Notes under the pieces: model-generated
Database searches by the model: none
Told to the model about the DNA's origin: nothing
The model's input: only the letters and a program-made list of their open reading frames with translations
Source: a virus
Reading direction: 5' to 3' (one strand)
IMG/VR virus record: IMGVR_UViG_3300037722_000409
Coordinates: 28,322-92,321 of that record
DNA length: 64,000 bases
Shown here: positions 1 through 64,000 of the stretch, piece by piece
Position numbering within the stretch: the stretch's first letter is position 1
Layout of the letters: each line of letters opens with the position of its first letter
Position numbers and translations under genes: made by a program

Positions 1-354
1 TACGTTGACGAGCAGACATTCGTCACCGACGAGCAGGTGCAGCGCATGGACGTCCTCTGGAACGACCTGACCAGCTTCTTCATGCGCGCCTTAGAAGTGA
101 TGAAGGACCTCAAAGGAGGCAACGCCGCCATTCCTGAGCTGGAGATACTCTTGCGCTCGAGCAGCGCGACGGTAGGCATCACCGTGGAGGATGGAGCGTT
201 AAACTCTCAGGTCCTCACGGACCTGATCGCGAGCGTCGCGGAGAAGACCGCTAAGATGCTGGACGGCGTGCACAGCAAGCACCGAAAAGAAGGACACGGC
301 TTTTACCGCACGATAGACGCCGCGGAAGAAGACTTGATGGAAGTTGACGTATAG
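1..354 (+). CDS. hypothetical protein, 5'-truncated (position suits a terminase small subunit)
   Basis: Frame is open from base 1 and its stop overlaps the TerL start. No recognisable motif. Confidence 0.5.
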   Translation, partial: YVDEQTFVTDEQVQRMDVLWNDLTSFFMRALEVMKDLKGGNAAIPELEILLRSSSATVGITVEDGALNSQVLTDLIASVAEKTAKMLDGVHSKHRKEGHGFYRTIDAAEEDLMEVDV

Positions 355-1871
355 TGGCGCGTGTTCTAAAGGGGACTAGTCTAACTGGTCCTCCAGCCCC
401 CTTTACCGCTGTAGAAAAAGCCCACCTCGCCCTTGGGCTAAATTTCTTTTGGTATTGGTTAGACAACATCTTCATTAGGTCGTTTGAAGGGCAAACGTTC
501 TACAGTCCGAAAAGCGGTGAGAGGGCAGGTTTTGAGTTTGGAGACGTGCATCGTGAGTGGGCGCTGCTCGCGCAGTTCTCACCCCGGCTGTGTCTCCAGT
601 CCGCGCGTGGTCACCTTAAGACGACCGTGCTCGGGCAAGCGTTTCCATTTTGGCTTATGGCCAAGGCAGGGGTTGATAAGAACGAGACGTACGTGGACGG
701 AGTGTACTTCAGCTACAATGACACCCTTGCCTCTGAGAAGACAGCTGACTTGAAGCGGTTCATACGGTCTAACCCGTACGCTCGTTTCTGGAAGGACTTA
801 AAGCCCTCCGCAGAGTCGGTCATAAACTACCTCATCGACTGGGGCGAGGGGCCAGTCGCTGAAGTCTTCCTAAGGCCCTCAGGTATTAAGGCCGCGACTC
901 GTGGACGGCACCCTAAGTTCGTGGTGGCGGACGACATCTTGAGCGACTTTAGCAACCCGCTCTCGAGCTCGGAGCTTCGCTTGATCAGTCGTATCTTCAG
1001 GAACGCGATCATGTCGATGCCCTCTAACCCGAACGACCCTATCGTGCTGATAGGCACACCTCAGGCCTACGAGGACATCCTGTACCAGCTAGCTGACGAC
1101 GAGGAGTGGATGTGGGTGACCTACCCGGCAGTCAAGAACTGGGACACCCAAGAGACGCAGTGGCCTGAAAAGTACGACTTCAACCGCTTGATGCGGATAC
1201 GCAAGTCTCACGGCGCTGCCTCGTTCGCCACAGAGCAGCAGCTCGTGCCGGTGACCATCTCTGACCAGTTCCTCACGCGAGAGGACCTAGCACCGATCGT
1301 CGACGCCACCTTGAAGATGTGGGACCTCACGAAGGAGTTTCCTAACCGGGCTGGCCTTGGAACCTACGGGGGCTTGGACATCGGTAAGGACGTGCACCCG
1401 TCACACGTGATAGTCTTCGTAGAGCTGCCTAATAAGACGTTGGTGCCGCTCTATCACTCGTTTCTGGACCACATGGAGTATCCAAAGCAGGTGCGCTTGC
1501 TGAACTTCTTAGCCAATCACTTTAAGCTCAAGGGATATTTCGACCGTACCAACAACGTGTTGGACGACCGAGGACTCAGTAGACGGTGGCACGGAAAGTC
1601 CTTCAATAAGCGGTTAAAGGCAAACATGGCGCTTATGTTCGAGAAGCGTGTGTTTGCAGACCTCGACGAAGGGGATCCGGGACTGGTACTTCCCGCCGAC
1701 GAGCGGTACTTGAACCAGGTCTCTATGGTACGCCGTGACCTCACCGCTACAGCGGGCCCAGACGGTCACGGGGACTCGTTCTGGTCGACAGCGCTCGCCA
1801 TAAAGGCAGCCAACGACGGGCCAAGCATCGTAAACGTTGGCAGTGCCAGCGCGCAGAGGAGTAATACCTGA
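354..1871 (+). CDS. terL: terminase large subunit
   Basis: Walker A-like ARGHLKTT, RGRHPKFVVADD Walker B, IGTP coupling motif, RNase H-fold GGLDIG ... HGDSFWSTALA. Lies upstream of the portal. Confidence 0.92.
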   Translation: MARVLKGTSLTGPPAPFTAVEKAHLALGLNFFWYWLDNIFIRSFEGQTFYSPKSGERAGFEFGDVHREWALLAQFSPRLCLQSARGHLKTTVLGQAFPFWLMAKAGVDKNETYVDGVYFSYNDTLASEKTADLKRFIRSNPYARFWKDLKPSAESVINYLIDWGEGPVAEVFLRPSGIKAATRGRHPKFVVADDILSDFSNPLSSSELRLISRIFRNAIMSMPSNPNDPIVLIGTPQAYEDILYQLADDEEWMWVTYPAVKNWDTQETQWPEKYDFNRLMRIRKSHGAASFATEQQLVPVTISDQFLTREDLAPIVDATLKMWDLTKEFPNRAGLGTYGGLDIGKDVHPSHVIVFVELPNKTLVPLYHSFLDHMEYPKQVRLLNFLANHFKLKGYFDRTNNVLDDRGLSRRWHGKSFNKRLKANMALMFEKRVFADLDEGDPGLVLPADERYLNQVSMVRRDLTATAGPDGHGDSFWSTALAIKAANDGPSIVNVGSASAQRSNT

Positions 1872-2092
1872 TGATAGCACACGGCATAGGGCTAGACAAC
1901 ACCAAAGTACGCACGGATCGCTATACTCGACGACACATCGAGAATCAGCTTCACGTCTGGGAGCACCGCTTAGAGCTCGTGACGCGGTATATGCCTGCAA
2001 AAGGCTTTACCACAGAGCAGGTCGACGCGGCTGTCGCCGAGTGTGAGAAGATGCTTGACTGGTACGATCGACTTTTGGAGCAATACGAATAG
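1871..2092 (+). CDS. hypothetical protein
   Basis: ORF coupled to the TerL stop (TGATG). Confidence 0.55.
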   Translation: MIAHGIGLDNTKVRTDRYTRRHIENQLHVWEHRLELVTRYMPAKGFTTEQVDAAVAECEKMLDWYDRLLEQYE

Positions 2093-2464
2093 ATGCCGCG
2101 CCCCGAGCAGTCCTTAGGCAAGGCGACTGCCTTTATAACCGCCAGTAGAGCTCGCACTCTTGGAGGTGGGGGCAGTAAAAAACGTTCCGCAGAGACGCCA
2201 AATTTTGCGACCTTGACCGAGGAGCAGTATAGCACGGTTCTTGAAGCGGCTGGCGCGAGCCCGCGCATGATAGAGCAAGAGCTGAAGATGCTGAGGGTAT
2301 ATAAGTCACGGGTTGACTCGGAGCACGTGCAAAAAGCCCGGGCACGCTTGAAGGCCAAGCGCACCACGACAGCGCAGGAAGACCTCGGAGAGTACTTCGA
2401 CGCCAGCGCACGCATGGAAGACCGTATCCGTAACCGAAAGGAGAAAGACGAGAATGGCACGTAG
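2093..2464 (+). CDS. hypothetical protein
   Basis: ORF abutting its neighbours in the operon. Confidence 0.55.
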   Translation: MPRPEQSLGKATAFITASRARTLGGGGSKKRSAETPNFATLTEEQYSTVLEAAGASPRMIEQELKMLRVYKSRVDSEHVQKARARLKAKRTTTAQEDLGEYFDASARMEDRIRNRKEKDENGT

Positions 2465-2807
2465 ACGCCGCAAGGCTGGAGTTCGCGCCTTATGGGCGCC
2501 GGTACCAGTCGACGTTAATGTAACCCAGGCACACCCTACACCAGGGTGGGTGATCATAAAGGAAAACTTCGTCAACCTAGAGCACGCCGTGGCCGGCACG
2601 AGCGTGGTCTTGGCCATCGCGCGTCCCTTTGACACCAACACCATGCACGGCGAGGTGGCAGCTATACACCCTATAACGGCTGAAGAGACAGGCCTCACAA
2701 CCGGCGACAAGATTATCTACAAAGAGTATTCCGGGGGTCGCTGGTCTTTTAACGGGGACAAGTACCTAATCACAGATGCCCGCGATATCCTAGCAAAGGT
2801 GCAGTAA
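2454..2807 (+). CDS. groES: GroES/Cpn10-like co-chaperonin
   Basis: HPTPGWVIIK...GEVAAI...GDKIIYKEYSG...NGDKYLITDARDILAKV follows the Cpn10 pattern. Confidence 0.85.
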   Translation: MARRRRKAGVRALWAPVPVDVNVTQAHPTPGWVIIKENFVNLEHAVAGTSVVLAIARPFDTNTMHGEVAAIHPITAEETGLTTGDKIIYKEYSGGRWSFNGDKYLITDARDILAKVQ

Positions 2808-2827
2808 CGCACCACAGAGCGTGACGT

Positions 2828-4537
2828 ATGGGACTATTAGATCGTATACTTGGCAGAAAGACCACACGTCCGGGCGTTCAGTCCGGGCCTGTTCCTAACC
2901 CCGCAGCTGCGCAGTTTCTCAAAAGCCTAGAGGTGCAGCTGGCGCAAGGAAACTTGTCCCCGCGCGAGACTGACGCCGCACGGCTTGTTAAAGCCATCGT
3001 GCATCGTCAGTCGGTCAATGCGCCCACAGTTGGGGTGCCTGATCTAGGGTTTAAAGGTGCGCGTCAGCAGCTGTTCCAACGGTTTAACCTGATCGACCTG
3101 TACGGCATGGCGCACAACAACTCCACGGTCAAGACCGCCGTGTTGACCTTACGACACGAGGTCTTCCGTCGTGGGTTGCAGTGGGACCCGGCGTTCGCGT
3201 ACCGCTGTCCAACGTGCCACGTTGACTTCTCCAAGGATGAACAGACCGAGCACGACAAGCGCTGCCCAGAGTGCAATTCTGTGCTGCAGTCACCCAACCC
3301 CCTGCAACGCGTGCAGTTCGAGCGGCTTATGCCTCACGTTAACCTGTACGGCCAGAGTCTACTGGGGCTGCTCAAGACCTTGGAGGACGACCTGAACATC
3401 GCCGACGACGCGTTCTTGCTCGCGTCCTCAGAGTACCAGCTCGCAAAAGACGAGTATGGGCAGTCGACCATCAAGCGGTTCGTGCGGCAACTCTTCCGCC
3501 TCGACCCCATATTCATGGAGTTTGACACTGACGACAACAACCGCCCCGGCCTAGCGCACCACATCTGCCTGGCCCACCGGGAGAGCCTGCTGGAGGTCCC
3601 CCGTGACGCTGGCTGGGAACACGACTGGAAGGGCGTGTGTCCCATTGACGGGTTTCCGACCCTCCCAGTGGTCTATCGTTATGTGCCGACACGCGGCACC
3701 TACGGCGCGCAGAAGGGTGGGGTGAACACCGCCAAAGATGCGTACTACTTCGTCAAGGGTGAGGTGATCCACGCCAGCAAGTACAGTCCGTCAGAGCTAT
3801 ACGGCTACGCGCCCCTGCTCGGCCTGTACGAGAAAGTATTGTCTCTCATAGGCATGGACCGCTACCTCTACGACTACTTCTTCGAGCGCAAGATGCCGCA
3901 GGGCGTCATCACCACGGTCACCGACAACCCGGAGCAGCTGGAGATCGACAAGGAGATCGTGCTGGCTAAGACCCTTGAGGACCCGCACTACCTTCCGTGG
4001 CTGGCGGTGAGCAGCAACTCTGGGCAAGGACGCACGGAGTTTGTACGGTTCGCCTACTCGTTGGACGAGCTCCAGTTCCTGCCAGTGCAGGAGGCTCTAG
4101 CTCGAGCAGTAGCTGGGCTATACGGCATCCCCGACCTATTCATGGGATTCGAGACCAACACGGGGGGCATCGGCAACCAGAGCCAGCAGGTCACACGTAT
4201 GGGTCGTGGCGCTGCCGCCTCACAGGCCGTGCACAACACCGATGTTCTCGCCCCGCTGCTTGAGGTCATGGGTGTGACTGACTGGGTGCTGACCTTATCC
4301 TCCGCTGAGGACTACACCGAGACCGAGGAGTGGGACATCAAGGACCGAAAGGCGCAGTGGGCGCAGACCATGCACTCCATAGGGTTCGGCATCAAGTATG
4401 ACCAAGAGTCGGACGAGTTCACCGTGACAGGTGAGGTTCCCTCGCAGCAAGAGCAGCAACAATCTCAGCAGCAGCAAGATCCATACTCTCAGTTCGGTGG
4501 TGGAGCCCCAGGAGGTGGCGCCCCTGGAGGCTTCTAA
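2828..4537 (+). CDS. portal protein with zinc-ribbon insertion
   Basis: Size and position after TerL. EDDLNIADDAFL, EVIHASKYSPSELYGYAP and AVAGLYGIP resemble HK97-type portal motifs. CPTC..CPEC insert. Confidence 0.85.
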   Translation: MGLLDRILGRKTTRPGVQSGPVPNPAAAQFLKSLEVQLAQGNLSPRETDAARLVKAIVHRQSVNAPTVGVPDLGFKGARQQLFQRFNLIDLYGMAHNNSTVKTAVLTLRHEVFRRGLQWDPAFAYRCPTCHVDFSKDEQTEHDKRCPECNSVLQSPNPLQRVQFERLMPHVNLYGQSLLGLLKTLEDDLNIADDAFLLASSEYQLAKDEYGQSTIKRFVRQLFRLDPIFMEFDTDDNNRPGLAHHICLAHRESLLEVPRDAGWEHDWKGVCPIDGFPTLPVVYRYVPTRGTYGAQKGGVNTAKDAYYFVKGEVIHASKYSPSELYGYAPLLGLYEKVLSLIGMDRYLYDYFFERKMPQGVITTVTDNPEQLEIDKEIVLAKTLEDPHYLPWLAVSSNSGQGRTEFVRFAYSLDELQFLPVQEALARAVAGLYGIPDLFMGFETNTGGIGNQSQQVTRMGRGAAASQAVHNTDVLAPLLEVMGVTDWVLTLSSAEDYTETEEWDIKDRKAQWAQTMHSIGFGIKYDQESDEFTVTGEVPSQQEQQQSQQQQDPYSQFGGGAPGGGAPGGF

Positions 4538-5360
4538 CGTAAACAAAGCTCCACGCTTTAGACGTGTGACCACCACAGGGGTGCGTCGACCAGGGTACAT
4601 ACGGGGAACCATAGAAGCGCAAAAGGAGTTCCTCCGTATTCTTGCAGACCTTCACAAGGCTGGCCTTGACAAGCTGGCGCGCAAGCTTAAGAGTATTCCG
4701 AAGTCATCGATGGCGCGAGCTTTAGCCGCTGTAGAACAGACAGGCACCGAGTGGATCGAGGAGCTCGTGGATAGCGCCATGCCCTCCATCAAAACCGTGT
4801 ATACGGACGGGCTTAAGGCTGGATTCACTGAGTCAGGTCTGGCGTTTGACCCCCTAGCTGCCGACCCCCACGTTCTGGAACTGTTGGCGCGCAGCCCTGA
4901 TGGTATAGTACCTGCCCTGAGGGACTTCACCGAGACTGAGACCAGGTTTGCCGAGAAGATAATCCGGGGCTCCTTTGAAGAGGGTACCTACTTTGACCTC
5001 GGCAAGGTCATCGACCAACTGAGGGACCGAATGCCCGCGGCGCAGTACAAGCTGGAGCGGATCGTGCGAACAGAGACGCGAAAGCTCGCCGGTATGGGTA
5101 AGCTGGCCGCGTGGGAGAAGGACCCCGAGAGGGACTGGTTTTCCTACCACTACGTCGCTACGTATGACGAGCGCACACGGCAACAACACATGCACTTTAT
5201 GACCGGCGGCCCCTATGAGTTTGACCAGGTAAAGGTCATCTGGGAGGAGGAGCGTGAGCCGTACAACTGTCGCTGCTCCTTAGCGCGTACACTCAAGCCA
5301 CACGACGTGCTGGTGACGGAGGGCCACGTCACAGCGGAGGAAGCGGAGCGGTTGTTCTAA
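4431..5360 (+). CDS. MuF / SPP1 gp7-like minor head morphogenesis protein (true start probably near 4539-4581)
   Basis: ERIVRTET, DERTR..H and PYNCRC motifs. Directly follows the portal. Confidence 0.85.
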   Translation: MRFPRSKSSNNLSSSKIHTLSSVVEPQEVAPLEASNVNKAPRFRRVTTTGVRRPGYIRGTIEAQKEFLRILADLHKAGLDKLARKLKSIPKSSMARALAAVEQTGTEWIEELVDSAMPSIKTVYTDGLKAGFTESGLAFDPLAADPHVLELLARSPDGIVPALRDFTETETRFAEKIIRGSFEEGTYFDLGKVIDQLRDRMPAAQYKLERIVRTETRKLAGMGKLAAWEKDPERDWFSYHYVATYDERTRQQHMHFMTGGPYEFDQVKVIWEEEREPYNCRCSLARTLKPHDVLVTEGHVTAEEAERLF

Positions 5361-5380
5361 CTAACGGAGTATAATGACAT

Positions 5381-5767
5381 ATGACTTCACGAACATTATC
5401 TCCTGGCGTGGGGACAGTTCACCGTCGTATGGACAAGCTTAAGACCGGCGTTTGTGCGCACTGTGGTGAGGCAAAGAAGACAGACTCCGCACTTATTCAC
5501 GGCAGGGCCGACCGTTCGACCATCAAGGAGCGCCGTGAGTTCAGCATTGATCCTAATGACTACATGGAGCTGTGTCGCTCATGCCACATGAAGTACGACA
5601 TGACCGACGAGATTCGCGTTAAGATAAGCGCCACTAGTACAGGTCGTGCACCCTCAGACGAAGCTAGGGTCAAAATGCGCAAAAGTGCTATGGGTCGTAA
5701 GTCTTCTGAGGAAGCTAAAGCTAAGATGAGCGCCGCACGAAAAGTGTACTGGCAGAACCGAGTATAA
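5381..5767 (+). CDS. HNH-like/NUMOD3 homing-endonuclease-type protein
   Basis: CAHC..LCRSCH plus three NUMOD3-like repeats (TDEIRVKIS, SDEARVKMR, SEEAKAKMS). Confidence 0.7.
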   Translation: MTSRTLSPGVGTVHRRMDKLKTGVCAHCGEAKKTDSALIHGRADRSTIKERREFSIDPNDYMELCRSCHMKYDMTDEIRVKISATSTGRAPSDEARVKMRKSAMGRKSSEEAKAKMSAARKVYWQNRV

Positions 5768-5796
5768 TGACTATACGTAACAGGAGGAAAAGCCAC

Positions 5797-7101
5797 ATGC
5801 GCACCCCGTCACAGCTTACACCTGAAGAGCTCGAGGCTCTAGTTCACAGTTGGAAACACGGTCCTGCCCCCGCAGTTGATATAGCCGTAGAATACGGGGT
5901 GAACTTATCATCGTTGCGGTCGTTCTTGCTCGCACGGGGAATACACCGCGAGTATGACGCGGGCCGCAAGGCAACAATAGGGGAGGACTGGACTGACGCG
6001 GACTACATAGTTCAGACCCAGCATGACCGGGAGCTTTCCCAATTGAAGGCTCAGGTTAACCACTACCGTCGGCTCTACACGGCGGCCACCAAGAAGGACA
6101 CCGCCCAAGACATGATCCTACAGGTTCTACGAGACAACATCGTAGCGTGGGACGTGCCCTCACCAGAACTCTTCAAGGTCTCACACAAGAAGTCTCACGG
6201 CAGTCACACCCTGGTTGCGTTGCTTTCTGACCTTCATGTCGGCGAGGTTGTCGACAAAGAGGCCATGATGGGCATGGGCGAGTATAACCTCGACGTGTTT
6301 CGGCAACGTGCCGGCGTCTACGTGGCGAACTTTCTCCGATTGTACGAGATCGACAGCTCCGGCCGAGAGATCCCGAAATTGACCATCTTCTGTGACGGGG
6401 ACTTCATCTCTGGCTTGATTCACGATGAGCTGCTCAAGACCAACGCCGTGAACGTCATGGACCAGATGACGCTGGCCGCCACAGTCGGCGCATGGATCAT
6501 CCGGCAAATCGCGCAATACTTCAAAGAGGTCCACGTGTCCTGCACGGTGGGCAACCACGGCCGCACCGGTCAAAAGGTAGAGTTCAAGGACCCGTCACTG
6601 AGCTGGGACTACATGGCCTACCAGATGATGGCTATGCTTCTCAAGAACGACGACCACATTACGTGGGACATCCCGAAGTCGCTTTGGGCAGTCACCAAGG
6701 TGGAAAACCTGCAGTTCCTGCACTACCACGGGCACGGCCGCATGCAGAACACCTTGTCCATCCCCTACTACGGCATCGACCGAGCCATCCGGGACATGCG
6801 GGAGATCTTCCAGGTTCACGACCTGAAGTTCGACGGAATGTGCATGGGACACCTGCACCACTTCTTCGAGAAGGACCTCGGCACCGGGCCTGTCATCTTG
6901 AACCCCTGCTGGAAGGGTGGAGACGAGTTCGCGACCCTTGGCCTGCGCAAGTACAGCAAGCCTGAGCAGGTCATCTTCCTGGTACACCACAAGAGGGGCT
7001 ACGTCAACTCCGAGAGGATCCACCTCTGGGGCCAGACACCCGAGAACGCCCTGCACGTCCCAGAGGGCCCAGCGCCTATCTGGAGCGACACAGAGGTCTA
7101 A
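5797..7101 (+). CDS. calcineurin-like metallophosphoesterase with N-terminal HTH-like segment
   Basis: SDLH, GDFISG, GNHGR, HGH and GHLHH motifs. AGGAGG precedes ATG 5797. Confidence 0.85.
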   Translation: MRTPSQLTPEELEALVHSWKHGPAPAVDIAVEYGVNLSSLRSFLLARGIHREYDAGRKATIGEDWTDADYIVQTQHDRELSQLKAQVNHYRRLYTAATKKDTAQDMILQVLRDNIVAWDVPSPELFKVSHKKSHGSHTLVALLSDLHVGEVVDKEAMMGMGEYNLDVFRQRAGVYVANFLRLYEIDSSGREIPKLTIFCDGDFISGLIHDELLKTNAVNVMDQMTLAATVGAWIIRQIAQYFKEVHVSCTVGNHGRTGQKVEFKDPSLSWDYMAYQMMAMLLKNDDHITWDIPKSLWAVTKVENLQFLHYHGHGRMQNTLSIPYYGIDRAIRDMREIFQVHDLKFDGMCMGHLHHFFEKDLGTGPVILNPCWKGGDEFATLGLRKYSKPEQVIFLVHHKRGYVNSERIHLWGQTPENALHVPEGPAPIWSDTEV

Positions 7102-7102
7102 C

Positions 7103-7579
7103 GTGCCAAAGACAGGGTGGAAAGTAAAGAATCCCGAGCGGTTCATCGAAGACCTCGTAAGAGGTCTTCAGACCGCGGGGGACCGAATACACGCTATATC
7201 TCAGCAGCCCGGCTACTGCCCAGTGGACAAAGGCACCCTTCGCAGCTCGTCACCTGGGGCAGAGTACCTGAGTAATGGGTTCCGGATAGTTTACCGCACG
7301 AGCTACGCGGCTCGCCAAGAGTTTGGTCTTCCGAGAGGTCACACCGAGCACGTTGGTAAGCATGACGTGCGTGCGTTCACCGTCAAGAAGCACTCACGCA
7401 AGACTAAGAGTGGAAAGACCATAATCATGCCAGAGCGCTTCGTTCAAGCGCACTCGCGCGGGCCATTTGACCGGACATTCGCAAACGGGTACGCTGGACG
7501 ATTTTACCTCACACGGGCGTTCAATGAGACTCGCCCCCAACTCGTAGAGTTCATCAAGAGGCTCAGTCGCAGCTCATAA
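7103..7579 (+). CDS. HK97 gp10-like neck/tail-completion protein
   Basis: CPVDKGTLRSS...YAARQEFG...FYLTRAF pattern. GTG lies just after the upstream stop. Confidence 0.7.
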   Translation: MPKTGWKVKNPERFIEDLVRGLQTAGDRIHAISQQPGYCPVDKGTLRSSSPGAEYLSNGFRIVYRTSYAARQEFGLPRGHTEHVGKHDVRAFTVKKHSRKTKSGKTIIMPERFVQAHSRGPFDRTFANGYAGRFYLTRAFNETRPQLVEFIKRLSRSS

Positions 7580-7591
7580 TAAGGAGATGTC

Positions 7592-7897
7592 ATGCGCATC
7601 TTTTCCTACCTGGTGTCTAAGGCCGTGGTCAATGACTTCGGCCTAAACCACCCAGAACGATTTCAGCTCCACGTCCACTCTCGCCTCGGCCTCTTGGCCA
7701 CAACCCTCTTCAACTACATCATGAACCGCGACGTCCTGTACGTCGTCTGGCGACATGACGTGCACCTGACCACCTGGGGTGCGTGGTTCCTCTCCAAGGA
7801 CGCCCTACCTCTTGAAGCAATGCGCGGGCTCCTTCAGGAAGCTGATCGCGGCAACGCTTGGAAGGCCCTATTTAGAAGCTTCAAGGAGCAACGATGA
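7592..7897 (+). CDS. hypothetical protein
   Basis: ORF with AAGGAG RBS. Confidence 0.6.
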   Translation: MRIFSYLVSKAVVNDFGLNHPERFQLHVHSRLGLLATTLFNYIMNRDVLYVVWRHDVHLTTWGAWFLSKDALPLEAMRGLLQEADRGNAWKALFRSFKEQR

Positions 7898-8463
7898 GCG
7901 ACGACGCGCGCTACCTGGCGGTCACCGACTTCGAGACCACCGGCCTTGACCCAGACATTCACGAGATAATCCAGGTGGCCCGCATGATCTTCGACCTCAA
8001 GACCAGGGAGGTCGTGCCCGATTCCTGGGTAAACCTGTACGTCCTGCCCACCCACTGGGAGACCGGCACCCCGGAGGCGCGGGCCATCCACAATATCTCA
8101 CTTAAGGACCTGGAAAAGGACGGGGTGTCACTTGACGACGCATTGGCCGTCTTCTCCCGTGGAGTAAACTGGCGTAACACGGTGGTGACGGCGTGGGGCA
8201 CCGACTTCGAGATGAAGTTCCTGGACGCGGCCTTTAGGGCCACCAGGCGAGTCAGGCCGTACAGTTACCGGAGCTTCGACGTGCGCAGCATGGCCTACGG
8301 GATGCTGTCGGCGTCGTTGGGGACTTTCAAGTACCGCGGCCTAGCTGACACGGCTGAGCTCCTCGGCGTACACGTCGACCACAAGCGCCTTCACGACGCG
8401 TTCTACGACGTGCACCTGACGTGCGAGGTACTGAAGCTTATCCTTCCAGAACAAATCAGATAA
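7894..8463 (+). CDS. DEDDh 3'-5' exonuclease (DnaQ-like)
   Basis: DFETTGLD, HNIS, and HDAFYDV (ExoIII). The ExoII motif appears as FEMKFL. Confidence 0.85.
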   Translation: MSDDARYLAVTDFETTGLDPDIHEIIQVARMIFDLKTREVVPDSWVNLYVLPTHWETGTPEARAIHNISLKDLEKDGVSLDDALAVFSRGVNWRNTVVTAWGTDFEMKFLDAAFRATRRVRPYSYRSFDVRSMAYGMLSASLGTFKYRGLADTAELLGVHVDHKRLHDAFYDVHLTCEVLKLILPEQIR

Positions 8464-8480
8464 AGTGAGTACAATTACCT

Positions 8481-9071
8481 ATGTACAAAGGAATAACAAC
8501 TCACAGTGAAACTCCGGACCCAAAGGCTGTCTTGGATATCCTATTTCGGCAGCCTCGTCCTGTAGTGGACAGCTGGAGGGCCATCGTTCACCCTAAGGCC
8601 TCCTACCTATGGGAGGTAAAGCCACCCGGTAGGTGGGTGTCTATCTTACGGCATGACGAGCTTCTGGTAACCACCGATCCAGCGATACCCCTAGACGTGG
8701 ACTACGCCCACGTGTTCGAGATGCTCAAGGTGCACGGCGCGGCTCTCTTGGCCCGGCTGGACTCAGAGTTTGGCCTCATAGCTGTCGCGGTAAGCAAGCC
8801 CAATGAACCATTTACCCCCTTGATTCCAGGCTACCACGCTAGCGCCTTGGTGGACACGACTAGCCTAACCCTTGAGGGCATCGAGCAGCTTTCAGAACGT
8901 GGGTACGAGTGGCCTGAAGGGCTGCAAAAGCCCTCCATAATCGGGATGCAGGCAGCTCTTGCACTGTCTAGCGCCGAGCACCGTACTTACTGGTTGAAAG
9001 CCTGCCCGGAGGGCTTATGGCTCCTGAGCACCGCGAGTCGTCAAGCCTTGACCATATACGAAGTACTCTAG
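8481..9071 (+). CDS. hypothetical protein (leaderless)
   Basis: TACAAT lies 5 nt before the ATG. Confidence 0.55.
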   Translation: MYKGITTHSETPDPKAVLDILFRQPRPVVDSWRAIVHPKASYLWEVKPPGRWVSILRHDELLVTTDPAIPLDVDYAHVFEMLKVHGAALLARLDSEFGLIAVAVSKPNEPFTPLIPGYHASALVDTTSLTLEGIEQLSERGYEWPEGLQKPSIIGMQAALALSSAEHRTYWLKACPEGLWLLSTASRQALTIYEVL

Positions 9072-9080
9072 GAGACAGCC

Positions 9081-9647
9081 ATGCCTAAGCCGATAATCGT
9101 CGGGATCGACGTAGACAGCACCCTAGCTAACCTCACCGACCCGCTTTCTCAGCTCATACATGAAGAACGCGGTATAATGGTTCCACGATACGCCGTGGAC
9201 AAGTGGGACTATTACGTAGAGATCCTAGGCAGTGCGGTCACCATGCTGGAGATGATGGACCGTGCTTGGAACGACGGGATGGTAGTTCCAGAAGAGTCGA
9301 GGCTCTCTCAGACCTTACGGTTGCTGAAGATTCCTAAGTTTCACAAGATGGTGATTACCTCACGTACCCCGCGGTCCCACGCCGCCGTGGTGCAGTGGCT
9401 GCAAGACAACGGCCTAGACTACAACTCGACCGTGCTGGTTGACCGCAGCTTGAGCAAATTCGACTTCCCGTTAGATATACTCATAGACGACCAACCAGCG
9501 TGTGCTGAAGAGGTAGCGCGCTACCCCAGCAAGTTTCTTTACCTGCGTGACCAGCCCTGGAATCAAGATGTTGCACTACCAGACAACAGCATGCGGGTAG
9601 GGTCGGTGAGAGAGGCGGTCAACCACATCTTAAGGACCGCTGAATGA
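9081..9647 (+). CDS. HAD-superfamily 5'(3')-deoxyribonucleotidase-like protein
   Basis: DVDSTL (motif I), ITSR (II), K...LIDD (III/IV), QPWN. Confidence 0.85.
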   Translation: MPKPIIVGIDVDSTLANLTDPLSQLIHEERGIMVPRYAVDKWDYYVEILGSAVTMLEMMDRAWNDGMVVPEESRLSQTLRLLKIPKFHKMVITSRTPRSHAAVVQWLQDNGLDYNSTVLVDRSLSKFDFPLDILIDDQPACAEEVARYPSKFLYLRDQPWNQDVALPDNSMRVGSVREAVNHILRTAE

Positions 9648-9898
9648 AAAACTTCTTAAAGGGTAACTCATGGCAAGACTGGGTAACGTCAGGGGTTAAC
9701 CTCGTGTTTGCTCCTTCCCTGGTGCCGATGATTCTCGCCAACCAGCCGCCCCCTCTGTTGTCAACTATACCGACAGCTTTGGGAATATGGGCACTGAGCG
9801 TGACCTTTTGGACCCTAGGCCTTAGACTGGGGCCAGCAGCTCTAGTGCTCGCCGCCTCGATGTGGACCATACTGGCGGTTCAAGGTATCCTCCACTGA
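9644..9898 (+). CDS. small membrane protein (about 3 TM segments)
   Basis: Three hydrophobic segments. Confidence 0.6.
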   Translation: MKNFLKGNSWQDWVTSGVNLVFAPSLVPMILANQPPPLLSTIPTALGIWALSVTFWTLGLRLGPAALVLAASMWTILAVQGILH

Positions 9899-9932
9899 GT
9901 ATAATATCTCATACGGTAAAAGGAGAGTCACT

Positions 9933-10466
9933 ATGTCCGAGCAAACCCCTCGCGAGATCCTGAACGATCTGGTGGCCACACACTTCAACCACGGCGACCC
10001 AGCCTTCTACGACATCACGTCTGATGAGCTGGACCTCTACAACCGCAAGAACAAGGACTACGCTGGGGGCGGGAACGACCCCAACGGCAACTTCAACCGG
10101 GTTGCAAACTTTTGGTCGATGTACCCCGGCATCTCCCTGAGCGACCCCCGTGTGGTCGCGCTCTCCCACGCCATGAAGCAGGTCGACCAGATCTGTTGGA
10201 GCCTGAGCCGCGGCTATGAGGGCGAGGTCGAGGGACTGGACCCCCGGTTCGCCGACGTCCACATCTACTTCAAGATCGCCCGGGTCATCAACCGTGGGAT
10301 CGCCAAGGCAGCAGCCGAGGCTAAACTTGAAGCCACCGCAGCCCCGAAAGGTTTTCATATCATCCTGGAAGAAGAGCAGAACATTCTCCCACCGTGCGTC
10401 TGCGGCTGCAGCGACGTCATCAGCGACGATGACGAGTATGACATCAACGGCGAAAGACTGTCCTGA
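9933..10466 (+). CDS. DUF1599/Nmad1-like nucleotide-modification-associated protein
   Basis: RKNKDYAG..DPNGNF and D...Y helical motif. Confidence 0.55.
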   Translation: MSEQTPREILNDLVATHFNHGDPAFYDITSDELDLYNRKNKDYAGGGNDPNGNFNRVANFWSMYPGISLSDPRVVALSHAMKQVDQICWSLSRGYEGEVEGLDPRFADVHIYFKIARVINRGIAKAAAEAKLEATAAPKGFHIILEEEQNILPPCVCGCSDVISDDDEYDINGERLS

Positions 10467-10819
10467 TGAAACTCTCAGCTCTGATATACCGTGGACAGCT
10501 GGTGGAGATCTCCCAGGTACCAGACAACTTCCAGTTCGGGGAGCACGGCAACCACTATCACATCCCGGTGCACGCGGCCAAAGAGCACCTGTGCTTGACC
10601 AATCCGATCATAAGTGAGGACAACAATGACAGTTCAGATATCCACGATCTGCGTTATTAGGGGCTGCAGCAACTCAGCCGTCTACTTCATGCGCCGGATA
10701 AAGAGGGACGGCACCTTCCAGGAAGGGCTGATGTGTCACCGGTGTGACGCTCGGTATGGCCGCGAGAACATGGCCGCCCTGGGTATAATGGAACAGAGCG
10801 ACAACGAGGAGGTGGAGTC

Positions 10820-11212
10820 ATCTTTAACTCAATAACAGTTACCGGGAACTTAGGTGCGAACCCAGAGATGCGCTACCTGCCCAACGGCACGGTCGTCACC
10901 AACTTCACCGTGTACGATCACTACAAGTACAGCAAGGGCCGTGAGGACATCACTCGGTTTCGCGTGGTGTTTTTTGGCAAGGTAGCAGAGCTGGCCAACG
11001 AGTTCCTCAGCAAGGGCGACCTGGTGGTCCTCTCGGGCCGCCTGCGCCTGGTGACCTTCACCGGCCGCGACGGAAAGGAGAAGACCTTCGCCGAGATCAT
11101 AGGTAACGAGTTTCGGTCTCTGACTCGTCGGCGCCAAGACGATGATGACGCCACTGAGCCAGACGGGGAGAGCTGGGCTCCCACAGCTGACGTCGACGAC
11201 CTCCCGTTCTAA
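10820..11212 (+). CDS. ssb: single-stranded DNA-binding protein (probable ATC start at 10820)
   Basis: FNSITVTGNLGANPEMRYLPNG...VVFFGKVAE..FLSKGDLVVLSGRL, with acidic tail DDLPF. Confidence 0.92.
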   Translation: MFNSITVTGNLGANPEMRYLPNGTVVTNFTVYDHYKYSKGREDITRFRVVFFGKVAELANEFLSKGDLVVLSGRLRLVTFTGRDGKEKTFAEIIGNEFRSLTRRRQDDDDATEPDGESWAPTADVDDLPF

Positions 11213-11238
11213 CCTCCACACCACGCTTCATTTAACCC

Positions 11239-11267
11239 CTACGCCGAGACTAGCAATCTCGGCGTAG
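11239..11267 (+). terminator. hairpin terminator after ssb
   Basis: CTACGCCGAGA/TCTCGGCGTAG 11-bp stem. Weak U-tract. Confidence 0.55.
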
Positions 11268-11288
11268 CTGTATCTTAGGGTTAAAAAC

Positions 11289-11344
11289 TGTTACATTCCT
11301 GTTACATTCTACCTATATACAACAGCGTGTCTAGGGTATATAGT
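11289..11344 (+). promoter_or_regulatory. promoter with upstream TGTTAC-N5-TGTTAC direct repeat (copy 1)
   Basis: TATACA-17-TATAGT. The element recurs at 15106 and 39944. Confidence 0.7.
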
Positions 11345-11401
11345 ATATATACAGTCAAAAAAGACCGGAGGAACCTACCAAAACAACCCGCACCAACGTC
11401 A

Positions 11402-11570
11402 ACATAAACGAGGTCTCCCGATACAGCCTCACCAAAGCAAATCGGGACGGTGGCAACCGTGACAGCCCGCGACACAGAACAGCGCGTTAACTGAGATGAC
11501 ACAAGAACACAGATCAGGATCTCATATGAAGCCGCTCGTGAGCCTTATGGATCAGGGGCGGTTTAAATGA
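11402..11570 (+). ncRNA. candidate structured ncRNA, copy 1
   Basis: Paralog at 15212-15375 with compensatory base changes. Lies downstream of a promoter with no credible ORF. Confidence 0.75.
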
Positions 11571-11599
11571 GGACCAAGATCTAAGCAAAGGAGAGTCGC

Positions 11600-11788
11600 A
11601 TGAGAATACCAGAGTCGACCCCCAATGAAATCTCTCAAATGCAAGCTGAGATAATCAAAGACATCGATCGCCTTACCGAGGAGCTCTTCGAAGCGCAAGA
11701 GGCCCTCGCGTACTTGAAAGACCACAAAAACGGCGACCACGCGGACCGGCACGATCTAAGTAAAGGAGAGTCACATGATAATACCTGA
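11600..11788 (+). CDS. small hypothetical protein (paralog of next gene)
   Basis: MRIPESTPNEISQM. RBS AAAGGAGAG. Confidence 0.7.
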   Translation: MRIPESTPNEISQMQAEIIKDIDRLTEELFEAQEALAYLKDHKNGDHADRHDLSKGESHDNT

Positions 11789-11960
11789 CGCCACTCCCGA
11801 AGAAATCACTCAAATGGTCGAAGAGTTGAAGGCTGCGTACGGGGCAGCAACCGACGCGGCCGCCGACGCCTTAGAAGCTATGGAAACCTTGTACGATCAC
11901 CGGTGTGGTAAGCACTCAACTAAACGTGATTTAATGTGCCTCGCCTGCGGGGCTGACTAA
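11775..11960 (+). CDS. small hypothetical protein (paralog of previous gene)
   Basis: MIIPDATPEEITQM. Duplicated RBS context. Confidence 0.7.
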   Translation: MIIPDATPEEITQMVEELKAAYGAATDAAADALEAMETLYDHRCGKHSTKRDLMCLACGAD

Positions 11961-13357
11961 GGAGGGCCACCAATGGACAAATTTACCTTGGAGTACACGC
12001 AAGCCATGGTACGGGAACTGTACAACGCGACCATGGACACTCTGAACACCCTACTGCCGAGCGAGCGCGACCTGCGCGCAGCTATCATAGCTGAGCGTCG
12101 AGCCTACGGTGTAGTCCTCGATAACATCAGAGCTTTACTGCTGGAGGTCAACTCTTAATGAACGCCACTCTCAAGCCCCACCGAGCCACGATCCTCAGTC
12201 TCCTGACCCACGTGCAAGAGTCCGGCAAGGCCTCTCGCTCGGATATGTTCCAGTACCTGCGCTCCACCACGCCCATGAGCACCAAGAACGTCAACAATCT
12301 GATAAACGACCTGATGGCGGACGGCGCCTTCACGGTCGCATGGAGGTAACAGATGTTACTCAAGCTCGTCGCCTTCGGGCTTTTCGCCTACGGGTTCTTC
12401 TCTGGCTGCGCCTACCTGATCAATAAGATCAACGCCGCGCACGCTGCGGAGGCTGCCAACGTGGAGGCTCTACTCCGGGCCGCTGGATTGAGCTAACATG
12501 GAACCCAAGAGGACCTGCCCGTGTGGGTTTGACCTGAGCTTGGTAAGGTGCACCGAGCTCTACGGCGTCAAGATGCACCGCCCAATAAATCCCCCGAAAG
12601 GAGAGTATTAGATATGGCGAACAAAGCGGAAGTCACCAACCTGGTAGCGGTCAACCTCTACGAGAGGGTCTTCAAGAGCGGCAGCACCGGCTTCTTTGGC
12701 CGGGTCGTCGATCCCGCGACCGGTAAGCAGTATCAGATCACCGCCGCCGTCGAGATCGGTACCAAGCCCAAGGCGGCCTAACTCGTCACCGTCCCAACTA
12801 ACTCGCAGGTGAACGACATGATTACCTTAGTCTAGCGCGTGACGCGCTCTCAGTATAAGTTTCACCTCTTAAACACCTCTTTATAAAGAGGGGCAAGTTT
12901 GAACAACACCAAGGGTGGCACCTGTCGGCTGGCAGGCACATAGCTCACCCACGGGCACGTTTGACTACTGATCACTGCCGCCTGCAACACGGCGGCACAA
13001 TTGAGCAGCCAAGCTAGGTAAGGAGCAACACATGAAGGACTCAAGCAAACACGTAAAGCGCTCCCTAAAGGTACTGAGCAATCGGCAACTGCAGCACCCC
13101 ATAATGCACCACTTCGTGGAAGACGTGAGCACTCACCAGTGTGAGAAGTGCCAGCTAGCGCGGAGCGCCCACTGCAAGTAGAAAAGGAGGAAACGCCATG
13201 AGTGTAAAGGGGGAGGCCAGGGCCAAGCGCCTCGACAGCAAGCGCGCCAATAGCCAGCCCCGCTCCAACCGCAAGGCCCTCATGGTCGGGATGTACGCCC
13301 GCCTGACCCGGTCTTTGAAGGAGGCGCGGCTGAGTAAAATTACACAAAAGGAGAGCA

Positions 13358-13744
13358 ATGGTTGATCTAAAGGGGCTCATAATCGGGGTGGTGGCTGGGT
13401 TTGCCTTCGCCCTCGTAGGGGTATACGCCTACAACATCCTGACGATCAATGGCACGGCCACCGGTGTAGAAGGCATCGAGGCGGACAAGCTCGTCTTCAC
13501 CGCGCAATTGTACCCCAACGAGACCGTGGTCGAGACCATCACGTTCACCAACCTCGGCAGCGAGGCTATAGACATCGACCTGAGTGACGTGGTCACCGGC
13601 CCTAACCCCAGCACCATCACGGTAGACCTGCCGGCGAAGCTCACGATACTGGGCGGCGGCACCAAGACCGCTGATGTGGAGATGGTGGCTAAGAACAACC
13701 TGGAGCCCGGCGAGTACAATATCCAGATTTTAGTAACACGGTAG
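13358..13744 (+). CDS. membrane-anchored beta-sandwich (Ig-like) protein
   Basis: N-terminal TM segment, then a beta-rich region ending PGEYNIQI. Confidence 0.6.
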   Translation: MVDLKGLIIGVVAGFAFALVGVYAYNILTINGTATGVEGIEADKLVFTAQLYPNETVVETITFTNLGSEAIDIDLSDVVTGPNPSTITVDLPAKLTILGGGTKTADVEMVAKNNLEPGEYNIQILVTR

Positions 13745-13756
13745 GAGGTAAACAAC

Positions 13757-14368
13757 ATGGGTTGGTGGAAAACGGACTTCGACATTTCCATAGGCGACGA
13801 GCCGGCCGACATCGTAGGCTCTGGCTTGGAGGCTCTCCTGGCAGAGTGTCAGCTGAGGATCCCTGGGTTCACCGAGGATCAGTTCATGGCTACGGTGTCA
13901 TTCGTGGCCGGTGGTATTCCCTGCGGGTACTCCCTGGACCTAGCTCAGAGGGGCCTAACAGAGCTACCCATGGACTACGACTTCAACTCTCCGACGGCTG
14001 AACTTACCCCAGCACTCGGCTCCTCCCAGACCTTGGGGTTTCCAGCTACTGAAAAGTGGATCGACACCTACGAATACACCGGGGGTGAACTCTTAAAAGT
14101 GTCTCGGCTCACTACCGACGCCCCTGACATGGAACTTGACGAGCTGGTACAGAGCATCAAGGCAGAGATCATGGCTGATATCAGAGACGATATCCTGCCA
14201 CGGTACGTGGGCAGCTTTGAGGAGCTCAACGACTCGGTTGACGCCTGGGAGTACGGCGATTTGACTAACACCAGTGAAGACCTGCGCCAGCTCACCCTCG
14301 CAGAGGTGAACTACATCCACGGCAAGATTGACTACTGGCTGCAGGGTCAGCCCGGGATCGAAGAGTAA
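13757..14368 (+). CDS. acidic hypothetical protein
   Basis: Strong RBS AGGAGG. Confidence 0.6.
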   Translation: MGWWKTDFDISIGDEPADIVGSGLEALLAECQLRIPGFTEDQFMATVSFVAGGIPCGYSLDLAQRGLTELPMDYDFNSPTAELTPALGSSQTLGFPATEKWIDTYEYTGGELLKVSRLTTDAPDMELDELVQSIKAEIMADIRDDILPRYVGSFEELNDSVDAWEYGDLTNTSEDLRQLTLAEVNYIHGKIDYWLQGQPGIEE

Positions 14369-15079
14369 AGGGTTCCTGCCCCCTGGGTGAGATTACAAAT
14401 CGGAGGATCGTATGAACATCACCACGAAAACCATGCTTGCCACCGCCTTGGCCACCCTTGACAGCTCAGCTGACTTCCGAGAGGCCAACACCATGTTCAA
14501 TATGGCGCACCGCGCGCTGCAGGCACGAGCTCGCGGCCAGTTCCACGTGGGAGACGCGGTCAAGTTCACCGACAAGTCCGGTCAGGTCATCACCGGCCTA
14601 GTGGCCGCCATCAACCCGAAGAACATCAAGGTGAATCAGTTCCACCATGTACCCGGAGAACTTCCGACCCGGTGGAACGTCACTCCGTCCTTACTGACGC
14701 CCGCGGGTGCACGGTGAAGAAGCTGACCTCAACTGAGTCACTGAAAGCGATGACTCGGATCATCGAGGCGCTCACCACCATACGGGAGGAGTCCAACCAC
14801 TTTCACCGGCACCGCTACGAACTGAACATGCACACCCGAGACCTGGTTGCCCACATTAACACCATCCGAGAGACCTACGGGCTCTTACCTTTTGAGGAGG
14901 ACCCAACCGATGGCAAACTCTAGAATCTGCACCCCCTGCTCCAAGGGCTCCAACAAGAACTGCCAGAAGCGGTTCGCCGCTCCCTCCAACCGGACCGAGC
15001 TTACCCACGGGCAGCAGCCCAGGCGGCCCCTCTACTCCTACAAGTGCCCCAACGCCCCTAAGTCCTAGCCTCCGCAGTC

Positions 15080-15100
15080 AGGGCGCCTTATGGCGCCCTT
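15080..15100 (+). terminator. hairpin terminator before the second promoter/ncRNA unit
   Basis: AGGGCGCC-TTAT-GGCGCCCT. Confidence 0.5.
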
Positions 15101-15105
15101 CAAAC

Positions 15106-15161
15106 TGTTATCTTCCTGTTACTTTAGGCCTATATACATTAGCACCCTACGGGTATATGAT
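15106..15161 (+). promoter_or_regulatory. promoter with TGTTAT-N5-TGTTAC direct repeat (copy 2)
   Basis: TATACA-17-TATGAT. Confidence 0.7.
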
Positions 15162-15211
15162 ATATCTACGGTAAAGAACAGGGAGCCAACAGTCAACAGT
15201 ACTTAAGCCAC

Positions 15212-15375
15212 ACATAGACGAGGTCGCTCGATACAGCCTCACCAAATCAAATCGAGCCGGTGGTCAACGTGAAGACCCGCGACAGAGAACAGCGCGTTAA
15301 CTGGGAGGCCACAAGAACACAGGATCAATTCCGCATATGAAGCCAACGAGCCTTACGGATCGCCGGCTTAAGTGA
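15212..15375 (+). ncRNA. candidate structured ncRNA, copy 2
   Basis: Aligns to 11402-11570 with covarying stems. Confidence 0.75.
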
Positions 15376-17402
15376 GCAATGGATTACAAGGAGCCTTAAA
15401 TGGTTACATTTTCTTACGAGCAGCGACGGTGATTGTAATCACGGTCGAGCTTTGGCCGGGTGGCAGAGAGTCTCAAAAACGGACTCTGGCGACAGCCACC
15501 ATAACAAATGACGGCACGGGAACCAAGACCACTGGCAACTACCGGTACAAGCTTAGCGGTGCTAACGGGACCCCTATGAAGAAGGGTATAGGGAGAGTGC
15601 TTGGCTTTGCGCGCAAACGCAAGCATGTTTGGGAGCTTACGCACGCGGTTCTTCAAAATATATATAGCCCGGAGGTAAGTACTCATGGAAAAGTCTGAGA
15701 TCGTAGAGCGTCTCTTGGAGATCCGAGATGAGGTCAGCACCTTGGTTAACGAGGCGGCTGACATGCTGCAGCACACGAATGCCTACAGTCGAGCAGACGC
15801 CTACTGGCTGGCACAGATGCAAGCGGCCCTCGGCAACAGCGGGCGAGAGATGTGCACCATAGTAGACACCATCGACGCACTTTCTCCCCACGTGTGCTCA
15901 CACTGCGGCCACACGTACGAGTTCGACTACTGCGAACGAGAGACCTGCTACTAAACTGCCAGCTGGTCAAAAATCAGTGAACTAAAGGAAGCTTACATGA
16001 TCAAGATATACGAGACCGAGTTTCCGCGAGAATACTGGCCCTCTGACGAGGAGGTAGCTCTCATGGAGCACGCTGGGCTAGAGGACAGTAGCTGGCACAA
16101 TGAGGCGTGCTGCAGCTGGAGTGACTACATGAAAGAGATCCAGCTCTTCATCCACCCAGTCGAACCCAAAGACCACGAGTACCCCAACCCGTTTCGGATC
16201 CACATCTTGACCATACGTGACGACCAGGACACCGAGTCGTTGCTCAGCACCAACAGCCTTGACGAGGCGCTGGCGTTCATAGTCAAGTACTGATGTACAA
16301 CGCCACCGTCTTCGAGCTTAAGGCCGACACGAAGGGCAGCATGCGAATTGCCCAGGTCTTTCTAGCGGAGCTCGACAACAAGGGGCGGATGACACGCTCG
16401 TCCGCCCTACAGAACACCGGCCTCGAGGGCAGCCACGCGTACCACAAGCACTTTCTTAGTGTTCACCCCGGCTCCACTCTCGAGATAACGTTAGACGGGG
16501 GTCTAGGATACGAGTCCATGGTTAACGGGGGCGTACCTCAAAAGTCGCCCCAGTGCACCTCTATCTCGTATAGACGAGCCCATCCACGTCCCCACCCCAG
16601 CAAGCCACGAGACACGGATACCGATTAAATTTACACGGAGGACAAGTATGACCACGCCAGAAGTAATCAAGCCCGCGGTGCAGCTCAGTGGACAGGACGG
16701 AAACGTATTCAATCTTATCGGCCTGGCGGCCAAAGCCCTCAAGAGGGCTGGCTTGAAGCAGGAGGCCAGCGACCTCACCAGCCGCGCCTTTAAGGCGGAC
16801 AGCTACGGAGCTGTTCTCGAGCTGATCGCGGAGTACTGCGAGGTCAGCTAACCAGACACAAGACAGGGGGGTGACTTGCATGGAGCCGTTTATCATCTTT
16901 CCATACAGCGTGCGCGGCAAGGTGTTCGTGGAAGCCTACCCCCTCAAGGACCGCCCTGAGCCGATTCAAGCTCTGGCCCCTATTGGGAGTATAATAGTGT
17001 ATGCTCCCTCGCGCAACAACGCGCGCCGGCAAGCCTACACTCGGTGGATTCGCTCTGACGGGGCAGGCTTCAACAAGTTTTCACGGTCACCATGGGACAT
17101 CACGTTTAAGGAGGCACATCATGGCTAGCGGCTACTACCCGCCAGGGGTCACCGGCAACGAGTACGCCATATCTGGCCCGGACTACGAGCAAGAGATCGA
17201 CGGTGAGTGTCCTCACTGCGGGGAATCGGCTCTCATGGAGATAGGATACCGGCACGAGGCGTGGGTCACCTGCACCATGTGTGGTAAGCTGCCAACCGAT
17301 CCCCTCAGCCCCGAGCGCCAAGAGGAGCTCTTCAACCTGTAGAAGGCTCTCAGCCTTTTACGGACTCCTCCCAATGTGATATGATAGCAGGAGGCAGCCA
17401 CC

Positions 17403-18071
17403 ATGAAGTTTGGACGCAAGCCCCCAGCGTGCGAAAAGTGCGGGTATACCAAGTACACCGAGACCTGCCGAACTTGCCCATCAAAAGACGAGGTAGCCAT
17501 GAGTGACAACAGCAACTGTGAGCGGTGCGGCCGCTCTATCGCTTTTAACTCCGGCCTTGGCTCATGGGAGCACCACGAGCGCGGCATCACCGACCACGAG
17601 GCCAAGCTCGACTTGACCGAACGTGACAACAACAACGAGTTCATGCCAGCAGCGCTGTCGGCCCCGGTCGTGAAGGCGAGCCTTCGTTGCCCAGACTGCG
17701 CAGAGCCAGTCACTAAGCTGAACACTGGAGGGTACGTCCACGACTACGCGGCCATCGGCGAGAAGCTAGCCTACATGAAACCCAGCGTGGTCATGGCCAA
17801 TCCCGTCTTGATAGACGACTCATGCGCGGAGATAATGGTGACCGCTGAGGTGGGATCGTACGACACAACGGAGCTCGTCCCTATGGACCACCGCGTACCT
17901 GTAAACGCGACCATTAAGTTCGCCGCGGTCAACGCCGCTATGGTCGTATACTTTCAGGAAGAGCTAGACCGAAGTCCCGACTGGGTTGAGAGAGACTGGG
18001 CCACGGTACGCTGGCACGGTGAGCGTCAGCGGTGCGGGTGCCCAACCTGCCGCTACCACTTCGGAGAGTAG
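17403..18071 (+). CDS. Cys-rich (multiple CxxC) hypothetical protein
   Basis: CEKC, CRTC, CERC, CPDC, CPTC. Promoter TTTACG-17-TATGAT and an RBS upstream. Confidence 0.6.
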   Translation: MKFGRKPPACEKCGYTKYTETCRTCPSKDEVAMSDNSNCERCGRSIAFNSGLGSWEHHERGITDHEAKLDLTERDNNNEFMPAALSAPVVKASLRCPDCAEPVTKLNTGGYVHDYAAIGEKLAYMKPSVVMANPVLIDDSCAEIMVTAEVGSYDTTELVPMDHRVPVNATIKFAAVNAAMVVYFQEELDRSPDWVERDWATVRWHGERQRCGCPTCRYHFGE

Positions 18072-18108
18072 GATTTACTTATCCAGGTCCACAGGTTACA
18101 ATAGACTG

Positions 18109-18576
18109 GTGCACTCACTCTATATAGAGGTCAACACCGCGCCGAAGCCGAAAGGCTCGGTCAGCGCTTTTCCCTTCAAGCGCAAGAACGGAAAGATGGG
18201 CGTCTCGGTGGTACACTCGAAGGACAGCAAGGACTTCGAGAAGGTGCTCCGAGAACACCTGTCGGACCTTGCGGTCATCTCAGGCCCAGTCGCTGTCGAG
18301 CTCTGGTTCTGGATCGAGAAGCCCAAGACTGTCTCACGTCCTTACCCGTCGGTACCAGGAGACATCGACAAGCTCACGAGGTCTGTCCTTGACGCCCTCG
18401 ACCACAACTGGGAGGACGACTCACGGGTCGTCGACCTGCACGCGTATAAGCGGTACGCGTCCGAGGCTCACCCAGTGGGAGTGTGGGTCTACGTACGGGA
18501 GAAGGACAGCGCTGAACTTACCCTAGAGGACCATGAGCCCACACGACGTCAGCGAGCCACCGAGGCGACACCGTAG
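18109..18576 (+). CDS. rusA: RusA-family Holliday junction resolvase
   Basis: PKPKGS...GPVAVELWF...GDIDKLTRSVLDAL...WEDDSRVV. Leaderless GTG after TACAAT. Confidence 0.88.
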   Translation: MHSLYIEVNTAPKPKGSVSAFPFKRKNGKMGVSVVHSKDSKDFEKVLREHLSDLAVISGPVAVELWFWIEKPKTVSRPYPSVPGDIDKLTRSVLDALDHNWEDDSRVVDLHAYKRYASEAHPVGVWVYVREKDSAELTLEDHEPTRRQRATEATP

Positions 18577-19632
18577 ATGACCAGTGTACTACAGGACCCC
18601 AGTAAGATCGTCAAGACTCCAGCAGGCGGCCCACCTAAGGCCGGTCTTATCTGGAGCCCGACCCGTCACCGGTGGGTAAAGCCCCGAGCAGGTGCTCCTG
18701 GGCTACACTCTCCCATAAACCCCGGCCTGCTCGCCACCATGAGTGACACCGAGCTGGATAAGCTCCGGTCAGACACCCGCAAGCAGCTTACCACTGAGAC
18801 CCGGCAGTACCAATTTAACGACCTAACCCGCGTAATGAGGCAGATAGTGAACGAGAGCAAGAAACGGCAAGTGAACCTGGTCTTGAAGAAGGCCGTCAAG
18901 CTAAGCAAGCGCCTGGCAGCCCAGGGAGCCTTGGACGGCACGGAGCTGCTGCTTAAGGGCATGACCTTAGAGGCAGCCATTCCCCTGGAGCAGATCAGGG
19001 GCGACCTCGCACGGGCGGGACACATGGTGAAGAGCATCATCGCGCTCGATCCCGAGTCGCGCATCATCTTCTTCATGGACGGAGACAACTCACCACGGTA
19101 CTGCAGCTTCGCCGGCCCCAACCAGGGATTCTCCATACAGAAGGTCGGGTACCAGACCGAGATCGCTAAGGAGTATGACCCCGTGGACCTGGAGCCTGAC
19201 GACAGTGAGGAAAAGGCCAGCACCGAGCACGAGGAGCGCGAGTACGACGAGGACCAGAAGCCTGGCATCCTGCCCTCCGGCACCCCTGGAGAGAAGGACG
19301 AACACGACGAGAAGTACTACGAGGACCATGGCCACTTTGGCGAGGGCCTCGGCGACGAGGGCTTCAGCACCGAGAGCCGGCACACCGGACGACGTGACGA
19401 GATCAAGGGTGTCATGGAGCGACTTGAGGGCATTATAAACAAGCTCGCCCCACGTCCTGGCCTGGTGCCACAGACCGGCAATCCGGAGCACCCCGGTCGC
19501 TGGGTCAAGAACCCCAACGAGCGTGGGTCCAACGCCCGGCCGTTCAACCCAGAGGACCAGAGCATCGAGGATCGTCTCGCGCACATCGACTCGATAATTG
19601 ACAGCAGGCGCGCAAAGGAACCCACCCTGTAA
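18577..19632 (+). CDS. acidic protein carrying two copies of the PPRPGL...RW tag
   Basis: GPPKAGLIWSPTRHRWVKP and KLAPRPGLVPQTGNPEHPGRWVKNP. Confidence 0.7.
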   Translation: MTSVLQDPSKIVKTPAGGPPKAGLIWSPTRHRWVKPRAGAPGLHSPINPGLLATMSDTELDKLRSDTRKQLTTETRQYQFNDLTRVMRQIVNESKKRQVNLVLKKAVKLSKRLAAQGALDGTELLLKGMTLEAAIPLEQIRGDLARAGHMVKSIIALDPESRIIFFMDGDNSPRYCSFAGPNQGFSIQKVGYQTEIAKEYDPVDLEPDDSEEKASTEHEEREYDEDQKPGILPSGTPGEKDEHDEKYYEDHGHFGEGLGDEGFSTESRHTGRRDEIKGVMERLEGIINKLAPRPGLVPQTGNPEHPGRWVKNPNERGSNARPFNPEDQSIEDRLAHIDSIIDSRRAKEPTL

Positions 19633-19683
19633 CCTGGGTATAATATAGCGCACGCCCGAGAAAGACGGGCAAACTGTATGACG

Positions 19684-19716
19684 GAGGGCGATCGAAAGGT
19701 CGCCCTTTTACTTTTT
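19684..19716 (+). terminator. intrinsic terminator
   Basis: GAGGGCGATC-GAAA-GGTCGCCCTT followed by a T-tract. Confidence 0.75.
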
Positions 19717-19790
19717 ACAGGCAAATCAGTACCGAGTAGACTAGAGTACAATACAACCTGGGGTATTCACAACAATAGGAGAGATTAGGC

Positions 19791-20267
19791 ATGATTCTAG
19801 AGAAGATCATCAGTGGAGGACAAACCGGGGCTGATGAAGGCGGGCTGCAAGCTGCGTTTCTCGAGCACGTTACGACCGGAGGAACCGCGCCAAGAGGATA
19901 CCGCACCGATATCGGTGAGGCTACTCTAACACTTCGCGATAAGTACGGCCTCGCGGAGCACTCTTCCCCGCTGTACCCGCCGCGCACGAAGAAAAACGTG
20001 CACGACTCGGACGGCACCGTCATATTTGGTGACCCGACCAGTCGTGGGTCTAAGCTTACCATCCGCTACTGCGAGACTGCCAACAAGCCCTACATCGTGC
20101 TACGAGCAGACCTGGGAAACCTTCTAGCCCAGTTCATCCTCGACAACCAGGTAAAGGTACTGAACGTCGCCGGCAACCGTGCAAGCACCGATCCCGACGT
20201 GTTCCGAGTCGCGGTAACCTCTGTACGCGGGGCCATCCGCATACTCCGCACCGCTGACCTCAGCTGA
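19791..20267 (+). CDS. SLOG-family 'putative molybdenum carrier' (cpYpsA-like) protein
   Basis: KIISGGQTGAD, RTKKNVHDSDGT, LNVAGNR. Confidence 0.85.
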   Translation: MILEKIISGGQTGADEGGLQAAFLEHVTTGGTAPRGYRTDIGEATLTLRDKYGLAEHSSPLYPPRTKKNVHDSDGTVIFGDPTSRGSKLTIRYCETANKPYIVLRADLGNLLAQFILDNQVKVLNVAGNRASTDPDVFRVAVTSVRGAIRILRTADLS

Positions 20268-20303
20268 GTACAATATAACACGAGCAGCAAGGAGGCTTAT
20301 CAC

Positions 20304-20690
20304 ATGGGCTACTATACCAAGCACTACATTACCGCTGACCCACCCACGAGTGAGAAGACCGTGACCGTGGCGTCCATAACTGACTCACAGGTGGTCCTGT
20401 CAAAGGAGGATCGCCTCAAGCTGGTCACCGTTACCTACGACCACGCGGCGCAAGCCCTGAGGTACCTGGAGGCGCAGCACGCCGGATACGGTGAGGGCCC
20501 CATAAAGTGGTACGACCATGAGCGTGACATGCGGGCTGTGTCCCAACATATTAGGGACGTGACGTTCTCCCTGGTCGGGTACGGTGAGGAGCACGCGGAC
20601 ATCTGGGTCAAGTACTTCCGCAACGGCAAGATGCAGACAGGTGCAGCCACGGTGACCTTCGTACCATTCAATGAAAAGGAGGCCAGGTAG
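20304..20690 (+). CDS. hypothetical phage protein
   Basis: ORF with AAGGAGG RBS. Confidence 0.6.
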   Translation: MGYYTKHYITADPPTSEKTVTVASITDSQVVLSKEDRLKLVTVTYDHAAQALRYLEAQHAGYGEGPIKWYDHERDMRAVSQHIRDVTFSLVGYGEEHADIWVKYFRNGKMQTGAATVTFVPFNEKEAR

Positions 20691-20961
20691 CCGGTGATCA
20701 GCCACTCCGAGATATCAGCGGCTGAGAGGTGCCCCCGGTGCGCCAAGCCGACCCGCTCCTTCGCGGAGCTGACCACCAACCTGGTGGAGCCGAAGTATGG
20801 TGACTACTACGTGGAGCGGGCCGTGCGGTGGTGCTATCCCTGCGCCTTCGACTGGCGGGCGATGTTCTGGAAGATGCCTGTAGGCAAGTTTGACACGAGG
20901 GGATGAAAAACTGAAAGCACAGCGGACTAGTAACCAGTAATAACGCGAGAGGAGTAGTACC

Positions 20962-21960
20962 ATGAAGATCTTGGCAAGTTTAATTGCGTTGGGGGTGTCT
21001 GCCCTTGCGCTAATCGGCATAGCCAGCGCCGACAGCGTCAAGCTGTTCTCCCTGGTGGGAAGCACTAACAACCTCAACGGATATACCACGGCTGATGGCG
21101 CCACGTTTACCCAAGTATACGGACCTACCATCGCAGTCTACAGCGGAACGTTGTCATGGAGCGCCACCTTGAACGACCCAGCCAAGTTCGTGGTTTCAAA
21201 AGCTGGCGTACCGGTCGCGCCTTCGTCTGGCACGCTGTCAACAACCGCTGCTAGGGTGACTGCTGCAAACGGCAGCATCAACCTTAAGTTCGGCTTGGGC
21301 GACACTCTGGTCCTGAAAGACTTCGGCCCGGTCTACTGCGGCGAAGCTTTCGCCAAGGACAACCCATACGACAACGCCTATGTAGTGAGGTTCTCTCCGG
21401 CCGTAAGCACCCTGGAGATGAACGGCAGACTACTCAAGACTTGTCTCACTTCTCGGACTGGCGAGCCTACTCAGTTCAGCATCGACGGCGGTGGTGGACT
21501 TAATGGTGTCGGGTCCGTGGCTAACCTCACCTTGTATGGTGAGAACGCTCCAGTTATTGAGCCAACCCCCACTCCCGAACCCACTCCCATTGTGGTCGAG
21601 CCTACTCCCATTCCTGACCCGACTCCAACGCCTACGCCAATACCTGAGCCAACCCCGACCCCAGTTGACCAGGAGTTGGCTGACGCGTTAAAGCGGCTAG
21701 ACAAGGTCGAGCAAGTGGTGGAGTACCAGAGCGACCTCCTGGCCCAAGCCAACGACGCTATTCGTAACAACACGACTGGTAATTTTGACTTGAGGCTGGA
21801 CCTGTACTCTTTAGCTGAAGAGCAAGCTGCTATTGACGCAGCTCAAGCCGTAAAAGACGCCGCCCAAGATGAAGAAATTGGCTGGCTGCGCGGCATGGTG
21901 AACAACATCCAGAGCTTCATCGAATCCCTGCCGTTCTTCGGTAAAGATAAGTCCAAATAA
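20962..21960 (+). CDS. secreted protein with Pro-Thr linker and coiled-coil tail
   Basis: Signal peptide (MKILASLIALGVSALALIGIASA) and EPTPTP repeats. Confidence 0.7.
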   Translation: MKILASLIALGVSALALIGIASADSVKLFSLVGSTNNLNGYTTADGATFTQVYGPTIAVYSGTLSWSATLNDPAKFVVSKAGVPVAPSSGTLSTTAARVTAANGSINLKFGLGDTLVLKDFGPVYCGEAFAKDNPYDNAYVVRFSPAVSTLEMNGRLLKTCLTSRTGEPTQFSIDGGGGLNGVGSVANLTLYGENAPVIEPTPTPEPTPIVVEPTPIPDPTPTPTPIPEPTPTPVDQELADALKRLDKVEQVVEYQSDLLAQANDAIRNNTTGNFDLRLDLYSLAEEQAAIDAAQAVKDAAQDEEIGWLRGMVNNIQSFIESLPFFGKDKSK

Positions 21961-23197
21961 ATCAGGACAGCAATGACCCCCAACGTTTAATCTAGCTCGC
22001 CTGCCAATGATTCACCCTTCGGATCGTTGGCAGGCATGGCCAGATTAGGAGGAATGAGATGTCTGACACTTGGATTAAAATAACCCTCATGGTGGGCTTG
22101 GCGTGTGGTGTGGCGCTGTCGGTGTTACAGTCAGCCGACATCAAGCGCTTAGAGTCTCAGCTGGAGGCGGTTACCGACAGCCACGAGTGCCGGACCATCG
22201 TGGCAGTTAGGGATGGCGAACCGGTCGGCGAGATGACCATCTGCGGCTACGACCTACAGTTCGGCATGGAGGCCGCGCCCAAAGAGTACCACGTAGCGCC
22301 TACGGAAGAGGACAAGGGAAAGCTGCTCCAAAAGATAGAGGAGAGTGCTAATGGAGGACTTTAACTCAAAGGACTGGATCGCCGGTTACGTCGCCGACCT
22401 AGCCAGGTACCTGATGGATGCCATCAAGGGCATGGACGAGGAGGCCGCCGCGGTACTCATCAACGACGTCCACACCTACATGCGCAAGGCGCAGGCGACG
22501 CTGAAGGCAGCTAACAGCGCAGACCTCCCTGGGTTCATAGCCGACCTCGAGAACGTGCTGTACCACCTGAAGACCTACGACGGACGACTAGTTTAACTTC
22601 GTGCCAGTTCGCACAGCCACACTGTGCGAACTCGAGTATAATTAAACACGGCGCAATAAGGAGACACCTTAATGGCTACAGTCGACGCGGACCAGGCCGC
22701 CATATTTAACGGAACACCGTGCCCAGACTGTGCAAGCCCCATGCTACTTGTGCACAACCGCCACGGAGTGCACCTATTCTGTCGCAAGTGCTTTCGAACC
22801 TTACTCACGGCGCACGTGCAGCGGTAAGCCCAACTATCCGGCAAAAGGAGGAGCGCCCACAAAATGATGATACCAAAAGCTGACCAGGTAGCTTGTGTCG
22901 ACTGCGACTGGCTAGGAGACTGGCGGTGCGAGGCGTGTGGTGTGGGACTGTGTGGGCGGCATCGGCTACCCCACTACGAGCACAACATTGTAACTGCTGC
23001 ACCCGTAGAAACTATATCGCGAGGTAGGAAGAAGTAATGGAGTACAGCTACGGAGACATTCGCTTCCGCGAGACTGGCGAAATTCGATCACCCCGACGTG
23101 GGGAATGGTATGAAGATGCGGGTTCTCCTTATCTAGCCAAGGTAACATTTAGCCGTTTCGGGTTTAAGATTCTGGCACCTGTAGGAGTAAATAAAGC

Positions 23198-23494
23198 ATG
23201 ACCATCACCGAGGCCCTCAACGAGTTCCGGCACTCTCAAATGGCAAAGTTCATGAGCCACCACAACAAGATGCAAGCGCGAGGTCAGGCTACCTTCAGCG
23301 CCTTGATCGTCGACTCAGCCGACCACATGCAGCTCGACAATATAGTCAAGCACCTTTGGGAGGAGATTAGCGAGCTCGTGGATTCCAACTACAATGACCC
23401 GCTGGAGTGCGTGGACGTGGCAAACCTCGCCTTCATGCTCTGGTGGAAGCTGACCGAGTCGCAGCAGAAGATCGACGCCCTCACAGGAGTATAA
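23198..23494 (+). CDS. MazG-like all-alpha NTP pyrophosphohydrolase-like protein
   Basis: HLWEEISE...ECVDVAN matches EExxE...ExxD. Confidence 0.55.
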   Translation: MTITEALNEFRHSQMAKFMSHHNKMQARGQATFSALIVDSADHMQLDNIVKHLWEEISELVDSNYNDPLECVDVANLAFMLWWKLTESQQKIDALTGV

Positions 23495-24906
23495 TAGCTC
23501 AGGGCAAGCAAGGAGCACCACGAATGAAAATGAAAAACTGTCCCATCGTCACGGACAAGACCATCAATGGTAGGACCACCATCTACCTACATGACAACGC
23601 CAAGCACAGCAAGGTCGTCAGTCACCGCGTGGCCAGCTTGCTGGTGGCTGCGGAGGTCGCGATCTACAGCCCTCAGCCCGAGCCGCCTCAGGGAACCACC
23701 AGGGCGGCGTGGTTCACCCAACTTCGCAAGGGAGGTTAACGTGGCAACACCCAACTCCTCAAACGACCTGTTCATCAAGACCCTAGAGGCCGCGTCTGGC
23801 CTGGTACCTGCCGACGCCAAGAACATCGAGCGGCGCCTCAAGATGCGCGCCACCCTGAACCAGATCTGGGAGGCGTGGATCCGCAAGCCTGAACTGCGCC
23901 TGGGGCAGCTAATTATGGCCGCCACGAGTGACAGGTACGACTCACCTGGTGAGTGCAGCTTGGGCCGTACGTCCGACGAGGTACTGGTCACCCTGGTGCA
24001 GGAGTACACCCAGTGAGGTTCATGCCGGGAGACGCCGTGGTGTCGCCGCTCCTACACCCAAGGTCGGCAGGCATCGTGACTGACGCGTGGGCGACCGAGA
24101 CTGTTGAGGCGTACTCAGTGTCTCTGCCTGACGGCACCAACTACAGTCTCACCGGGGACCACCTTGAGCCCGCGCCAGAGTCCACCACCAGGCTCGTGGA
24201 GCTGAACGGCAAGAGCACCCAACTGTACACCATGCCCAGGACCTGGTCGTACAACATCAAGCGAAGGGGAGAACACAACTGATGGCCACGTTCTACGAGT
24301 GCCGGATCTGCGGCAGCTACCGGATACCCTACGAGGGCGACGACCTGTGCGTCTTCTGCCTCGCGAGCAACGCCGCCGCCAAGCTGCCAGAGACCAAGGA
24401 GCGCGGGGTCGACAGGTTGCTGGGAACCGTGTTCCCTGAAGGGTTACCTGACATAAAGTGAGATACCAATCTCGTAAGGAGGCGTCCATGTACCACAATC
24501 CGATCGACTGCTGCAAGTGCCAGGCGGCAAAGACCACGCAAGCGCTTAGGGACGCCGTTGGGCTCCCAGACGTAGTGTGCGCTGTCACCACCGACCCACC
24601 TAGCTTTGACACTGACTTCATCTCAACCCGCTTGACGGCTACCCTCACGTTTGAGGGCTGGGTCCGCCTCCCTGAGCTGACGGTTGAAGACACCCAGCAA
24701 CTGGACGTCAGGGAGTACGGTCCGACCCTACGGCTTGAGCTCATGGACCAGATGCTCGAGTACCTGGCACGCAACAACTACCTGGATCTCGAGCGCGCTA
24801 AGGACGAGGCCTACGACAGGGGATACACCGCCGGCTTTGAGGCTGGCGACTCCCGCGAGCCCGGCAGCTGAGTATAATATAATTAGTTTAGTAAGGAAGG
24901 AAAGCT

Positions 24907-25482
24907 ATGCTAGCACACGAGATCATGTACGGCCTAAAGCCTGGGACCAAGGTTGTGGTAAAGCACCACAATATTCACACCGAGTCATTTCCACGCCCTG
25001 GCGACGTCGGTACGGTGGTATACGCCATGGATCACGCACACCGTCGCTCTGGCCTGGGTCCCTACCTCTGCCTGGAGACCAAGCCATACAGGTGCAAAAG
25101 TGTCTTCATGATAGGGGCCTACACCTTTGGCAATGTCATCAGCTTTGCCCTGTTACTGGAGCAGTTCGACACGATCCCTGTGCCGCCTGTGAACTTTGGT
25201 GAGTACGCCGTGGTCCCTGAGTCCGAAGAGTACTTTGACGAGTACGAAGATGACGAAGACTTTGAGGAGAGCATCGGCGCCGAGTACAACTACACAGTTA
25301 CAGCCATCGGCTTTCCGCCGCTCGACTACTACGAGGAGAGCACCGGACCCATGACCGCGCCCTCCATGCACGTCGCCGTGGCGCGCATCGTCGACCTCTT
25401 GGGCCTAGATACCGACGCCGTGGTCATCAACCTGGCCGTCAAGCGTGTGAGCGTCCACGTTGAAGAGACCGAGCTGTGCTAG
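24907..25482 (+). CDS. hypothetical protein
   Basis: ORF with RBS and upstream GAGTATAAT. Confidence 0.55.
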   Translation: MLAHEIMYGLKPGTKVVVKHHNIHTESFPRPGDVGTVVYAMDHAHRRSGLGPYLCLETKPYRCKSVFMIGAYTFGNVISFALLLEQFDTIPVPPVNFGEYAVVPESEEYFDEYEDDEDFEESIGAEYNYTVTAIGFPPLDYYEESTGPMTAPSMHVAVARIVDLLGLDTDAVVINLAVKRVSVHVEETELC

Positions 25483-26036
25483 AACGCCTACGCGCTTTTC
25501 TCCGCACCCTACTCACTGAGCCCGAGCTCCTGGAGGAGACCCCGGCTGCGGAGCCTGTCCTGGTCGTCGTGGAGCCGATCCTGCACCTCCAGTTGACCGT
25601 CGTCTACCTGGGCGCCTCCGACACCGTGGGGCCACGCACCGCCTGGACGAGCCTGCGTGTCCTTCAGGACTGGTTCATGCAAGAGTTCAACGTGGCCATC
25701 TACATCGGCCGGGTCAAGAACGACGTTCGCCAGTTCCAGGACTCGTCGCTCAGGTACGTCTTCGAGGAAGGATACACCTACCCCACCCTGTTCCTGGTGT
25801 CAGCCGCCCGGCTGAGCAGCACCAACATCGGGCTGGCTCAGGGTGAGTTTGCCAGCGTGGCCGCCAAGCACGAGCTCTGGGTTGAGGCTGCCAAGCACGA
25901 GCTCGGACACCTGTTGGGCCTGCGTCACAATGAGGTCAGCTTCATGCACCCCCTGATCGAGCAGGGGCACCTGCTGCCGGTCCTGCCTGGGGAGAGGGCC
26001 ACCGTCAGACGCTACGTTGAGAGGTACTGCCGCTAA
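25476..26036 (+). CDS. metzincin-like zinc metallopeptidase
   Basis: HELGHLLGLRH followed by a Met-turn-like FMHP. Confidence 0.75.
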   Translation: MLERLRAFLRTLLTEPELLEETPAAEPVLVVVEPILHLQLTVVYLGASDTVGPRTAWTSLRVLQDWFMQEFNVAIYIGRVKNDVRQFQDSSLRYVFEEGYTYPTLFLVSAARLSSTNIGLAQGEFASVAAKHELWVEAAKHELGHLLGLRHNEVSFMHPLIEQGHLLPVLPGERATVRRYVERYCR

Positions 26037-26766
26037 TGAACGACAATCAGCTCGCCGAACTGATAGCCAACTACCACATCGCTAGGGTCATGGTCGGGGA
26101 CGGCCGGTACGCCCGCCTACGGTGGGCCGCGGCAGGGTTCCACCGTGAGCACCCAGAGGTCACGGAGCTCGAGGCCTACAAGGAGCTCACCGGTTACCTC
26201 GACTTCCTCTCTCGGCCGTTACCCGAGTATAATACCTCAAGGGATGACGGCTTCAACGACAAGGAGGAACATGCGAGTTAAGTGGAACAATGACCGTACC
26301 CAGGAGTGGAGCGGTGAGGTAGTCGGGGTCACCAACGGTGGTGGCGGCAACTACTTTATCATCCTCCTCGACGACGGCAACTTTACCTCCAAGTTTGTTG
26401 AGGACGTGACGCTGGCCGGCACTCGTGTGAAACGTGTAGAAGCGTCTGCACCCCCAAGCAAACCCCGTAAATCGACGCAATGACCAACCTGCTTAAGCAC
26501 ATAGGCCTGCACATCTTAGGGGTTACCTTGGGCGCGGTCTTGCTTGCCACTACCGTGGTTGTACTATGGGGGCTAGGATTGGTATGGAGTATGACTCGAT
26601 GAGCGAGGACATGTGCGCGGAGGACCACCGGCTGATACTCACTGAGGATGGCCTGTCTGGCGAGCTGGTGATCATGTGCGAGGAGTGCGGCTACACGGCG
26701 CGGGAGATCGAGCAGCCACAGATCGTAGGCGTAGACATTAGGACCCTAGCCGCAAATTGAACAGGG

Positions 26767-26795
26767 TTTACCCAGTGCGTCATACTTGATATAAT
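26767..26795 (+). promoter_or_regulatory. sigma70-type promoter, leaderless start of the cargo-polyprotein cluster
   Basis: TTTACC-17-TATAAT, with ATG 6 nt downstream. Confidence 0.7.
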
Positions 26796-26801
26796 GTACC
26801 C

Positions 26802-29672
26802 ATGATAACGCGCCGCAAGGTCACCAACCTCATAAAGTCCTTCACCAACACCGGCGGAGGCTACGCGGAGCCCGGGAGCATCTTCGCTTCCCGGGACTCT
26901 TGCTGTCAGGAGGACTGCCACTGCACCACCAACTACGGCTGCCGGTGCGAGCATGACTGCTCGTGCCCGGACCGCTCGCTGGTAGAGGGTGAGCTCCACG
27001 AGCTGGTCCTGAGTAACGAGTTCCTCGCCAAGCTGCAGGGGTCAGCCGCCGCGGACTGGGAGCGCTACGACAGCGACACCCCACAAGCTGTAGCGGTTCC
27101 GGACAGAGAGCTATACCGCGTCGGTGAGCGCGCCGACTCACGAGACACCCTCATCGGCGACACGCCCCTCAACGATCGTGTCTATAAGGCTGATGGTCCA
27201 CCGCGCCCAGGATTGATACCACAGTCAGGTGACTGGAATAACCCAGACCGTTGGATTCGCCCTGAGGCCGAAGAAGCGGAAGAGCCTGACCTCGCTACCT
27301 GGATAAAGAACCTGCGTACCATGAGCGTCATCGACGTACGAGACACCGTCGGTGACCTCGCCAAGACCGAGGCCGAAGGTGGTAAGCCAGCGTACGTTAA
27401 GGCCATGCGGGACGTCGCGGTAAGCGAGTACCTGGTACGACGGAGTCAACAGTTTGACGAGTTGATCGCCGGCCAACCTGCCTACGAGCTAGACGAAGCT
27501 GAGCGTGTCACCAACGCGGGCATCGCCGCAGCTGAGCGTACCATTGCCAGTGCTAACACCCCCCGAGTTGTCGGTCTAGCCACACTCGACCGTATGGACG
27601 GAAAGAACCGGCTTGACGCCATCGCGGCTGTTCGTAGACGTCTAACTGCAGCAGAAGACGCGACAGTGGCCGCAGCTGTCAAAGCTCGCTTTACACCGCA
27701 GGTGTCTGACGCCCTCCGCCTTAACAAGATCTGGGAGGAGGAGCTCGGGTACTCACCGCGAGACGCTACTAGCGAGCAGCGTGGCGCGGTCAAGATGAAG
27801 CTCATAAAAGACGTCGCTGCTCGGCTTACCACGATGGCTAAGAGCAATCCCGAGTTGGCCGAGGCTCTCGCCAACCCTGCACACAACCTCATGCGTCCCT
27901 TTACTGAAGGTCAACCCACAGCGGACCGAGTGACCGACAAGCTCATCTCTGTCTGGATGGAGTCCTCTAGTGACAGCTACCCCCGCGCCATCGCCTTGCA
28001 GCTCGCGGCCCAAAAGGAGTTTTCAGAGCTCACTACGGGCTCTAGCACCGACCACTTTGAAGGTGACAAGAGCGCGTGGAGGGTGGCAGAGCGTGACCTG
28101 GCTGACAACGAGGTCTTATTCCGATCCTTTCACCGCGCACAGTACGACAACACCCAGGCGTGGCTAGGTAAGAACAACGTTAAGAGTGTCACCCTCTACA
28201 GGGGCTCTTTGCTGTCCGCGAGTAAGGTAAAGGAGATGATACCTGGAACCGCCAGCACGGCAATGGCGGACGTTCAGACTCAGCCGGTGTCAAGCTTCAG
28301 CTACGACCCTCAGGTCGCCTACGACTTCTCAACTGGCCACGTCGATGACAGCCTTGATCACACACCGACCGTGTCGGTATCGCAGGTACCCGCCAACCGC
28401 ATAATATCCACCGCGCTGACGGGGTACGGCTGTCTTACCGAGGGGGAGTTCACCGTGCTGGGAGGTGTAGACCACGGCCTCTTGGTCCAGTCAGACTCCT
28501 TTGGCACCGACGCTTTGGAGGGTCTGTTAAACACCATCGAGCAAGCTCAACACGCACAGGTTGACAAAGCTGGTCCTCCACGTCCGGGCCTCATCCCACA
28601 GAGCGGAGACTGGGAACACCCAGGACACTGGATCCGACCGCCAGAGGCAGGCGCCCCGGTAGAGCCAGAGGTGCCTGAAGAGTACGTGGGACGAGGACGC
28701 GCCGCGATCATAACCGACGCGCGCCGAGCAGGGTTTACACCTGACCCAGCGGAGGCGGTCGCCCTTGAGCGTGCCTGGCACAAGGACCTTGGCTATCGCC
28801 CGATGCACGCTAAGTGGGACGAGCAGGTGGATGTAAAGGTGTCAATAGCCGCCGCTGTATCCTCAGAGCTTAAGGCGCTCATGAGCACCGATCCAGCACT
28901 GACCTTAGCGGTTAACAACTACCACACCCCCACTGGTAAATCTTTAGATGTAGACAACACGGTGCGATACCTAGTAGGAGTCTGGGCTGACTCGTCTGGT
29001 GACCACCACGACATCGCCTTAGCGCTGCAACAGTCGGCTCTTCGAGAGTTTCCAGAACTGACCGACGGGGCAGCCACCGACCACTGGGACCTGGACCCAA
29101 CTCTAAGAGGAGTGGTGCGACGCGAGCTCGCCGAGTCTGGCGCCGTGTATCGTGCCTTTCACCGCGCTCAGTACAACAATACCCAACGGTGGTTCAAGAA
29201 GCACGGGATCACCCACGTCACGCTTTACCGTGGGATGGCCATTCCAAAGGAAACGGCAGAGACAGCCTTAAAAGGAGGCACCTCGGCCATCACTGACCTG
29301 GCCACCCAGCCGGTCTCAAGCTACTCGTACGAGCTAGAGACCGCGCTAGAGTTCGCCACCGACACGTCACGGTCCTCAGGCTTGACCCCCACGCTCAGCG
29401 TATCACGGTTCCCAGTCGAGCGCGTGCTGTCCACAGCCTTGACCGGCTTCGGGTGCTTGACAGAGGGTGAAGTCACAGTACTAGGGGGTATTGACAAGGG
29501 CCTGCTGGTGCAGACCGAAGACCCTGACAGGGGACACGGGGAGGACCCCGGCCTAGACCCTGAGCAGATCGAGAAGCTCATCACCAAGCTTGGGCCGCGT
29601 AAGTTCGAAAAGTCCGTAGCTCTTGATGGCTACCAGGTGCGTATAATACACAAGGAGAGGCGCGACCAGTGA
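26802..29672 (+). CDS. polyvalent protein: two tandem tagged modules, each ending in an R-S-E ADP-ribosyltransferase-like domain
   Basis: VTLYRG...SSFS/SSYS...GCLTEGE occurs twice. Two tags. Confidence 0.75.
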   Translation: MITRRKVTNLIKSFTNTGGGYAEPGSIFASRDSCCQEDCHCTTNYGCRCEHDCSCPDRSLVEGELHELVLSNEFLAKLQGSAAADWERYDSDTPQAVAVPDRELYRVGERADSRDTLIGDTPLNDRVYKADGPPRPGLIPQSGDWNNPDRWIRPEAEEAEEPDLATWIKNLRTMSVIDVRDTVGDLAKTEAEGGKPAYVKAMRDVAVSEYLVRRSQQFDELIAGQPAYELDEAERVTNAGIAAAERTIASANTPRVVGLATLDRMDGKNRLDAIAAVRRRLTAAEDATVAAAVKARFTPQVSDALRLNKIWEEELGYSPRDATSEQRGAVKMKLIKDVAARLTTMAKSNPELAEALANPAHNLMRPFTEGQPTADRVTDKLISVWMESSSDSYPRAIALQLAAQKEFSELTTGSSTDHFEGDKSAWRVAERDLADNEVLFRSFHRAQYDNTQAWLGKNNVKSVTLYRGSLLSASKVKEMIPGTASTAMADVQTQPVSSFSYDPQVAYDFSTGHVDDSLDHTPTVSVSQVPANRIISTALTGYGCLTEGEFTVLGGVDHGLLVQSDSFGTDALEGLLNTIEQAQHAQVDKAGPPRPGLIPQSGDWEHPGHWIRPPEAGAPVEPEVPEEYVGRGRAAIITDARRAGFTPDPAEAVALERAWHKDLGYRPMHAKWDEQVDVKVSIAAAVSSELKALMSTDPALTLAVNNYHTPTGKSLDVDNTVRYLVGVWADSSGDHHDIALALQQSALREFPELTDGAATDHWDLDPTLRGVVRRELAESGAVYRAFHRAQYNNTQRWFKKHGITHVTLYRGMAIPKETAETALKGGTSAITDLATQPVSSYSYELETALEFATDTSRSSGLTPTLSVSRFPVERVLSTALTGFGCLTEGEVTVLGGIDKGLLVQTEDPDRGHGEDPGLDPEQIEKLITKLGPRKFEKSVALDGYQVRIIHKERRDQ

Positions 29673-29857
29673 TAAACCTAGACGCAGACATCCACAACGC
29701 TGACTGGACCAAGAGGACCTGGGACCTACTGGACGTAGAGGACGAGGACGACCTCATGGAGCACCTGTCTGACACCGGCATGTCCTTGGAGCATTTCAAG
29801 ACCCTTCCGGTCTACAAGTTCAACGTCAATAAGATCCCGTGGCTTGCTGAGCTGTGA
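29669..29857 (+). CDS. small acidic protein between polyvalent genes
   Basis: GTGA overlaps at both ends suggest translational coupling. Confidence 0.65.
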   Translation: MINLDADIHNADWTKRTWDLLDVEDEDDLMEHLSDTGMSLEHFKTLPVYKFNVNKIPWLAEL

Positions 29858-32800
29858 GGATAATCCGCAAGCTCGCACCACCACGGCCTGGGCTCGTCCC
29901 TCAATCTGGGGATTGGACACACCCCGACAGGTGGGTCAGGCCAGAAGACGCCGCGCCAGCTGCTCCACCCAAGCCTGCTAAGCTTGGAGAGGTTCAGACC
30001 GGTGTGGCCTTTGTCGCGCCGGTATTTCACGGGTCGAACGCCCTGTTCACCACGCCACGCGTGGGCAGCTCTGAGACTGGCTTTGGGTTCTTCATGGTGG
30101 ATGACTGGACCGTGAGCGAGCAGTACGGGCAGCACATGTACGCGGCTGACGTGACCTTGCGCAACCCCCTGGTGATAGACGCTGAGTCCATGGCGTGGAC
30201 CGACCTCCCGATGGAGAGTATCCTTAAGGAGGCACGCGCTGACGGCCATGACGGCGTCGTGTTCAAAGACATCTCAGACCAGAAGACCAGCCATGTCGGC
30301 ACCGCCAACACGGTGGTGGCGTTTGACGCAGCAAGTGTGCGCCTGGTCTCACGCATCGATCGTGACACGCTGAAGGAGACGACTCTAAGTAAATCCGAGG
30401 TTACCGGCGACACCCTGATCCTGCCCGAGAAAGCTACACCGGACGACTCTCTCGGTCGCGGCGTGTCTACACAGCCCGAGCCACCAGAGGCTCCTCAACC
30501 CCCTCAGTCTCAAGCTCCACAGAAGCCTCAAGCCCCGCAGGCTCCTAGGGTGGTATCTAAGCTTCAACCGCCAAGGCCAGGCCTGGTCCCGCAGAGTGGA
30601 GATTGGAACGCGCCTGACCACTGGGTACGGCCAGAGGACGCAGCCAAGCCTGGTGTTAGCGTCCATGAGAGTATAACCACTCTTACGGCTACGCAGTCTA
30701 CCGTGACGCTAGCAGACGGCGCCACCTTTACGTTGCCTAATACTAACATCAAGGACGCGTTGGAAGCGCGAGAGTTTTACCAAAACCTCAAGCCAGGTGA
30801 TAAGGTTACCTACGACGGTGAGGCACGCGTCATATCAGCCGTTAAAGAGCTCCCGTACGGCGCGGCCGCAAAGTGGTATCAAGGACCTTCGTTCGAGTTT
30901 ACCGACGGCGACGACGTGTCTGGGCTTCACCTGCACGGTGACAATAAAGCACGTCGAGAGGCCATGGCCATAAGCTACACGTTGTCGAACGCGGCTAAGC
31001 TGTCCCGTCGCAACCTGGGTAAGGTAGCACCTTTACCCACACTTGCCACGTACGCTGAGAGCATCGGAATAGCAGCCGCCCAAGAGTGGGCCATGACCAA
31101 CGTCATAACCTCCGGGTACCTGTCAGGACAAGGGGTGTGGCGTGGGTATCACCAGTTCCTGGGGCATGACGAGAAGACCATCGACACCTTGGCGCAACTT
31201 CTAGACGATCATGGTCAAGGTGGGGCCACTCAGGACCGCGCGGACGCGACGATCCACCAACAGTATCAAGCCGACACCATGGTGGGCCAGGCGCTTCGTG
31301 ATCAAGCTGACCTCGACACTCACCTGTTGGAGATGTGGTCAGCCGCCGCCCCGATGCGGGCCAAAGCGTTTGCAGACCGTGTCAAAGTGGCCCCTGGCGA
31401 CAGTGACTACGCTAAGGTACGGGACCTGCTTGACCCTCAACTTTACCGTGCTGGTAAGGTCGAGAAGCCAGTAGAGTCGTGGACCACCCACGCGGAGGGC
31501 GCCTCTCCCACCGCGGTAACCGACCCCAGCAATCGTTGGGCTCCAGACAAGAGCATGCCTATGACATCTATACGTGCTCAAGGCTTCAAGGCGTTGGCGG
31601 GTGTAACTCACCTTACCGGGGCGCCTGGAGAGGGTGAGGTCCTGCTCATACGAGAGTCCGGATATAAAGGCCTAGACAAGGCCAACCCGCCCCGTCCTGG
31701 ACTTGTTCCTCAGTCCGGAGACTGGGAGCACCCAGTACGATGGATACGTCCTGGGCCGCTAGAGGGCGCCTCAGAAAAGATTACGCCAGCCGCAGTGCGC
31801 TCAGACCCTAAAGAGATGAGTATACGCTCGTATCATGGTACTAGCAGTGCTGCAATAGCCTCAATCAAGAAGCATGGTCTGATAGTAGGGCAGGAGGGCG
31901 GCGGAGATGAATGGATACGGAGTAATCCTGAGGAGTTTGAAGAGGATATTGACCGGCCAAAGTCAGTTTACACAGCTTACAGCGTTCAAGACGCCGTGCA
32001 ATATTCTAAATACGCGGCAAAAGTGTCTGGGGGCACACCGGTAGTACTGCGAATAGAGATTCCCCTTTCCGTGTTTAACAAGTACGCCATAGATGATGAG
32101 ACCGCCGCAGGCGCGGTGAGATTTGAGCGCACCATTCCCCCAGAATGGATAACCATATTAGATGATAAAATTAAAAAAGAACAAGTAGACACCAAGGTCG
32201 TATACGCAGTTGTGATGGCTGACAATAACCTACGCAAGTCTAGCGGTCAACCTCCTCGACCAGGGTTGATCCCGCAGTCGGGTGACTGGGAGAACCCAGA
32301 CCGTTGGATCCGACCAGAGGAGGTCACGACGCCAGAGGCGCCCAAGACGCCGACTCTAGCTGGCCGTGAGTACATCAAGGTGTCCGGCAGTTACACCTGG
32401 GACCAACCATCGGCTGAAAAGGACCTGAAGGAGGCTGGGTACGTTCACGCGGGCAGCACGTTCACCGACGCTGACCCTCCTGGGTACCCCAGCATCCAGA
32501 TATACATGCACCCTCAGCTGGGGCGCCTAGAGGTGCACAGGGATAAGGAGGTCAAGAACCCAGAGGGTAAGGGCTGGAGTCAGCGCTTCTACATCGTGAA
32601 CCCCGCGCCAGACTACACGCCAGACACCCGGGACCCGCTGACGCTCACCTCTAGGGAGCGGCTGTCAATCCGTCAAAAGTTCAATCAGTACTTCGGGTCG
32701 TACGACTCCAAGGAGCGGTGGGAGAAGGCGGCTGACACCTTGGGCGTCTCGATCGACGAGGTCAAGGCCGAGGCGGTGGCCTACATGAAGCCCCTCATCG

Positions 32801-33453
32801 ACAAGGCTGACGTGTGGATGCGCATGCCACCTTCACGCCTAGCCAGCGTATTGAAGGACGGCCGGTTCAAGCCTCTAGCGGAGAGCGGACGCATGGGTCC
32901 CAAGAAGGGCATCACCATGAAGCCCTACATGGAAGCCAGGGACCAGATGGAGGAGCAGATCTTCGGCATCCCGCAGGGTAAGGCTCACCCTGAGCGCCCG
33001 ATATACGGCTACCTGAGCGACAGTGCGGACGGGCACGGCTCGGCCTTTGAGTCGGACGGAGTGCAAGCCCTAGACGTCTACGGAACCGCGGCCGTGAAGT
33101 TCAAGCCAAGCGTGAGGGAGCGGACCTCTTTCACGGTCGGAGACTCTCTGGACATGAACATGAACGCCATAGGTGGCCGGCTCATCCCCTCCATGCTCGA
33201 CGACGTGAAGGCCGAGTCGACAATGGGTGACTCGTTTGCGCGGGAGAGTAAGGACCCGTCGGTAATGTCAATACAGGCGCTAGCACGCTACAAGTACACC
33301 GAGGCTCAGGTGCACGGTGGCGCGAACGTCAACGAGATAGACGAGGTCGTGTTCCACAAGGACGAGCCCAGCGCCGCCCTAGCCAACGCTTTGCGTAAGG
33401 CAGGCATACGGTATAGAATAATAGCACGGGACAAGATAGGAAAAGGGGATTAA
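29854..33453 (+). CDS. polyvalent protein: four tagged ART-like domains (ART-PolyVal-like, R-S-E, Tpt1/KptA-like, DUF3626-like)
   Basis: VFHGS..GFGFF..NPLVID..GHDGVVF..VAFD; LYRAG..ESWT..EGE; YHGTS...SIKKHGL..IPPEWI; RPIYGYL..YG..FTVGDSL..YTEAQVHGG. Confidence 0.75.
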   Translation: MRIIRKLAPPRPGLVPQSGDWTHPDRWVRPEDAAPAAPPKPAKLGEVQTGVAFVAPVFHGSNALFTTPRVGSSETGFGFFMVDDWTVSEQYGQHMYAADVTLRNPLVIDAESMAWTDLPMESILKEARADGHDGVVFKDISDQKTSHVGTANTVVAFDAASVRLVSRIDRDTLKETTLSKSEVTGDTLILPEKATPDDSLGRGVSTQPEPPEAPQPPQSQAPQKPQAPQAPRVVSKLQPPRPGLVPQSGDWNAPDHWVRPEDAAKPGVSVHESITTLTATQSTVTLADGATFTLPNTNIKDALEAREFYQNLKPGDKVTYDGEARVISAVKELPYGAAAKWYQGPSFEFTDGDDVSGLHLHGDNKARREAMAISYTLSNAAKLSRRNLGKVAPLPTLATYAESIGIAAAQEWAMTNVITSGYLSGQGVWRGYHQFLGHDEKTIDTLAQLLDDHGQGGATQDRADATIHQQYQADTMVGQALRDQADLDTHLLEMWSAAAPMRAKAFADRVKVAPGDSDYAKVRDLLDPQLYRAGKVEKPVESWTTHAEGASPTAVTDPSNRWAPDKSMPMTSIRAQGFKALAGVTHLTGAPGEGEVLLIRESGYKGLDKANPPRPGLVPQSGDWEHPVRWIRPGPLEGASEKITPAAVRSDPKEMSIRSYHGTSSAAIASIKKHGLIVGQEGGGDEWIRSNPEEFEEDIDRPKSVYTAYSVQDAVQYSKYAAKVSGGTPVVLRIEIPLSVFNKYAIDDETAAGAVRFERTIPPEWITILDDKIKKEQVDTKVVYAVVMADNNLRKSSGQPPRPGLIPQSGDWENPDRWIRPEEVTTPEAPKTPTLAGREYIKVSGSYTWDQPSAEKDLKEAGYVHAGSTFTDADPPGYPSIQIYMHPQLGRLEVHRDKEVKNPEGKGWSQRFYIVNPAPDYTPDTRDPLTLTSRERLSIRQKFNQYFGSYDSKERWEKAADTLGVSIDEVKAEAVAYMKPLIDKADVWMRMPPSRLASVLKDGRFKPLAESGRMGPKKGITMKPYMEARDQMEEQIFGIPQGKAHPERPIYGYLSDSADGHGSAFESDGVQALDVYGTAAVKFKPSVRERTSFTVGDSLDMNMNAIGGRLIPSMLDDVKAESTMGDSFARESKDPSVMSIQALARYKYTEAQVHGGANVNEIDEVVFHKDEPSAALANALRKAGIRYRIIARDKIGKGD

Positions 33454-33459
33454 ACAACA

Positions 33460-36400
33460 ATGACCACTCTACTGGCCACGTCGACAGACGGGCTCCACAG
33501 GCTCATCGAGACCGAGGACGGACTAGGCTACATCGAGGACACCCAGTCTGGAGCTCGAACCGAGGAGAAGTCGGTGGTGTCGCTCTTGTCTGCCGCCATA
33601 GACTGGAGTGACGATGACGGCGACGTCGATAAGGCGGCTGTCAGTCCTGACTGGCACGCCATGCAGGAGACTGGTGTGTCGCAGACACCTATCGAGAAGG
33701 CTGGTCCTCCTCGCCCAGGCCTTGTACCTCAAAGCGGAGATCCTGAGCACCCGGTACGGTGGGTCAGACCAGAAGAGTACGACGATGAGCCTGAGGAAGA
33801 GCGACCTAAACCTAGAGCCCCGTACGCTGAAGCCGTCGTGATGTTTCACGGGACCACCACCGCCGCTGTAGCCTCTATTAAAGAAAAGGGTCTTGTTCCA
33901 GCAGGAGGCGCTGGCGCGGACGCGTGGGCCCATAAAGAGGGTATGGCACAGTGGCTTGGTATAACCACCACAAAACGCCCGCAGTCTTCCTTTGTCTCTG
34001 AGCGCGCGGAAGACGCCCTCACGTACGCGAGGTACGCCACCGAGGTAAGCGGGGGGCAAGCCATCCTCTTACAGATTGATATACCTGCCCAGCACTTTGA
34101 CACTCACGCTAAAGCCGACGAGCTAGCACGGGGTCGCGGTGCGTATAGGTTCGAAAAGGGCATTCCCCCTGAGTGGATAACCGTGTTGCCCACTGACTAC
34201 CTCACCAAGGCCGACGACAGCACGCGTCGTCTTTACGCTGTCGTGATGGCTAACAACAACACTATAGAGAAGGCCGCCCCACCACGTCCTGGCCTGGTTC
34301 CACAGTCAGGTGACTGGGAACACCCTGATCGTTGGGTGCGGCCCGAGGACGCGGCGCCTGGTGATGACATTGATAACCCAGAGACGTGGGAGCCGTACCA
34401 GCCGACAGCTAGAGTAACCGACCTATACCATGTTACCGCGGCGGATAACCTGGCCAGCATCAAGCAGCACGGGCTTATCTCAGCTGCTGACCCGTCTGGG
34501 ATAGCGACGTCGACCTTGTCAGAGCCGGTGCCCACTCAACGGGTGTTCTTCACCACCAGCCTCGAGCAGGCCAAGGTTCTGTTTGACCAGGGTCAAGAGC
34601 ACGGCGACATGGCTATAGTGCACCTGCAGTTGAACCAAAAAGAACTGGCCGCCACTGACCCACGAGTCGACCCTGGCGTCGAAGAAGCTGTAGCGGTTAA
34701 CCCTAACAAGAAGCTCGTGGCCAACGGCTTGATGCGTGTGTACGCCTCAAATCCAAAGAAGGTACCACGCGCGTGGCAGGAACGATTAGTTCTTACAAAA
34801 GCTGTGGTCACTACCCCCATGGGCAAGGACGGGGTCGAGTACGACAAGGTAAAGACCGGTGACAGCATCTGGATCACCATCACCAATCCCGAGTCTCCGC
34901 TGCACGGCCGGCACATCCTCATCACCAAGCGTCCAGACGGGCTCTTCGCCATTACCGGCGGCATGGGCGGTGACACCGAGGCACGCCGGCACATGGTGAT
35001 AGGTGGGACGCCTAAGCGCTCAAAGCGTGACGAGGCGCTAGAGGAGGAGATCGAGAACGTAAAGGAGTACAACGAGCCGCTTGAGGCGGCTGCTAGACAG
35101 CTTCGTCAAGAGTCAAAGAAGGAGCTGACCGAGGCCAGTGACCAGATGCTGGAGGCCTTGGGCCTTGACCGGGTCGACAAAGATGAGATGCTCAAGCGTA
35201 AGGACGACGTTCAGAACTACGTGGCTGACCAGCTTGGTGAGGAGGCAAGCAGCGATGAAGCTAAGAGAATCACTGACACGATTATGCGCTCCGTTGCGTC
35301 ATCTGAGCGCAAGGTTAGAGAGCGAGTCCAACGAGAGCGACAAGTCGCGGTCCTCAAGGTTGGCAAGCGCCTCGCCGCGCTTCGTGAGTCCGGAGCGGGT
35401 GACAGCGAGGTCGCGGCTGTCGCGGGTGATGGCCTTGAATCGCTTATACCCGATCGCGACCCCTTTAGCGTGTCACTGCCGCCAGTCGACGCACTCAAAG
35501 ACCTGTCAAAGGAAGAGCTTGCTTCTGCCGTCGCGAATCATTTTGACGCAGCAGCAAATCAATATTTTGAGGCTGAACGGGCTGAGCATCCAGACCAAGG
35601 CGATACCCCCACTTTCGACCTTGGAGCGTCTGTCAAGCCCCTAGAGCTAAAGGACCACGCTCAGCTTACCGAGGCGATCGACAGCGTGCGTGGCTACTGG
35701 CAGAAGCGTGCTGAGGCGGAAGAGACCAGCAAGGCGCTCAAGAAAGTTCCTCTAGCGGCTGCTGTTCCCAGCACCCTGGCCAGCATCAGGGACCTCGCGG
35801 CACAGTCGGTCGGGACCATGTCTGACGCTGAGGTAGAACAGAGGGCCACCGCCAACTATGAGGGCTGGCTGCGCACCAACACCGCCTTGGCGTTCTACGA
35901 CGCTGTGGGAGAGTACTGGAACGACGACCGCTCCTTGAGCGACCGCCTGCACGATAAGGATAGAGCAGACACCGTGATGCAGTACCACGTCAACTCTGGT
36001 GCGGCCACAGCGCTGGCGGCTTTGTCACAGAAGTACGCGGGAAGTAAGCTTGACACCCTGCGCTTGATCGAGTCTGGAAACGTAGAGCTTGCCGCCTCCA
36101 TGGCTGCCCTCGAGGCTCGGCAGTCTGCCGGCTCACCCGAGGCGTTCAACACCATCATCCAGCAGGTGAAGGACTTCAACGCTACCAATCAGGCACAGAC
36201 CGAGAAGGTAGCTCTCGACCGTCACGCCACCCTAGACAAGCAGCTCCAGGAGATCAAGCGTCAGCAGCAGTCAGGTGAGCTCTTAGACAGGATACGCGGC
36301 TCAGCCTTGGAGCTCTCCAACCTGGTGGAGCAGCGCAAGAACCTGGGGACCGCCCTCGGCAGCTTGCAGGCCAGCGCCACGTTCTTCGACCGACTTGAGC

Positions 36401-38208
36401 ACTTCGGTAAGGCCAAGGACGACGTGGTGGACATCAATGTGGGTGCAAACCTACAGGATGCCGAGGCCATGATCAACCGTCTCGGGTTGACCAAGAACTA
36501 CGTGGTGGACACCAGCGACCCGGACAACCTGCGCGTGCGTGTAGGCCTGAGCGGCCTAGGACGACACGTGAGCCGAGAGAAGGACGCGGCCGCCAAGAAC
36601 GACCGCTTCAACGCCATCAAGACCAACATGGAGGGCGTAGGTGAGGACGAGCAGGGCAACATGGTGGTGGACAATTACGACGTACCAGGGTGGAACCGCA
36701 CCTTTACCGACGCTGAGGGAACCGAGCGCGAGTACAAGTGGAGGGTGGAGCAGCGCAACGACATCGAGTGGCTACGAGCCGCCACCGAGAAGACCGAGGA
36801 CAACCCCACCGGAAAAGGCGGGGGTCTTATAACGCGGGTGGTTGGCGCAGGCAAGACCAACACCACGCTTGGGTTCTACGCACACCAGCTGGCGGCTAAC
36901 CCAGACTACAAGGGGATCGTCGCCGTGCCTAAGGGACGCGCTGAGCAGTGGGTCGACGAGGCCAAGAAGTTCAGTGGTCTAAACGTGCAGCTTATCCCAG
37001 AGGGAGCTAGCAAGGCAGACGTCGACGAGGCGCTCATGTCAGCCAAGCCTGGGACCATCGTGGTCACCGGTCACCGTGAGGCGGCCCGCGCTCACGACAC
37101 CATAAACGCCCTGCAGACCAACGAGGACCAGTCCTTGCGCTACCACGGCCTCACCATCGACGAGCCGCAAGAGCTGCAGTCACGGGGCCAGAGTGGAAAC
37201 GTGGGGGCCCTGGGACGACGCCTGATGAAGATCGACTTTGACCACCGCCTCGGGCTGACCGCCACCCCAGCTCGAAAGCTGCCCACCGAGGCCTACGACC
37301 TGATCAAGTGGTCAAGCGGAGCAAAGGACCTCGGAAGCAAGGCGAGCTTTAAGCGTTCTTTCGGGGGCTTTGGCAGCGGGACCAACGCCCAGGATGCCGC
37401 TGTAGCCGAGGCCTACTTTAAGACCATCTCTCCCTACATCAGCGGAGACCGCATGACCGACCCCACCTTTAAGACCTCTCACGAGATGGTTGACGTTAAG
37501 CGCTCACCGTCTCAGGTGGCTGAGCAGAAGCGCATCGAGGCTCAGTCGGTCAGCTACGTAGACCAACGCCGGTCAGCACTGCTGAGCGAGGCGGCGCAGA
37601 ACCCGAACCACGCCCTCAACCGTGGCCCTGAGGCGACACGCGCCAGGCGTGCCAAAGACCAAGCCCGCAAGGAGGTCGCCGCCATGCACGAGTCAAACTT
37701 AGCTGGTGGGGACTGGCGCAACAACTCCAAGCTAGCCGCGGCCAGCCAGCGGATACGACCTGGTGACGACAAGAAGCACGTGGTCTACATCGACAGCAAG
37801 AGCCAGCGGCAAGCCGTGATGAGCATGCTGGTAGACAGCGGCTATCCTGCCGCCGAGGTCAAGAACATCGCGGCCACCACGACCAGCATGACAGGGCGTG
37901 AGATGGCAGCTAGGGTAAGAGCTTTCCGCGAGAACCCGAAGGTGAACGTGATCATGATCGACCGGACGTCCGCGAGTGGTTACAACCTTCAGAGCGGAGA
38001 CGACCTGCACGTACTAGGGACCCCGGTCGACGCTGCCAACTACCTACAGGCGCAAGGACGCATCGCGCGCATGCCACGGACTGGTGACGTCAACATCCGC
38101 ACCTACCGCTACGACGACGCTCCTGAGGAAGCTGCGGCATGGAACGATCTCGATAGCCAGCTAAAGGTGCTACGTGCGTCTAGCCCAGGCCTATTTAGTA
38201 ACCTATAG
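33460..38208 (+). CDS. polyvalent protein: two tagged Tpt1/KptA-like ART domains plus C-terminal SF2 (SNF2-like) helicase
   Basis: FHGTT..SIKEKGL..IPPEWI; YHVT..SIKQHGL..VFFT; helicase motifs GAGKT, DEPQ, TATP, GYNLQ, QAQGRIAR. Confidence 0.8.
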   Translation: MTTLLATSTDGLHRLIETEDGLGYIEDTQSGARTEEKSVVSLLSAAIDWSDDDGDVDKAAVSPDWHAMQETGVSQTPIEKAGPPRPGLVPQSGDPEHPVRWVRPEEYDDEPEEERPKPRAPYAEAVVMFHGTTTAAVASIKEKGLVPAGGAGADAWAHKEGMAQWLGITTTKRPQSSFVSERAEDALTYARYATEVSGGQAILLQIDIPAQHFDTHAKADELARGRGAYRFEKGIPPEWITVLPTDYLTKADDSTRRLYAVVMANNNTIEKAAPPRPGLVPQSGDWEHPDRWVRPEDAAPGDDIDNPETWEPYQPTARVTDLYHVTAADNLASIKQHGLISAADPSGIATSTLSEPVPTQRVFFTTSLEQAKVLFDQGQEHGDMAIVHLQLNQKELAATDPRVDPGVEEAVAVNPNKKLVANGLMRVYASNPKKVPRAWQERLVLTKAVVTTPMGKDGVEYDKVKTGDSIWITITNPESPLHGRHILITKRPDGLFAITGGMGGDTEARRHMVIGGTPKRSKRDEALEEEIENVKEYNEPLEAAARQLRQESKKELTEASDQMLEALGLDRVDKDEMLKRKDDVQNYVADQLGEEASSDEAKRITDTIMRSVASSERKVRERVQRERQVAVLKVGKRLAALRESGAGDSEVAAVAGDGLESLIPDRDPFSVSLPPVDALKDLSKEELASAVANHFDAAANQYFEAERAEHPDQGDTPTFDLGASVKPLELKDHAQLTEAIDSVRGYWQKRAEAEETSKALKKVPLAAAVPSTLASIRDLAAQSVGTMSDAEVEQRATANYEGWLRTNTALAFYDAVGEYWNDDRSLSDRLHDKDRADTVMQYHVNSGAATALAALSQKYAGSKLDTLRLIESGNVELAASMAALEARQSAGSPEAFNTIIQQVKDFNATNQAQTEKVALDRHATLDKQLQEIKRQQQSGELLDRIRGSALELSNLVEQRKNLGTALGSLQASATFFDRLEHFGKAKDDVVDINVGANLQDAEAMINRLGLTKNYVVDTSDPDNLRVRVGLSGLGRHVSREKDAAAKNDRFNAIKTNMEGVGEDEQGNMVVDNYDVPGWNRTFTDAEGTEREYKWRVEQRNDIEWLRAATEKTEDNPTGKGGGLITRVVGAGKTNTTLGFYAHQLAANPDYKGIVAVPKGRAEQWVDEAKKFSGLNVQLIPEGASKADVDEALMSAKPGTIVVTGHREAARAHDTINALQTNEDQSLRYHGLTIDEPQELQSRGQSGNVGALGRRLMKIDFDHRLGLTATPARKLPTEAYDLIKWSSGAKDLGSKASFKRSFGGFGSGTNAQDAAVAEAYFKTISPYISGDRMTDPTFKTSHEMVDVKRSPSQVAEQKRIEAQSVSYVDQRRSALLSEAAQNPNHALNRGPEATRARRAKDQARKEVAAMHESNLAGGDWRNNSKLAAASQRIRPGDDKKHVVYIDSKSQRQAVMSMLVDSGYPAAEVKNIAATTTSMTGREMAARVRAFRENPKVNVIMIDRTSASGYNLQSGDDLHVLGTPVDAANYLQAQGRIARMPRTGDVNIRTYRYDDAPEEAAAWNDLDSQLKVLRASSPGLFSNL

Positions 38209-38325
38209 ACTATAGCTCTCTCCCTTGCTCAACATAGTTATACTATACTCAGTAGAGACGTTGTGCCACGTCGATAGTTATCACGCGTAATCGCCTGTGA
38301 GGTGCGCCCATGACCGCTCAAGGAG

Positions 38326-38718
38326 ATGCCCGGTAAGCTCACCACTGGGCTCAATGTAGGATGCTCCATCTTCAGTCCCAGCCCGACACACTGCTGGGTC
38401 TGTCGTAAGCCGCTGCCACCACGCCGGCGTAAGTACTGCTCTGACGCCTGCGGGCAGGTGATGTATTACAACCACGCGTGGACCAACGCCCGCGCCGAGG
38501 CGGTACGGCGAGCCAAGGGGCGGTGCCGCAAGTGTGGAAGCAGCACTAAGCTAGAGGTCAATCACGTCATCCCGCGCATCGGTAAGGGGTACGGCCCTGG
38601 CTGCCACCACCATCAGGCCAACCTCGAGACCCTCTGCCACAACTGCCACGTAAAGGTCACCAACCAGCAGCGCTACGCGCGAGCTGAGAAGCGCGCCAAG
38701 AGCATCCCACGAGTATAA
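38326..38718 (+). CDS. HNH endonuclease
   Basis: CRKC..LEVNH...NLETLCHNCH. Confidence 0.8.
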   Translation: MPGKLTTGLNVGCSIFSPSPTHCWVCRKPLPPRRRKYCSDACGQVMYYNHAWTNARAEAVRRAKGRCRKCGSSTKLEVNHVIPRIGKGYGPGCHHHQANLETLCHNCHVKVTNQQRYARAEKRAKSIPRV

Positions 38719-38724
38719 TAATAT

Positions 38725-38904
38725 ATGGAACCGCGCTACACCTGTCTAACCTGTAAATTGACGGTTTACTGCCGCAAGGCCAACGGCGTGCCAAGATACC
38801 CGGAGGCCACGCTCCGAGTGTTCAAGAAGCGGCACAGTACCGATTGTCCTGGACTCCCAGAGTACCGGGCCGGTATTATATTCTCTAAGGTGGTCGGTCA
38901 ATGA
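38725..38904 (+). CDS. small leaderless Cys-containing protein (not in ORF track)
   Basis: TATAAT 5 nt before the ATG. MEPRYTCLTC... Its stop overlaps the next ATG. Confidence 0.5.
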   Translation: MEPRYTCLTCKLTVYCRKANGVPRYPEATLRVFKKRHSTDCPGLPEYRAGIIFSKVVGQ

Positions 38905-39275
38905 AAGATGCTAACCTGGTGTTATCCTCAGCTCCCGAGTTTCAAAGGGTTGAAGCAATGGTGTTCAGGGACGCCGTGAACCACGTCAAGCTAGTTAGCC
39001 CACGCGTAGCCGCCAACCTGTCGTACAGGACTCTCTGGACGTACCGTCATGGGAGATGCTTCCTGTCCCAAGATCGAAATACCGGAGTGGCAATCACCGA
39101 GTTCCGCGAGTTGATATCTCTCTTTAACATCGGGAGCCCGGGGCGGGGGAAACTGGCGGTCGAGTTCGCCATTGACAGTGGTGCCACAAGCCTCGAGTGC
39201 TCCCCGCAATTGATAGAGTACTACGGCTCTTTTGGGTTCCGGGTTGAATCTGTAACTATGACACTGAGCGGGTAA
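38901..39275 (+). CDS. GNAT-fold acetyltransferase-like protein
   Basis: PGRGKLAV...LEC...LIEYYGSFGF. Confidence 0.55.
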   Translation: MKDANLVLSSAPEFQRVEAMVFRDAVNHVKLVSPRVAANLSYRTLWTYRHGRCFLSQDRNTGVAITEFRELISLFNIGSPGRGKLAVEFAIDSGATSLECSPQLIEYYGSFGFRVESVTMTLSG

Positions 39276-39712
39276 TGAAGAAGATAAAAATCAACGTCAA
39301 CAAGAACGAGATCCAGCACAACATATTCCACCCCGAGGACCAGCACAAGCCCATACGGGTCCAGTACGGCAGCGGGACCGTGCGCTACTCCAGCCGTGTG
39401 ACGCTCACGGGCCCCAGCGAGGTCGTGTACGAGCCGGATCACCCCTTGAAGTGCGGCGCCCGGGTATGGGTAGAGACGGAGTCCCCCGTGATCCTGGACG
39501 ACGGCAAGGTCGTCGGGGGCACCAACGTGAGCCAGTTCACGTGCACCACCTACACCAAGGGTGGTACATTTTTGCACGTCCACCGAGAGCACATGTCATT
39601 CGACGACATGCAGCGCCTGGTGAGCCTGGGGTGGACCGTGTACGTACGCTCTGGGTGCCTCATGCCCGAAGCGCCAGCGTACCTGGAACACTTCACCTCG
39701 CGGGTCAAGTAA
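39275..39712 (+). CDS. hypothetical phage protein
   Basis: Coupled ORF. PLKCGARVWVET motif resembles ones seen in phage proteins. Confidence 0.55.
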   Translation: MKKIKINVNKNEIQHNIFHPEDQHKPIRVQYGSGTVRYSSRVTLTGPSEVVYEPDHPLKCGARVWVETESPVILDDGKVVGGTNVSQFTCTTYTKGGTFLHVHREHMSFDDMQRLVSLGWTVYVRSGCLMPEAPAYLEHFTSRVK

Positions 39713-39943
39713 GTTGCTGCTCTACACTGGCTGGCTCATGCTGCCCAACGACGAGGAGGGCGCCGAGATAATGGTCAAGCTTGGCAACTCCCTCTGGGTC
39801 AATGGGTACCGGGATGACGACGGCCCGTTCGTAGAGTTCGACGTGGAGGTAGTGGGGAACGACCTTTGGCTGCTCGAGCCGCACTGGGGCGTGGCGCTCT
39901 GGGGACTCAGGCCCACCGGCTTCGACGACTTCAGCGAGTAAAC

Positions 39944-39988
39944 TGTTACCTTCCTGTTATATACGTTAGCACGCTCAGGGTATATGAT
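39944..39988 (+). promoter_or_regulatory. promoter with TGTTAC-N5-TGTTAT direct repeat (copy 3)
   Basis: TATACG-17-TATGAT. Confidence 0.7.
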
Positions 39989-40673
39989 TAAATAGTCACA
40001 AAAGGACTAAGGGGAGCGGCTAGTGAAGGTAATCAAGAAGAACCTCTCGTTTAAGGACGCCAGGAATCTGGCTGACAGCCTGGCGCTTGCTACAGACAAG
40101 GTTCACTCGGTCAAGAGAGAACGGACCACCAAGCCTACCTTTAGTGTGCACGAGGGAATGGTAGGCACCCTGCTGGCTAACTCGTACACCGCTAGGCCTG
40201 AGACCTTGAAGTGGAATAGGAGTAAATAACATGTGGGTCGACTCACACCCCGTCGGATCGTGTGTGGCCTGTTGGCCTTCACGCCCCACCCCTTGCCGGA
40301 CCTGGGTCTCCGTAGGCACTAAGCCTCAATATCTGGACCGGGTACGAATTAACGCTACCGGCAAAACTGGAATTGTAGTTCACGTCTACCCCAACGGGTT
40401 CGCCTGCGTTGCCGGCGCCACTCCCGTGCAGGGGAGCGTGTTGAACAACAACTCGACGTACACCTGGGACCAGTTTACCATACTGCCTAACAAGGATGTA
40501 CAATAACCCATGAAACGTCGCTACATTCACGTCAATCAACTAGAACACACTATTCAATACGGCCCATGCCCTAAATGCGAAGCCGAGGCTGGGACCCCGT
40601 GCACTATTGACGAGTTCGGGGGCTCCCATGTTCACGCCGAAAGAATCGTAACGTTTGGAAGGAGGGCTAGATA

Positions 40674-41366
40674 ATGGAGATTCTTAAGGTGCTGGTGGGC
40701 AGCCACGCTCACGGCCTCGCGACTCCGGAGTCGGACGTGGACTACCGTGGCGTCTACGTTGACAGCACACGCAGCCTACTGAGCTGCTACGCCACTAAGC
40801 CTAAAGGTACCCACTGGGTGGAGGGGGAGAACGAGGACGCCACGGCCTACGAGCTTGGCCACTTCCTCAATCTAGCCGTCCACTGCAACCCGTCCATCCT
40901 CGAGGTCTTCATGGCACCAGTGGTTTCGGCCACCGACACCGGCAATCACCTACGCGAGCTGTTCCAGTACGTGTGGAACGCCAGGGACGTTGCCAACGCC
41001 TTCACCGGGTACTCTCACAACCAACGTACTAAGTTCCTGAACAACAAGGACGGGCGAAAGTGGAAGTTCGCGGTGGCCTACACGCGAGTCTTGCTCCAAG
41101 CCGTAGAGCTGCTGAGCACGGGGGAGTTCTCATTGAAGGTGCCAACTACCCCCATCAAGGGCCCGTACTTCCGAGTAGCCAATTGGGCTCAGTATTTGGC
41201 GGACGTTAGGAAAGGCGCCGTGAGCACCGGGGAGATTATCGACATCTCCGAAAGACTTCGCACCACTGTAAACGACTGGGCAGATAACGGCCCTTACACC
41301 GGCAACGAGCCCGACCTCGACGCGGTGGACGAGTTCCTGTTCAAGGTTCGAAAGGAGAACTGGTGA
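40674..41366 (+). CDS. Pol-beta superfamily nucleotidyltransferase (RlaP/YcgL-like)
   Basis: GSHAHGLATPESDVDYRGVY...NPSILE. Confidence 0.85.
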   Translation: MEILKVLVGSHAHGLATPESDVDYRGVYVDSTRSLLSCYATKPKGTHWVEGENEDATAYELGHFLNLAVHCNPSILEVFMAPVVSATDTGNHLRELFQYVWNARDVANAFTGYSHNQRTKFLNNKDGRKWKFAVAYTRVLLQAVELLSTGEFSLKVPTTPIKGPYFRVANWAQYLADVRKGAVSTGEIIDISERLRTTVNDWADNGPYTGNEPDLDAVDEFLFKVRKENW

Positions 41367-42231
41367 CGATGGCCGGGCCGCCGACAGGCTACTGCAAGAC
41401 CTGCGGGTTCACCCACTGGGGTGACGGCAAGTGCCCCCACGTGGTGGTGATCGACGACGTGCTGGCCAGGGAGATATTGTCGGCTCTGTCAGCTGAGTCG
41501 TTAAAGTGGATAGGCGCTGAGGAGCCAAAGGATGACCCATCATGAACATGAAGATACCATTCGCCGTCACGCTGGCGATCTTTGCCTGGGTGGTGTGGGA
41601 CGTAACTCACGGCGGGCTGATCTGTAACTACTAGCTCACAGGTGCTTATGAATGCTATTATCAAAATTGTTCGCGAGGAAATCTTTGGAACACACTACGG
41701 AAAACACGTCGGAACCGCCGTTATCAGTCTTACGCAAGGCTTGGCTGGAGTTTTGGGCATGCGATGGTTGGTGGCCCTTGACGAGCGCATGCTGCTTATG
41801 GCAGCCGTCGAGATGGTGCTTGGCTACCTTGCCACGCGCTGCTTCGCAGATTGGACCGAGTTCAAGGGTGTCGCGCCCACCTCGATAGCCGCGGCCTTAC
41901 TCGGCATGTACCTCGGGCTCCAGATCCCACTCTAAAGGAGTTATGATGAAGCTTAGCCTGAAAAACAGGAACGACAATGGCTGGTGGGTCCTGATAGCGA
42001 CCGACGACAGCGGGATCTGGGCCTGGCAGCCGGTCCGCTTTGACGGACCCAACGTTCAACGCTACATGCGCCACGCGTACGACTCCGTGGTCGTCAAGCT
42101 GAACCATCAACTTGACCCTAGCAAAATCTGAATGACAGGAGGGCACGATGATCTGTAAGAACGGCATGCACGGCGCTTGGCGCGGCAACGTCTGGGCAGT
42201 GACCAAGTGTAACTGCAAGAAATAACCTCAG

Positions 42232-42260
42232 TTTACCCGACCAGTTAACTCGAGTATAAT
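42232..42260 (+). promoter_or_regulatory. sigma70-type promoter
   Basis: TTTACC-17-TATAAT. Confidence 0.7.
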
Positions 42261-42711
42261 AACAAGAGCCCAACTTTATCAGGAAAGGAGTCATCATGGC
42301 AAGTAAGATCCTGGATCCCCGGCCCACCGTGGCCCGTGAAGTAAAGGAAGTTCTGGCTGACTACAACTACCTGCTGGCATCGACCGGCGATCAGGACCTG
42401 TCCCTGGTTCTCCTGCAGACCGCCTACGGCCTCTACGACGAGAGCGGCGTGGCTGACACCCGGGCGTTGGAACTTGACCAAGAGTAACAGTGGGCGCGAT
42501 CGATCTTCTCCTGCCGGGGGCAGTGCTAGACCAGCGCCAGGGCTACGAGGAGCCTGAGGGGACGCCCTTATTCCTCGACCACCGCACCCGGGCAAGTGTA
42601 TAAACTGCCCAACATCGGGTACCAGGGCTGGGCGGTTGAAACCTGTAGGTTATAGTGAATAAGCGCAAAGCCAGTCCTGGTGCCCGAGATATGGCAGACT
42701 CTCTTTTAGTT

Positions 42712-42742
42712 AATCCGGCGGGGTGGTAGCCGCCGGATTTTT
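42712..42742 (+). terminator. intrinsic terminator-like hairpin
   Basis: AATCCGGCGG/CCGCCGGATT followed by TTT. Confidence 0.6.
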
Positions 42743-42743
42743 A

Positions 42744-42819
42744 GCCCGCGTAGCTCAGCTAGCAGAGCACCTCACTTGTAATGAGGATGTCCGGGGTGCA
42801 ACTCCTCGCGCGGGCTCCA
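42744..42819 (+). tRNA. tRNA-Thr(TGT)
   Basis: Cloverleaf: acceptor GCCCGCG/CGCGGGC, anticodon arm CCTCA-CTTGTAA-TGAGG, encoded CCA. The T loop is the variant TGCAACT. Confidence 0.9.
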
Positions 42820-43415
42820 CAATTTTTAGCCAGGTATAATTAACTATGACAGGTTACGCTGACGAGGACCCAGACACCTTTGCCGACACCACCGGGCTCG
42901 TTATACCGTGCTGGCTGTGCGGAGTCCTCGCCAAGTTCGCCCACGACACTCCAGAGAACTGGGCTACCTTCAAGAGCCGCGGACCGACTTGTGACACCTG
43001 CTGGGAAGTAGAATACCCACGGCTGCAAAAGGAGGCCCTAAACCGTGAATGAGCAAGAGAGGTTACAGTTGACGATGCCAGCGTGGAAAGAGGGATACGA
43101 CAAAGGATACTACGACCGTGGAGTGCACGACGCGAGGCTGTTAGCCTCCACCTACCCAGACGGGTCGGTGTTCGGCCCAGACACCAGCGTGCCAGTGCCG
43201 ATGGTGGGGCCCACGTGTGGGTGCTTCGAGAAGTTACCCCTAGGCGAGTGCAACCGGTGCGCCGGAGACATCCCTACCGGGGACAAGTGGGACAACATGC
43301 GGCCTGAGGAGTTACTCTCTGACGGCATGGCCAACAGCTACCAGGAATACGATTGGGGGGACGAAGAGCCTAACGGTTGCAACTGTGGGACATGCAAGAG
43401 AGTATAATTACTCAA

Positions 43416-43502
43416 GCCGGGGTGGCTGGAATGGTAGACGCGGCGGCCTTAAAACCCGCTCACCGAAAGGTGGTGGGGGTTCGAGTCCCTCCCTCGGCAC
43501 CA
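43416..43502 (+). tRNA. tRNA-Leu(TAA)
   Basis: Acceptor GCCGGGG/CCTCGGC, loop CTTAAAA, long variable arm CACC-GAAA-GGTG, GGTTCGAGTCC, CCA. Confidence 0.92.
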
Positions 43503-44069
43503 AAATTAACCTAGGAGCTTAACGATGAAGAAGATTCGGACGTCTGACCACAGTCCTCGGCAGGCCAGGGTTATCGGGGACAAGCGCCGGGCTCGCCGGT
43601 ACACCGCCGTGAGCCACTGGCAAGAGTACAAGGTCAACCTGGGCAAGGTGCGGCTCTTGACCGTGGAGGAAGTGGCTGCCTTAGTTGGCGACAGCACCTC
43701 TACCGAGGAGGTCACACACGGCATAGAAGACCAGGTAATCACGCCGTAACACGGGCAGCGGGGTGGCCGTCGGGAGGCCCGTCGTAGCAGTGACGAACGA
43801 AAGTTCCAGGAACTGTGGAACATATCCCCGGCCACCATCAAATTTTATCAAAGAGGAAGAGACACCCGCATGATCTGTAGATATTGCAACGCCAATGGTA
43901 GCACATTCCACCGAAGCACCAACGTCGAAACCGAAGTTTTATTCACTTGTGGCAGTTGCGTCAGCAAGTACGCTCTCCGGGGTAACATCAAGGACCTCAT
44001 GGTGGCAGTCACCGTGACAGCTCTCGCGCTTGGAGCTGCGTTGATTCTGTCCTTACTGTTCTAAGAGGG

Positions 44070-44098
44070 TTTACCTCACCTGCTCTACCGGGTATAAT
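44070..44098 (+). promoter_or_regulatory. sigma70-type promoter upstream of the second cargo/protease cluster
   Basis: TTTACC-17-TATAAT. Confidence 0.7.
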
Positions 44099-44331
44099 AG
44101 TATCATAGCTATACCGGAGGAGTTGATGCCACTCAGCGAGCTCGAGGCCCACGCGTACAAGACCGACCTGCAGGTACGAGAGGTACTGCTACGGATGCTC
44201 AAGCACAAGGCTGAGGTTCAACAGGCCCTCCAAGAGGAGGACATCTCCGTCCTAAAGGAAGAGCAACTCAAGTCCGCACTCGCGGAGATCACGAGCCAGG
44301 TAGACCAATATAAATTTAGTGGCTCCTTTTA

Positions 44332-46773
44332 ATGCGCGTTATCCACCGCGCTAATCCTCCACGCCCAGGCCTCGTTCCCCAGTCAGGCGACTGGGATAGA
44401 CCAGTACGATGGGTACGACCATCCGAGCAAGCGGTGTCGTCCACAACTGCCACTGACCTACACGTGACCGTTCAGCAGATACTTACACAGTATAAACCTG
44501 GTGACGTTTTGAGTCCCGAGGACGTAGAGCGTGCTCTCAAGTACTTCGTGCCAAATGAAAGCGGGCGCCTGTTTCACGTCGAAATGGCGCTGTTTCGAGA
44601 AGCCCTAGGGACAGTCCCAGCGGTTCAGCTACAAGGCCTTGGTCCCTTCGAAGTGGTTGATAAGATACCACCTAAATTTCCAAAAGACTGGGTGGCAGCG
44701 TACTCGTATTCACCAGACAACTCCGAGCGCCCCAACATCATGGCGCTGCGTGACCGTAAACTGACGGTCCACGCGGTGGTGCACGAGATAGGTCACCACG
44801 TTGAGCACTCCTATCTCAACGGAGCCGTTCGGCAAGGCCTTAAGAAGGCATTTCGTGAAGCAAAACGGTCCCGCACTGGTTTTCCGTCCGAGTACTCTAA
44901 GACCTCAGCAAGTGAGTTTTTCGCTGAGTGCTACGCGTGGAGCTTGCTAGATCCCGTGGAGTTGAACACGCGTAACCGTATGATGTTTCACATCTGCAAC
45001 TCCGTAAACGAAGGTGACCGTCGACTGATAAACAACTCGCTGGAAACGGAGGGGCGTGTGCTTATTCACGAAACTGAGGGTCTACTAGACGGCTTTGACC
45101 CTACGCTCCCTGACGCTGGTTCTGACACGCTCAATAAGGCGCAGCCCCCACGCCCCGGCCTGATGCCTCAATCTGGTGATTGGGATAAGCCGGTGAGATG
45201 GGTGCGACCTGAAGAAGCTGCTCCGTCTGCAAACTGGGTTAAAGACAACGCCGAACTGTTAGACCATGCAGACCGTGAGCTACCTGTCGAAGCCTACCAC
45301 GCGATATTAGCTTTTGTCGGCCACGAACCTGGCGCGCTCTCTACCCATGGGCCTGGAACAATTGGCATAATGGATGCTGTCGCCTTAGAGGAGGCGTACA
45401 CGGAGCCTCTGAGCTCGCCTCACGCGCGTGAGATACGGCGTGGCCTCGAGTCAGCTATGGCCCCAATTCGTGAGAAACTACGAGCGGAAGTCGGTGACTC
45501 AATAACACTTTACCGGCACCAGAGTCCACGCACAGAGAACGCTAAAGACCGCACGGTGTTGTCGTGGACCAGTGACAGAGAGTTCGCGGAGTACTTACAC
45601 GGTCCTGGCGAGCGTGACGTCTACTACCTGCAGAGCCGTGGGCCGTACAGTCAAGTCATCGAGACTGACCCAGCCTACGGGTCGGTTCCGTTTTCCAGCC
45701 AAGAGTCCGCGCAAGCGTGGGCTGACGCACACCCTGGTGTAGACATACACGGTGACTCGGTCGGCTCCGTGGACGTGGTGTCAGAAAAGCGAGGTGAAAA
45801 ACAGAAGGGCGTGGTGGTAACCGCTGATGTTCCTCTTGACGACATTGTGTGGATCACTGACCGTGCTGGCCAGTCAGAGTTCATAGTTCGGAACACTGGT
45901 GCTCACCGCATAGAAAAGGCCCAGCCTCCACGCCCAGGCTTAGTACCCCAGAGCGGCGACTGGGATCACCCGCGTCGGTGGATACGACCAGAGCAACTCA
46001 CTCACCCGCAGATACCTGAGCAGCCCGCGTACCGCAAGGCTAACCTCTCTTTAGTGGTGCCCTCTGAAGCCGCTAAGATAGACCGTGAGTTTCACAATAA
46101 AAACTGGCGGGCGCTCATCTCTGAGGCATTTGGCGTAGGAGTGCCGGGGTATGAGGTACACGTCTCTAGCGCATACGTCTCTAGTAAATACGGCAAGCGT
46201 GGTGCCGCCTTAGTTGTAAAGATGCGGGTGTTTTACGAGGGGGGAGAAGATGATATAGGGTCAATCCACCGCGTCATCTTCCCGGACCAAGTGTACCATG
46301 ACAGCTTCTTCCTAGACTCGAAGCACCAAAACAAGGGATTGGCGGCGGACATGCTTGAGCGCATGGAGGACACCTACATCAAGCACGGAATCAAGTTCAT
46401 CACGTTGATGGCCAACGACTCGGTCGGCGGATACGCTTGGGCTCGGCAAGGTTTTGACTTTCAAGACAGCCAAGACCGGGCGGGCGTGGACCGAGAGGCG
46501 GAAGAGTCTATCGTAAACTATGTGGCCAACAATAACCTAAGCTCTGCCCAAAAGGAGAGATTGCTAGACCAGTATCACAGCTTGGAGCACGCCTGGGACA
46601 TCGCCGCGTGGAATCCGACAAACGCACCAGCTGGCGAGCACCTTGGAAAGAGCATCCTCCTCGGCGCCACATACCACGCCAGCAAGGACCTTGACCCTGA
46701 CAGCGCAGGCTACAAGATCGGAAAGAGGTACCGCGCGGCTCGAAAAGCCCTACAAGGAGCTAATGAACAGTAA
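44332..46773 (+). CDS. polyvalent protein: tagged zincin peptidase, R-S-E ART-like domain and GNAT acetyltransferase
   Basis: HEIGH..SEYS..SEFFAE; ITLYRH..LSWT..QSE; LDSKHQNKGLA...VGGYAWARQGF. Confidence 0.8.
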   Translation: MRVIHRANPPRPGLVPQSGDWDRPVRWVRPSEQAVSSTTATDLHVTVQQILTQYKPGDVLSPEDVERALKYFVPNESGRLFHVEMALFREALGTVPAVQLQGLGPFEVVDKIPPKFPKDWVAAYSYSPDNSERPNIMALRDRKLTVHAVVHEIGHHVEHSYLNGAVRQGLKKAFREAKRSRTGFPSEYSKTSASEFFAECYAWSLLDPVELNTRNRMMFHICNSVNEGDRRLINNSLETEGRVLIHETEGLLDGFDPTLPDAGSDTLNKAQPPRPGLMPQSGDWDKPVRWVRPEEAAPSANWVKDNAELLDHADRELPVEAYHAILAFVGHEPGALSTHGPGTIGIMDAVALEEAYTEPLSSPHAREIRRGLESAMAPIREKLRAEVGDSITLYRHQSPRTENAKDRTVLSWTSDREFAEYLHGPGERDVYYLQSRGPYSQVIETDPAYGSVPFSSQESAQAWADAHPGVDIHGDSVGSVDVVSEKRGEKQKGVVVTADVPLDDIVWITDRAGQSEFIVRNTGAHRIEKAQPPRPGLVPQSGDWDHPRRWIRPEQLTHPQIPEQPAYRKANLSLVVPSEAAKIDREFHNKNWRALISEAFGVGVPGYEVHVSSAYVSSKYGKRGAALVVKMRVFYEGGEDDIGSIHRVIFPDQVYHDSFFLDSKHQNKGLAADMLERMEDTYIKHGIKFITLMANDSVGGYAWARQGFDFQDSQDRAGVDREAEESIVNYVANNNLSSAQKERLLDQYHSLEHAWDIAAWNPTNAPAGEHLGKSILLGATYHASKDLDPDSAGYKIGKRYRAARKALQGANEQ

Positions 46774-47275
46774 AGGTGAGAATGGTGCGTTTCTTTTCGC
46801 TGAGCTCTGGGAGCCAGGCTTTGAGAAGACGCTGCAGGGTGACTTTGAGCTCAACAAGGCTGGTGGATTGGTGCCTTACCGCGTGCGCGTGTATCCAAAG
46901 ACCGGTGGCGCGCCGTACATGACCACCCGGTGGCGCAAGCCTGGCGCCTTGTCGGCTGAGTCCCCGATCCACGTGGTCCCCGCGGCCGCCTACCAGGGCA
47001 GCCTCATAGACGTCTACCACGCGTGGCAGGGATTCCTCGGGACACAGGAGAAGCTCACCGACGCCCTCATGCAGCCGCTGGTCGCCATGCAGGAGATCCT
47101 GTTCAAGGGACGCCTAGGACTACTCGCTATCCAAGACAACCGAGTGCTCGGCGTGGCGGTTATCCAGCAGGGAAGCAACCTCTTGACCGCGAGCCCTATA
47201 GACCAGCTGCGCGGCAACACCAACGCCGTGATAGACACCCTCACTCAGGGCTTGAACGCCTACGAGGTTCAATAG
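46763..47275 (+). CDS. hypothetical protein with a divergent tag-like motif
   Basis: LNKAGGLVPYRVRVYPKTGGAPYMTTRWRKP. Confidence 0.6.
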   Translation: MNSKGENGAFLFAELWEPGFEKTLQGDFELNKAGGLVPYRVRVYPKTGGAPYMTTRWRKPGALSAESPIHVVPAAAYQGSLIDVYHAWQGFLGTQEKLTDALMQPLVAMQEILFKGRLGLLAIQDNRVLGVAVIQQGSNLLTASPIDQLRGNTNAVIDTLTQGLNAYEVQ

Positions 47276-47278
47276 GTC

Positions 47279-50200
47279 ATGCGCATCGTTCACAAAGCTG
47301 GTCCTCCAGGACCGCCTCCTCGGCCCGGCCTCGTATGGAAGCCGTCCACTCACAGGTGGATACGGCCAGACCATAACGACGAGATAGTAGACCCGTGGCA
47401 CTCAGACGTGCGAAATGAGCTGTCTGGAATGACCAATGATCAAATTGATAGTATACTTTCAGATCTTTCACAGTGGTACAAAGATAACAACATTTCTCCT
47501 GGTAAAGGATACGCCCTAGCAGAGGCTCCTCCAGGATGGAGCGATATAGTAGACCTCACTCATGTGACTCGGTCAGAAGCAAGCTACCGCGATCAGCTTG
47601 ACGTCTATAGAGCTGGTAACTTTAACTTAGACGCGTCGACCGAGTCTCTTCAAGATGACAAACGCCGTATTAAAGAATACTTATCCGACAGAGGGTTAGC
47701 TCAGTTTCACGGCCCATCTGACGTAGCGGTGTTAAAAACCGCAAATAAGGCTATTAACGAAGAGCTAAAATCTCGTAAACTTCCTACTGGCGCGGTGATC
47801 TCCGCCCACTACGCGGCTTTCTACGAGGACGAGGAGCTAGCTCCAATAGATCCTGCCGAGATGACCCGGGTGCTAGACAACATTGCTAAGACAGGGTTAA
47901 TACCACGCGCGAGTGACAATGAGACAACTCAAGTATATGATAAGGTTTTTAACCGCCCGCCCGCCGTGTATAGCGTTCCGCTAGGAGATTGGAAAGAAGC
48001 TTTTCTTTTTCCTCCGGAGAACCCTGTCTCTGAGGAGATTAGCAAGACGGTATTTATACTTCACGGCGTTGAAACACTAAGCAAGAGCCGTGTTGACGAC
48101 ATGGAGCAAGTTACCACCATCGGCGACCAGCTAGCTGAAAGAGGCGAGGTGGCTAAACTGTCAGACCATGTCTCCTCGTGGGGCCTTAAGACGTACACCA
48201 CTAAGGCCGCCGCAAATCCAGAGGCCTTTGGGTTAACCGCGCCTGAGGTCATGACAACGGCACCAATTCCGCCCAGTAACCTCGTACTGGGCCGGGACCT
48301 CGTAGCTCAAAGACCTGGCATAACCAACGGTGAACTTACGGAACTACTATTTAAGATAGCCAAAGAGCGTAGCGTCACAAATATACTAAAAGACAGTGCT
48401 GTCCCGGAGGTTTCGGTATACACCCCGGGATGGACCGCGCGTGCGTACGCCCGACTCAGAGAGGAGCGTGAGGACTCTGCTGTGCCCACTGCTATAAAGA
48501 AGGCCCAGCCCCCTCGCCCAGGGCTCGTCCCTCAGTCAGGGGACTGGGACAACCCGGGACGGTGGATACGTAAACCCGAGATGCAGCAAGGTGAAGCTCC
48601 GCAACCTGGGGCTCCTAAAGACGAGCCGCCCCCGGTAAATCTGTCACCTGGGGCTCAGGCGGTTGTCGACAAGTTCGGGACTCACGCGGACCTCACCTCC
48701 TCGCTGAAGGACCTAGAGGCCGTGCAGCAGAAGCTCGAGGCCTTAAATCAGCAGAAGGTGCCTGCGCCGGTCAAAGGTGGAATCAAGGAGCTGCTGGGTC
48801 ACGTGGAGCGCCTCAAGACCCAGATAGCTGAAGGAAAAGGCAAGGGTGACAACCAGCCACCTGGTGAGCCGCCTAAGCCAGGCCTAGAGTGGGACGCTAA
48901 GAGCTACAGGTGGACGCGCCCAGAGACTGGCAGGGAGTGGACCGCCAGCGGGGTGCCGATCCCGCCGAGCTGGACCAAGGTCAAGACCTACCGAAGCCCG
49001 CGCAGCCATATAATAGCCTCGGGTACCGATCAGCACGGCAAGGGTAAGTACCTGTACAGCTCCGACTTCCAAGAGGGTCAGAAGGCCAAGAAGTTTGACA
49101 GACTCAAGAAGATAGACAAGGTGATGCCGCGCATCCAGCGTGCCGCCGCCACCAAGGGACAGTCGGACGACTCCGCTGCAGCCTTGTACCTCATATCCAA
49201 GACTGGCTTCAGGGTCGGCGGCGAGGGTGGCATGACGGCCGGCAAACCCACCTATGGGGCGTCCACCCTACGCGCGGGACACGTCAAGATAAAGGGTGAC
49301 ACCGTGTCGTTTGACTTCGTAGGCAAGAAGGGTGTCAATGTCAAGCAAGTGGTGAAGGACCCCACTCTGGTCCGGCTACTCGCGCCGCGGCTAACTGGAA
49401 AGGCCAAGGACCAACCGATATTTGCCACCAACGAGAAGCAAGTACTGGGAACTCTACGTGACATGGGGAGTAAAAACTTCAAGGTTCACGACCTGAGGAC
49501 GTGGAACGGCACCAAGCTGGCCCAGAACTTGGTGAACGAGATGCCCGCCCCGACCACTCCAGCTGAGGACAAACGAGCGCGGTTAACGGTGGCGGCCAAG
49601 GTAGCGGAGTTCCTGGGGAACACGCCAAAAGTAAGTCTAGACAGCTACATAGCCCCAGAGGTATTCGCCCCATGGGACGCTGTAACAGCGGAGCAAGGTA
49701 TGACTAATAAAGCCAAGCAGGCATTCGACGTTCTGAAGGACGTCTACTACTCCCATGAGATTACCAACAAGAGCGCGTTCGAGCCAGAAGACTCTCCAAT
49801 CTCCAAGGCAGTCACCTTGGCCAACGCCGGGTTGGAGCTTTGGGGGACGCTGATCTTGAAGGCTGAGATAGACGCGGAAGCAGGCACGGCTGACGGACAG
49901 ATAGACATGACGGACCTGCCAGGCGTTCCACCGCAAAAGCTAGACGTCGGGGACAAGAAAGCGCACGACATGCTGAGCCAGGTGAATAGCATCCTGCAGA
50001 ACATCGTGAACGATCCGGCGACCGCTAGACAGTTGGACCCTGAGGAGCGGGCGCGAGTCACCGCGGTTGGAAACTGGCTGACCCAGACCCCTCAGCGGCC
50101 TGAGCGACCGCAAGCCTCGCTGCCTCGGCGTGACGGCTTTGAGCAGCAGGTCAAGATGCTGGCTAAGGCAATGGACACCAACATCTCCGTGAAGGCGGTC

Positions 50201-57601: not shown

Positions 57602-57769
57602 ATGCCATTCGCCGGCTACAGGGACTTTGACGACTGTGTGAGCAAGAACAGAGATAAGTCGGACCCATCCGCGTATTGCGGGTCCATCAAGGCCAAGACC
57701 GAGAAGCTGCTCAAGGAGCGGCAGGTGCTCAAGGGCCTGGAAGCCATGATGGAGGGCTTCCGCAAATGA
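57602..57769 (+). CDS. 55-aa protein MPFAGYRDFDDCVSKN...AYCGSIK (not in ORF track)
   Basis: GAGG RBS, open frame with typical codon use, C-x13-C motif. Confidence 0.7.
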   Translation: MPFAGYRDFDDCVSKNRDKSDPSAYCGSIKAKTEKLLKERQVLKGLEAMMEGFRK

Positions 57770-57816
57770 GGCGACGAACCAGAGTCACCCTCGTTGAGGG
57801 AAGAGGTTAATAGATA

Positions 57817-58446
57817 ATGTCACTGCCAGGAATTGGATTCAATGATAGCTCGGACTTTCCGCGCTCCGTGAAAGAGTCCGCAACCACGCTTCCCTTCATG
57901 AAGGGCGGGAGCAAGACCCTAACAACCACCGCGGTTGACGAGAACATCGTGCTGGTCAGCGCCCTGCGCCGGTTCGAGAACACACTCATCGTGGCTACAG
58001 GTACCCACACGGGCGCCAACAACGCGGCTGTGCTGACCGACAGCGCTGGGGACTTCATCAACAAGGGCGTGCAGGTAGGCGACACGGTAAACAACACCAC
58101 CGACGTGTCGAGCGCCGTAATCACGGCGGTCACCGCCACCACCATCACCGGCGTGCTGTCCGGCGGTACCGACGACGACTGGGACTCGACCGACGCCTAC
58201 ACCGTAGACAAGACGGTGACCCACCAGAACGCCAGGGCGACCGAGATCCGGAAGGTGGCCTTCATCACCGACCTCGCCTGTTATATACGCTTCGACGGGG
58301 ACGCGTCCGCTACCAACTTCACCGTGGAGCTGGCCGCCGGGGAGGCGTACAGTGACGAGAACATACGCATCGCGTCCCGGATAAGCTTCATCCAGAAGAC
58401 CGGGGTCGAGACCCCCACGGTCCGGTTCGCGGTGTACGGGGTATAG
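57817..58446 (+). CDS. virion structural protein
   Basis: T-rich beta protein in the structural cluster. Confidence 0.55.
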   Translation: MSLPGIGFNDSSDFPRSVKESATTLPFMKGGSKTLTTTAVDENIVLVSALRRFENTLIVATGTHTGANNAAVLTDSAGDFINKGVQVGDTVNNTTDVSSAVITAVTATTITGVLSGGTDDDWDSTDAYTVDKTVTHQNARATEIRKVAFITDLACYIRFDGDASATNFTVELAAGEAYSDENIRIASRISFIQKTGVETPTVRFAVYGV

Positions 58447-59682
58447 ATGCCGTTTGTCCCAGGGAGCCACTACATCCTGGTAGACGGGTTGCCGGTCAGC
58501 ACCGACAACCCACTACCGTTCGAGTTCGGGGACTCGGCCGCCATCGACCCGGTCGCGCGCCTACGGGTGTCTACTGGATACACGTTGTTCGACTACAAGC
58601 ACACCCACGATAAGGCGCCGCTGTTCTTCGACGAGGTTATCGTTAACGGGTCCGGGAACGCCGCGTCGACACACGTTCCAGCAAACGCGGACATCTTGAT
58701 GCACGTCGAGGCCGGGGACAGTATCATCCGGCAAACGTTCCGACGGTTCAACCACCAGCCTGGAAAGGGGCAAAACGGGCTGTTCACCTCCGTCCTGGGA
58801 GCAGCGGCCAGCGGGGTAACGGCTCGGTGCGGTATCTTCGACGACAACAACGGCTGCTTCTTTCAAGTGACGAGCGCCGGAATTGCGGTGGGAAAGCGCA
58901 AGAGCGCCGTGGACACGATAGTCGCACAAGCTGACTGGAACCTGGACAAGCTCGACGGCACCGGCGTGTCAGGTGTCACGATCGACACGACAAAGGGCCA
59001 GGTGTTCAGCATAGACTTCCAGTGGCTAGGGCTTGGTCGGGTGAGGTTCGGTATCTTCTCTGACGGGATCGTCGCATACTGCCACGAGTTTAACCACAGC
59101 AACGTTTCTACGTCGGTGTTCATGACCACCCCCAACTTGCCGATACGATATTCCATCGTATCCACCGACGCCACCGCCGAGATGACCCACATCTGCAGCA
59201 CGGTCGTGTCTGAGGGCGGGCTGGACCCGAACGGAGTGCTTCGGTACTTCTCCACCAACGGGACTCACGTGGATGCAAACGTAGTGAACACGGTGTACGC
59301 GGTGGTTGGACTCCGGCTAAAGTCCGCTCAGCTCGACGTAGTTTGCCTGATAGAGCAGCTGACCATGCTGTCACAGACCAAGGAGGACTTTGAGTGGATA
59401 TTGCTCTTTGACCCTGTGGTGGCAGGCACGTTTACCTACGGTGATGAGACCAACTCCGCGCTTCAAACGGCGAGGGGCGCCACGGCGAACACGGTCACCG
59501 GCGGGACGGCCGTTCAGGGAGGATTTGTCGAGAACTCCCAGCACCTGGCCACGTCCTTGCGAGACCCTCTATACCTTGGGTCTAAGATAGACGGGACCCA
59601 ACAGACCCTGGTGCTGTGCGTGCGGCCGTTCGCGGCTAACGCAGACATACAAGGTGGGCTAATTGTCAGGGAGCTGCTGTGA
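58447..59682 (+). CDS. virion structural protein (concanavalin-like beta fold suspected)
   Basis: RLRVS..YTLFD..QPGK..DFQWLGLGRVRFG..TPNLPIRY. Confidence 0.6.
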   Translation: MPFVPGSHYILVDGLPVSTDNPLPFEFGDSAAIDPVARLRVSTGYTLFDYKHTHDKAPLFFDEVIVNGSGNAASTHVPANADILMHVEAGDSIIRQTFRRFNHQPGKGQNGLFTSVLGAAASGVTARCGIFDDNNGCFFQVTSAGIAVGKRKSAVDTIVAQADWNLDKLDGTGVSGVTIDTTKGQVFSIDFQWLGLGRVRFGIFSDGIVAYCHEFNHSNVSTSVFMTTPNLPIRYSIVSTDATAEMTHICSTVVSEGGLDPNGVLRYFSTNGTHVDANVVNTVYAVVGLRLKSAQLDVVCLIEQLTMLSQTKEDFEWILLFDPVVAGTFTYGDETNSALQTARGATANTVTGGTAVQGGFVENSQHLATSLRDPLYLGSKIDGTQQTLVLCVRPFAANADIQGGLIVRELL

Positions 59683-59832
59683 TTACAAACGTCTTGTTGC
59701 TGGTAATAATCGGCCTCATGCTGTCGAGCAAGCTGGACAGGCGGCGTAAGTCTATTGTCGTTAATTTAATAAAGCGCGCTCTTAGGCGCAAGTAGTCGAA
59801 CCAGGATTTTATAACGCGCGCGGAGATTTACC

Positions 59833-60435
59833 ATGCCATTCGAACCAAGCTCAGCTGGGGTTGTAGCTGACCTCGCCGTAATAGACGGCTTTCACGACGT
59901 GCCGGCGGCTGACGACGCTGGCAACGTGGTAATGAGAGACGTCATTGGAAACAAAGAGGACGCTGCCGCTGCTGGAGCTGTCTCTACAACTGAGTCGCTT
60001 ATGGCCTACGCCAAGCAGATCGTGACCTTCCAGAACGCTGAAGCCCTATCGATTGGACAACGTCAAGTTTCAGCCACCACCTTCGACCTGGCGCAAGCAG
60101 CTGCCTCCTACGTGCTCTTCACGGGGACGTCGCAGGTGTTCATGCTGACCGGCCTGAGCTTCAAGATGCCCAACGTGGACGCGTCGGACGACGCCGCGCT
60201 GACCAGCATCGCGATAGCCACCGACGACGTGACCCCAAGCGTGATAATCAGCGCTGTAACAGGCGCGGTGGCTAACCTAGACGCCGAGGCCGAACTGTCC
60301 TGGACCGGCTTGGTGCGGATAGAGGTCGGGACCGAGATCGAGATAACGATCGCTGGCGGCGCCGCAGACGAGGCGACCGTGACTGACATCGTGGTTGAGG
60401 GCTACGCGGTGGTCGCTGGTGGGAACCTCGCGTAA
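59833..60435 (+). CDS. virion structural protein
   Basis: A/V/T-rich beta protein. Confidence 0.55.
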   Translation: MPFEPSSAGVVADLAVIDGFHDVPAADDAGNVVMRDVIGNKEDAAAAGAVSTTESLMAYAKQIVTFQNAEALSIGQRQVSATTFDLAQAAASYVLFTGTSQVFMLTGLSFKMPNVDASDDAALTSIAIATDDVTPSVIISAVTGAVANLDAEAELSWTGLVRIEVGTEIEITIAGGAADEATVTDIVVEGYAVVAGGNLA

Positions 60436-60914
60436 TGGCTACCTTTATCAATGGGGTGGAACAATTTATATCAGATCCTAATGAACAAATCGTGATTAAA
60501 GCTTCGAACGAGGCGGTAAGTGACTCGACTACGTTACAGAACGACGACGAACTTGTCCTTCCAGTAGAAGCTAACTCACAGTATATTCTGCGCTTATATC
60601 TGCGGTATACGGCGCCAACAACTTCTGGGGTGAAAACTGGATGGGCCGTTCCGTCAGGAGCTACCATGGCTTGGGCGGCTATCGGGAGTTTTACGTTAGC
60701 CTTTGGAACGGCTGGAGCCCTATCTCTTACAGAAGCGCAAACTGGCCACTCCGGAACTGCGACAGCAACAGACAGAATAGATCACTATATTGGCCTAGTA
60801 AATGTCGGGGCCACGGCCGGCAACGTGCAACTGCAGTGGGCGCAGTTCAATCAGACCGTAGAAGATACGGTAGTTAAAGCAGACTCGTACTTGAAATTAA
60901 CTAAGGTGGCATAA
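60435..60914 (+). CDS. fibre/appendage protein with FINGVxQ N-terminus
   Basis: STTLQNDDELVLPV..GNVQLQWAQ..SYL resembles a fibre tip domain. Confidence 0.6.
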   Translation: MATFINGVEQFISDPNEQIVIKASNEAVSDSTTLQNDDELVLPVEANSQYILRLYLRYTAPTTSGVKTGWAVPSGATMAWAAIGSFTLAFGTAGALSLTEAQTGHSGTATATDRIDHYIGLVNVGATAGNVQLQWAQFNQTVEDTVVKADSYLKLTKVA

Positions 60915-61130
60915 GAGGGCAATGGAAGTATTTTACACCAGAGACGCTGAAAGGGCGTTAGAAATTGCGGCGGCAGAAGCCCTCGGATTTACACTCTTGC
61001 ATGACGATTTCCTAGCTGGCGGTGTTAAAAGATTGACCTTTGAAGTCGCCGCGCGCGTTAGTCCAAGTGCAGTAGACCCCGCGGAACAGAGCAGGCTCAT
61101 TTCAGCCTTGCTTACGGAGTATCCTTCATA

Positions 61131-61319
61131 ATGCCAGTATTTATAAACGGGGTTGCGCAAGACGGAGCTACCGTGGTTATCAATGGTGTCTTGCAAGTTG
61201 TAGAGTGCGAGGCCGCGGTAGACCACCTGGGGTCGTCCTTTAATATATCTGAAGTAGGAGTTGACCTGGGAGTTCAAGAGGGAACAATAACATCTAGCTT
61301 TATGGCGGTGGTCACTTAA
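61131..61319 (+). CDS. small virion protein with FINGVxQ N-terminus
   Basis: MPVFINGVAQ..VINGVLQ. Confidence 0.55.
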   Translation: MPVFINGVAQDGATVVINGVLQVVECEAAVDHLGSSFNISEVGVDLGVQEGTITSSFMAVVT

Positions 61320-61927
61320 TGACAAAGGAAAGAATGAAACCAGCACCTCCTACAGTGGCCGTGTACTGGCAAGCTACGGTTACCAAAACGGACTCTGGGA
61401 AGTTGGTTCGCAAGACCAGAAGGTACAGAGCGCGCTCATTTGTTGGCCAGTTTATCCAGGTGGTAAACAGAAATATATTTGGACAGGCACAGTCAGCGAC
61501 TGGTATAGACTCGGTGAGCTACTCGCTTTCTGCTACCTCCCCAAATATCGATGCTGTCGTGTCTGGGTTTGGGATTGAGGCAAAGGGAATTGTTGCTGGA
61601 CTAGGAAATACCGCTGTCGCCGCAACAGATACCTATTTAGCAACTCCCATTGTTAGCGGCACTGGAACCAACCAGCTCGTATACAATGCAACAACTGGAG
61701 AGGGCGCGGTTGGTGTCGGTGCAAGTCTGACGTCGCAAGATCTTACCAGGAGCTTAGGTAACTCTTCGGGGGCCGCTGTTCTTGTAGAGGAAATAGGCCT
61801 AGTTGTTTCACAGCAAATTGCGGCAACTCAAAGAGGGTTCTTGATTTTGCGGGACTTGACAGGGACGATCACTGTCGGAGACGGTGAGTCGTTAACTATC
61901 ACGTACACAATTCAAACAAGCATCTAG
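61319..61927 (+). CDS. virion structural protein
   Basis: GIVAGLGNTAVAATDTYL..EEIGL..LTITYTI. Confidence 0.55.
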   Translation: MTKERMKPAPPTVAVYWQATVTKTDSGKLVRKTRRYRARSFVGQFIQVVNRNIFGQAQSATGIDSVSYSLSATSPNIDAVVSGFGIEAKGIVAGLGNTAVAATDTYLATPIVSGTGTNQLVYNATTGEGAVGVGASLTSQDLTRSLGNSSGAAVLVEEIGLVVSQQIAATQRGFLILRDLTGTITVGDGESLTITYTIQTSI

Positions 61928-61994
61928 CTCGGTGAGCAAAATGTGGGCGCTGCTGCGAAATATCTAGGTTTGTGAGCGAGGACTTTAGGGTAAG

Positions 61995-62798
61995 ATGCCG
62001 ATTTTTATAAATGGAATAGACCAGACACCGCAGGAGAGCATCGCGGTTATCGAGGGCGAGGCTCAGATAGACCTGAATCGCCTTGTTGTGGAAGGTACGG
62101 GGTCGGGTGAAAACGTTCTATCAGTCTTAGGAAGTAGCGCTGGTACGTTTCTCCTGGGCGACAGAGGGGCGGCAGCAGACTTAAAAGATGTGCGCCTTTC
62201 CGTAACTAACCAAATCCTAGAGATCACTCAACTCAACGACAACGGGACACAGAAGCAGACCGCCCTGTCTGTATCAGCAGCAGGGGTAGTAGACTTCCCC
62301 GTCGTACCAACACTCTCCGGTGGGGCGATATCCTTCCCGGCCACGCAGGTAGCCTCGGCCGGGGCCAACACGCTGGACGACTACGAAGAGGGGACGTGGA
62401 CGCCGGCGCTGGCCGATGACTCACTGGATGGTTCCGGCGAAACGCAAGTGTATGGTATACAGGTGGGCACCTATGTAAAGGTTGGCCAACTTGTAACTAT
62501 ACAAGGGCGATTATCAACAACCTCTATAGGATCACTCACCACAACCCAACAAGCGCGTATCGTGGGTCTGCCATTTGTAGCGCGTACTTTGACAAATAAT
62601 TTTGGCTCCCTGACTGTCACCAGCGGCTCAGGTTGGGCCAATTCCAACGCATCTACCGTTACCGGAACTATAGGGTCTGCGGCCCAGTTTGCTCCCCTGG
62701 TAGCGTTAGACGGCGTGGATGGCGCCTCAGCATTTCTGATTTCTGAATGGTCGGCAGATGGCGGGGCCCTATTTTATGGGCACTATCAAGCAGCTTGA
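61995..62798 (+). CDS. tail-fibre-like protein
   Basis: ANTLDDYEEGTWTP..GTYVKVGQLV..GLPF fibre C-terminal motif. Confidence 0.7.
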   Translation: MPIFINGIDQTPQESIAVIEGEAQIDLNRLVVEGTGSGENVLSVLGSSAGTFLLGDRGAAADLKDVRLSVTNQILEITQLNDNGTQKQTALSVSAAGVVDFPVVPTLSGGAISFPATQVASAGANTLDDYEEGTWTPALADDSLDGSGETQVYGIQVGTYVKVGQLVTIQGRLSTTSIGSLTTTQQARIVGLPFVARTLTNNFGSLTVTSGSGWANSNASTVTGTIGSAAQFAPLVALDGVDGASAFLISEWSADGGALFYGHYQAA

Positions 62799-62807
62799 GG
62801 AGGAATC

Positions 62808-63062
62808 ATGGCACTCACTGAAAGAACCGAAATCGGACAGAGAACAATCCTTCCCGACGGACAAATTCAGGTCCGCACCGACACGATCATCGAACGCGAC
62901 GGTGTGGAGATCTCCCGCACGTATCATCGCGACGTAGTGTCACCAGGTGACAACGTTAGCGCTCGAGATGAGTCTATACGGCGCATCGTGGCGCTTGAGC
63001 ACACGCAAGCGGTAATCAATGAGTTTAGGGCAAAGCAAGCGCTGACCCAAGATGAGAGGTAA
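62808..63062 (+). CDS. fibre-associated small protein
   Basis: IQVRTDTIIERDGVEISRTYHR, typical of the partner gene following DDYEEG-type fibres. Confidence 0.6.
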   Translation: MALTERTEIGQRTILPDGQIQVRTDTIIERDGVEISRTYHRDVVSPGDNVSARDESIRRIVALEHTQAVINEFRAKQALTQDER

Positions 63063-63070
63063 CAATTGAA

Positions 63071-63337
63071 ATGGTTACGCCCGATCAAATAAAAGCAGAG
63101 ACACAGCGGGAGATGCTCACCCAGCTTCGCATAGACGTAGCGGTTATGCGTGAGCGCACGGAGTCAGTCCCAGAGCTGTGCCGAACACTCGCCAACCGCT
63201 TAACTGTGGTTGAGAAGTCACTTCAAGACACGGAGACCAACGTTAAGTGGCTTAAGCGTGGCATGCTTGGCGGGGTGCCTGCTATCGGGGTCTTGATCAC
63301 CACCGCCATGGGGTTTCTAACCGGATTAGGAAAGTAA
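63071..63337 (+). CDS. coiled-coil protein with C-terminal TM segment (XhlA/holin-like)
   Basis: Heptad region followed by a hydrophobic C-terminus. Confidence 0.5.
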   Translation: MVTPDQIKAETQREMLTQLRIDVAVMRERTESVPELCRTLANRLTVVEKSLQDTETNVKWLKRGMLGGVPAIGVLITTAMGFLTGLGK

Positions 63338-63347
63338 GGAGCACACA

Positions 63348-64000
63348 ATGCCAATTGGAACACCTCTCACCGCGGTGTGGTTGTATGATGACTCCGCTAC
63401 CGCGTTTGTAAATAGCACGATAGAGGCGCAGACAGACGGAGGTACCGTGTTTGCCTTGATGGGTGAGGCCGCCGACTACCTCTATTTCGGGTTCAGCCGT
63501 CGGTTCGACGCCGTGATGTACGTGCTTACCACCGCTGGAAACTACGGCGCCTTGACCTGGGAGTACGGCGCGAGCGTGTCGAGCTGGCTACAGTTCGTCC
63601 CGCTGGTAGACGGGCAGTTCGAGACGACGCCACAGTTCATGCTTTGGGACCACCGTGGCTCTTCCATCGACACGGCCTGGGCCGCCTTTGCCATAACCAC
63701 AGCGGCACCTCACACGGTGGGGTCGGTACCAGACAGCACCGCTCGGTACTGGATCCGGGTGTCGGTGGCGTCAGTGACCACCGCGGCTACCGCAGAGAGC
63801 ATCGTGTGTCGTCCGTACGTCACGTACGCCACTCCAGTGGACGTGCAGAAGCAACTTCAGCTGTCTACGGCGTATAGCGCTTCCTCCAATCCAGACATCT
63901 TCACCATCGAGGACATGATCCGTGGGGTGGAGGATCACCTGATATACACCATGGGCGAGAGCTGGCGCGTGGAGTTCGAGTCCGACGAGGACCTGAACTT
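63348..64000 (+). CDS. head-tail adaptor-like protein with N-terminal beta domain, 3'-truncated
   Basis: AAGGAG RBS, frame open to the window end, YATPVDVQKQLQL...IEDMIRGVEDHL..GESWR. Confidence 0.6.
   Translation, partial: MPIGTPLTAVWLYDDSATAFVNSTIEAQTDGGTVFALMGEAADYLYFGFSRRFDAVMYVLTTAGNYGALTWEYGASVSSWLQFVPLVDGQFETTPQFMLWDHRGSSIDTAWAAFAITTAAPHTVGSVPDSTARYWIRVSVASVTTAATAESIVCRPYVTYATPVDVQKQLQLSTAYSASSNPDIFTIEDMIRGVEDHLIYTMGESWRVEFESDEDLN

What the first reader, a model, noticed from the sequence alone, without database searches (positions are those of the whole stretch)
11402..15375. Duplicated ~165-nt pseudoknotted ncRNA with compensatory mutations
SEEN: 11402-11570 and 15212-15375 align (offset 3810 in the 5' half). 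Stem TCCCGAT(11416)/ATCGGGA(11441) becomes GCTCGAT(15226)/ATCGAGC(15251), giving two compensatory pairs. It interlocks with invariant GAGGT/GCCTC across an A-rich linker, forming an H-type pseudoknot. Further varying stems are CGG-tg-GC/GC-CCG vs CGG-tg-GTC/GAC-CCG, TGAGAT/ATCTCA vs GGGA/TTCC, and AAGCCGC/GCGGTTT vs AAGCC/GGCTT. Two conserved GATC loop segments could pair with each other. Both copies follow a terminator and the same promoter type, and precede unrelated small genes. INFERENCE: an early-expressed structured RNA, such as a decoy or antitoxin mimic, antiterminator, nuclease-resistant leader, riboswitch or ribozyme. I do not recognise it.
Basis: partly seen in the sequence, partly recalled or inferred. 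Interest (0 to 1): 0.85.

Follow-up and report, generated by a model that had tools for sequence, protein, structure and literature searches.

The report
Three-copy pseudoknot leader RNA in phage
An uncultured 92-kb sediment phage starts three of its operons with the same knot-folded, non-coding RNA leader that matches no catalogued RNA family; compensating mutations preserve the fold, but its job, perhaps keeping RNA polymerase transcribing, is untested.

Summary
The two stretches (11402-11570, 15212-15375) align at 81-86% identity. A third, more diverged copy (about 62% identical) lies outside the window, at 3850-3934 of the same 92,321-bp phage record.

Across the three copies, four helices keep pairing in 60 of 60 cells. 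These are an H-type pseudoknot (S1 of 5-6 bp, S2 of 7 bp), a bulged hairpin P3, and a 3-bp hairpin P4 displaying an invariant GCGUUAA loop. Ten of 20 pairs change on both sides, none on one side only, and slid or shuffled controls give none of this. No reading frame is open in all copies. An invariant U·G pair and the promoters place the fold on the + strand.

Each copy begins 51-58 nt after the predicted start of a sigma-70-like promoter of one class (TATACA-17-TATAGT type, behind two CTGTTAC repeats). The RNA runs into unrelated operons without a convincing terminator, so it is a cis leader, not a free ncRNA. A fourth promoter of the class lacks it.

Rfam gives nothing, even at E ≤ 10. No homologue turned up in any collection I could reach, and the nearest complete relative lacks it.

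Function is inferred only. My best guess (about 0.35) is a put/EAR/canT-like element acting on the transcribing polymerase. The proposed GATC-GATC pairing is not supported.

The parts
11239..11267 (+). Terminator-like hairpin that closes the SSB gene unit, upstream of promoter A
   Evidence: 11 pairs, 7 of them G-C, with a weak U-tract.
11288..11305 (+). Two direct CTGTTAC repeats, 11 nt apart start to start, upstream of the -35 box. This is the signature of the promoter class.
   Evidence: The same pair occurs at all four promoters of the class.
11316..11344 (+). Sigma-70-like promoter A (TATACA, 17-nt spacer, TATAGT); predicted transcription start near 11351
   Evidence: The start site is inferred from the position of the -10 box.
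11351..11409 (+). A/C-rich, U-poor 5' segment of leader A. It carries a conserved Shine-Dalgarno-like GGAGG (11367-11371) with no usable start codon.
   Evidence: A 47%, C 32%, U 7%. The equivalent GGAG at the fourth promoter is a real ribosome-binding site.
11410..11447 (+). Copy A H-type pseudoknot: S1 GAGGT 11410-14 / GCCTC 11426-30; S2 TCCCGAT 11416-22 / ATCGGGA 11441-47; L1 is C, L2 is ACA, L3 is ACCAAAGCAA
   Evidence: All cells pair, with 6 compensatory pairs across the three copies.
11448..11469 (+). Copy A P3: CGG-[TG bulge]-GC ... GC-CCG
   Evidence: 2 compensatory pairs.
11470..11493 (+). Copy A junction CGAC + A-rich stretch, then P4 (CAG/CTG closing the loop CGCGTTAA; GCGTTAA is invariant)
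   Evidence: 2 compensatory pairs against copy C (GGG/CCC).
11492..11524 (+). Copy A P5 (TGAGAT/ATCTCA), tentative
   Evidence: no more stable than shuffles. A hairpin occupies this position in all three copies, but each has a different sequence.
11529..11564 (+). Copy A P6, a long irregular hairpin found only in copies A and B. It overlaps a 14-codon mini-ORF that is probably not translated.
   Evidence: -21.8 kcal/mol, z -4.4. Absent from copy C.
11600..11788 (+). First gene of operon A: a 62-aa ORFan, tandemly duplicated at 11775-11960
   Evidence: (repeat family D8).
15076..15098 (+). G+C-rich hairpin that ends operon A, upstream of promoter B
   Evidence: the structure line of the PhrS partial match. 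It has no clear U-tract.
15105..15122 (+). CTGTTAT / CTGTTAC direct repeats of promoter B
15133..15161 (+). Sigma-70-like promoter B (TATACA, 17-nt spacer, TATGAT); predicted transcription start near 15168
15220..15257 (+). Copy B pseudoknot: S1 GAGGT 15220-24 / GCCTC 15236-40; S2 GCTCGAT 15226-32 / ATCGAGC 15251-57
15258..15303 (+). Copy B P3 (CGG-TG-GTC/GAC-CCG, 15258-79), junction, and P4 (15290-15303)
15303..15369 (+). Copy B accessory hairpins: P5 (GGGA/TTCC, tentative) and P6 (AAGCC 15340-44 / GGCTT 15365-69)
15429..15698 (+). First conserved gene of operon B (phrog_8231-like). Its true start is GTG 15429.
   Evidence: the N-terminus MIVITVELWPGG is conserved among homologues.
39943..40025 (+). 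Fourth promoter of the same class, without the RNA element. Its GGGGAG ribosome-binding site and GTG 40023 follow directly.
   Evidence: (repeat family D5).

Best explanation
**What is shown.** The element is a structured leader RNA made as the first 180-260 nt of three phage operon transcripts.

- Each copy starts from a sigma-70-like promoter of one class, so the host RNA polymerase is the likely enzyme.
- The leader opens with about 50 nt of A/C-rich, unstructured RNA.
- A core of about 85 nt follows. It holds an H-type pseudoknot: S1 of 5-6 bp, a 1-nt L1, S2 of 7 bp, an ACA junction and an A-rich 8-10-nt L3.
- After the pseudoknot come a bulged hairpin (P3), a conserved CGAC junction, and a 3-bp hairpin (P4) that displays an invariant GCGUUAA loop.
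- The helices vary by compensation while the loops and junctions stay fixed. That pattern is typical of an RNA with a tertiary fold that is recognised by something.

**What is inferred.** The core sits at a fixed distance from the transcription start and a variable distance from the first start codon. It heads unrelated operons. I therefore think it acts in cis, co-transcriptionally, on the elongating polymerase or the nascent transcript. It would make transcription of long, partly untranslated operons resistant to Rho-dependent or intrinsic termination. This is how the put RNAs of HK022, EAR of Bacillus subtilis and canT of Tn916 work.

**Confidence.** That this is a selected, structured, cis-leader RNA: about 0.85. 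The antitermination mechanism itself: about 0.35, which is the figure given below.
For: **Fold**
- Three copies and no more in the 92-kb genome: covariance model R1, filters off, scores 113, 113 and 89 bits, and the next hit scores 12.6.
- 60 of 60 cells pair. 10 of 20 pairs are compensatory and none change on one side only. 0 of 500 shuffles reach this, and slid controls fail.
- Paired columns vary more than unpaired ones, 20 of 40 against 18 of 51.
- If the 20 variable paired columns fell at random, the chance that they make exactly 10 whole pairs is 1.3e-6.
- No frame is open in all three copies.
- S1 carries an invariant U·G pair, which would be an A·C mismatch on the other strand.
- The geometry fits a classical H-type pseudoknot, where a 1-nt L1 can span a 7-bp S2. 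This rests on established knowledge, not a test here.

**Cis-leader status**
- The promoters lie at 11316-11344 and 15133-15161, and a same-class promoter precedes copy C.
- S1 starts 51-58 nt from the predicted transcription start in all three copies. The distance from the core to the start codon varies from about 50 to about 135 nt.

**Consistency with a polymerase or transcript role**
- The downstream operons are unrelated. Copy C heads the replication module: DUF932, RNase H, DnaB, primase. Copies A and B head clusters of small ORFans.
- The leaders are long, untranslated and A/C-rich, which is the kind of RNA that Rho loads on.
- Cis-acting antiterminator RNAs of mobile elements are structurally diverse and sit just after early promoters. 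put occurs as two paralogous copies and contains a minor-groove triplex (PMC9378689). EAR, canT and conAn2 are covered in PMC11658703.
Against: - No functional data of any kind exist, and no RNA sequencing run holds this phage.
- Covariation rests on three paralogues in a single genome. Gene conversion or shared descent could inflate the apparent conservation of the loops.
- I found no clear intrinsic terminators inside the three operons. Terminator-like hits are at chance level, so nothing visible needs overriding. Rho sites cannot be read from sequence.
- Each module is itself preceded by a terminator hairpin, and that terminator would be bypassed if upstream polymerases were modified.
- The architecture differs from put, which is two stem-loops of about 70 nt.
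- The nearest complete relative (terminase 59% identical) has no such RNA and uses short leaders. The element is therefore not essential to this phage type.
Confidence: 0.35

Rival explanations
1. The element is a docking site for a regulator, either a phage or host RNA-binding protein or a small-molecule ligand (a riboswitch aptamer). The regulator would switch the three operons together, for example shutting off or boosting early and middle transcripts at a set time.
For: - The loops and junctions are invariant (ACA, A-rich L3, UG bulge, CGAC, GCGUUAA) while the helices covary. This is the signature of aptamers and protein-binding RNAs.
- H-type pseudoknots with an A-rich loop 3 are common ligand pockets (established knowledge).
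- Three operons share one element, which suits co-regulation.
Against: - No expression platform is visible. No terminator or anti-Shine-Dalgarno pairing is shared by the three copies. P6 is absent from copy C, and the distance to the ribosome-binding site varies.
- No pseudoknot riboswitch family of Rfam matches, even at E ≤ 10.
- The genes downstream share no function that would point to a ligand.
Confidence: 0.25
2. The element is an mRNA stabiliser. The pseudoknot, possibly together with the 5'-proximal Shine-Dalgarno-like GGAG acting as a ribosome-binding 'STAB-SD', blocks 5'-to-3' exonuclease or 5'-end-dependent endonuclease attack and lengthens the life of the operon mRNAs.
For: - The element sits at a fixed distance from the 5' end.
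- A GGAG is conserved 16-20 nt from the predicted start, with no usable start codon in copies A and B and a GTG-TAA start-stop in copy C.
- Compact pseudoknots are known exonuclease roadblocks, and 5' Shine-Dalgarno-like stabilisers are known in Bacillus (established knowledge, not tested here).
Against: - About 50 nt of unstructured RNA precede the knot, whereas classical 5' stabilisers sit at the very end.
- The host, and so its RNase set (RNase J or RNase E), is unknown.
- The GGAG may simply be a relic of the ribosome-binding site seen at the fourth promoter.
Confidence: 0.18
3. The element is a self-cleaving ribozyme or an RNase processing signal that trims the leader and gives all three mRNAs a defined 5' end.
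For: - A conserved tertiary-type core sits in a leader.
- Phages carry many small ribozymes (established knowledge).
- Junction nucleotides are invariant.
Against: - No Rfam ribozyme family matches at E ≤ 10.
- The strand order of the pseudoknot does not fit the HDV-like fold. There, the P2 partner lies at the 3' end, and P3 and P4 hairpins fill the loops (my comparison, from knowledge of that fold).
- No candidate cleavage site can be named.
Confidence: 0.07
4. The element acts in trans as an abundant decoy or sponge, for example an antitoxin mimic, a host-factor sponge or an anti-defence RNA, released from the leaders.
For: - Three copies behind sigma-70-like promoters that are probably strong and early would give high dosage.
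- The phage invests heavily in host takeover. It has polyvalent proteins with ADP-ribosyltransferase-type (ART), SNF2 and topoisomerase domains.
Against: - The copies are dispersed rather than tandem.
- There is no terminator or processing signal that would release the RNA.
- Nothing resembles ToxI-type repeats or CRISPR repeats.
- The fixed spacing from the promoter is not needed for a decoy.
Confidence: 0.08
5. The RNA fold has no function. The similarity is only a duplicated promoter cassette, like the promoter-early stem-loop cassettes of T4-type phages that mediate shuffling, or a DNA-level protein-binding site. The pairings would then be incidental.
For: - The repeat includes the terminator and promoter context and flanks ORFan clusters.
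- Relative G001 has its own, unrelated two-copy 129-nt promoter cassette.
Against: - Ten double changes and no single change in 20 pairs, with all 60 cells paired, is not what drifting duplicates give (the 1.3e-6 estimate is).
- A dimeric DNA-binding protein would keep one half-site sequence rather than let both halves change in step.
- The interlocked strand order and the U·G pair point to folded single-stranded + strand RNA.
Confidence: 0.05

Closest known systems
HK022 putL/putR RNAs (factor-independent processive antiterminators; PMC9378689)
   Same: - Cis-acting structured RNAs encoded just downstream of phage early promoters.
- Present as paralogous copies in one genome that share sequence and fold.
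- put stem I contains a minor-groove RNA triplex. The A-rich loop 3 here is placed so that it could form one on S1.
- Both head long operons.
   Different: - put is about 70 nt with two stem-loops in a V shape and no pseudoknot. This element is an H-type pseudoknot plus two or three hairpins, with a core of about 85 nt.
- There is no sequence similarity.
- Binding to the zinc-binding domain of the RNA polymerase beta' subunit and read-through activity are untested here.
- The host is unknown.
EAR (B. subtilis eps operon), canT (Tn916) and conAn2 (pLS20) antiterminator RNAs (PMC11658703)
   Same: These show that RNA-based processive antitermination recurs in mobile elements and long operons, with unrelated and sometimes complex folds.
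   Different: - EAR is a catalogued family, and no Rfam family matched here at E ≤ 10.
- canT activity needed fragments of 341-452 nt (a 291-nt fragment was inactive), and its fold is undefined.
- None of them is known as a three-copy promoter-linked leader.
T4 gene 32 translational operator (a 5' pseudoknot followed by an unstructured leader)
   Same: A phage mRNA leader with an H-type pseudoknot and an unstructured stretch rich in one or two bases.
   Different: - In T4 the knot nucleates binding of the single-strand-binding protein (SSB, gp32) on that gene's own mRNA and lies upstream of its ribosome-binding site.
- Here the knot follows the unstructured stretch and heads three unrelated operons.
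- The phage's SSB gene lies upstream of copy A, in a separate unit.
Pseudoknot riboswitch aptamers (guanidine-III, SAM-II/V, preQ1-II/III, NAD+-II)
   Same: A compact H-type pseudoknot with an A-rich third loop, conserved loop nucleotides and covarying stems. Guanidine-III even shares an ACGAGGU string.
   Different: - No match to any of their Rfam models at E ≤ 10.
- In guanidine-III the ACGAGGU string is a loop, whereas here GAGGU is a stem strand.
- No shared expression platform.
- Three copies on unrelated operons.
Promoter-early stem-loop (PeSL) cassettes of T4-type phages
   Same: Repeated early-promoter cassettes that flank clusters of small ORFans in a phage genome.
   Different: PeSLs are a promoter plus a simple terminator-like stem-loop, seen as recombination substrates. 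Here an 85-nt multi-helix RNA is kept by compensatory change. This comparison comes from memory and was not tested.

Membership tests
Any Rfam 15 family (4227 models) | A score at or above the family's gathering threshold, or at least a suggestive E-value | tested here: not met
   - Whole window at gathering thresholds: only two tRNAs, elsewhere in the window.
- Permissive scans at E ≤ 10 of copies A, B and C: nothing for A and C.
- For B there were two chance partial hits outside the core, lincRNA-p21 on the minus strand and a PhrS terminator piece.
HK022 put RNA | About 70 nt, folded as two stem-loops (stem I with a triplex, stem II) in a V shape | tested here: not met
   The covariation-supported fold is an H-type pseudoknot plus P3 and P4. 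The put description is taken from PMC9378689.
HK022 put RNA | Located downstream of early promoters, in paralogous copies within one phage genome | tested here: met
   Three copies lie 51-58 nt downstream of the predicted starts of same-class sigma-70-like promoters.
HK022 put RNA | Binds the zinc-binding domain of the RNA polymerase beta' subunit and suppresses pausing and termination without protein factors | not testable with these tools
   This needs transcription assays or structural work. No RNA sequencing run holds the phage.
lambda-type nut site / rrn boxA | A single-stranded boxA (GCUCUUUAACAA-like) next to a boxB hairpin, with an N-like arginine-rich protein encoded nearby | tested here: not met
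   - The invariant GCGUUAAC matches the E. coli boxA at only 7-8 of 12 positions. I counted this by eye, taking the boxA sequence from memory. The motif also sits in a hairpin loop.
- The small proteins downstream have no recognisable domain and are not arginine-rich.
Guanidine-III and other pseudoknot riboswitches | A match to the family covariance model, its conserved loop nucleotides, and an expression platform | tested here: not met
   No Rfam hit at E ≤ 10. No terminator or Shine-Dalgarno-masking helix is shared by the three copies.
T4 gene 32-type operator | A pseudoknot at the 5' end of the leader of the single-strand-binding protein (SSB) gene, followed by an unstructured stretch reaching its ribosome-binding site | tested here: not met
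   The SSB gene (about 10820-11212) lies upstream of copy A and is closed by a terminator. The leaders head other genes.
Protein-coding small ORF | A frame open and conserved in all copies, with indels in multiples of three | tested here: not met
   - No frame is free of stops in all three copies.
- Indels against copy C are 2, 1 and 3 nt.
- The 12-14-codon mini-ORF of copies A and B is absent from copy C.

The most novel reading that the evidence does not exclude
The element is a new structural class of factor-independent, RNA-only processive antiterminator or anti-Rho device. A pseudoknot-based leader rides on the host RNA polymerase from three phage promoters and so programmes which phage operons are transcribed to the end. 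Equally unexcluded is a phage riboswitch that senses a host or defence signal and gates three operons at once.
Probability: 0.3. Interest if true: 0.78.

Novelty: new variant of a known kind. Interest (0 to 1): 0.6.

Why it matters
**If the antitermination reading is right.** Only a handful of RNAs are known to reprogramme RNA polymerase by themselves: put, EAR, canT and conAn2. Each new fold shows another way in which RNA can grip the enzyme. A compact 85-nt pseudoknot module that works from a defined promoter would also be a handy, portable part for building long synthetic operons.

**If that reading is wrong.** The element is still a clean example of an uncatalogued structured RNA family. 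Its fold can be read from three paralogues inside one genome. It also marks a co-regulated set of early and replication operons in a phage lineage from marine and other sediments that has no cultured member.

**Wider context.** Notes from this scan (AI-written, unchecked) report several other uncatalogued pseudoknot leaders in unrelated phages. That suggests a wider and largely undescribed layer of phage gene control.

Tried and rejected
**Searches for homologues, all negative**
- blastn of the module against 50,697 GenBank phage records.
- Five exact or degenerate word scans of IMG/VR built from blocks shared by the copies. Only chance hits inside coding regions came back, which I checked by eye and with model R1.
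- SSB-anchored scans of IMG/VR (none) and of GTDB genomes (only distant cellular SSBs at 44% identity or less).
- A JGI metagenome scan anchored on the phrog_8231-like gene that follows copy B. It returned 16 loci, and none has the element upstream.
- A terminase-anchored IMG/VR scan. It returned 80 loci, 1.06 Mb in all, with no R1 hit at E ≤ 1.
- Fifteen whole related records searched through handles. The two 15-bit hits lie in coding sequence.
- The closest complete relative, G001, searched with filters off.

**Relatives I could not reach**
- Closer relatives exist. One has a terminase 81% identical and an SSB 58% identical, apparently on the same 18,163-nt Logan contig (P0025 and P0006). 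Several 90-180-kb ENA and NCBI contigs have terminases 50-63% identical.

**Sequencing runs**
- No RNA holder was listed.
- The two DNA runs are the probable source sample and a low-depth identical copy. They show no variants.

**Ideas rejected**
- The mini-ORF MKPLVSLMDQGRFK / MKPTSLTDRRLK as a leader peptide. It is absent from copy C, and its 3-nt indels are matched on the two strands of hairpin P6.
- GATC-GATC pairing. It is not conserved in copy C.
- An alternative P3 (CGG/CCG closing a short loop) and a CGCG/CGCG helix. Both lack covariation or are broken in one copy.
- The boxA resemblance, which is only 7-8 of 12 positions.
- An HDV-like double pseudoknot, because the strand order does not fit.
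- A search for internal terminators that antitermination would have to override. Terminator-like hits are at chance level.

Full report
**Setting**

The window is bases 28322-92321 of a 92,321-bp IMG/VR phage record that CheckV rates as complete.
- The source is a sediment metagenome.
- Nearly all genes lie on the + strand.
- The phage has a terminase, a portal and structural proteins only distantly like those of cultured phages.
- It has giant polyvalent proteins with ADP-ribosyltransferase-type (ART), SNF2, topoisomerase IB, Nudix and methylase domains.
- It has a replication module.
- It has no close relative among 50,697 GenBank phage records.

**Checking the observation**

The two stretches are a real repeat.
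- Identity is 86% over 111 ungapped nt at offset 3810.
- Identity is 81% over the whole module.
- The module comprises a terminator-like hairpin, two CTGTTAC direct repeats, a sigma-70-like promoter and a long leader.
- The promoters are TATACA-17-TATAGT at 11316-11344 and TATACA-17-TATGAT at 15133-15161.

**A third copy**

BLAST found only two copies in the genome. Searching for the CTGTTAC pair, however, gave four promoters of this class.
- The promoter at genome 3751, outside the window, is followed by a diverged third copy at genome 3850-3934, held as L085.
- The fourth promoter, at window 39943, runs straight into a ribosome-binding site and GTG 40023, with no element.
- A covariance model built from the three copies and run over all 92 kb with filters off finds exactly these three. 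Scores are 113, 113 and 89 bits, and the next hit scores 12.6.
- Another first-stage note on this genome had also listed three copies. I had found the third copy independently, before reading that note.

**The fold**

On alignment A7 (copy A 11403-11493, copy B 15213-15303, copy C L085:3850-3934) I counted four helices.
- S1: GAGGU/GCCUC in A and B, GAGGGU/GCCCUC in C.
- S2: UCCCGAU/AUCGGGA in A, GCUCGAU/AUCGAGC in B, GCUCAGU/ACUGAGC in C.
- P3: CGG-[UG]-GC/GC-CCG in A, -GUC/GAC- in B, -AC/GU- in C.
- P4: CAG/CUG in A and B, GGG/CCC in C, closing the loop (C/A)GCGUUAA.

The counts strongly favour real pairing (the first three helices alone are).
- All 60 cells are standard pairs.
- 10 of 20 pairs change on both sides, and none change on one side only.
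- 0 of 500 shuffles reach these values.
- Sliding the 3' partners by 1-3 columns gives 25-47% pairing and at most one compensatory pair.
- The two S1 "changes" are really a single event, a matched insertion on both strands. Independent events therefore number about nine.

Three further results fit a selected, tertiary-folded RNA.
- Paired columns vary more (20 of 40) than unpaired ones (18 of 51).
- If the variable paired columns fell at random, the chance that they form ten whole pairs is 1.3e-6.
- No reading frame is open in all three copies, and the indels against copy C are 2, 1 and 3 nt.

The strand is the + strand.
- The invariant U·G pair in S1 would be an A·C mismatch on the other strand.
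- The promoters and genes agree with this.

The strand order S1-S2-S1'-S2' is that of a classical H-type pseudoknot. The loop lengths are one nucleotide (C) across the 7-bp S2, an ACA junction, and an 8-10-nt A-rich loop across S1. That geometry judgement rests on established knowledge.

The remaining helices are less secure.
- P5 sits at the same place in all copies, but its sequence differs in each, and in A and B it is no more stable than shuffles.
- P6 is a strong hairpin in A (z -4.4) and moderate in B (z -1.8), but absent from C.
- The conserved core is therefore about 85-90 nt, not 165.
- The proposed GATC-GATC pairing fails in copy C.

**Context**

Distances from each predicted transcription start (7 nt after the -10 box) show what the element is anchored to.
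- S1 begins 51-58 nt downstream in all three copies.
- The distance from the end of the core to the first start codon varies from about 50 nt (C) to about 105-135 nt (A and B).

The first 50 nt of each leader have an unusual composition and a conserved motif.
- They are A/C-rich and U-poor: A 37-47%, C 25-32%.
- They carry a conserved GGAG 16-20 nt from the start.
- At the fourth promoter the equivalent GGAG is the working ribosome-binding site of GTG 40023.
- In copy C it is followed by GTG-TAA, a start-stop. In A and B the start codon is gone.
- The RNA therefore looks as if it was inserted behind an older promoter-plus-ribosome-binding-site cassette, or was lost from the fourth one.

The genes downstream are unrelated.
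- Copy C heads the replication module: a DUF932-like protein, RNase H, DnaB and primase.
- Copy A heads a run of ORFans of about 60 aa.
- Copy B heads a phrog_8231-like gene whose true start is GTG 15429, followed by more small genes.

No convincing terminator separates the element from these genes. It is the leader of the mRNAs, not a stand-alone ncRNA.

**Is it known?**

- Rfam 15 gives nothing at gathering thresholds.
- It gives nothing relevant at E ≤ 10 on any copy.
- The ACGAGGU string shared with the guanidine-III riboswitch is coincidental. It is a loop there and a stem strand here, and the model does not match.
- The invariant GCGUUAAC resembles boxA at only 7-8 of 12 positions, and it sits in a hairpin loop.

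**Is it elsewhere?**

Every route open to me came back empty.
- Five word or pattern scans of IMG/VR.
- SSB-anchored scans of IMG/VR and of GTDB genomes.
- A JGI metagenome scan anchored on the gene after copy B.
- A terminase-anchored IMG/VR scan: 80 loci and 1.06 Mb, plus 15 whole records.

The closest complete relative is G001, at 90,882 bp with a terminase 59% identical.
- It has no match even with filters off.
- It uses its own two-copy 129-nt promoter cassette with short leaders.

Closer relatives exist in Logan, ENA and NCBI assemblies, with terminases up to 81% identical. The family is thus known from one genome only, and R-scape-type statistics on independent lineages remain to be done. 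Sequencing runs gave no RNA data and no variants.

**How it probably works**

What is shown is a selected, multi-helix RNA fold in the leaders of three operons, tied to one promoter class and anchored to the transcription start rather than to the ribosome-binding site.

What I infer is that it acts in cis on the elongation complex or the nascent transcript. The best-fitting precedent is RNA-only processive antitermination.
[quoted passage not shown] It has a minor-groove triplex and binds the zinc-binding domain of the RNA polymerase beta' subunit (PMC9378689).
- EAR, canT and conAn2 show how varied such RNAs are (PMC11658703).
- Long, untranslated, A/C-rich leaders invite Rho, which would give such an element something to do.

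Several points count against this reading.
- I found no internal intrinsic terminators above chance.
- Each module is itself preceded by a terminator hairpin.
- The fold differs from put.
- A related phage manages without the element.

I put this mechanism at about 0.35. The rivals are a regulator or ligand docking site (0.25), an mRNA stabiliser or exonuclease roadblock with a STAB-SD-like GGAG (0.18), a trans-acting decoy (0.08), a ribozyme or processing signal (0.07), and no RNA function at all (0.05).

**Verdict**

- The element is an uncatalogued structured leader RNA, which I file as a new variant of a known kind: cis-acting phage leader RNAs.
- Interest is moderate to high. The fold is unusually well defined for an orphan, but it is confined to one genome so far and its function is untested.

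Noticed in passing
L085:3850-3934 (genome coordinates, 24.4 kb before the window start): A third, diverged copy of the RNA sits behind a fourth promoter of the class (CTGTTAC/CTGTTAT at 3751 and 3762). It heads the replication module and lacks hairpin P6.
   Followed up: yes
window 39943-40025: A promoter of the same class directly abuts the stop codon of the upstream gene. It has no RNA element. Its GGGGAG ribosome-binding site and GTG 40023 start a 68-aa gene.
   Followed up: partly
L085:3819-3836; window 11367-11371 and 15181-15185: A Shine-Dalgarno-like GGAG is conserved 16-20 nt after each predicted transcription start. In copy C it is followed by GTG-TAA, a start-stop mini-ORF. In copies A and B the start codon has decayed. 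It may be a ribosome-binding-site relic or a 5' stabiliser.
   Followed up: partly
window 15400-15432: A 10-codon mini-ORF (ATG 15400, behind AAGGAG) ends in a GTGA overlap with the true GTG 15429 start of the phrog_8231-like gene. This suggests translational coupling.
   Followed up: partly
window 11575-11641 and 11750-11816: A tandem duplication covers a small gene together with its ribosome-binding site (67 nt, 82% identical). It gives the two paralogous ORFans of about 62 aa at 11600-11788 and 11775-11960.
   Followed up: no
window 19450-48567: Thirteen copies of a coding repeat of about 56-84 nt (a peptide like PPRPGLVPQSGDW..P..RW) lie inside the giant polyvalent-protein genes. Other notes of this scan read them as cargo tags.
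   Followed up: no
window 38221-38256 and 52878-52913: A 36-nt motif (TCCCTT...TTATACTATACTCAGTAGA, 75% identical) recurs right after the ends of the two largest genes (33460-38208 and 47279-52852). It could be another promoter or regulatory class.
   Followed up: no
window 10817-11212: The SSB gene appears to begin at a non-standard start. Homologues align from residue 1 at about 10820 (IFNSIT against MLNSIT), whereas the first ATG is at 10868.
   Followed up: partly
window 55808-55875 and 56278-56345: Adjacent paralogous genes (55397-55870 and 55873-56340) share their 3' ends and the following ribosome-binding site at 79% identity.
   Followed up: no
G001 (L189:3379-3507 and L189:18285-18413): The nearest complete relative carries its own unrelated two-copy 129-nt cassette (93% identical). 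Read on the minus strand, it is a TG-extended -10 promoter with a short leader. Repeated promoter cassettes may therefore be a habit of this phage group.
   Followed up: partly

Follow-up and report, generated by a model that had tools for sequence, protein, structure and literature searches.

Nine predicted ADP-ribosyltransferase modules of at least four families in five polyvalent proteins of a 92-kb tailed phage

Packaging of ADP-ribosyltransferases (ARTs) in the head is regarded as a widespread opening move of phages in attacking the host. Phage T4 has three ARTs (Alt, ModA and ModB), and, to our knowledge, Alt is the only head-packaged ART that has been studied in depth. Viruses with more ARTs than T4 include Bacillus phage G, with a genome of roughly 0.5 Mb, and Bodo saltans virus, whose genome is larger still. 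Iyer 2022 (PMC9503650) gives at least 10 ARTs for phage G and 12 for Bodo saltans virus. [quoted passage not shown]

We analyzed a window of 64,000 nucleotides (positions 28,322 to 92,321 of IMG/VR record IMGVR_UViG_3300037722_000409) from the 92-kb genome of a tailed phage known only from a metagenome. Positions below are those of the window, and all features lie on its + strand. Five large ORFs, each confirmed to be open, encode proteins that combine ART modules with zincin peptidase, GNAT, SNF2, TopoIB, Nudix, methylase and S78 protease modules. As read from its ORF and translation, protein 1 (26802-29672, 956 aa) begins with a Cys-rich module, which is followed by two paralogous R-S-ExE ART modules. 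Protein 2 (29854-33453, 1199 aa) holds four ART modules. In protein 3 (33460-38208, 1582 aa), a coiled coil and an SNF2 helicase (about 36751-38073) accompany two ART modules of the His type. A zincin peptidase, an ART and a GNAT domain make up protein 4 (44332-46773, 813 aa), while protein 5 (47279-52852, 1857 aa) consists of an orphan N-terminal module, TopoIB, Nudix and methylase-like domains and a C-terminal S78 prohead protease (about 52211-52477). Genes for the terminase, the portal and the major head protein flank these ORFs on the same strand. With their unrelated effector domains and their place among late or virion genes, the five ORFs correspond to polyvalent proteins in the sense of PMC5512222, for which we required two or more such domains in one polypeptide, in the late/structural gene block of a tailed phage. 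Searches for relatives of the locus returned little: megablast of a 20-kb region against GenBank phages matched a tRNA only, searches of IMG/VR for related loci with polyvalent protein 2 and two of the modules described below (M3c and M5a) as queries gave no relatives, and a search of PHROGs matched just two families, both of unknown function.

The five proteins resemble the polyvalent proteins of Iyer 2017 in being giant products of a late or structural block that mix ART, zincin peptidase, GNAT, SNF2 and methylase domains, in having a C-terminal capsid-type protease and a GNAT domain adjoining an ART, and in carrying ARTs in multiple copies. They differ in repertoire: the published copies are repeats of the H-Y-D ART-PolyVal domain, whereas several clades occur in this phage. 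Among these clades are a SopF-type domain and R-S-E domains, the latter a type of which PMC5512222 found no example among genuine polyvalent proteins. A 24-aa boundary tag, described below, is likewise not mentioned there.

The initial annotation of the window had proposed about ten ART-like domains of at least four classes. All ten motif sets were found within the ranges given for them. For nine of the ten modules, links to known ART families by profile, Pfam or fold comparison support a place in the ART superfamily; for the tenth, at 47790-48300, the evidence consists of one homologous module and a weak profile link. The nine modules, all of which keep their signature residues, comprise two DraT-like R-S-ExE domains, one related R-S-QxE domain, one minimal R-S-ExE domain, one ART-PolyVal domain, two His-type mini-ARTs of ~115 aa with one divergent copy, and one domain of the DUF3626/SopF type. 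The proposed diversity also stands, with at least four sequence families and arguably six: the ART-PolyVal and His-type families, tried as a single family, show no profile similarity (hhalign, 1.9%), and the R-S-E and DUF3626 groups separate again. For three of the families (the minimal YR/SW/ExE domain, the R-S-QxE domain and the ~115-aa His-type mini-ART) there is no Pfam model.

The motif sets go beyond chance matches: the residues that define them show little or no variation within any of the family alignments. That they arose by coincidence in fast-evolving, linker-rich proteins, most of which would not adopt an ART fold, is very improbable, and for the nine modules we consider this reading largely refuted. 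The families in which the motifs are invariant were gathered without reference to ARTs, homologues match the DRAT and DUF3626 models of Pfam, profile matches were obtained in the PDB, and ARTs dominate the lists of two fold searches.

Relative to the three ARTs of T4, the initial annotation had regarded this arsenal as unusually large. The statement holds for the density of ARTs in a 92-kb genome and for the mix of clades; it does not hold for the number as such, given the 12 copies (PMC5512222) and at least 10 ARTs (PMC9503650) on record. The number of ARTs in this phage is among the highest known, comparable to that given for phage G and Bodo saltans virus in PMC9503650, and is exceptional only for the genome size and the clade mix, with ~9 ARTs encoded in 92 kb and all of them within five adjacent polyproteins. 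What is unusual here is the density, the combination of clades and the three families without a Pfam model. T4 differs from this phage in having three single-domain ARTs rather than nine inside polyproteins, and the Pfam model ADPrib_exo_Tox (PF03496), which we took as covering the Alt/VIP2-type exoenzyme ARTs, gave no match at E <= 10 anywhere in the 92 kb of this genome.

Four modules carry R-S-E motifs, as initially annotated, and the full triad is kept in all four. Below, each module is given with its boundaries, its motif positions and, in brackets, the range first assigned to it. Modules M1b (27645-28499; LYR 28194, R 28200, SS 28287, ExE 28440; [28190-28465]) and M1c (28794-29525; LYR 29223, R 29229, SS 29313, ExE 29463; [29217-29490]) are paralogues with 41% identity. 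The R, S and E-x-E motifs are invariant in their family alignment (A3, n = 17 sequences), whose profile retrieves M1b from the phage's own genome (E = 2e-67), as expected by construction. The Pfam DRAT model (PF07357, cut-off 25 bits) is passed by three M1 homologues (P0162, 40.7 bits; P0170, 32.7 bits; P0161, 25.4 bits), and these matches cover the catalytic C-terminal half; in a search of the phage's own genome, the model matched nothing, M1b and M1c included. M1b and M1c share the R, S, ExE arrangement with DraT; they differ from it in lacking a direct DRAT match and in their viral effector context, DraT being a regulator of nitrogenase.

The remaining two R-S-E modules belong to families without a Pfam model. 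M4b (45223-45924; LYR 45508, YR 45511, SW 45562, QxE 45871; [45500-45885]) has invariant R-S-QxE motifs in its family alignment (A5), and the family profile is linked to that of the M1 family with a profile-profile probability of 80.7%. M2b (31120-31668; LYR 31441, YR 31444, SW 31477, ExE 31630; [31440-31645]) represents a minimal R-S-ExE family, whose R, S and ExE motifs are also invariant (A2). Searches of PDB sequence profiles with the M2b, M1 and M4b families, and with M4b as a single sequence, gave no informative match. Structures were predicted for M2b and M4b, and in both cases structure comparison retrieved the split beta-sheet NAD-binding core of the ART superfamily, at low Z scores: R-S-E ARTs occupy ranks 1-8 of the fold search with the M2b model (pLDDT 79, Z at most 4.0), and nearly all of the best structural matches of the AlphaFold model of M4b (pLDDT 56) are ARTs (Z at most 5.8). 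A Foldseek search of PDB and BFVD with the M2b model returned nothing at E <= 0.001. In both models, the predicted secondary structure places ExE or QxE at a loop-to-strand junction. Across the three family alignments A3, A2 and A5, we found the features of the R-S-E clade, that is, a strand-1 Arg, a strand-2 Ser-x-Ser/Thr and an (E/Q)-x-E with which strand 5 begins. A close relationship between M2b and the M1 family was also considered and rejected: whole alignments matched solely at the Gly-rich tag of the homologues, and the alignment of trimmed cores was short and limited to the surroundings of the Ser motif, at ~10% probability.

Module M2a (30019-30330; FHG 30025, AFD 30319; [30020-30350]) had been annotated as ART-PolyVal-like, in agreement with a match to PF18760 that is below the Pfam cut-off (E = 5e-6, 27.7 bits against a cut-off of 31.2, model positions 8-71 of 140). 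The same model finds M2a in a search of the phage's own genome (E = 8e-7). The module keeps the His of FHG and the Asp of AFD; the presumed strand-2 aromatic residue is Phe, as it is in both close homologues (P0061, 55% identity; L002, 42% identity).

The His-type mini-ART, a domain of ~115 aa, occurs chiefly in viral proteins and across hundreds of viral protein clusters. In this phage it is represented by M2c (31810-32238; YHG 31831, IPP 32134; [31820-32160]), by its paralogue M3b (33826-34263; FHG 33844, IPP 34162; [33835-34190]; 39% identity to M2c), in which the Tyr of strand 2 is replaced by Phe, and by the divergent M3c (34414-34800, with an approximate 3' limit; YHV 34426; [34417-34750]). 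In the family alignment (A1, 39 sequences, one of which is M3b), conservation of one His and one Asp reaches at least 90%, and neither residue is lost in M2c or M3b. Against the PDB, the A1 profile matches Tpt1 (E = 8.5e-5) and, more weakly, DarT, PARP3 and PARP10; among its 39 members, 13 match Pfam Tpt1 and 11 match Pfam PARP. The links of the family reside mostly in one strand-helix motif of ~28 residues, which in Tpt1 corresponds to the beginning of the NAD lobe. Within the phage's own genome, the A1 profile finds M3b (E = 2e-45, by construction) and M3c (E = 2.3e-4), and the Pfam PARP model matches at 33766-33897, that is, at M3b (E = 0.019). M3c aligns to A1 over 62 columns (hhalign, 92.7%, E = 4e-7). 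Its matches to DUF7002 (PF22531; E = 6e-5 by hmmscan and 1.4e-5 in the own-genome search) and to DarT (PF14487; E = 0.02) cover model positions 1-24 and the N-terminal 22 aa of M3c only, so that M3c matches neither model at full length. Its neighbours in the ESM Atlas are PARP, Tox-ART-HYD1 and Arr.

These modules had been called Tpt1/KptA-like, and the resemblance is retained. It lies in the NAD-binding lobe, as the alignment to Tpt1 is confined to chain residues ~91-180, and includes a Y-H-G-T strand-helix motif whose helix ends in G-L-x-P, followed in the same order by a C-terminal I/V-P-P strand. Membership in the enzyme family was dropped, however: Tpt1/KptA proteins are two-lobed with an N-terminal RNA lobe, to which the ~115-aa mini-ARTs have no counterpart, and the Pfam Tpt1 model (PF01885) found nothing in the genome. 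It is possible, although we would not favor it, that M2c, M3b and M3c, and perhaps other modules, act not on host proteins but on nucleic acids, by modifying DNA in the manner of DarT or the phosphate ends of RNA or DNA in the manner of Tpt1, or that they simply hydrolyze NAD+ or NAD-derived defense signals. The best sequence matches, Tpt1 and DarT, both act on nucleic acids, the small-molecule ART Arr is among the ESM Atlas neighbours, and TopoIB, SNF2, methylase and Nudix modules reside in the same polyproteins. Against this, there are the missing Tpt1 lobe and PF01885 match, PARP-type matches that are about as frequent as Tpt1 ones, and the grouping of polyvalent-protein ARTs with protein-modifying clades (PMC5512222). 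Such activities would overlap with the ejection of ARTs that we favor below, without excluding it.

Another possibility is that the modules have ART-like folds of which most copies are catalytically dead, the proteins serving as binding modules or as bulk proteins for the head interior or for ejection. Phe occupies the position expected for Tyr in three copies of the His or PolyVal type (M3b, M3c and M2a), M1b/M1c and M2c/M3b are paralogous duplications, which often precede loss of activity, and no module itself reached a gathering score in the Pfam scan of the window. On the other hand, every R-S-E copy retains R, S and ExE or QxE, which are invariant across distant homologues, and the conserved His and Asp of the His-type family persist in M2c and M3b. 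Because such conservation would be unexpected for dead domains, we consider widespread inactivity improbable and treat the modules as candidate enzymes.

The DUF3626-like assignment of module M2d (32713-33420; IYGY 33001, conserved Glu 33301, E-A-Q-x-H 33304; [32800-33420]) is borne out largely through its homologues. M2d itself matches DUF3626 (PF12294) below the cut-off (E = 3e-4, 20.4 bits against 27) and phrog_8314 at E = 7e-14, and as a single sequence it gave no informative match among PDB profiles. Four homologues (from a Nodularia phage, Tierra, D29 and P0055) pass the DUF3626 cut-off with 32-37 bits, and the profile of the family (A6) matches PDB entries 7dn8 and 7dn9 (E = 3.5e-6), in an alignment that spans the conserved motifs with Tyr and Glu. 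These entries are deposited as "Putative cytoplasmic protein", and we take both to be SopF. On this transitive sequence evidence, we accept M2d as a probable member of the DUF3626/SopF family. DUF3626 is present in SopF (PMC6682159), an effector that ADP-ribosylates the V-ATPase (PMC7716379). M2d retains the conserved Tyr and Glu motifs of Salmonella SopF; it is a phage cargo module rather than a type III effector of animal cells, and its target is necessarily different. A further parallel is gp9 of mycobacteriophage Tierra, which is annotated as "capsid maturation protease and ADP-ribosyltransferase", is encoded between the portal and scaffold/major capsid genes, and is 34% identical to M2d. 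In gp9, a single DUF3626-type ART is fused to the capsid protease, whereas this phage has nine ARTs and keeps the protease and the DUF3626 module in different polyproteins.

The tenth module, M5a (47790-48300), had been annotated tentatively as a His-first ART, and it remains doubtful. It has a single homologous module (in P0061, BLASTP E = 5e-8) and is weakly linked by profile comparison to the His-type modules (hhalign against A1, 21.8% alone and 61.9% once the P0061 sequence was added). No homologues came from near-length protein searches and no usable match from the ESM Atlas, and a metagenome scan with the C-terminal motif of M5a gave one marginal match, at a contig edge.

The proteins are also united by a tag of ~24 aa (beginning PPRPGL and ending RW.RP), of which 14 copies lie between modules from 27198 to 48940, with starts at 27198, 28575, 29878, 30568, 31687, 32251, 33706, 34279, 44356, 45145, 45925, 47315, 48509 and 48869. 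While 14 copies are listed at the protein level, a DNA pattern search gave 13 matches, with 0.08 expected. The tag heads modules in all five polyvalent proteins, including the protease-fused protein 5, and delimits ~18 modules in total, nine of which have the ART fold.

We regard it as probable that the nine ART modules are parts of polyvalent virion proteins that are ejected to ADP-ribosylate host targets. [quoted passage not shown] They would be produced late and carried into the procapsid, protein 5 by means of the prohead protease to which it is fused and proteins 1 to 4 probably via the repeated tag, and they may be cleaved at the tags before ejection alongside the DNA. Once in the host, the ART modules would consume NAD+ and ADP-ribosylate a number of different targets simultaneously. 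Judging from relatives with solved structures, these targets would be proteins for the R-S-E types and proteins or nucleic acid ends for the His-type modules. T4 Alt, a phage ART that is delivered with the DNA and modifies host proteins, offers a functional model for the R-S-E modules, and the aim, as for Alt, may be host takeover or the disarming of defenses. More tentatively, we conjecture that the fused prohead protease excises the ART modules from the tag-delimited polyproteins, that their joint ejection constitutes a multi-target, NAD-dependent first strike, and that the three families without a Pfam model are undescribed clades with substrates novel for phage ARTs, such as defense proteins or nucleic acids.

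Proteins 1 to 3 (26.8-38.2 kb) are ~15 kb away from the head genes, with small ORFs and two tRNA genes in between. This distance would suit a scenario without ejection, in which the proteins act late in the infected cell or in the capsid, with phage proteins or phage DNA as conceivable targets, or in which protein 5 alone is packaged via its protease. Yet one tag is common to all five proteins, the protease-fused one included, all ORFs lie on one strand with the portal gene on one side and the major head gene on the other, and injection has precedents in T4 Alt and in the published polyvalent-protein model (PMC5512222). We therefore consider a role without ejection unlikely and retain ejection of the ART modules as the preferred explanation.

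With nine ARTs from four to six families, each marked off by the tag, the locus offers compact, separable candidates for finding new bacterial ADP-ribosylation targets. It adds R-S-E and SopF-type ARTs to the cargo of polyvalent proteins and brings out three viral ART families that are widespread yet absent from current domain libraries. Owing to the common tag and the fused protease, the hypothesis of packaging and processing is directly testable by virion proteomics. Homologous ART modules of other lineages carry a different, Gly-rich tag, and the two tags are mutually exclusive, which fits a lineage-specific packaging or processing signal.

Five very large open reading frames of 956, 1199, 1582, 813, and 1857 amino acids (proteins 1 to 5; 26802-29672, 29854-33453, 33460-38208, 44332-46773, and 47279-52852) carry the candidate ADP-ribosyltransferase (ART) modules. 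All relevant features are on the + strand. The window comprises the 3′-terminal 64 kb of an IMG/VR virus record of 92,321 bp that CheckV scores as complete. The genes for the terminase large subunit (354-1871) and portal (2828-4537) are located upstream. An unannotated putative scaffold gene (52999-53784) directly follows protein 5, and the gene for the major head protein (53827-55260) and those for further virion proteins also lie downstream. Among GenBank phages, there is no close relative at the DNA level; the sole DNA similarity is that of the tRNA-Thr stretch to T6. The polyprotein genes form two blocks, and this tRNA-Thr(TGT) gene (42744-42819) and a tRNA-Leu(TAA) gene (43416-43502) occupy the interval separating them.

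A tag of ~24 amino acids, which starts with P-P-R-P-G-L and ends with R-W-x-R-P, occurs 14 times in the five proteins and partitions them. The tag sites span 27198-48940, nearly every module is begun or separated by one, and cutting at the tag yields ~18 modules. As a DNA pattern, the first six codons of the tag have 13 matches (0.08 expected), all within the five ORFs. Apart from the candidate ARTs, protein 3 has a Pfam match to an SNF2 helicase, and protein 4 has matches to a GNAT domain and a zincin peptidase (HExxH). In protein 5, Pfam recognizes topoisomerase IB, Nudix, a stretch resembling a DNA methylase, and, at the C terminus, an S78 prohead protease. This architecture is that of the "polyvalent proteins" of Iyer et al. 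2017, which likewise have a C-terminal capsid-type protease and GNAT beside ART (PMC5512222). Across the 165 homologues that we collected, 18 carry this tag, 24 carry another, Gly-rich tag (G-S-G-x-x-G-H-x-G-x-P-G-x-x-G-G-S), and none carries both. The same ART modules thus appear to be joined to lineage-specific signals. This supports the packaging model, since such a pattern would suit an address for packaging or processing rather than a catalytic part.

The initial annotation had proposed about ten ART-like domains from motifs, and every motif that it listed falls inside its ranges. Its four R-S-E domains are all supported. Modules M1b (28.2 kb) and M1c (29.2 kb) of protein 1 are paralogues (41% identical) with 15 homologues from the protein search, and the 17-sequence alignment shows no variation at the Arg, the Ser, or either Glu of E-x-E. 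Three of the homologues match the catalytic C-terminal half of Pfam DRAT above the gathering cut-off and three more match below it. The link of M1b and M1c to DRAT is transitive, because the window copies themselves have no direct match to DRAT or ADPrib_exo_Tox; we consider both very probably DraT-like R-S-E ARTs. For the Q-x-E variant M4b (protein 4, 45.5 kb), the searches yielded a single homologous protein and five loci in IMG/VR; Y-R, S-W-T-S-D, and G-Q-S-E-F are invariant in them and a ~90-amino-acid insert is variable. Its trimmed core aligns with the M1 core (80.7% probability, E = 1.3e−5); its AlphaFold model is poor overall (pLDDT 56.4), with reasonable core strands. The minimal R-S-ExE module M2b (protein 2, 31.4 kb) has many relatives in the exhaustive HMMER search. 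Thirteen short relatives all share Y-R, G, W, and G-A-x-G-E-x-E, and a Ser and a Pro within the motifs are ≥90% conserved among them. The family is recognized by neither Pfam nor PDB sequence profiles. The AlphaFold model of M2b is good (pLDDT 79.4, pTM 0.76) and has a helical N-terminal part followed by five strands, with R on strand 1, S-W on strand 2, and ExE entering the last; Foldseek returned no significant match to it. M2b is likely to be a stripped-down R-S-E ART.

Three modules, and tentatively a fourth (M5a, below), had been labeled Tpt1/KptA-like. M2c (protein 2, 31.8 kb) and M3b (protein 3, 33.8 kb) are 39% identical and belong to a large family, the His-type mini-ARTs, which accounts for most of 317 HMMER matches at E ≤ 0.001 and occurs as stand-alone proteins of 110-160 amino acids or as modules within giant proteins. 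In 39 aligned sequences, His, Gly, Thr, and later Val and Asp are each ≥90% conserved, with Tyr or Phe after Val. The family profile matches the NAD lobe of crystallized Tpt1 enzymes in the PDB (E = 8.5e−5) and, more weakly, DarT, PARP3, and PARP10; 13 members match Pfam Tpt1, 11 match PARP, and unrelated families are matched by one member each. We assign an ART fold to each module with high confidence. Membership in KptA is ruled out: the Pfam Tpt1 model has no match in the whole genome and the domain has no N-terminal lobe, and M2c and M3b therefore resemble the NAD-binding unit of Tpt1, PARP, and DarT. In M3c (protein 3, 34.4 kb), matches to Pfam DUF7002 and DarT are limited to the first ~22 residues. 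The mini-ART family profile finds M3c in the genome (E = 2.3e−4), and in hhalign the two align (92.7%, E = 4e−7) across 62 columns that begin at the His strand and extend to the Tyr/Phe strand. Its ESM Atlas neighbors, which carry PARP, Tox-ART-HYD1, and Arr, serve as a lead only. M3c is probably a divergent His-type ART.

M2a (protein 2, 30.0 kb), annotated as ART-PolyVal-like, matches the first half of Pfam PF18760 below the cut-off (E = 5e−6; 27.7 bits versus 31.2), and F-H-G-S and the A-F-D/N strand are retained in homologues that share 55% and 42% identity with it. Of the H-Y-D signature published for this class (PMC5512222), M2a has the His and Asp, with Phe at the aromatic position. The ART-PolyVal assignment, made from sequence, is quite likely correct. 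The mini-ART and ART-PolyVal profiles show no similarity to each other, which places the two families in different classes.

The DUF3626 call for M2d (protein 2, 32.9 kb) is also supported. M2d matches Pfam DUF3626 below threshold (E = 3e−4) and phrog_8314 (E = 7e−14). By tblastn it matches mycobacteriophage Tierra gp9, a "capsid maturation protease and ADP-ribosyltransferase" (E = 1e−11), a Nodularia phage "DUF3626 domain-containing protein," and D29 gp2. These three and the homologous protein P0055 pass the DUF3626 cut-off, and a four-sequence profile matches PDB 7dn8 and 7dn9 (E = 3.5e−6) across conserved Tyr and Glu motifs. Both entries, named only "Putative cytoplasmic protein," are presumably SopF. 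DUF3626 is present in SopF (PMC6682159), an enzyme that ADP-ribosylates subunit c of the V-ATPase (PMC7716379, citing Xu et al. 2019). M2d is in all likelihood a DUF3626 ART domain. Tierra gp9 (L011:1541-3724, Mycobacterium phage), encoded between portal and scaffold genes, combines a VG15 domain with DUF3626 and is a cultured-phage precedent for a SopF-type ART fused to a head protease.

Near-length protein searches, scans of IMG/VR, and a motif scan of metagenomes turned up essentially no homologues of the tenth candidate, M5a (protein 5, 47.8-48.3 kb), and its ESM Atlas result is blank. One homologous module, in protein P0061 (E = 5e−8), shares the order His, helix ending in G-L, R-x-x-A-V-Y-S, strand, and I-P-P-S-N-L; adding it raises the hhalign match to the mini-ART family from 21.8% to 61.9%. 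M5a is a possible but somewhat doubtful ART-like module. Profiles of the mini-ART, M2b, and M1 families detect no further copies elsewhere in the genome.

ART-rich phage polyvalent proteins are already known: ARTs are their commonest modifying domains, one prophage protein has 12 copies (PMC5512222), and at least 10 ARTs are known from Bacillus phage G (PMC9503650). The differences here are the density (~9 ARTs in 92 kb), the mix of clades, including R-S-E and SopF-type domains, and three ART families without a Pfam model. [quoted passage not shown] A 190-kb IMG/VR contig of a low-GC phage encodes a 1337-amino-acid polyvalent protein (L002:2633-6646, − strand) that contains two zincin peptidases, an ART-PolyVal domain, and a GNAT domain. 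The tag occurs there once, as an exact copy ahead of the GNAT domain, and the other module borders bear a different, His-rich repeated motif.

Protein 5, with its fused S78 protease, is encoded directly ahead of the putative scaffold gene and the major head gene. The domain identities and the gene context are observed. From the late-gene position, the protease fusion, the Tierra protease-ART precedent, and the published model (PMC5512222, PMC9503650), we infer that the five proteins would be taken into the procapsid, may undergo processing at the tags, and would exit along with the DNA. Host NAD+ would then be consumed by the ART modules to act on several targets simultaneously, and the Nudix module packaged alongside them could act on molecules containing ADP-ribose (PMC9503650).

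Proteins 2 and 3 are in one frame, separated by a TAA stop and two codons before the ATG (33451-33462); the two may once have formed a single ORF, or the junction may allow read-through. A similar heptapeptide (M/V-R-I/V-I/V-H/R-K/R) starts proteins 2, 4, and 5 immediately before the tag (29854-29880, 44332-44358, and 47279-47300) and recurs at the C-terminal end of protein 1 (29620-29672), followed by the double stop TGA TAA. This arrangement resembles a recombination seam or the site of an ancestral fusion. The N-terminal module of protein 1, which has no Pfam match, contains a dense Cys/His cluster (26895-26975; ~10 Cys per 25 residues) that may bind metal.

Follow-up and report, generated by a model that had tools for sequence, protein, structure and literature searches.

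What could lead a phage to string a type IB topoisomerase (TopoIB), a Nudix hydrolase and a methyltransferase (MTase)-like domain onto its prohead protease? The question is raised by a gene that lies immediately before those for the scaffold and the major capsid protein in the 92-kb genome of an uncultured phage (rated complete by CheckV), within the 64,000-nucleotide stretch analyzed here (the window; all coordinates refer to it). The gene is a single stop-free, ATG-initiated frame of 1,857 amino acids (aa), as an earlier note on this DNA had read it (Table 1). The gene call of the source record begins at M51 (1,807 aa), which drops a conserved N-terminal leader (MRIVHK↓A, the arrow marking a candidate cut) and the first of the tags described below, both common to the polyprotein, its relative P0003 and a neighboring 813-aa protein. 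The first ATG is found four bases past the stop of the upstream gene, with a GAGG 11 nt upstream, and is likely the true start. From the N-terminus, a tag leads an unknown module, a second tag a short helical module and a third tag the TopoIB; an acidic linker then leads to the Nudix domain and a spacer to the dead MTase fold, after which come the prohead protease and the tail.

The earlier note had allowed for an assembly artefact. Separate TopoIB, Nudix, MTase and protease genes would have been joined by mis-assembly or by sequencing errors that removed their stops. Distant relatives do carry these modules as separate genes, and the source's gene caller picked a shorter product. However, the frame runs for 5.6 kb without any stop, and two independent metagenome assemblies (46 to 60% identity) show the same fused order and conserved linkers. 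In both of these relatives, P0002/L040 (60% identity) and P0003/L041 (46 to 52%), whose contexts come from a metagenome scan, TopoIB, Nudix, MTase and protease share a frame and the gene order is unchanged. The closest relatives of the protease are likewise Nudix-protease and Nudix-MTase-protease fusions. Since the fused core recurs in P0002/L040 and P0003/L041, the sequences indicate that the fusion is no assembly artefact, an explanation that seems extremely improbable.

Table 1. Coordinates of the polyprotein gene, its modules and the neighboring features in the window (↓, candidate cut site)
Feature	Position	Strand	Remarks
Upstream 813-aa cargo protein (three tags, GNAT-like end) and 170-aa protein (46763-47275)	44332..47275	+	Same operon
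Entire gene for the polyprotein (1,857 aa and stop codon)	47279..52852	+	Likely true start ATG 47279
Tag 1, short form PGLVW..HRWIRP, residues 7-31	47297..47371	+	After leader MRIVHK, candidate cut site K6↓A7
Module A, residues 32-408, no assigned function	47372..48502	+	Absent from P0002/L040
Tag 2 (409-434) and short helical module B (435-526)	48503..48856	+	Preceded by candidate cut site K408↓A409
Tag 3, PGLEW..YRWTRP, residues 527-549	48857..48925	+	Immediately N-terminal of TopoIB
TopoIB, N-terminal and catalytic domains	48926..49699	+	Pfam, PDB 2f4q alignment, AF2/Foldseek
TopoIB pentad, first nt	R645 49211; K683 49325; R740 49496; N781 49619; Y790 49646	+
Post-TopoIB segment: 808-843 (FDVLKDVYY..EPEDSP), helix 844-861, K861↓A, acidic linker 862-963	49700..50167	+
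Nudix hydrolase, residues 964-1084	50168..50530	+	Between invariant motifs K963↓A and K1084↓S; box 50267-50335
Spacer, residues 1085-1361	50531..51361	+	Ends conserved
Decayed beta-class N6A/N4C DNA methyltransferase fold, residues 1362-1554	51362..51940	+	Motif IV 51455-51469; motif I 51791-51811
Prohead protease domain, residues 1555-1732	51941..52474	+	Between motifs K1554↓A and K1732↓S
Protease residues, first nt	D1592 52052; H1624 52148; S1685 52331; E1713 52415	+
C-terminal tail, residues 1733-1857	52475..52849	+	Disordered stretch, then conserved helix and end motif
Terminator-like hairpin and T-run, then promoter-like TTTACC-17-TGnTATTAT	52913..52978	+	Consensus scans only
Scaffold-like gene	53029-53784	+	Five cut-site motifs
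Major capsid protein gene	53827-55260	+	INK↓S at residue 18

The TopoIB module scores 82.7 bits with Topoisom_I of Pfam (residues 595-786, E 3e-23, cut-off 23.7) and 82 bits with PDB 2f4q. Its pentad R645/K683/R740/N781/Y790 aligns one-to-one with R137/K174/R239/N280/Y289 of that structure, the Deinococcus radiodurans TopIB, and is invariant among 32 phage TopoIBs. The earlier note had picked out exactly these residues (in the motifs GFRVG, GKKG, DLRTW and LGNT, plus the Tyr codon at 49646-49648), and they are correct. The AF2 model has a core pLDDT above 90, and its best Foldseek matches, covering both domains, are variola and Deinococcus TopIB (2h7f, 3m4a, 2f4q; E about 1e-11), with the variola enzyme first. 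This is apparently a catalytically intact, two-domain enzyme of bacterial type. The acidic linker that follows it contains an invariant, disordered motif (GTADGxIDMTDLPGxPPQ). In other phage TopoIB cassettes a short acidic peptide comes next, in frame or as the following gene, and residues 816-824 (within 808-843) resemble such peptides by eye. Homology of 808-843 to them is unsupported, as an HMM of seven of the peptides misses the polyprotein, P0002 and P0003.

The Nudix domain is equally clear (Pfam NUDIX, residues 969-1070, E 1e-15, 58 bits, cut-off 21.1), although its matches are generic MutT-like only. Its box at residues 997-1019 (G997-x5-E1003-x7-R1011-E-V-x-E1015-E1016-x-G-L) fits GX5EX7REUXEEXGU at all positions, hence deserving the "perfect" it had been given, and is also invariant among relatives. 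Within the spacer there is a His/Cys-rich insertion of roughly 165 aa (about 1148-1312), unique to this phage and with no match in Pfam, NCBIfam and Atlas searches. The "methyltransferase-like" of the earlier note also fits the next module, in which Foldseek (M1.HpyAVI, CcrM, an N4C MTase and M.RsrI; E 1e-9 to 1e-6) recovers a Rossmann-type MTase fold. Motif IV reads TAPEG, with a deletion of roughly 17 aa after it, versus CVTSPPYW in P0002/P0003, and motif I is DPFVNSG versus DPFVGTG in the relatives. Neither the catalytic motif IV, (S/D/N)PP(Y/F/W), nor the AdoMet motif I, FxGxG, is preserved, and N6_N4_Mtase of Pfam matches residues 1485-1536 with the last quarter of the profile only, its 25.7 bits falling short of the 26.7 cut-off. 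The domain is a family relic rather than a working member.

The protease domain resembles HK97 gp4 and the herpesvirus assemblins in fold, in its invariant His and Ser, in its place upstream of scaffold and capsid and in its predicted cutting after Lys, but it has about 1,550 residues of cargo N-terminal to it and a divergent sequence, with Peptidase_S78 of Pfam at the cut-off (residues 1645-1733, 21.3 bits versus 21; 25.6 bits in the genome-wide search) and TIGR01543 below it (31.7 versus 59). Its identification as a protease, proposed before, is supported by the PHROG head maturation protease family (residues 1574-1736, E 5e-13), by the invariance of G1584, D1592, H1624 and S1685 across 100 homologues, and by an AF2 model with pLDDT above 90 that Foldseek matches to herpesvirus assemblins (E 1e-5). 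A search of the complete genome gave no second S78 and no ClpP, S49 or S77 match, and the predicted enzyme is the phage's only head-maturation protease, in the head operon. The conserved tail behind it, ending in GGLD[IL]VLFDxKTGEVL[LI]P, is a candidate for docking to the procapsid, by analogy with HK97 gp4. The hairpin and promoter-like element form a boundary between the cargo/protease operon and the genes for scaffold and capsid; a similar hairpin with a T-run is found at the matching place in L040. Homologues of the 813-aa and 170-aa genes also stand in the same order in L040, and L041 has the same scaffold-capsid order (45% and 78% identity).

A candidate cut-site motif, [VIL]-x-K↓[A/S], is present 22 times in the polyprotein, versus 7.7 expected (z 5.5; reached by none of 1,000 shuffles), and five times in the scaffold-like protein (1.0 expected). 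In the capsid protein, INK↓S occurs at residue 18, with LNK↓G at the same place in L041. In HK97, gp5 is cut at K103↓S104, to which the capsid candidate here (K↓SLG) can be compared. In the polyprotein, K861, K963, K1084, K1361 and K1554 are kept in all three relatives and K1732 in two. Of these, K1084 is outside the modelled regions, K861 is part of a modelled helix, and the models are of low confidence around the other four (K963, K1361, K1554 and K1732). The L040 protein begins at the TopoIB tag, i.e., a cut-site position here is a gene border there. About a third of the matches (e.g., K1412, K1435 and K1494) are inside folded domains, so the motif alone over-predicts cutting. From the motif statistics and the conservation, we infer that the lysines at the module borders are the sites used.

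The second recurrent element is a "GL..RW.RP" tag, of which the genome has 17 on seven proteins, three of them in the polyprotein, and each has a [VIL]-x-K↓[A/S] site just before it. Tag 2 is of the long form (PGLVPQSGDW..RWIR), and the 170-aa protein upstream bears the long-hairpin form. Tag 3, that of TopoIB, was modelled by AF2 as a weak beta-hairpin (pLDDT about 62), and is shared with six other large cargo-like proteins of the genome. The Nudix and MTase-like modules have no tag of their own. As for the rest of the N-terminal part, the stretch of tag 2 and module B aligns with the N-terminal part of P0003 at 38% identity, and module A gave no match in Pfam, NCBIfam and Atlas searches.

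The earlier note had concluded that fusion to the protease guarantees encapsidation. Packaging remains the best reading, but not the protease fusion as its guarantor. In phages further removed, the modules are individual genes that adjoin one another, and TopoIB is found apart from the protease in four loci, as a gene of its own (L012, L013) or in a polyprotein other than that of the protease (L018, L024), always with its GL..RW tag. Evidently, the tag or fusions to other head proteins can do the packaging job. The tags may be as important for packaging as the fusion to the protease, whose main benefit may be to the Nudix and MTase-like modules, which lack tags. Encapsidation nevertheless seems to be the most economical reading because the fusion recurs, the TopoIB looks intact and the protease is the sole one for head maturation, in the head operon. 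It is strengthened by the TopoIB relatives that are fused to portal and MuF proteins. The fusion partners found include Phage_portal, Phage_portal_3, Portal_Mu, Phage_Mu_F, ART-PolyVal and InPase; a scan with P0017 gave portal matches only. The TopoIBs of P0008, P0009, P0017 and P0026 belong to the same bacterial-type clade (36 to 45% identity, invariant pentad with Asn replacing His) and are also joined to a protein destined for the head. In those cases, though, a portal or MuF protein ends in the TopoIB, while here TopoIB is internal, the polyprotein ends in the protease, and the trailing peptide is in frame and not demonstrably homologous to their partner peptides.

We therefore favor, with a probability of about 0.68, a "polyvalent" head polyprotein whose enzymes go into the head, are separated there by cleavage and are delivered along with the DNA. 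The polyprotein would enter the assembling procapsid through the protease and the conserved C-terminal tail, through the GL..RW tags, or both. Inside the head, the protease would cut after Lys at [VIL]-x-K↓[A/S/T/L] sites of the linkers between modules, and the same activity would take 18 residues off the capsid protein and fragment the scaffold. The released enzymes would remain in the head and exit with the DNA, and TopoIB, which needs no ATP, could change DNA topology at the very start of infection, either of the incoming genome or of the host chromosome. What TopoIB does after delivery is pure conjecture; the relief of torsion suggested earlier (in packaging, ejection or early transcription) is one possibility among several. 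At 205 kDa, the protein would take up much of the capsid volume if present in many copies, and its copy number is therefore expected to be low.

The polyprotein could instead be a cytoplasmic precursor that cuts itself before or outside assembly. The protease domain alone would then enter the procapsid, with the other modules serving late in the infected cell, for instance during packaging, on DNA that is replicating or concatemeric. The cultured jumbo phages PaBG, Motura and BCSR5 do have stand-alone TopoIB genes annotated as ordinary DNA metabolism, and the lack of tags on the Nudix and MTase-like modules would fit as well. However, prohead proteases of the HK97 gp4 or T4 gp21 kind are normally active only inside the assembled shell, the gene is in a late head operon, and TopoIB has the same tag as the six other cargo-like proteins and relatives fused to the virion parts portal and MuF. 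We regard such a precursor as improbable.

A somewhat stronger contender, if still an unlikely one, accepts packaging and makes the cargo a weapon. Like the polymorphic toxins borne by MuF proteins, TopoIB would relax, nick or recombine the DNA of the host, either to shut the host off or in conflict with resident elements, the acidic segment being a built-in inhibitor that shields the phage DNA until release. In line with this, the neighboring tagged polyproteins include one weak ART-PolyVal match (24.6 bits, under the 31.2 cut-off) and one SNF2-type helicase, typical effectors in conflicts, relatives of the TopoIB share polypeptides with ART-PolyVal and SNF2, and the acidic peptides do come after other TopoIB cassettes. 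On the other hand, the fusions of TopoIB relatives to ATP-dependent DNA ligase and DNA methyltransferase point equally to the phage's own DNA, and the partner-like segment, with a pI of 5.6, is no more than mildly acidic and is missed by the HMM of the other peptides.

A more specific version of the head-delivery reading takes poxviruses as a guide. The virions of vaccinia and variola carry TopIB, Nudix decapping enzymes and methyltransferases. By analogy, the polyprotein might be a starter kit similar to that of the poxvirus core, with an active TopoIB, Nudix and other effectors strung on the head protease, addressed by hairpin tags and released by the protease; tags and cut sites would be the joints at which modules are swapped, fused or split between genes, and TopoIB would act in the first moments of infection. 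We put this forward tentatively, at rather less than even odds. In common there is a small type IB topoisomerase, in the particle in poxviruses, and the best structural match is the variola enzyme. However, the virus lineages are unrelated, the phage enzyme is of bacterial type (Asn, not His), and the shared enzyme set is an analogy only.

Among phages, the closest precedent is published. Assemblin-like peptidases were described as always C-terminal on polyvalent proteins, which they probably process during assembly (Iyer, Burroughs, Anand, de Souza, Aravind 2017, PMC5512222). The polyprotein has the same marks, i.e., several unrelated effector domains, a head-gene context and a C-terminal assemblin-like peptidase, plus the ART-PolyVal-like (weak) and SNF2 neighbors. 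In contrast, TopoIB is not discussed in the main text of PMC5512222, where "topoisomerase" is mentioned only in a Toprim reference, and the repeated GL..RW tag and the Lys cut-site motif at module borders set the present case apart from the proteins described there. The internal proteins and Alt of T4, Dar of P1 and the ejection proteins of SPN3US enter the procapsid, where the head protease trims them, and are injected along with the DNA (PMC3012670, PMC9024508, PMC7411985). Similar loading, trimming and injection are proposed here, with the cargo strung on the protease itself, unlike in those phages. T4 strips an N-terminal targeting peptide, whereas here the predicted cut precedes each tag, so that the tag would stay on the mature cargo. 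Literature searches, of incomplete coverage and thus weak evidence, found no report of a virion-borne phage TopoIB.

Among 50,697 cultured phage records there was no close relative, only separate TopoIB or protease matches below 32% identity, and none matched the capsid protein. The 185,579 species genomes screened contained no prophage relative, only unrelated Nudix genes. A single-protein scan of viral contigs gave no match, but an alignment-based scan did. If TopoIB is packaged and active, DNA topology joins what phages manipulate at entry, and a small, ATP-independent, self-delivering enzyme becomes available for study. The locus also makes clear predictions for a capsid-loading system, in which cargo bears a tag, module borders are defined and a cut-site motif is present; adopting such a system could allow foreign proteins to be put into phage heads. 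How such polyproteins evolve can be seen from the relatives, with their split, fused and decayed versions. Incidentally, the proteases of L013 and P0041 have inteins directly after the catalytic His.

The reading frame at 47279-52852 (+), in what is the final 64 kb of a 92,321-bp IMG/VR virus record rated as complete by CheckV, runs from an ATG through 1,857 codons without a stop, and it is almost certainly a real gene. The source gene call starts at M51 (1,807 aa) and thus loses the conserved leader MRIVHK/A (slashes mark predicted cuts) and the first of the repeated tags (PGL..W..RW.RP); the upstream ATG is backed by conservation in one relative (P0003) and in the 813-aa neighbor. The coordinates and residues that the earlier note had named in this frame all proved correct by alignment to PDB 2f4q and by sequence check. 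The fusion is real and recurs in related phages: P0002 (1,213 aa; viral contig locus L040) and P0003 (2,071 aa; locus L041), 55 to 60% and 46 to 52% identical to the polyprotein, carry TopoIB, Nudix, MTase, protease and C-terminal tail in a single frame. Both upstream genes (homologues of the 813-aa and 170-aa proteins) are present at L040, and at L041 the downstream order is as here, scaffold (45% identity) and then capsid protein (78%). Among 1.8 billion representatives, the closest relatives of the protease are Nudix-protease and Nudix-MTase-protease fusions. More distant phages (L012 and L013) keep the order but as separate genes, i.e., a large polyvalent protein, TopoIB (ca. 600 aa), a Nudix-2H phosphoesterase and the protease, while in L018 and L024 a polyvalent ORF contains TopoIB, with the protease encoded apart from it as a protein of 719 aa. 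The modules thus behave as units that can join or come apart. The L040 protein starts exactly at the TopoIB tag, so residues 1 to 526 look like two additional modules inserted between tags. P0003 has extra zincin-like modules ahead of TopoIB (Peptidase_M90/MtfA and an anthrax-lethal-factor-like domain by precomputed Pfam) and an additional tag after the protease domain.

Features of the polyprotein and its surroundings
Feature	Residues	Window position	Evidence or location
Leader and first tag lost in source call		47279-47428	
Tags (three copies)	7-31, 409-434, 527-549		
Topoisom_I	595-786		Pfam, E 3e-23
NUDIX	969-1070		Pfam, E 1e-15
Nudix box	997-1019		
His/Cys-rich insertion	1148-1312	50720-51214	
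N6_N4_Mtase, last quarter of profile only	1485-1536		Pfam, 25.7 bits, slightly below cut-off
Head maturation protease	1574-1736		PHROGs, E 5e-13
Peptidase_S78	1645-1733		Pfam, 21.3 bits, at cut-off
Terminase, portal, MuF-like genes		354-5357	
813-aa protein with GNAT-like end, 170-aa protein			Upstream of polyprotein gene, same apparent operon
Terminator-like hairpin and promoter-like site		52913-52978	3' of polyprotein gene, ahead of scaffold-like and major capsid genes
Scaffold-like gene, then major capsid gene			Gene order after hairpin
Predicted capsid propeptide		53827-53880	L041 counterpart at L041:5892-5950

The TopoIB segment aligned best to Deinococcus radiodurans TopIB (PDB 2f4q, 82 bits), with R645, K683, R740, N781 and Y790 corresponding to R137, K174, R239, N280 and Y289, and across 32 aligned phage TopoIBs this pentad comprises the sole catalytic positions that never vary. 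In the AF2 model of residues 531 to 963, pLDDT exceeds 90 across the enzyme, and the top structural matches, variola and Deinococcus TopIB, cover both domains; we predict with good confidence an active enzyme. Several phage TopoIBs are trailed by acidic peptides of a common look, some in frame and others (L035, L012 and L013) at the start of the following gene. Residues 816 to 824 resemble them by eye; the segment after TopoIB is only mildly acidic here, and a small HMM of seven acidic peptides matched neither the polyprotein nor its two relatives. The conserved element of this segment is GTADGxIDMTDLPGxPPQ after K861, invariant in the relatives' alignment and disordered in the AF2 model.

The Nudix box described previously as perfect does match the full consensus and is invariant in the relatives; the database matches of the module are only generic MutT-like. 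A structure search with the model of the MTase-like domain retrieved the fold of beta-class N6A/N4C DNA methyltransferases. The domain has CVTAPEG where both close relatives have CVTSPPYW, lacks ca. 17 residues after that point, and reads DPFVNSG instead of DPFVGTG. Here it is regarded as a defunct remnant, while those of P0002 and P0003 are probably active. Only this phage has the His/Cys-rich insertion (ca. 165 aa), which both relatives lack and which gave no family match.

The C-terminal domain is very probably the maturation protease of the phage. G1584, D1592, H1624 and S1685 are unvarying in 100 homologues, and the model (pLDDT >90) matches herpesvirus assemblins. Inteins frequently sit at catalytic sites, and the prohead protease genes of L013 (L013:13981-15738) and P0041, the latter with an HNH in its intein, are interrupted directly behind the invariant His (..MVFH/C...HN/SDVQTG), which fits a catalytic role for H1624. 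This is the sole S78 match in the genome, in which no ClpP, S49 or S77 protease was found. The genes for terminase, portal and a MuF-like protein are ca. 40 kb upstream of the protease, scaffold and capsid genes (52999-59682), so the head module is in two parts. The hairpin and promoter-like site divide the cargo/protease operon from the genes for scaffold and capsid; in L040 (ca. 6290-6350), a relative at 60% identity, the polyprotein gene is likewise followed by a hairpin with a T-run. This arrangement may keep the amount of cargo low relative to the shell.

A [VIL]-x-K/[A/L/S/T] sequence stands before each tag. This Lys motif is enriched in the polyprotein (22 observed versus 7.7 expected, z 5.5) and in the scaffold, a separate acidic protein (5 versus 1.0), and showed no enrichment in terminase, tail or other proteins checked. 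K861, K963, K1084, K1361 and K1554 are conserved in all three relatives and K1732 in two, at positions that flank the Nudix, MTase-like and protease domains. In the models, confidence is low in the stretches that contain K963, K1361, K1554 and K1732; K861 is inside a modelled helix and K1084 outside the modelled stretches. The HK97 capsid protein is cut after Lys, ahead of SLG; here the capsid protein has INK/SLG at residue 18 (LNK/GIG in L041), giving a predicted propeptide of just 18 residues. On sequence grounds these motifs are predicted processing sites, and copies within folded domains (K1412, K1435 and K1494) are probably uncut. The tag occurs 17 times in the genome, on seven proteins totalling about 6,900 aa, and also on giant ORFs in 13 other contigs of IMG/VR viruses; the largest, at L028:1759-12132, has 3,458 aa and four tags. 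In several unrelated proteins the tag stands immediately ahead of TopoIB. In an unrelated MuF-TopoIB phage (L035:3969-9294) another repeated linker, GGPGSG..GHEGRPGE.GG, joins the modules of the polyproteins, which suggests that cargo proteins of this kind are generally built with recurring joints.

A search for longer proteins with a related TopoIB turned up fusions to Phage_portal, Phage_portal_3 plus InPase, Portal_Mu and Phage_Mu_F, or to ART-PolyVal, SNF2, DNA methyltransferase and ATP-dependent DNA ligase. Since portal and MuF belong to the virion and the other partners are typical polyvalent-protein domains, packaging is the best reading. The polyprotein would be loaded into the procapsid and processed there (probability roughly 0.7); delivery of the enzymes into the host, where they would have an early role on DNA, is an evenly balanced proposition. 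The earlier note held that fusion to the protease guarantees packaging, a fair view of the Nudix and MTase-like modules, which have no tag, but TopoIB does not need the fusion, as the split relatives show. The protease polyprotein is a new carrier for TopoIB cargo, besides portal and MuF. It belongs to the class of polyvalent proteins described by Iyer et al. 2017 (PMC5512222), who state that an assemblin-like peptidase, where present, always occupies the C terminus and that it probably cleaves the protein as the virion is assembled; TopoIB is not among the domains in their text. In literature searches of incomplete coverage, no paper on a phage TopoIB carried in the virion came up. The polyprotein is a variant of the published class with an apparently unpublished cargo. 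TopoIB may act in torsion relief, host shut-off or end processing. The company of ART and SNF2 hints at a role in conflict, and the fusions to ligase are a hint that the enzyme works on the DNA of the phage itself. In two metagenome proteins (P0013 and P0014) a tagged TopoIB is joined to an ATP-dependent DNA ligase domain, a pairing that suggests both sealing and relaxation of phage DNA as it enters.
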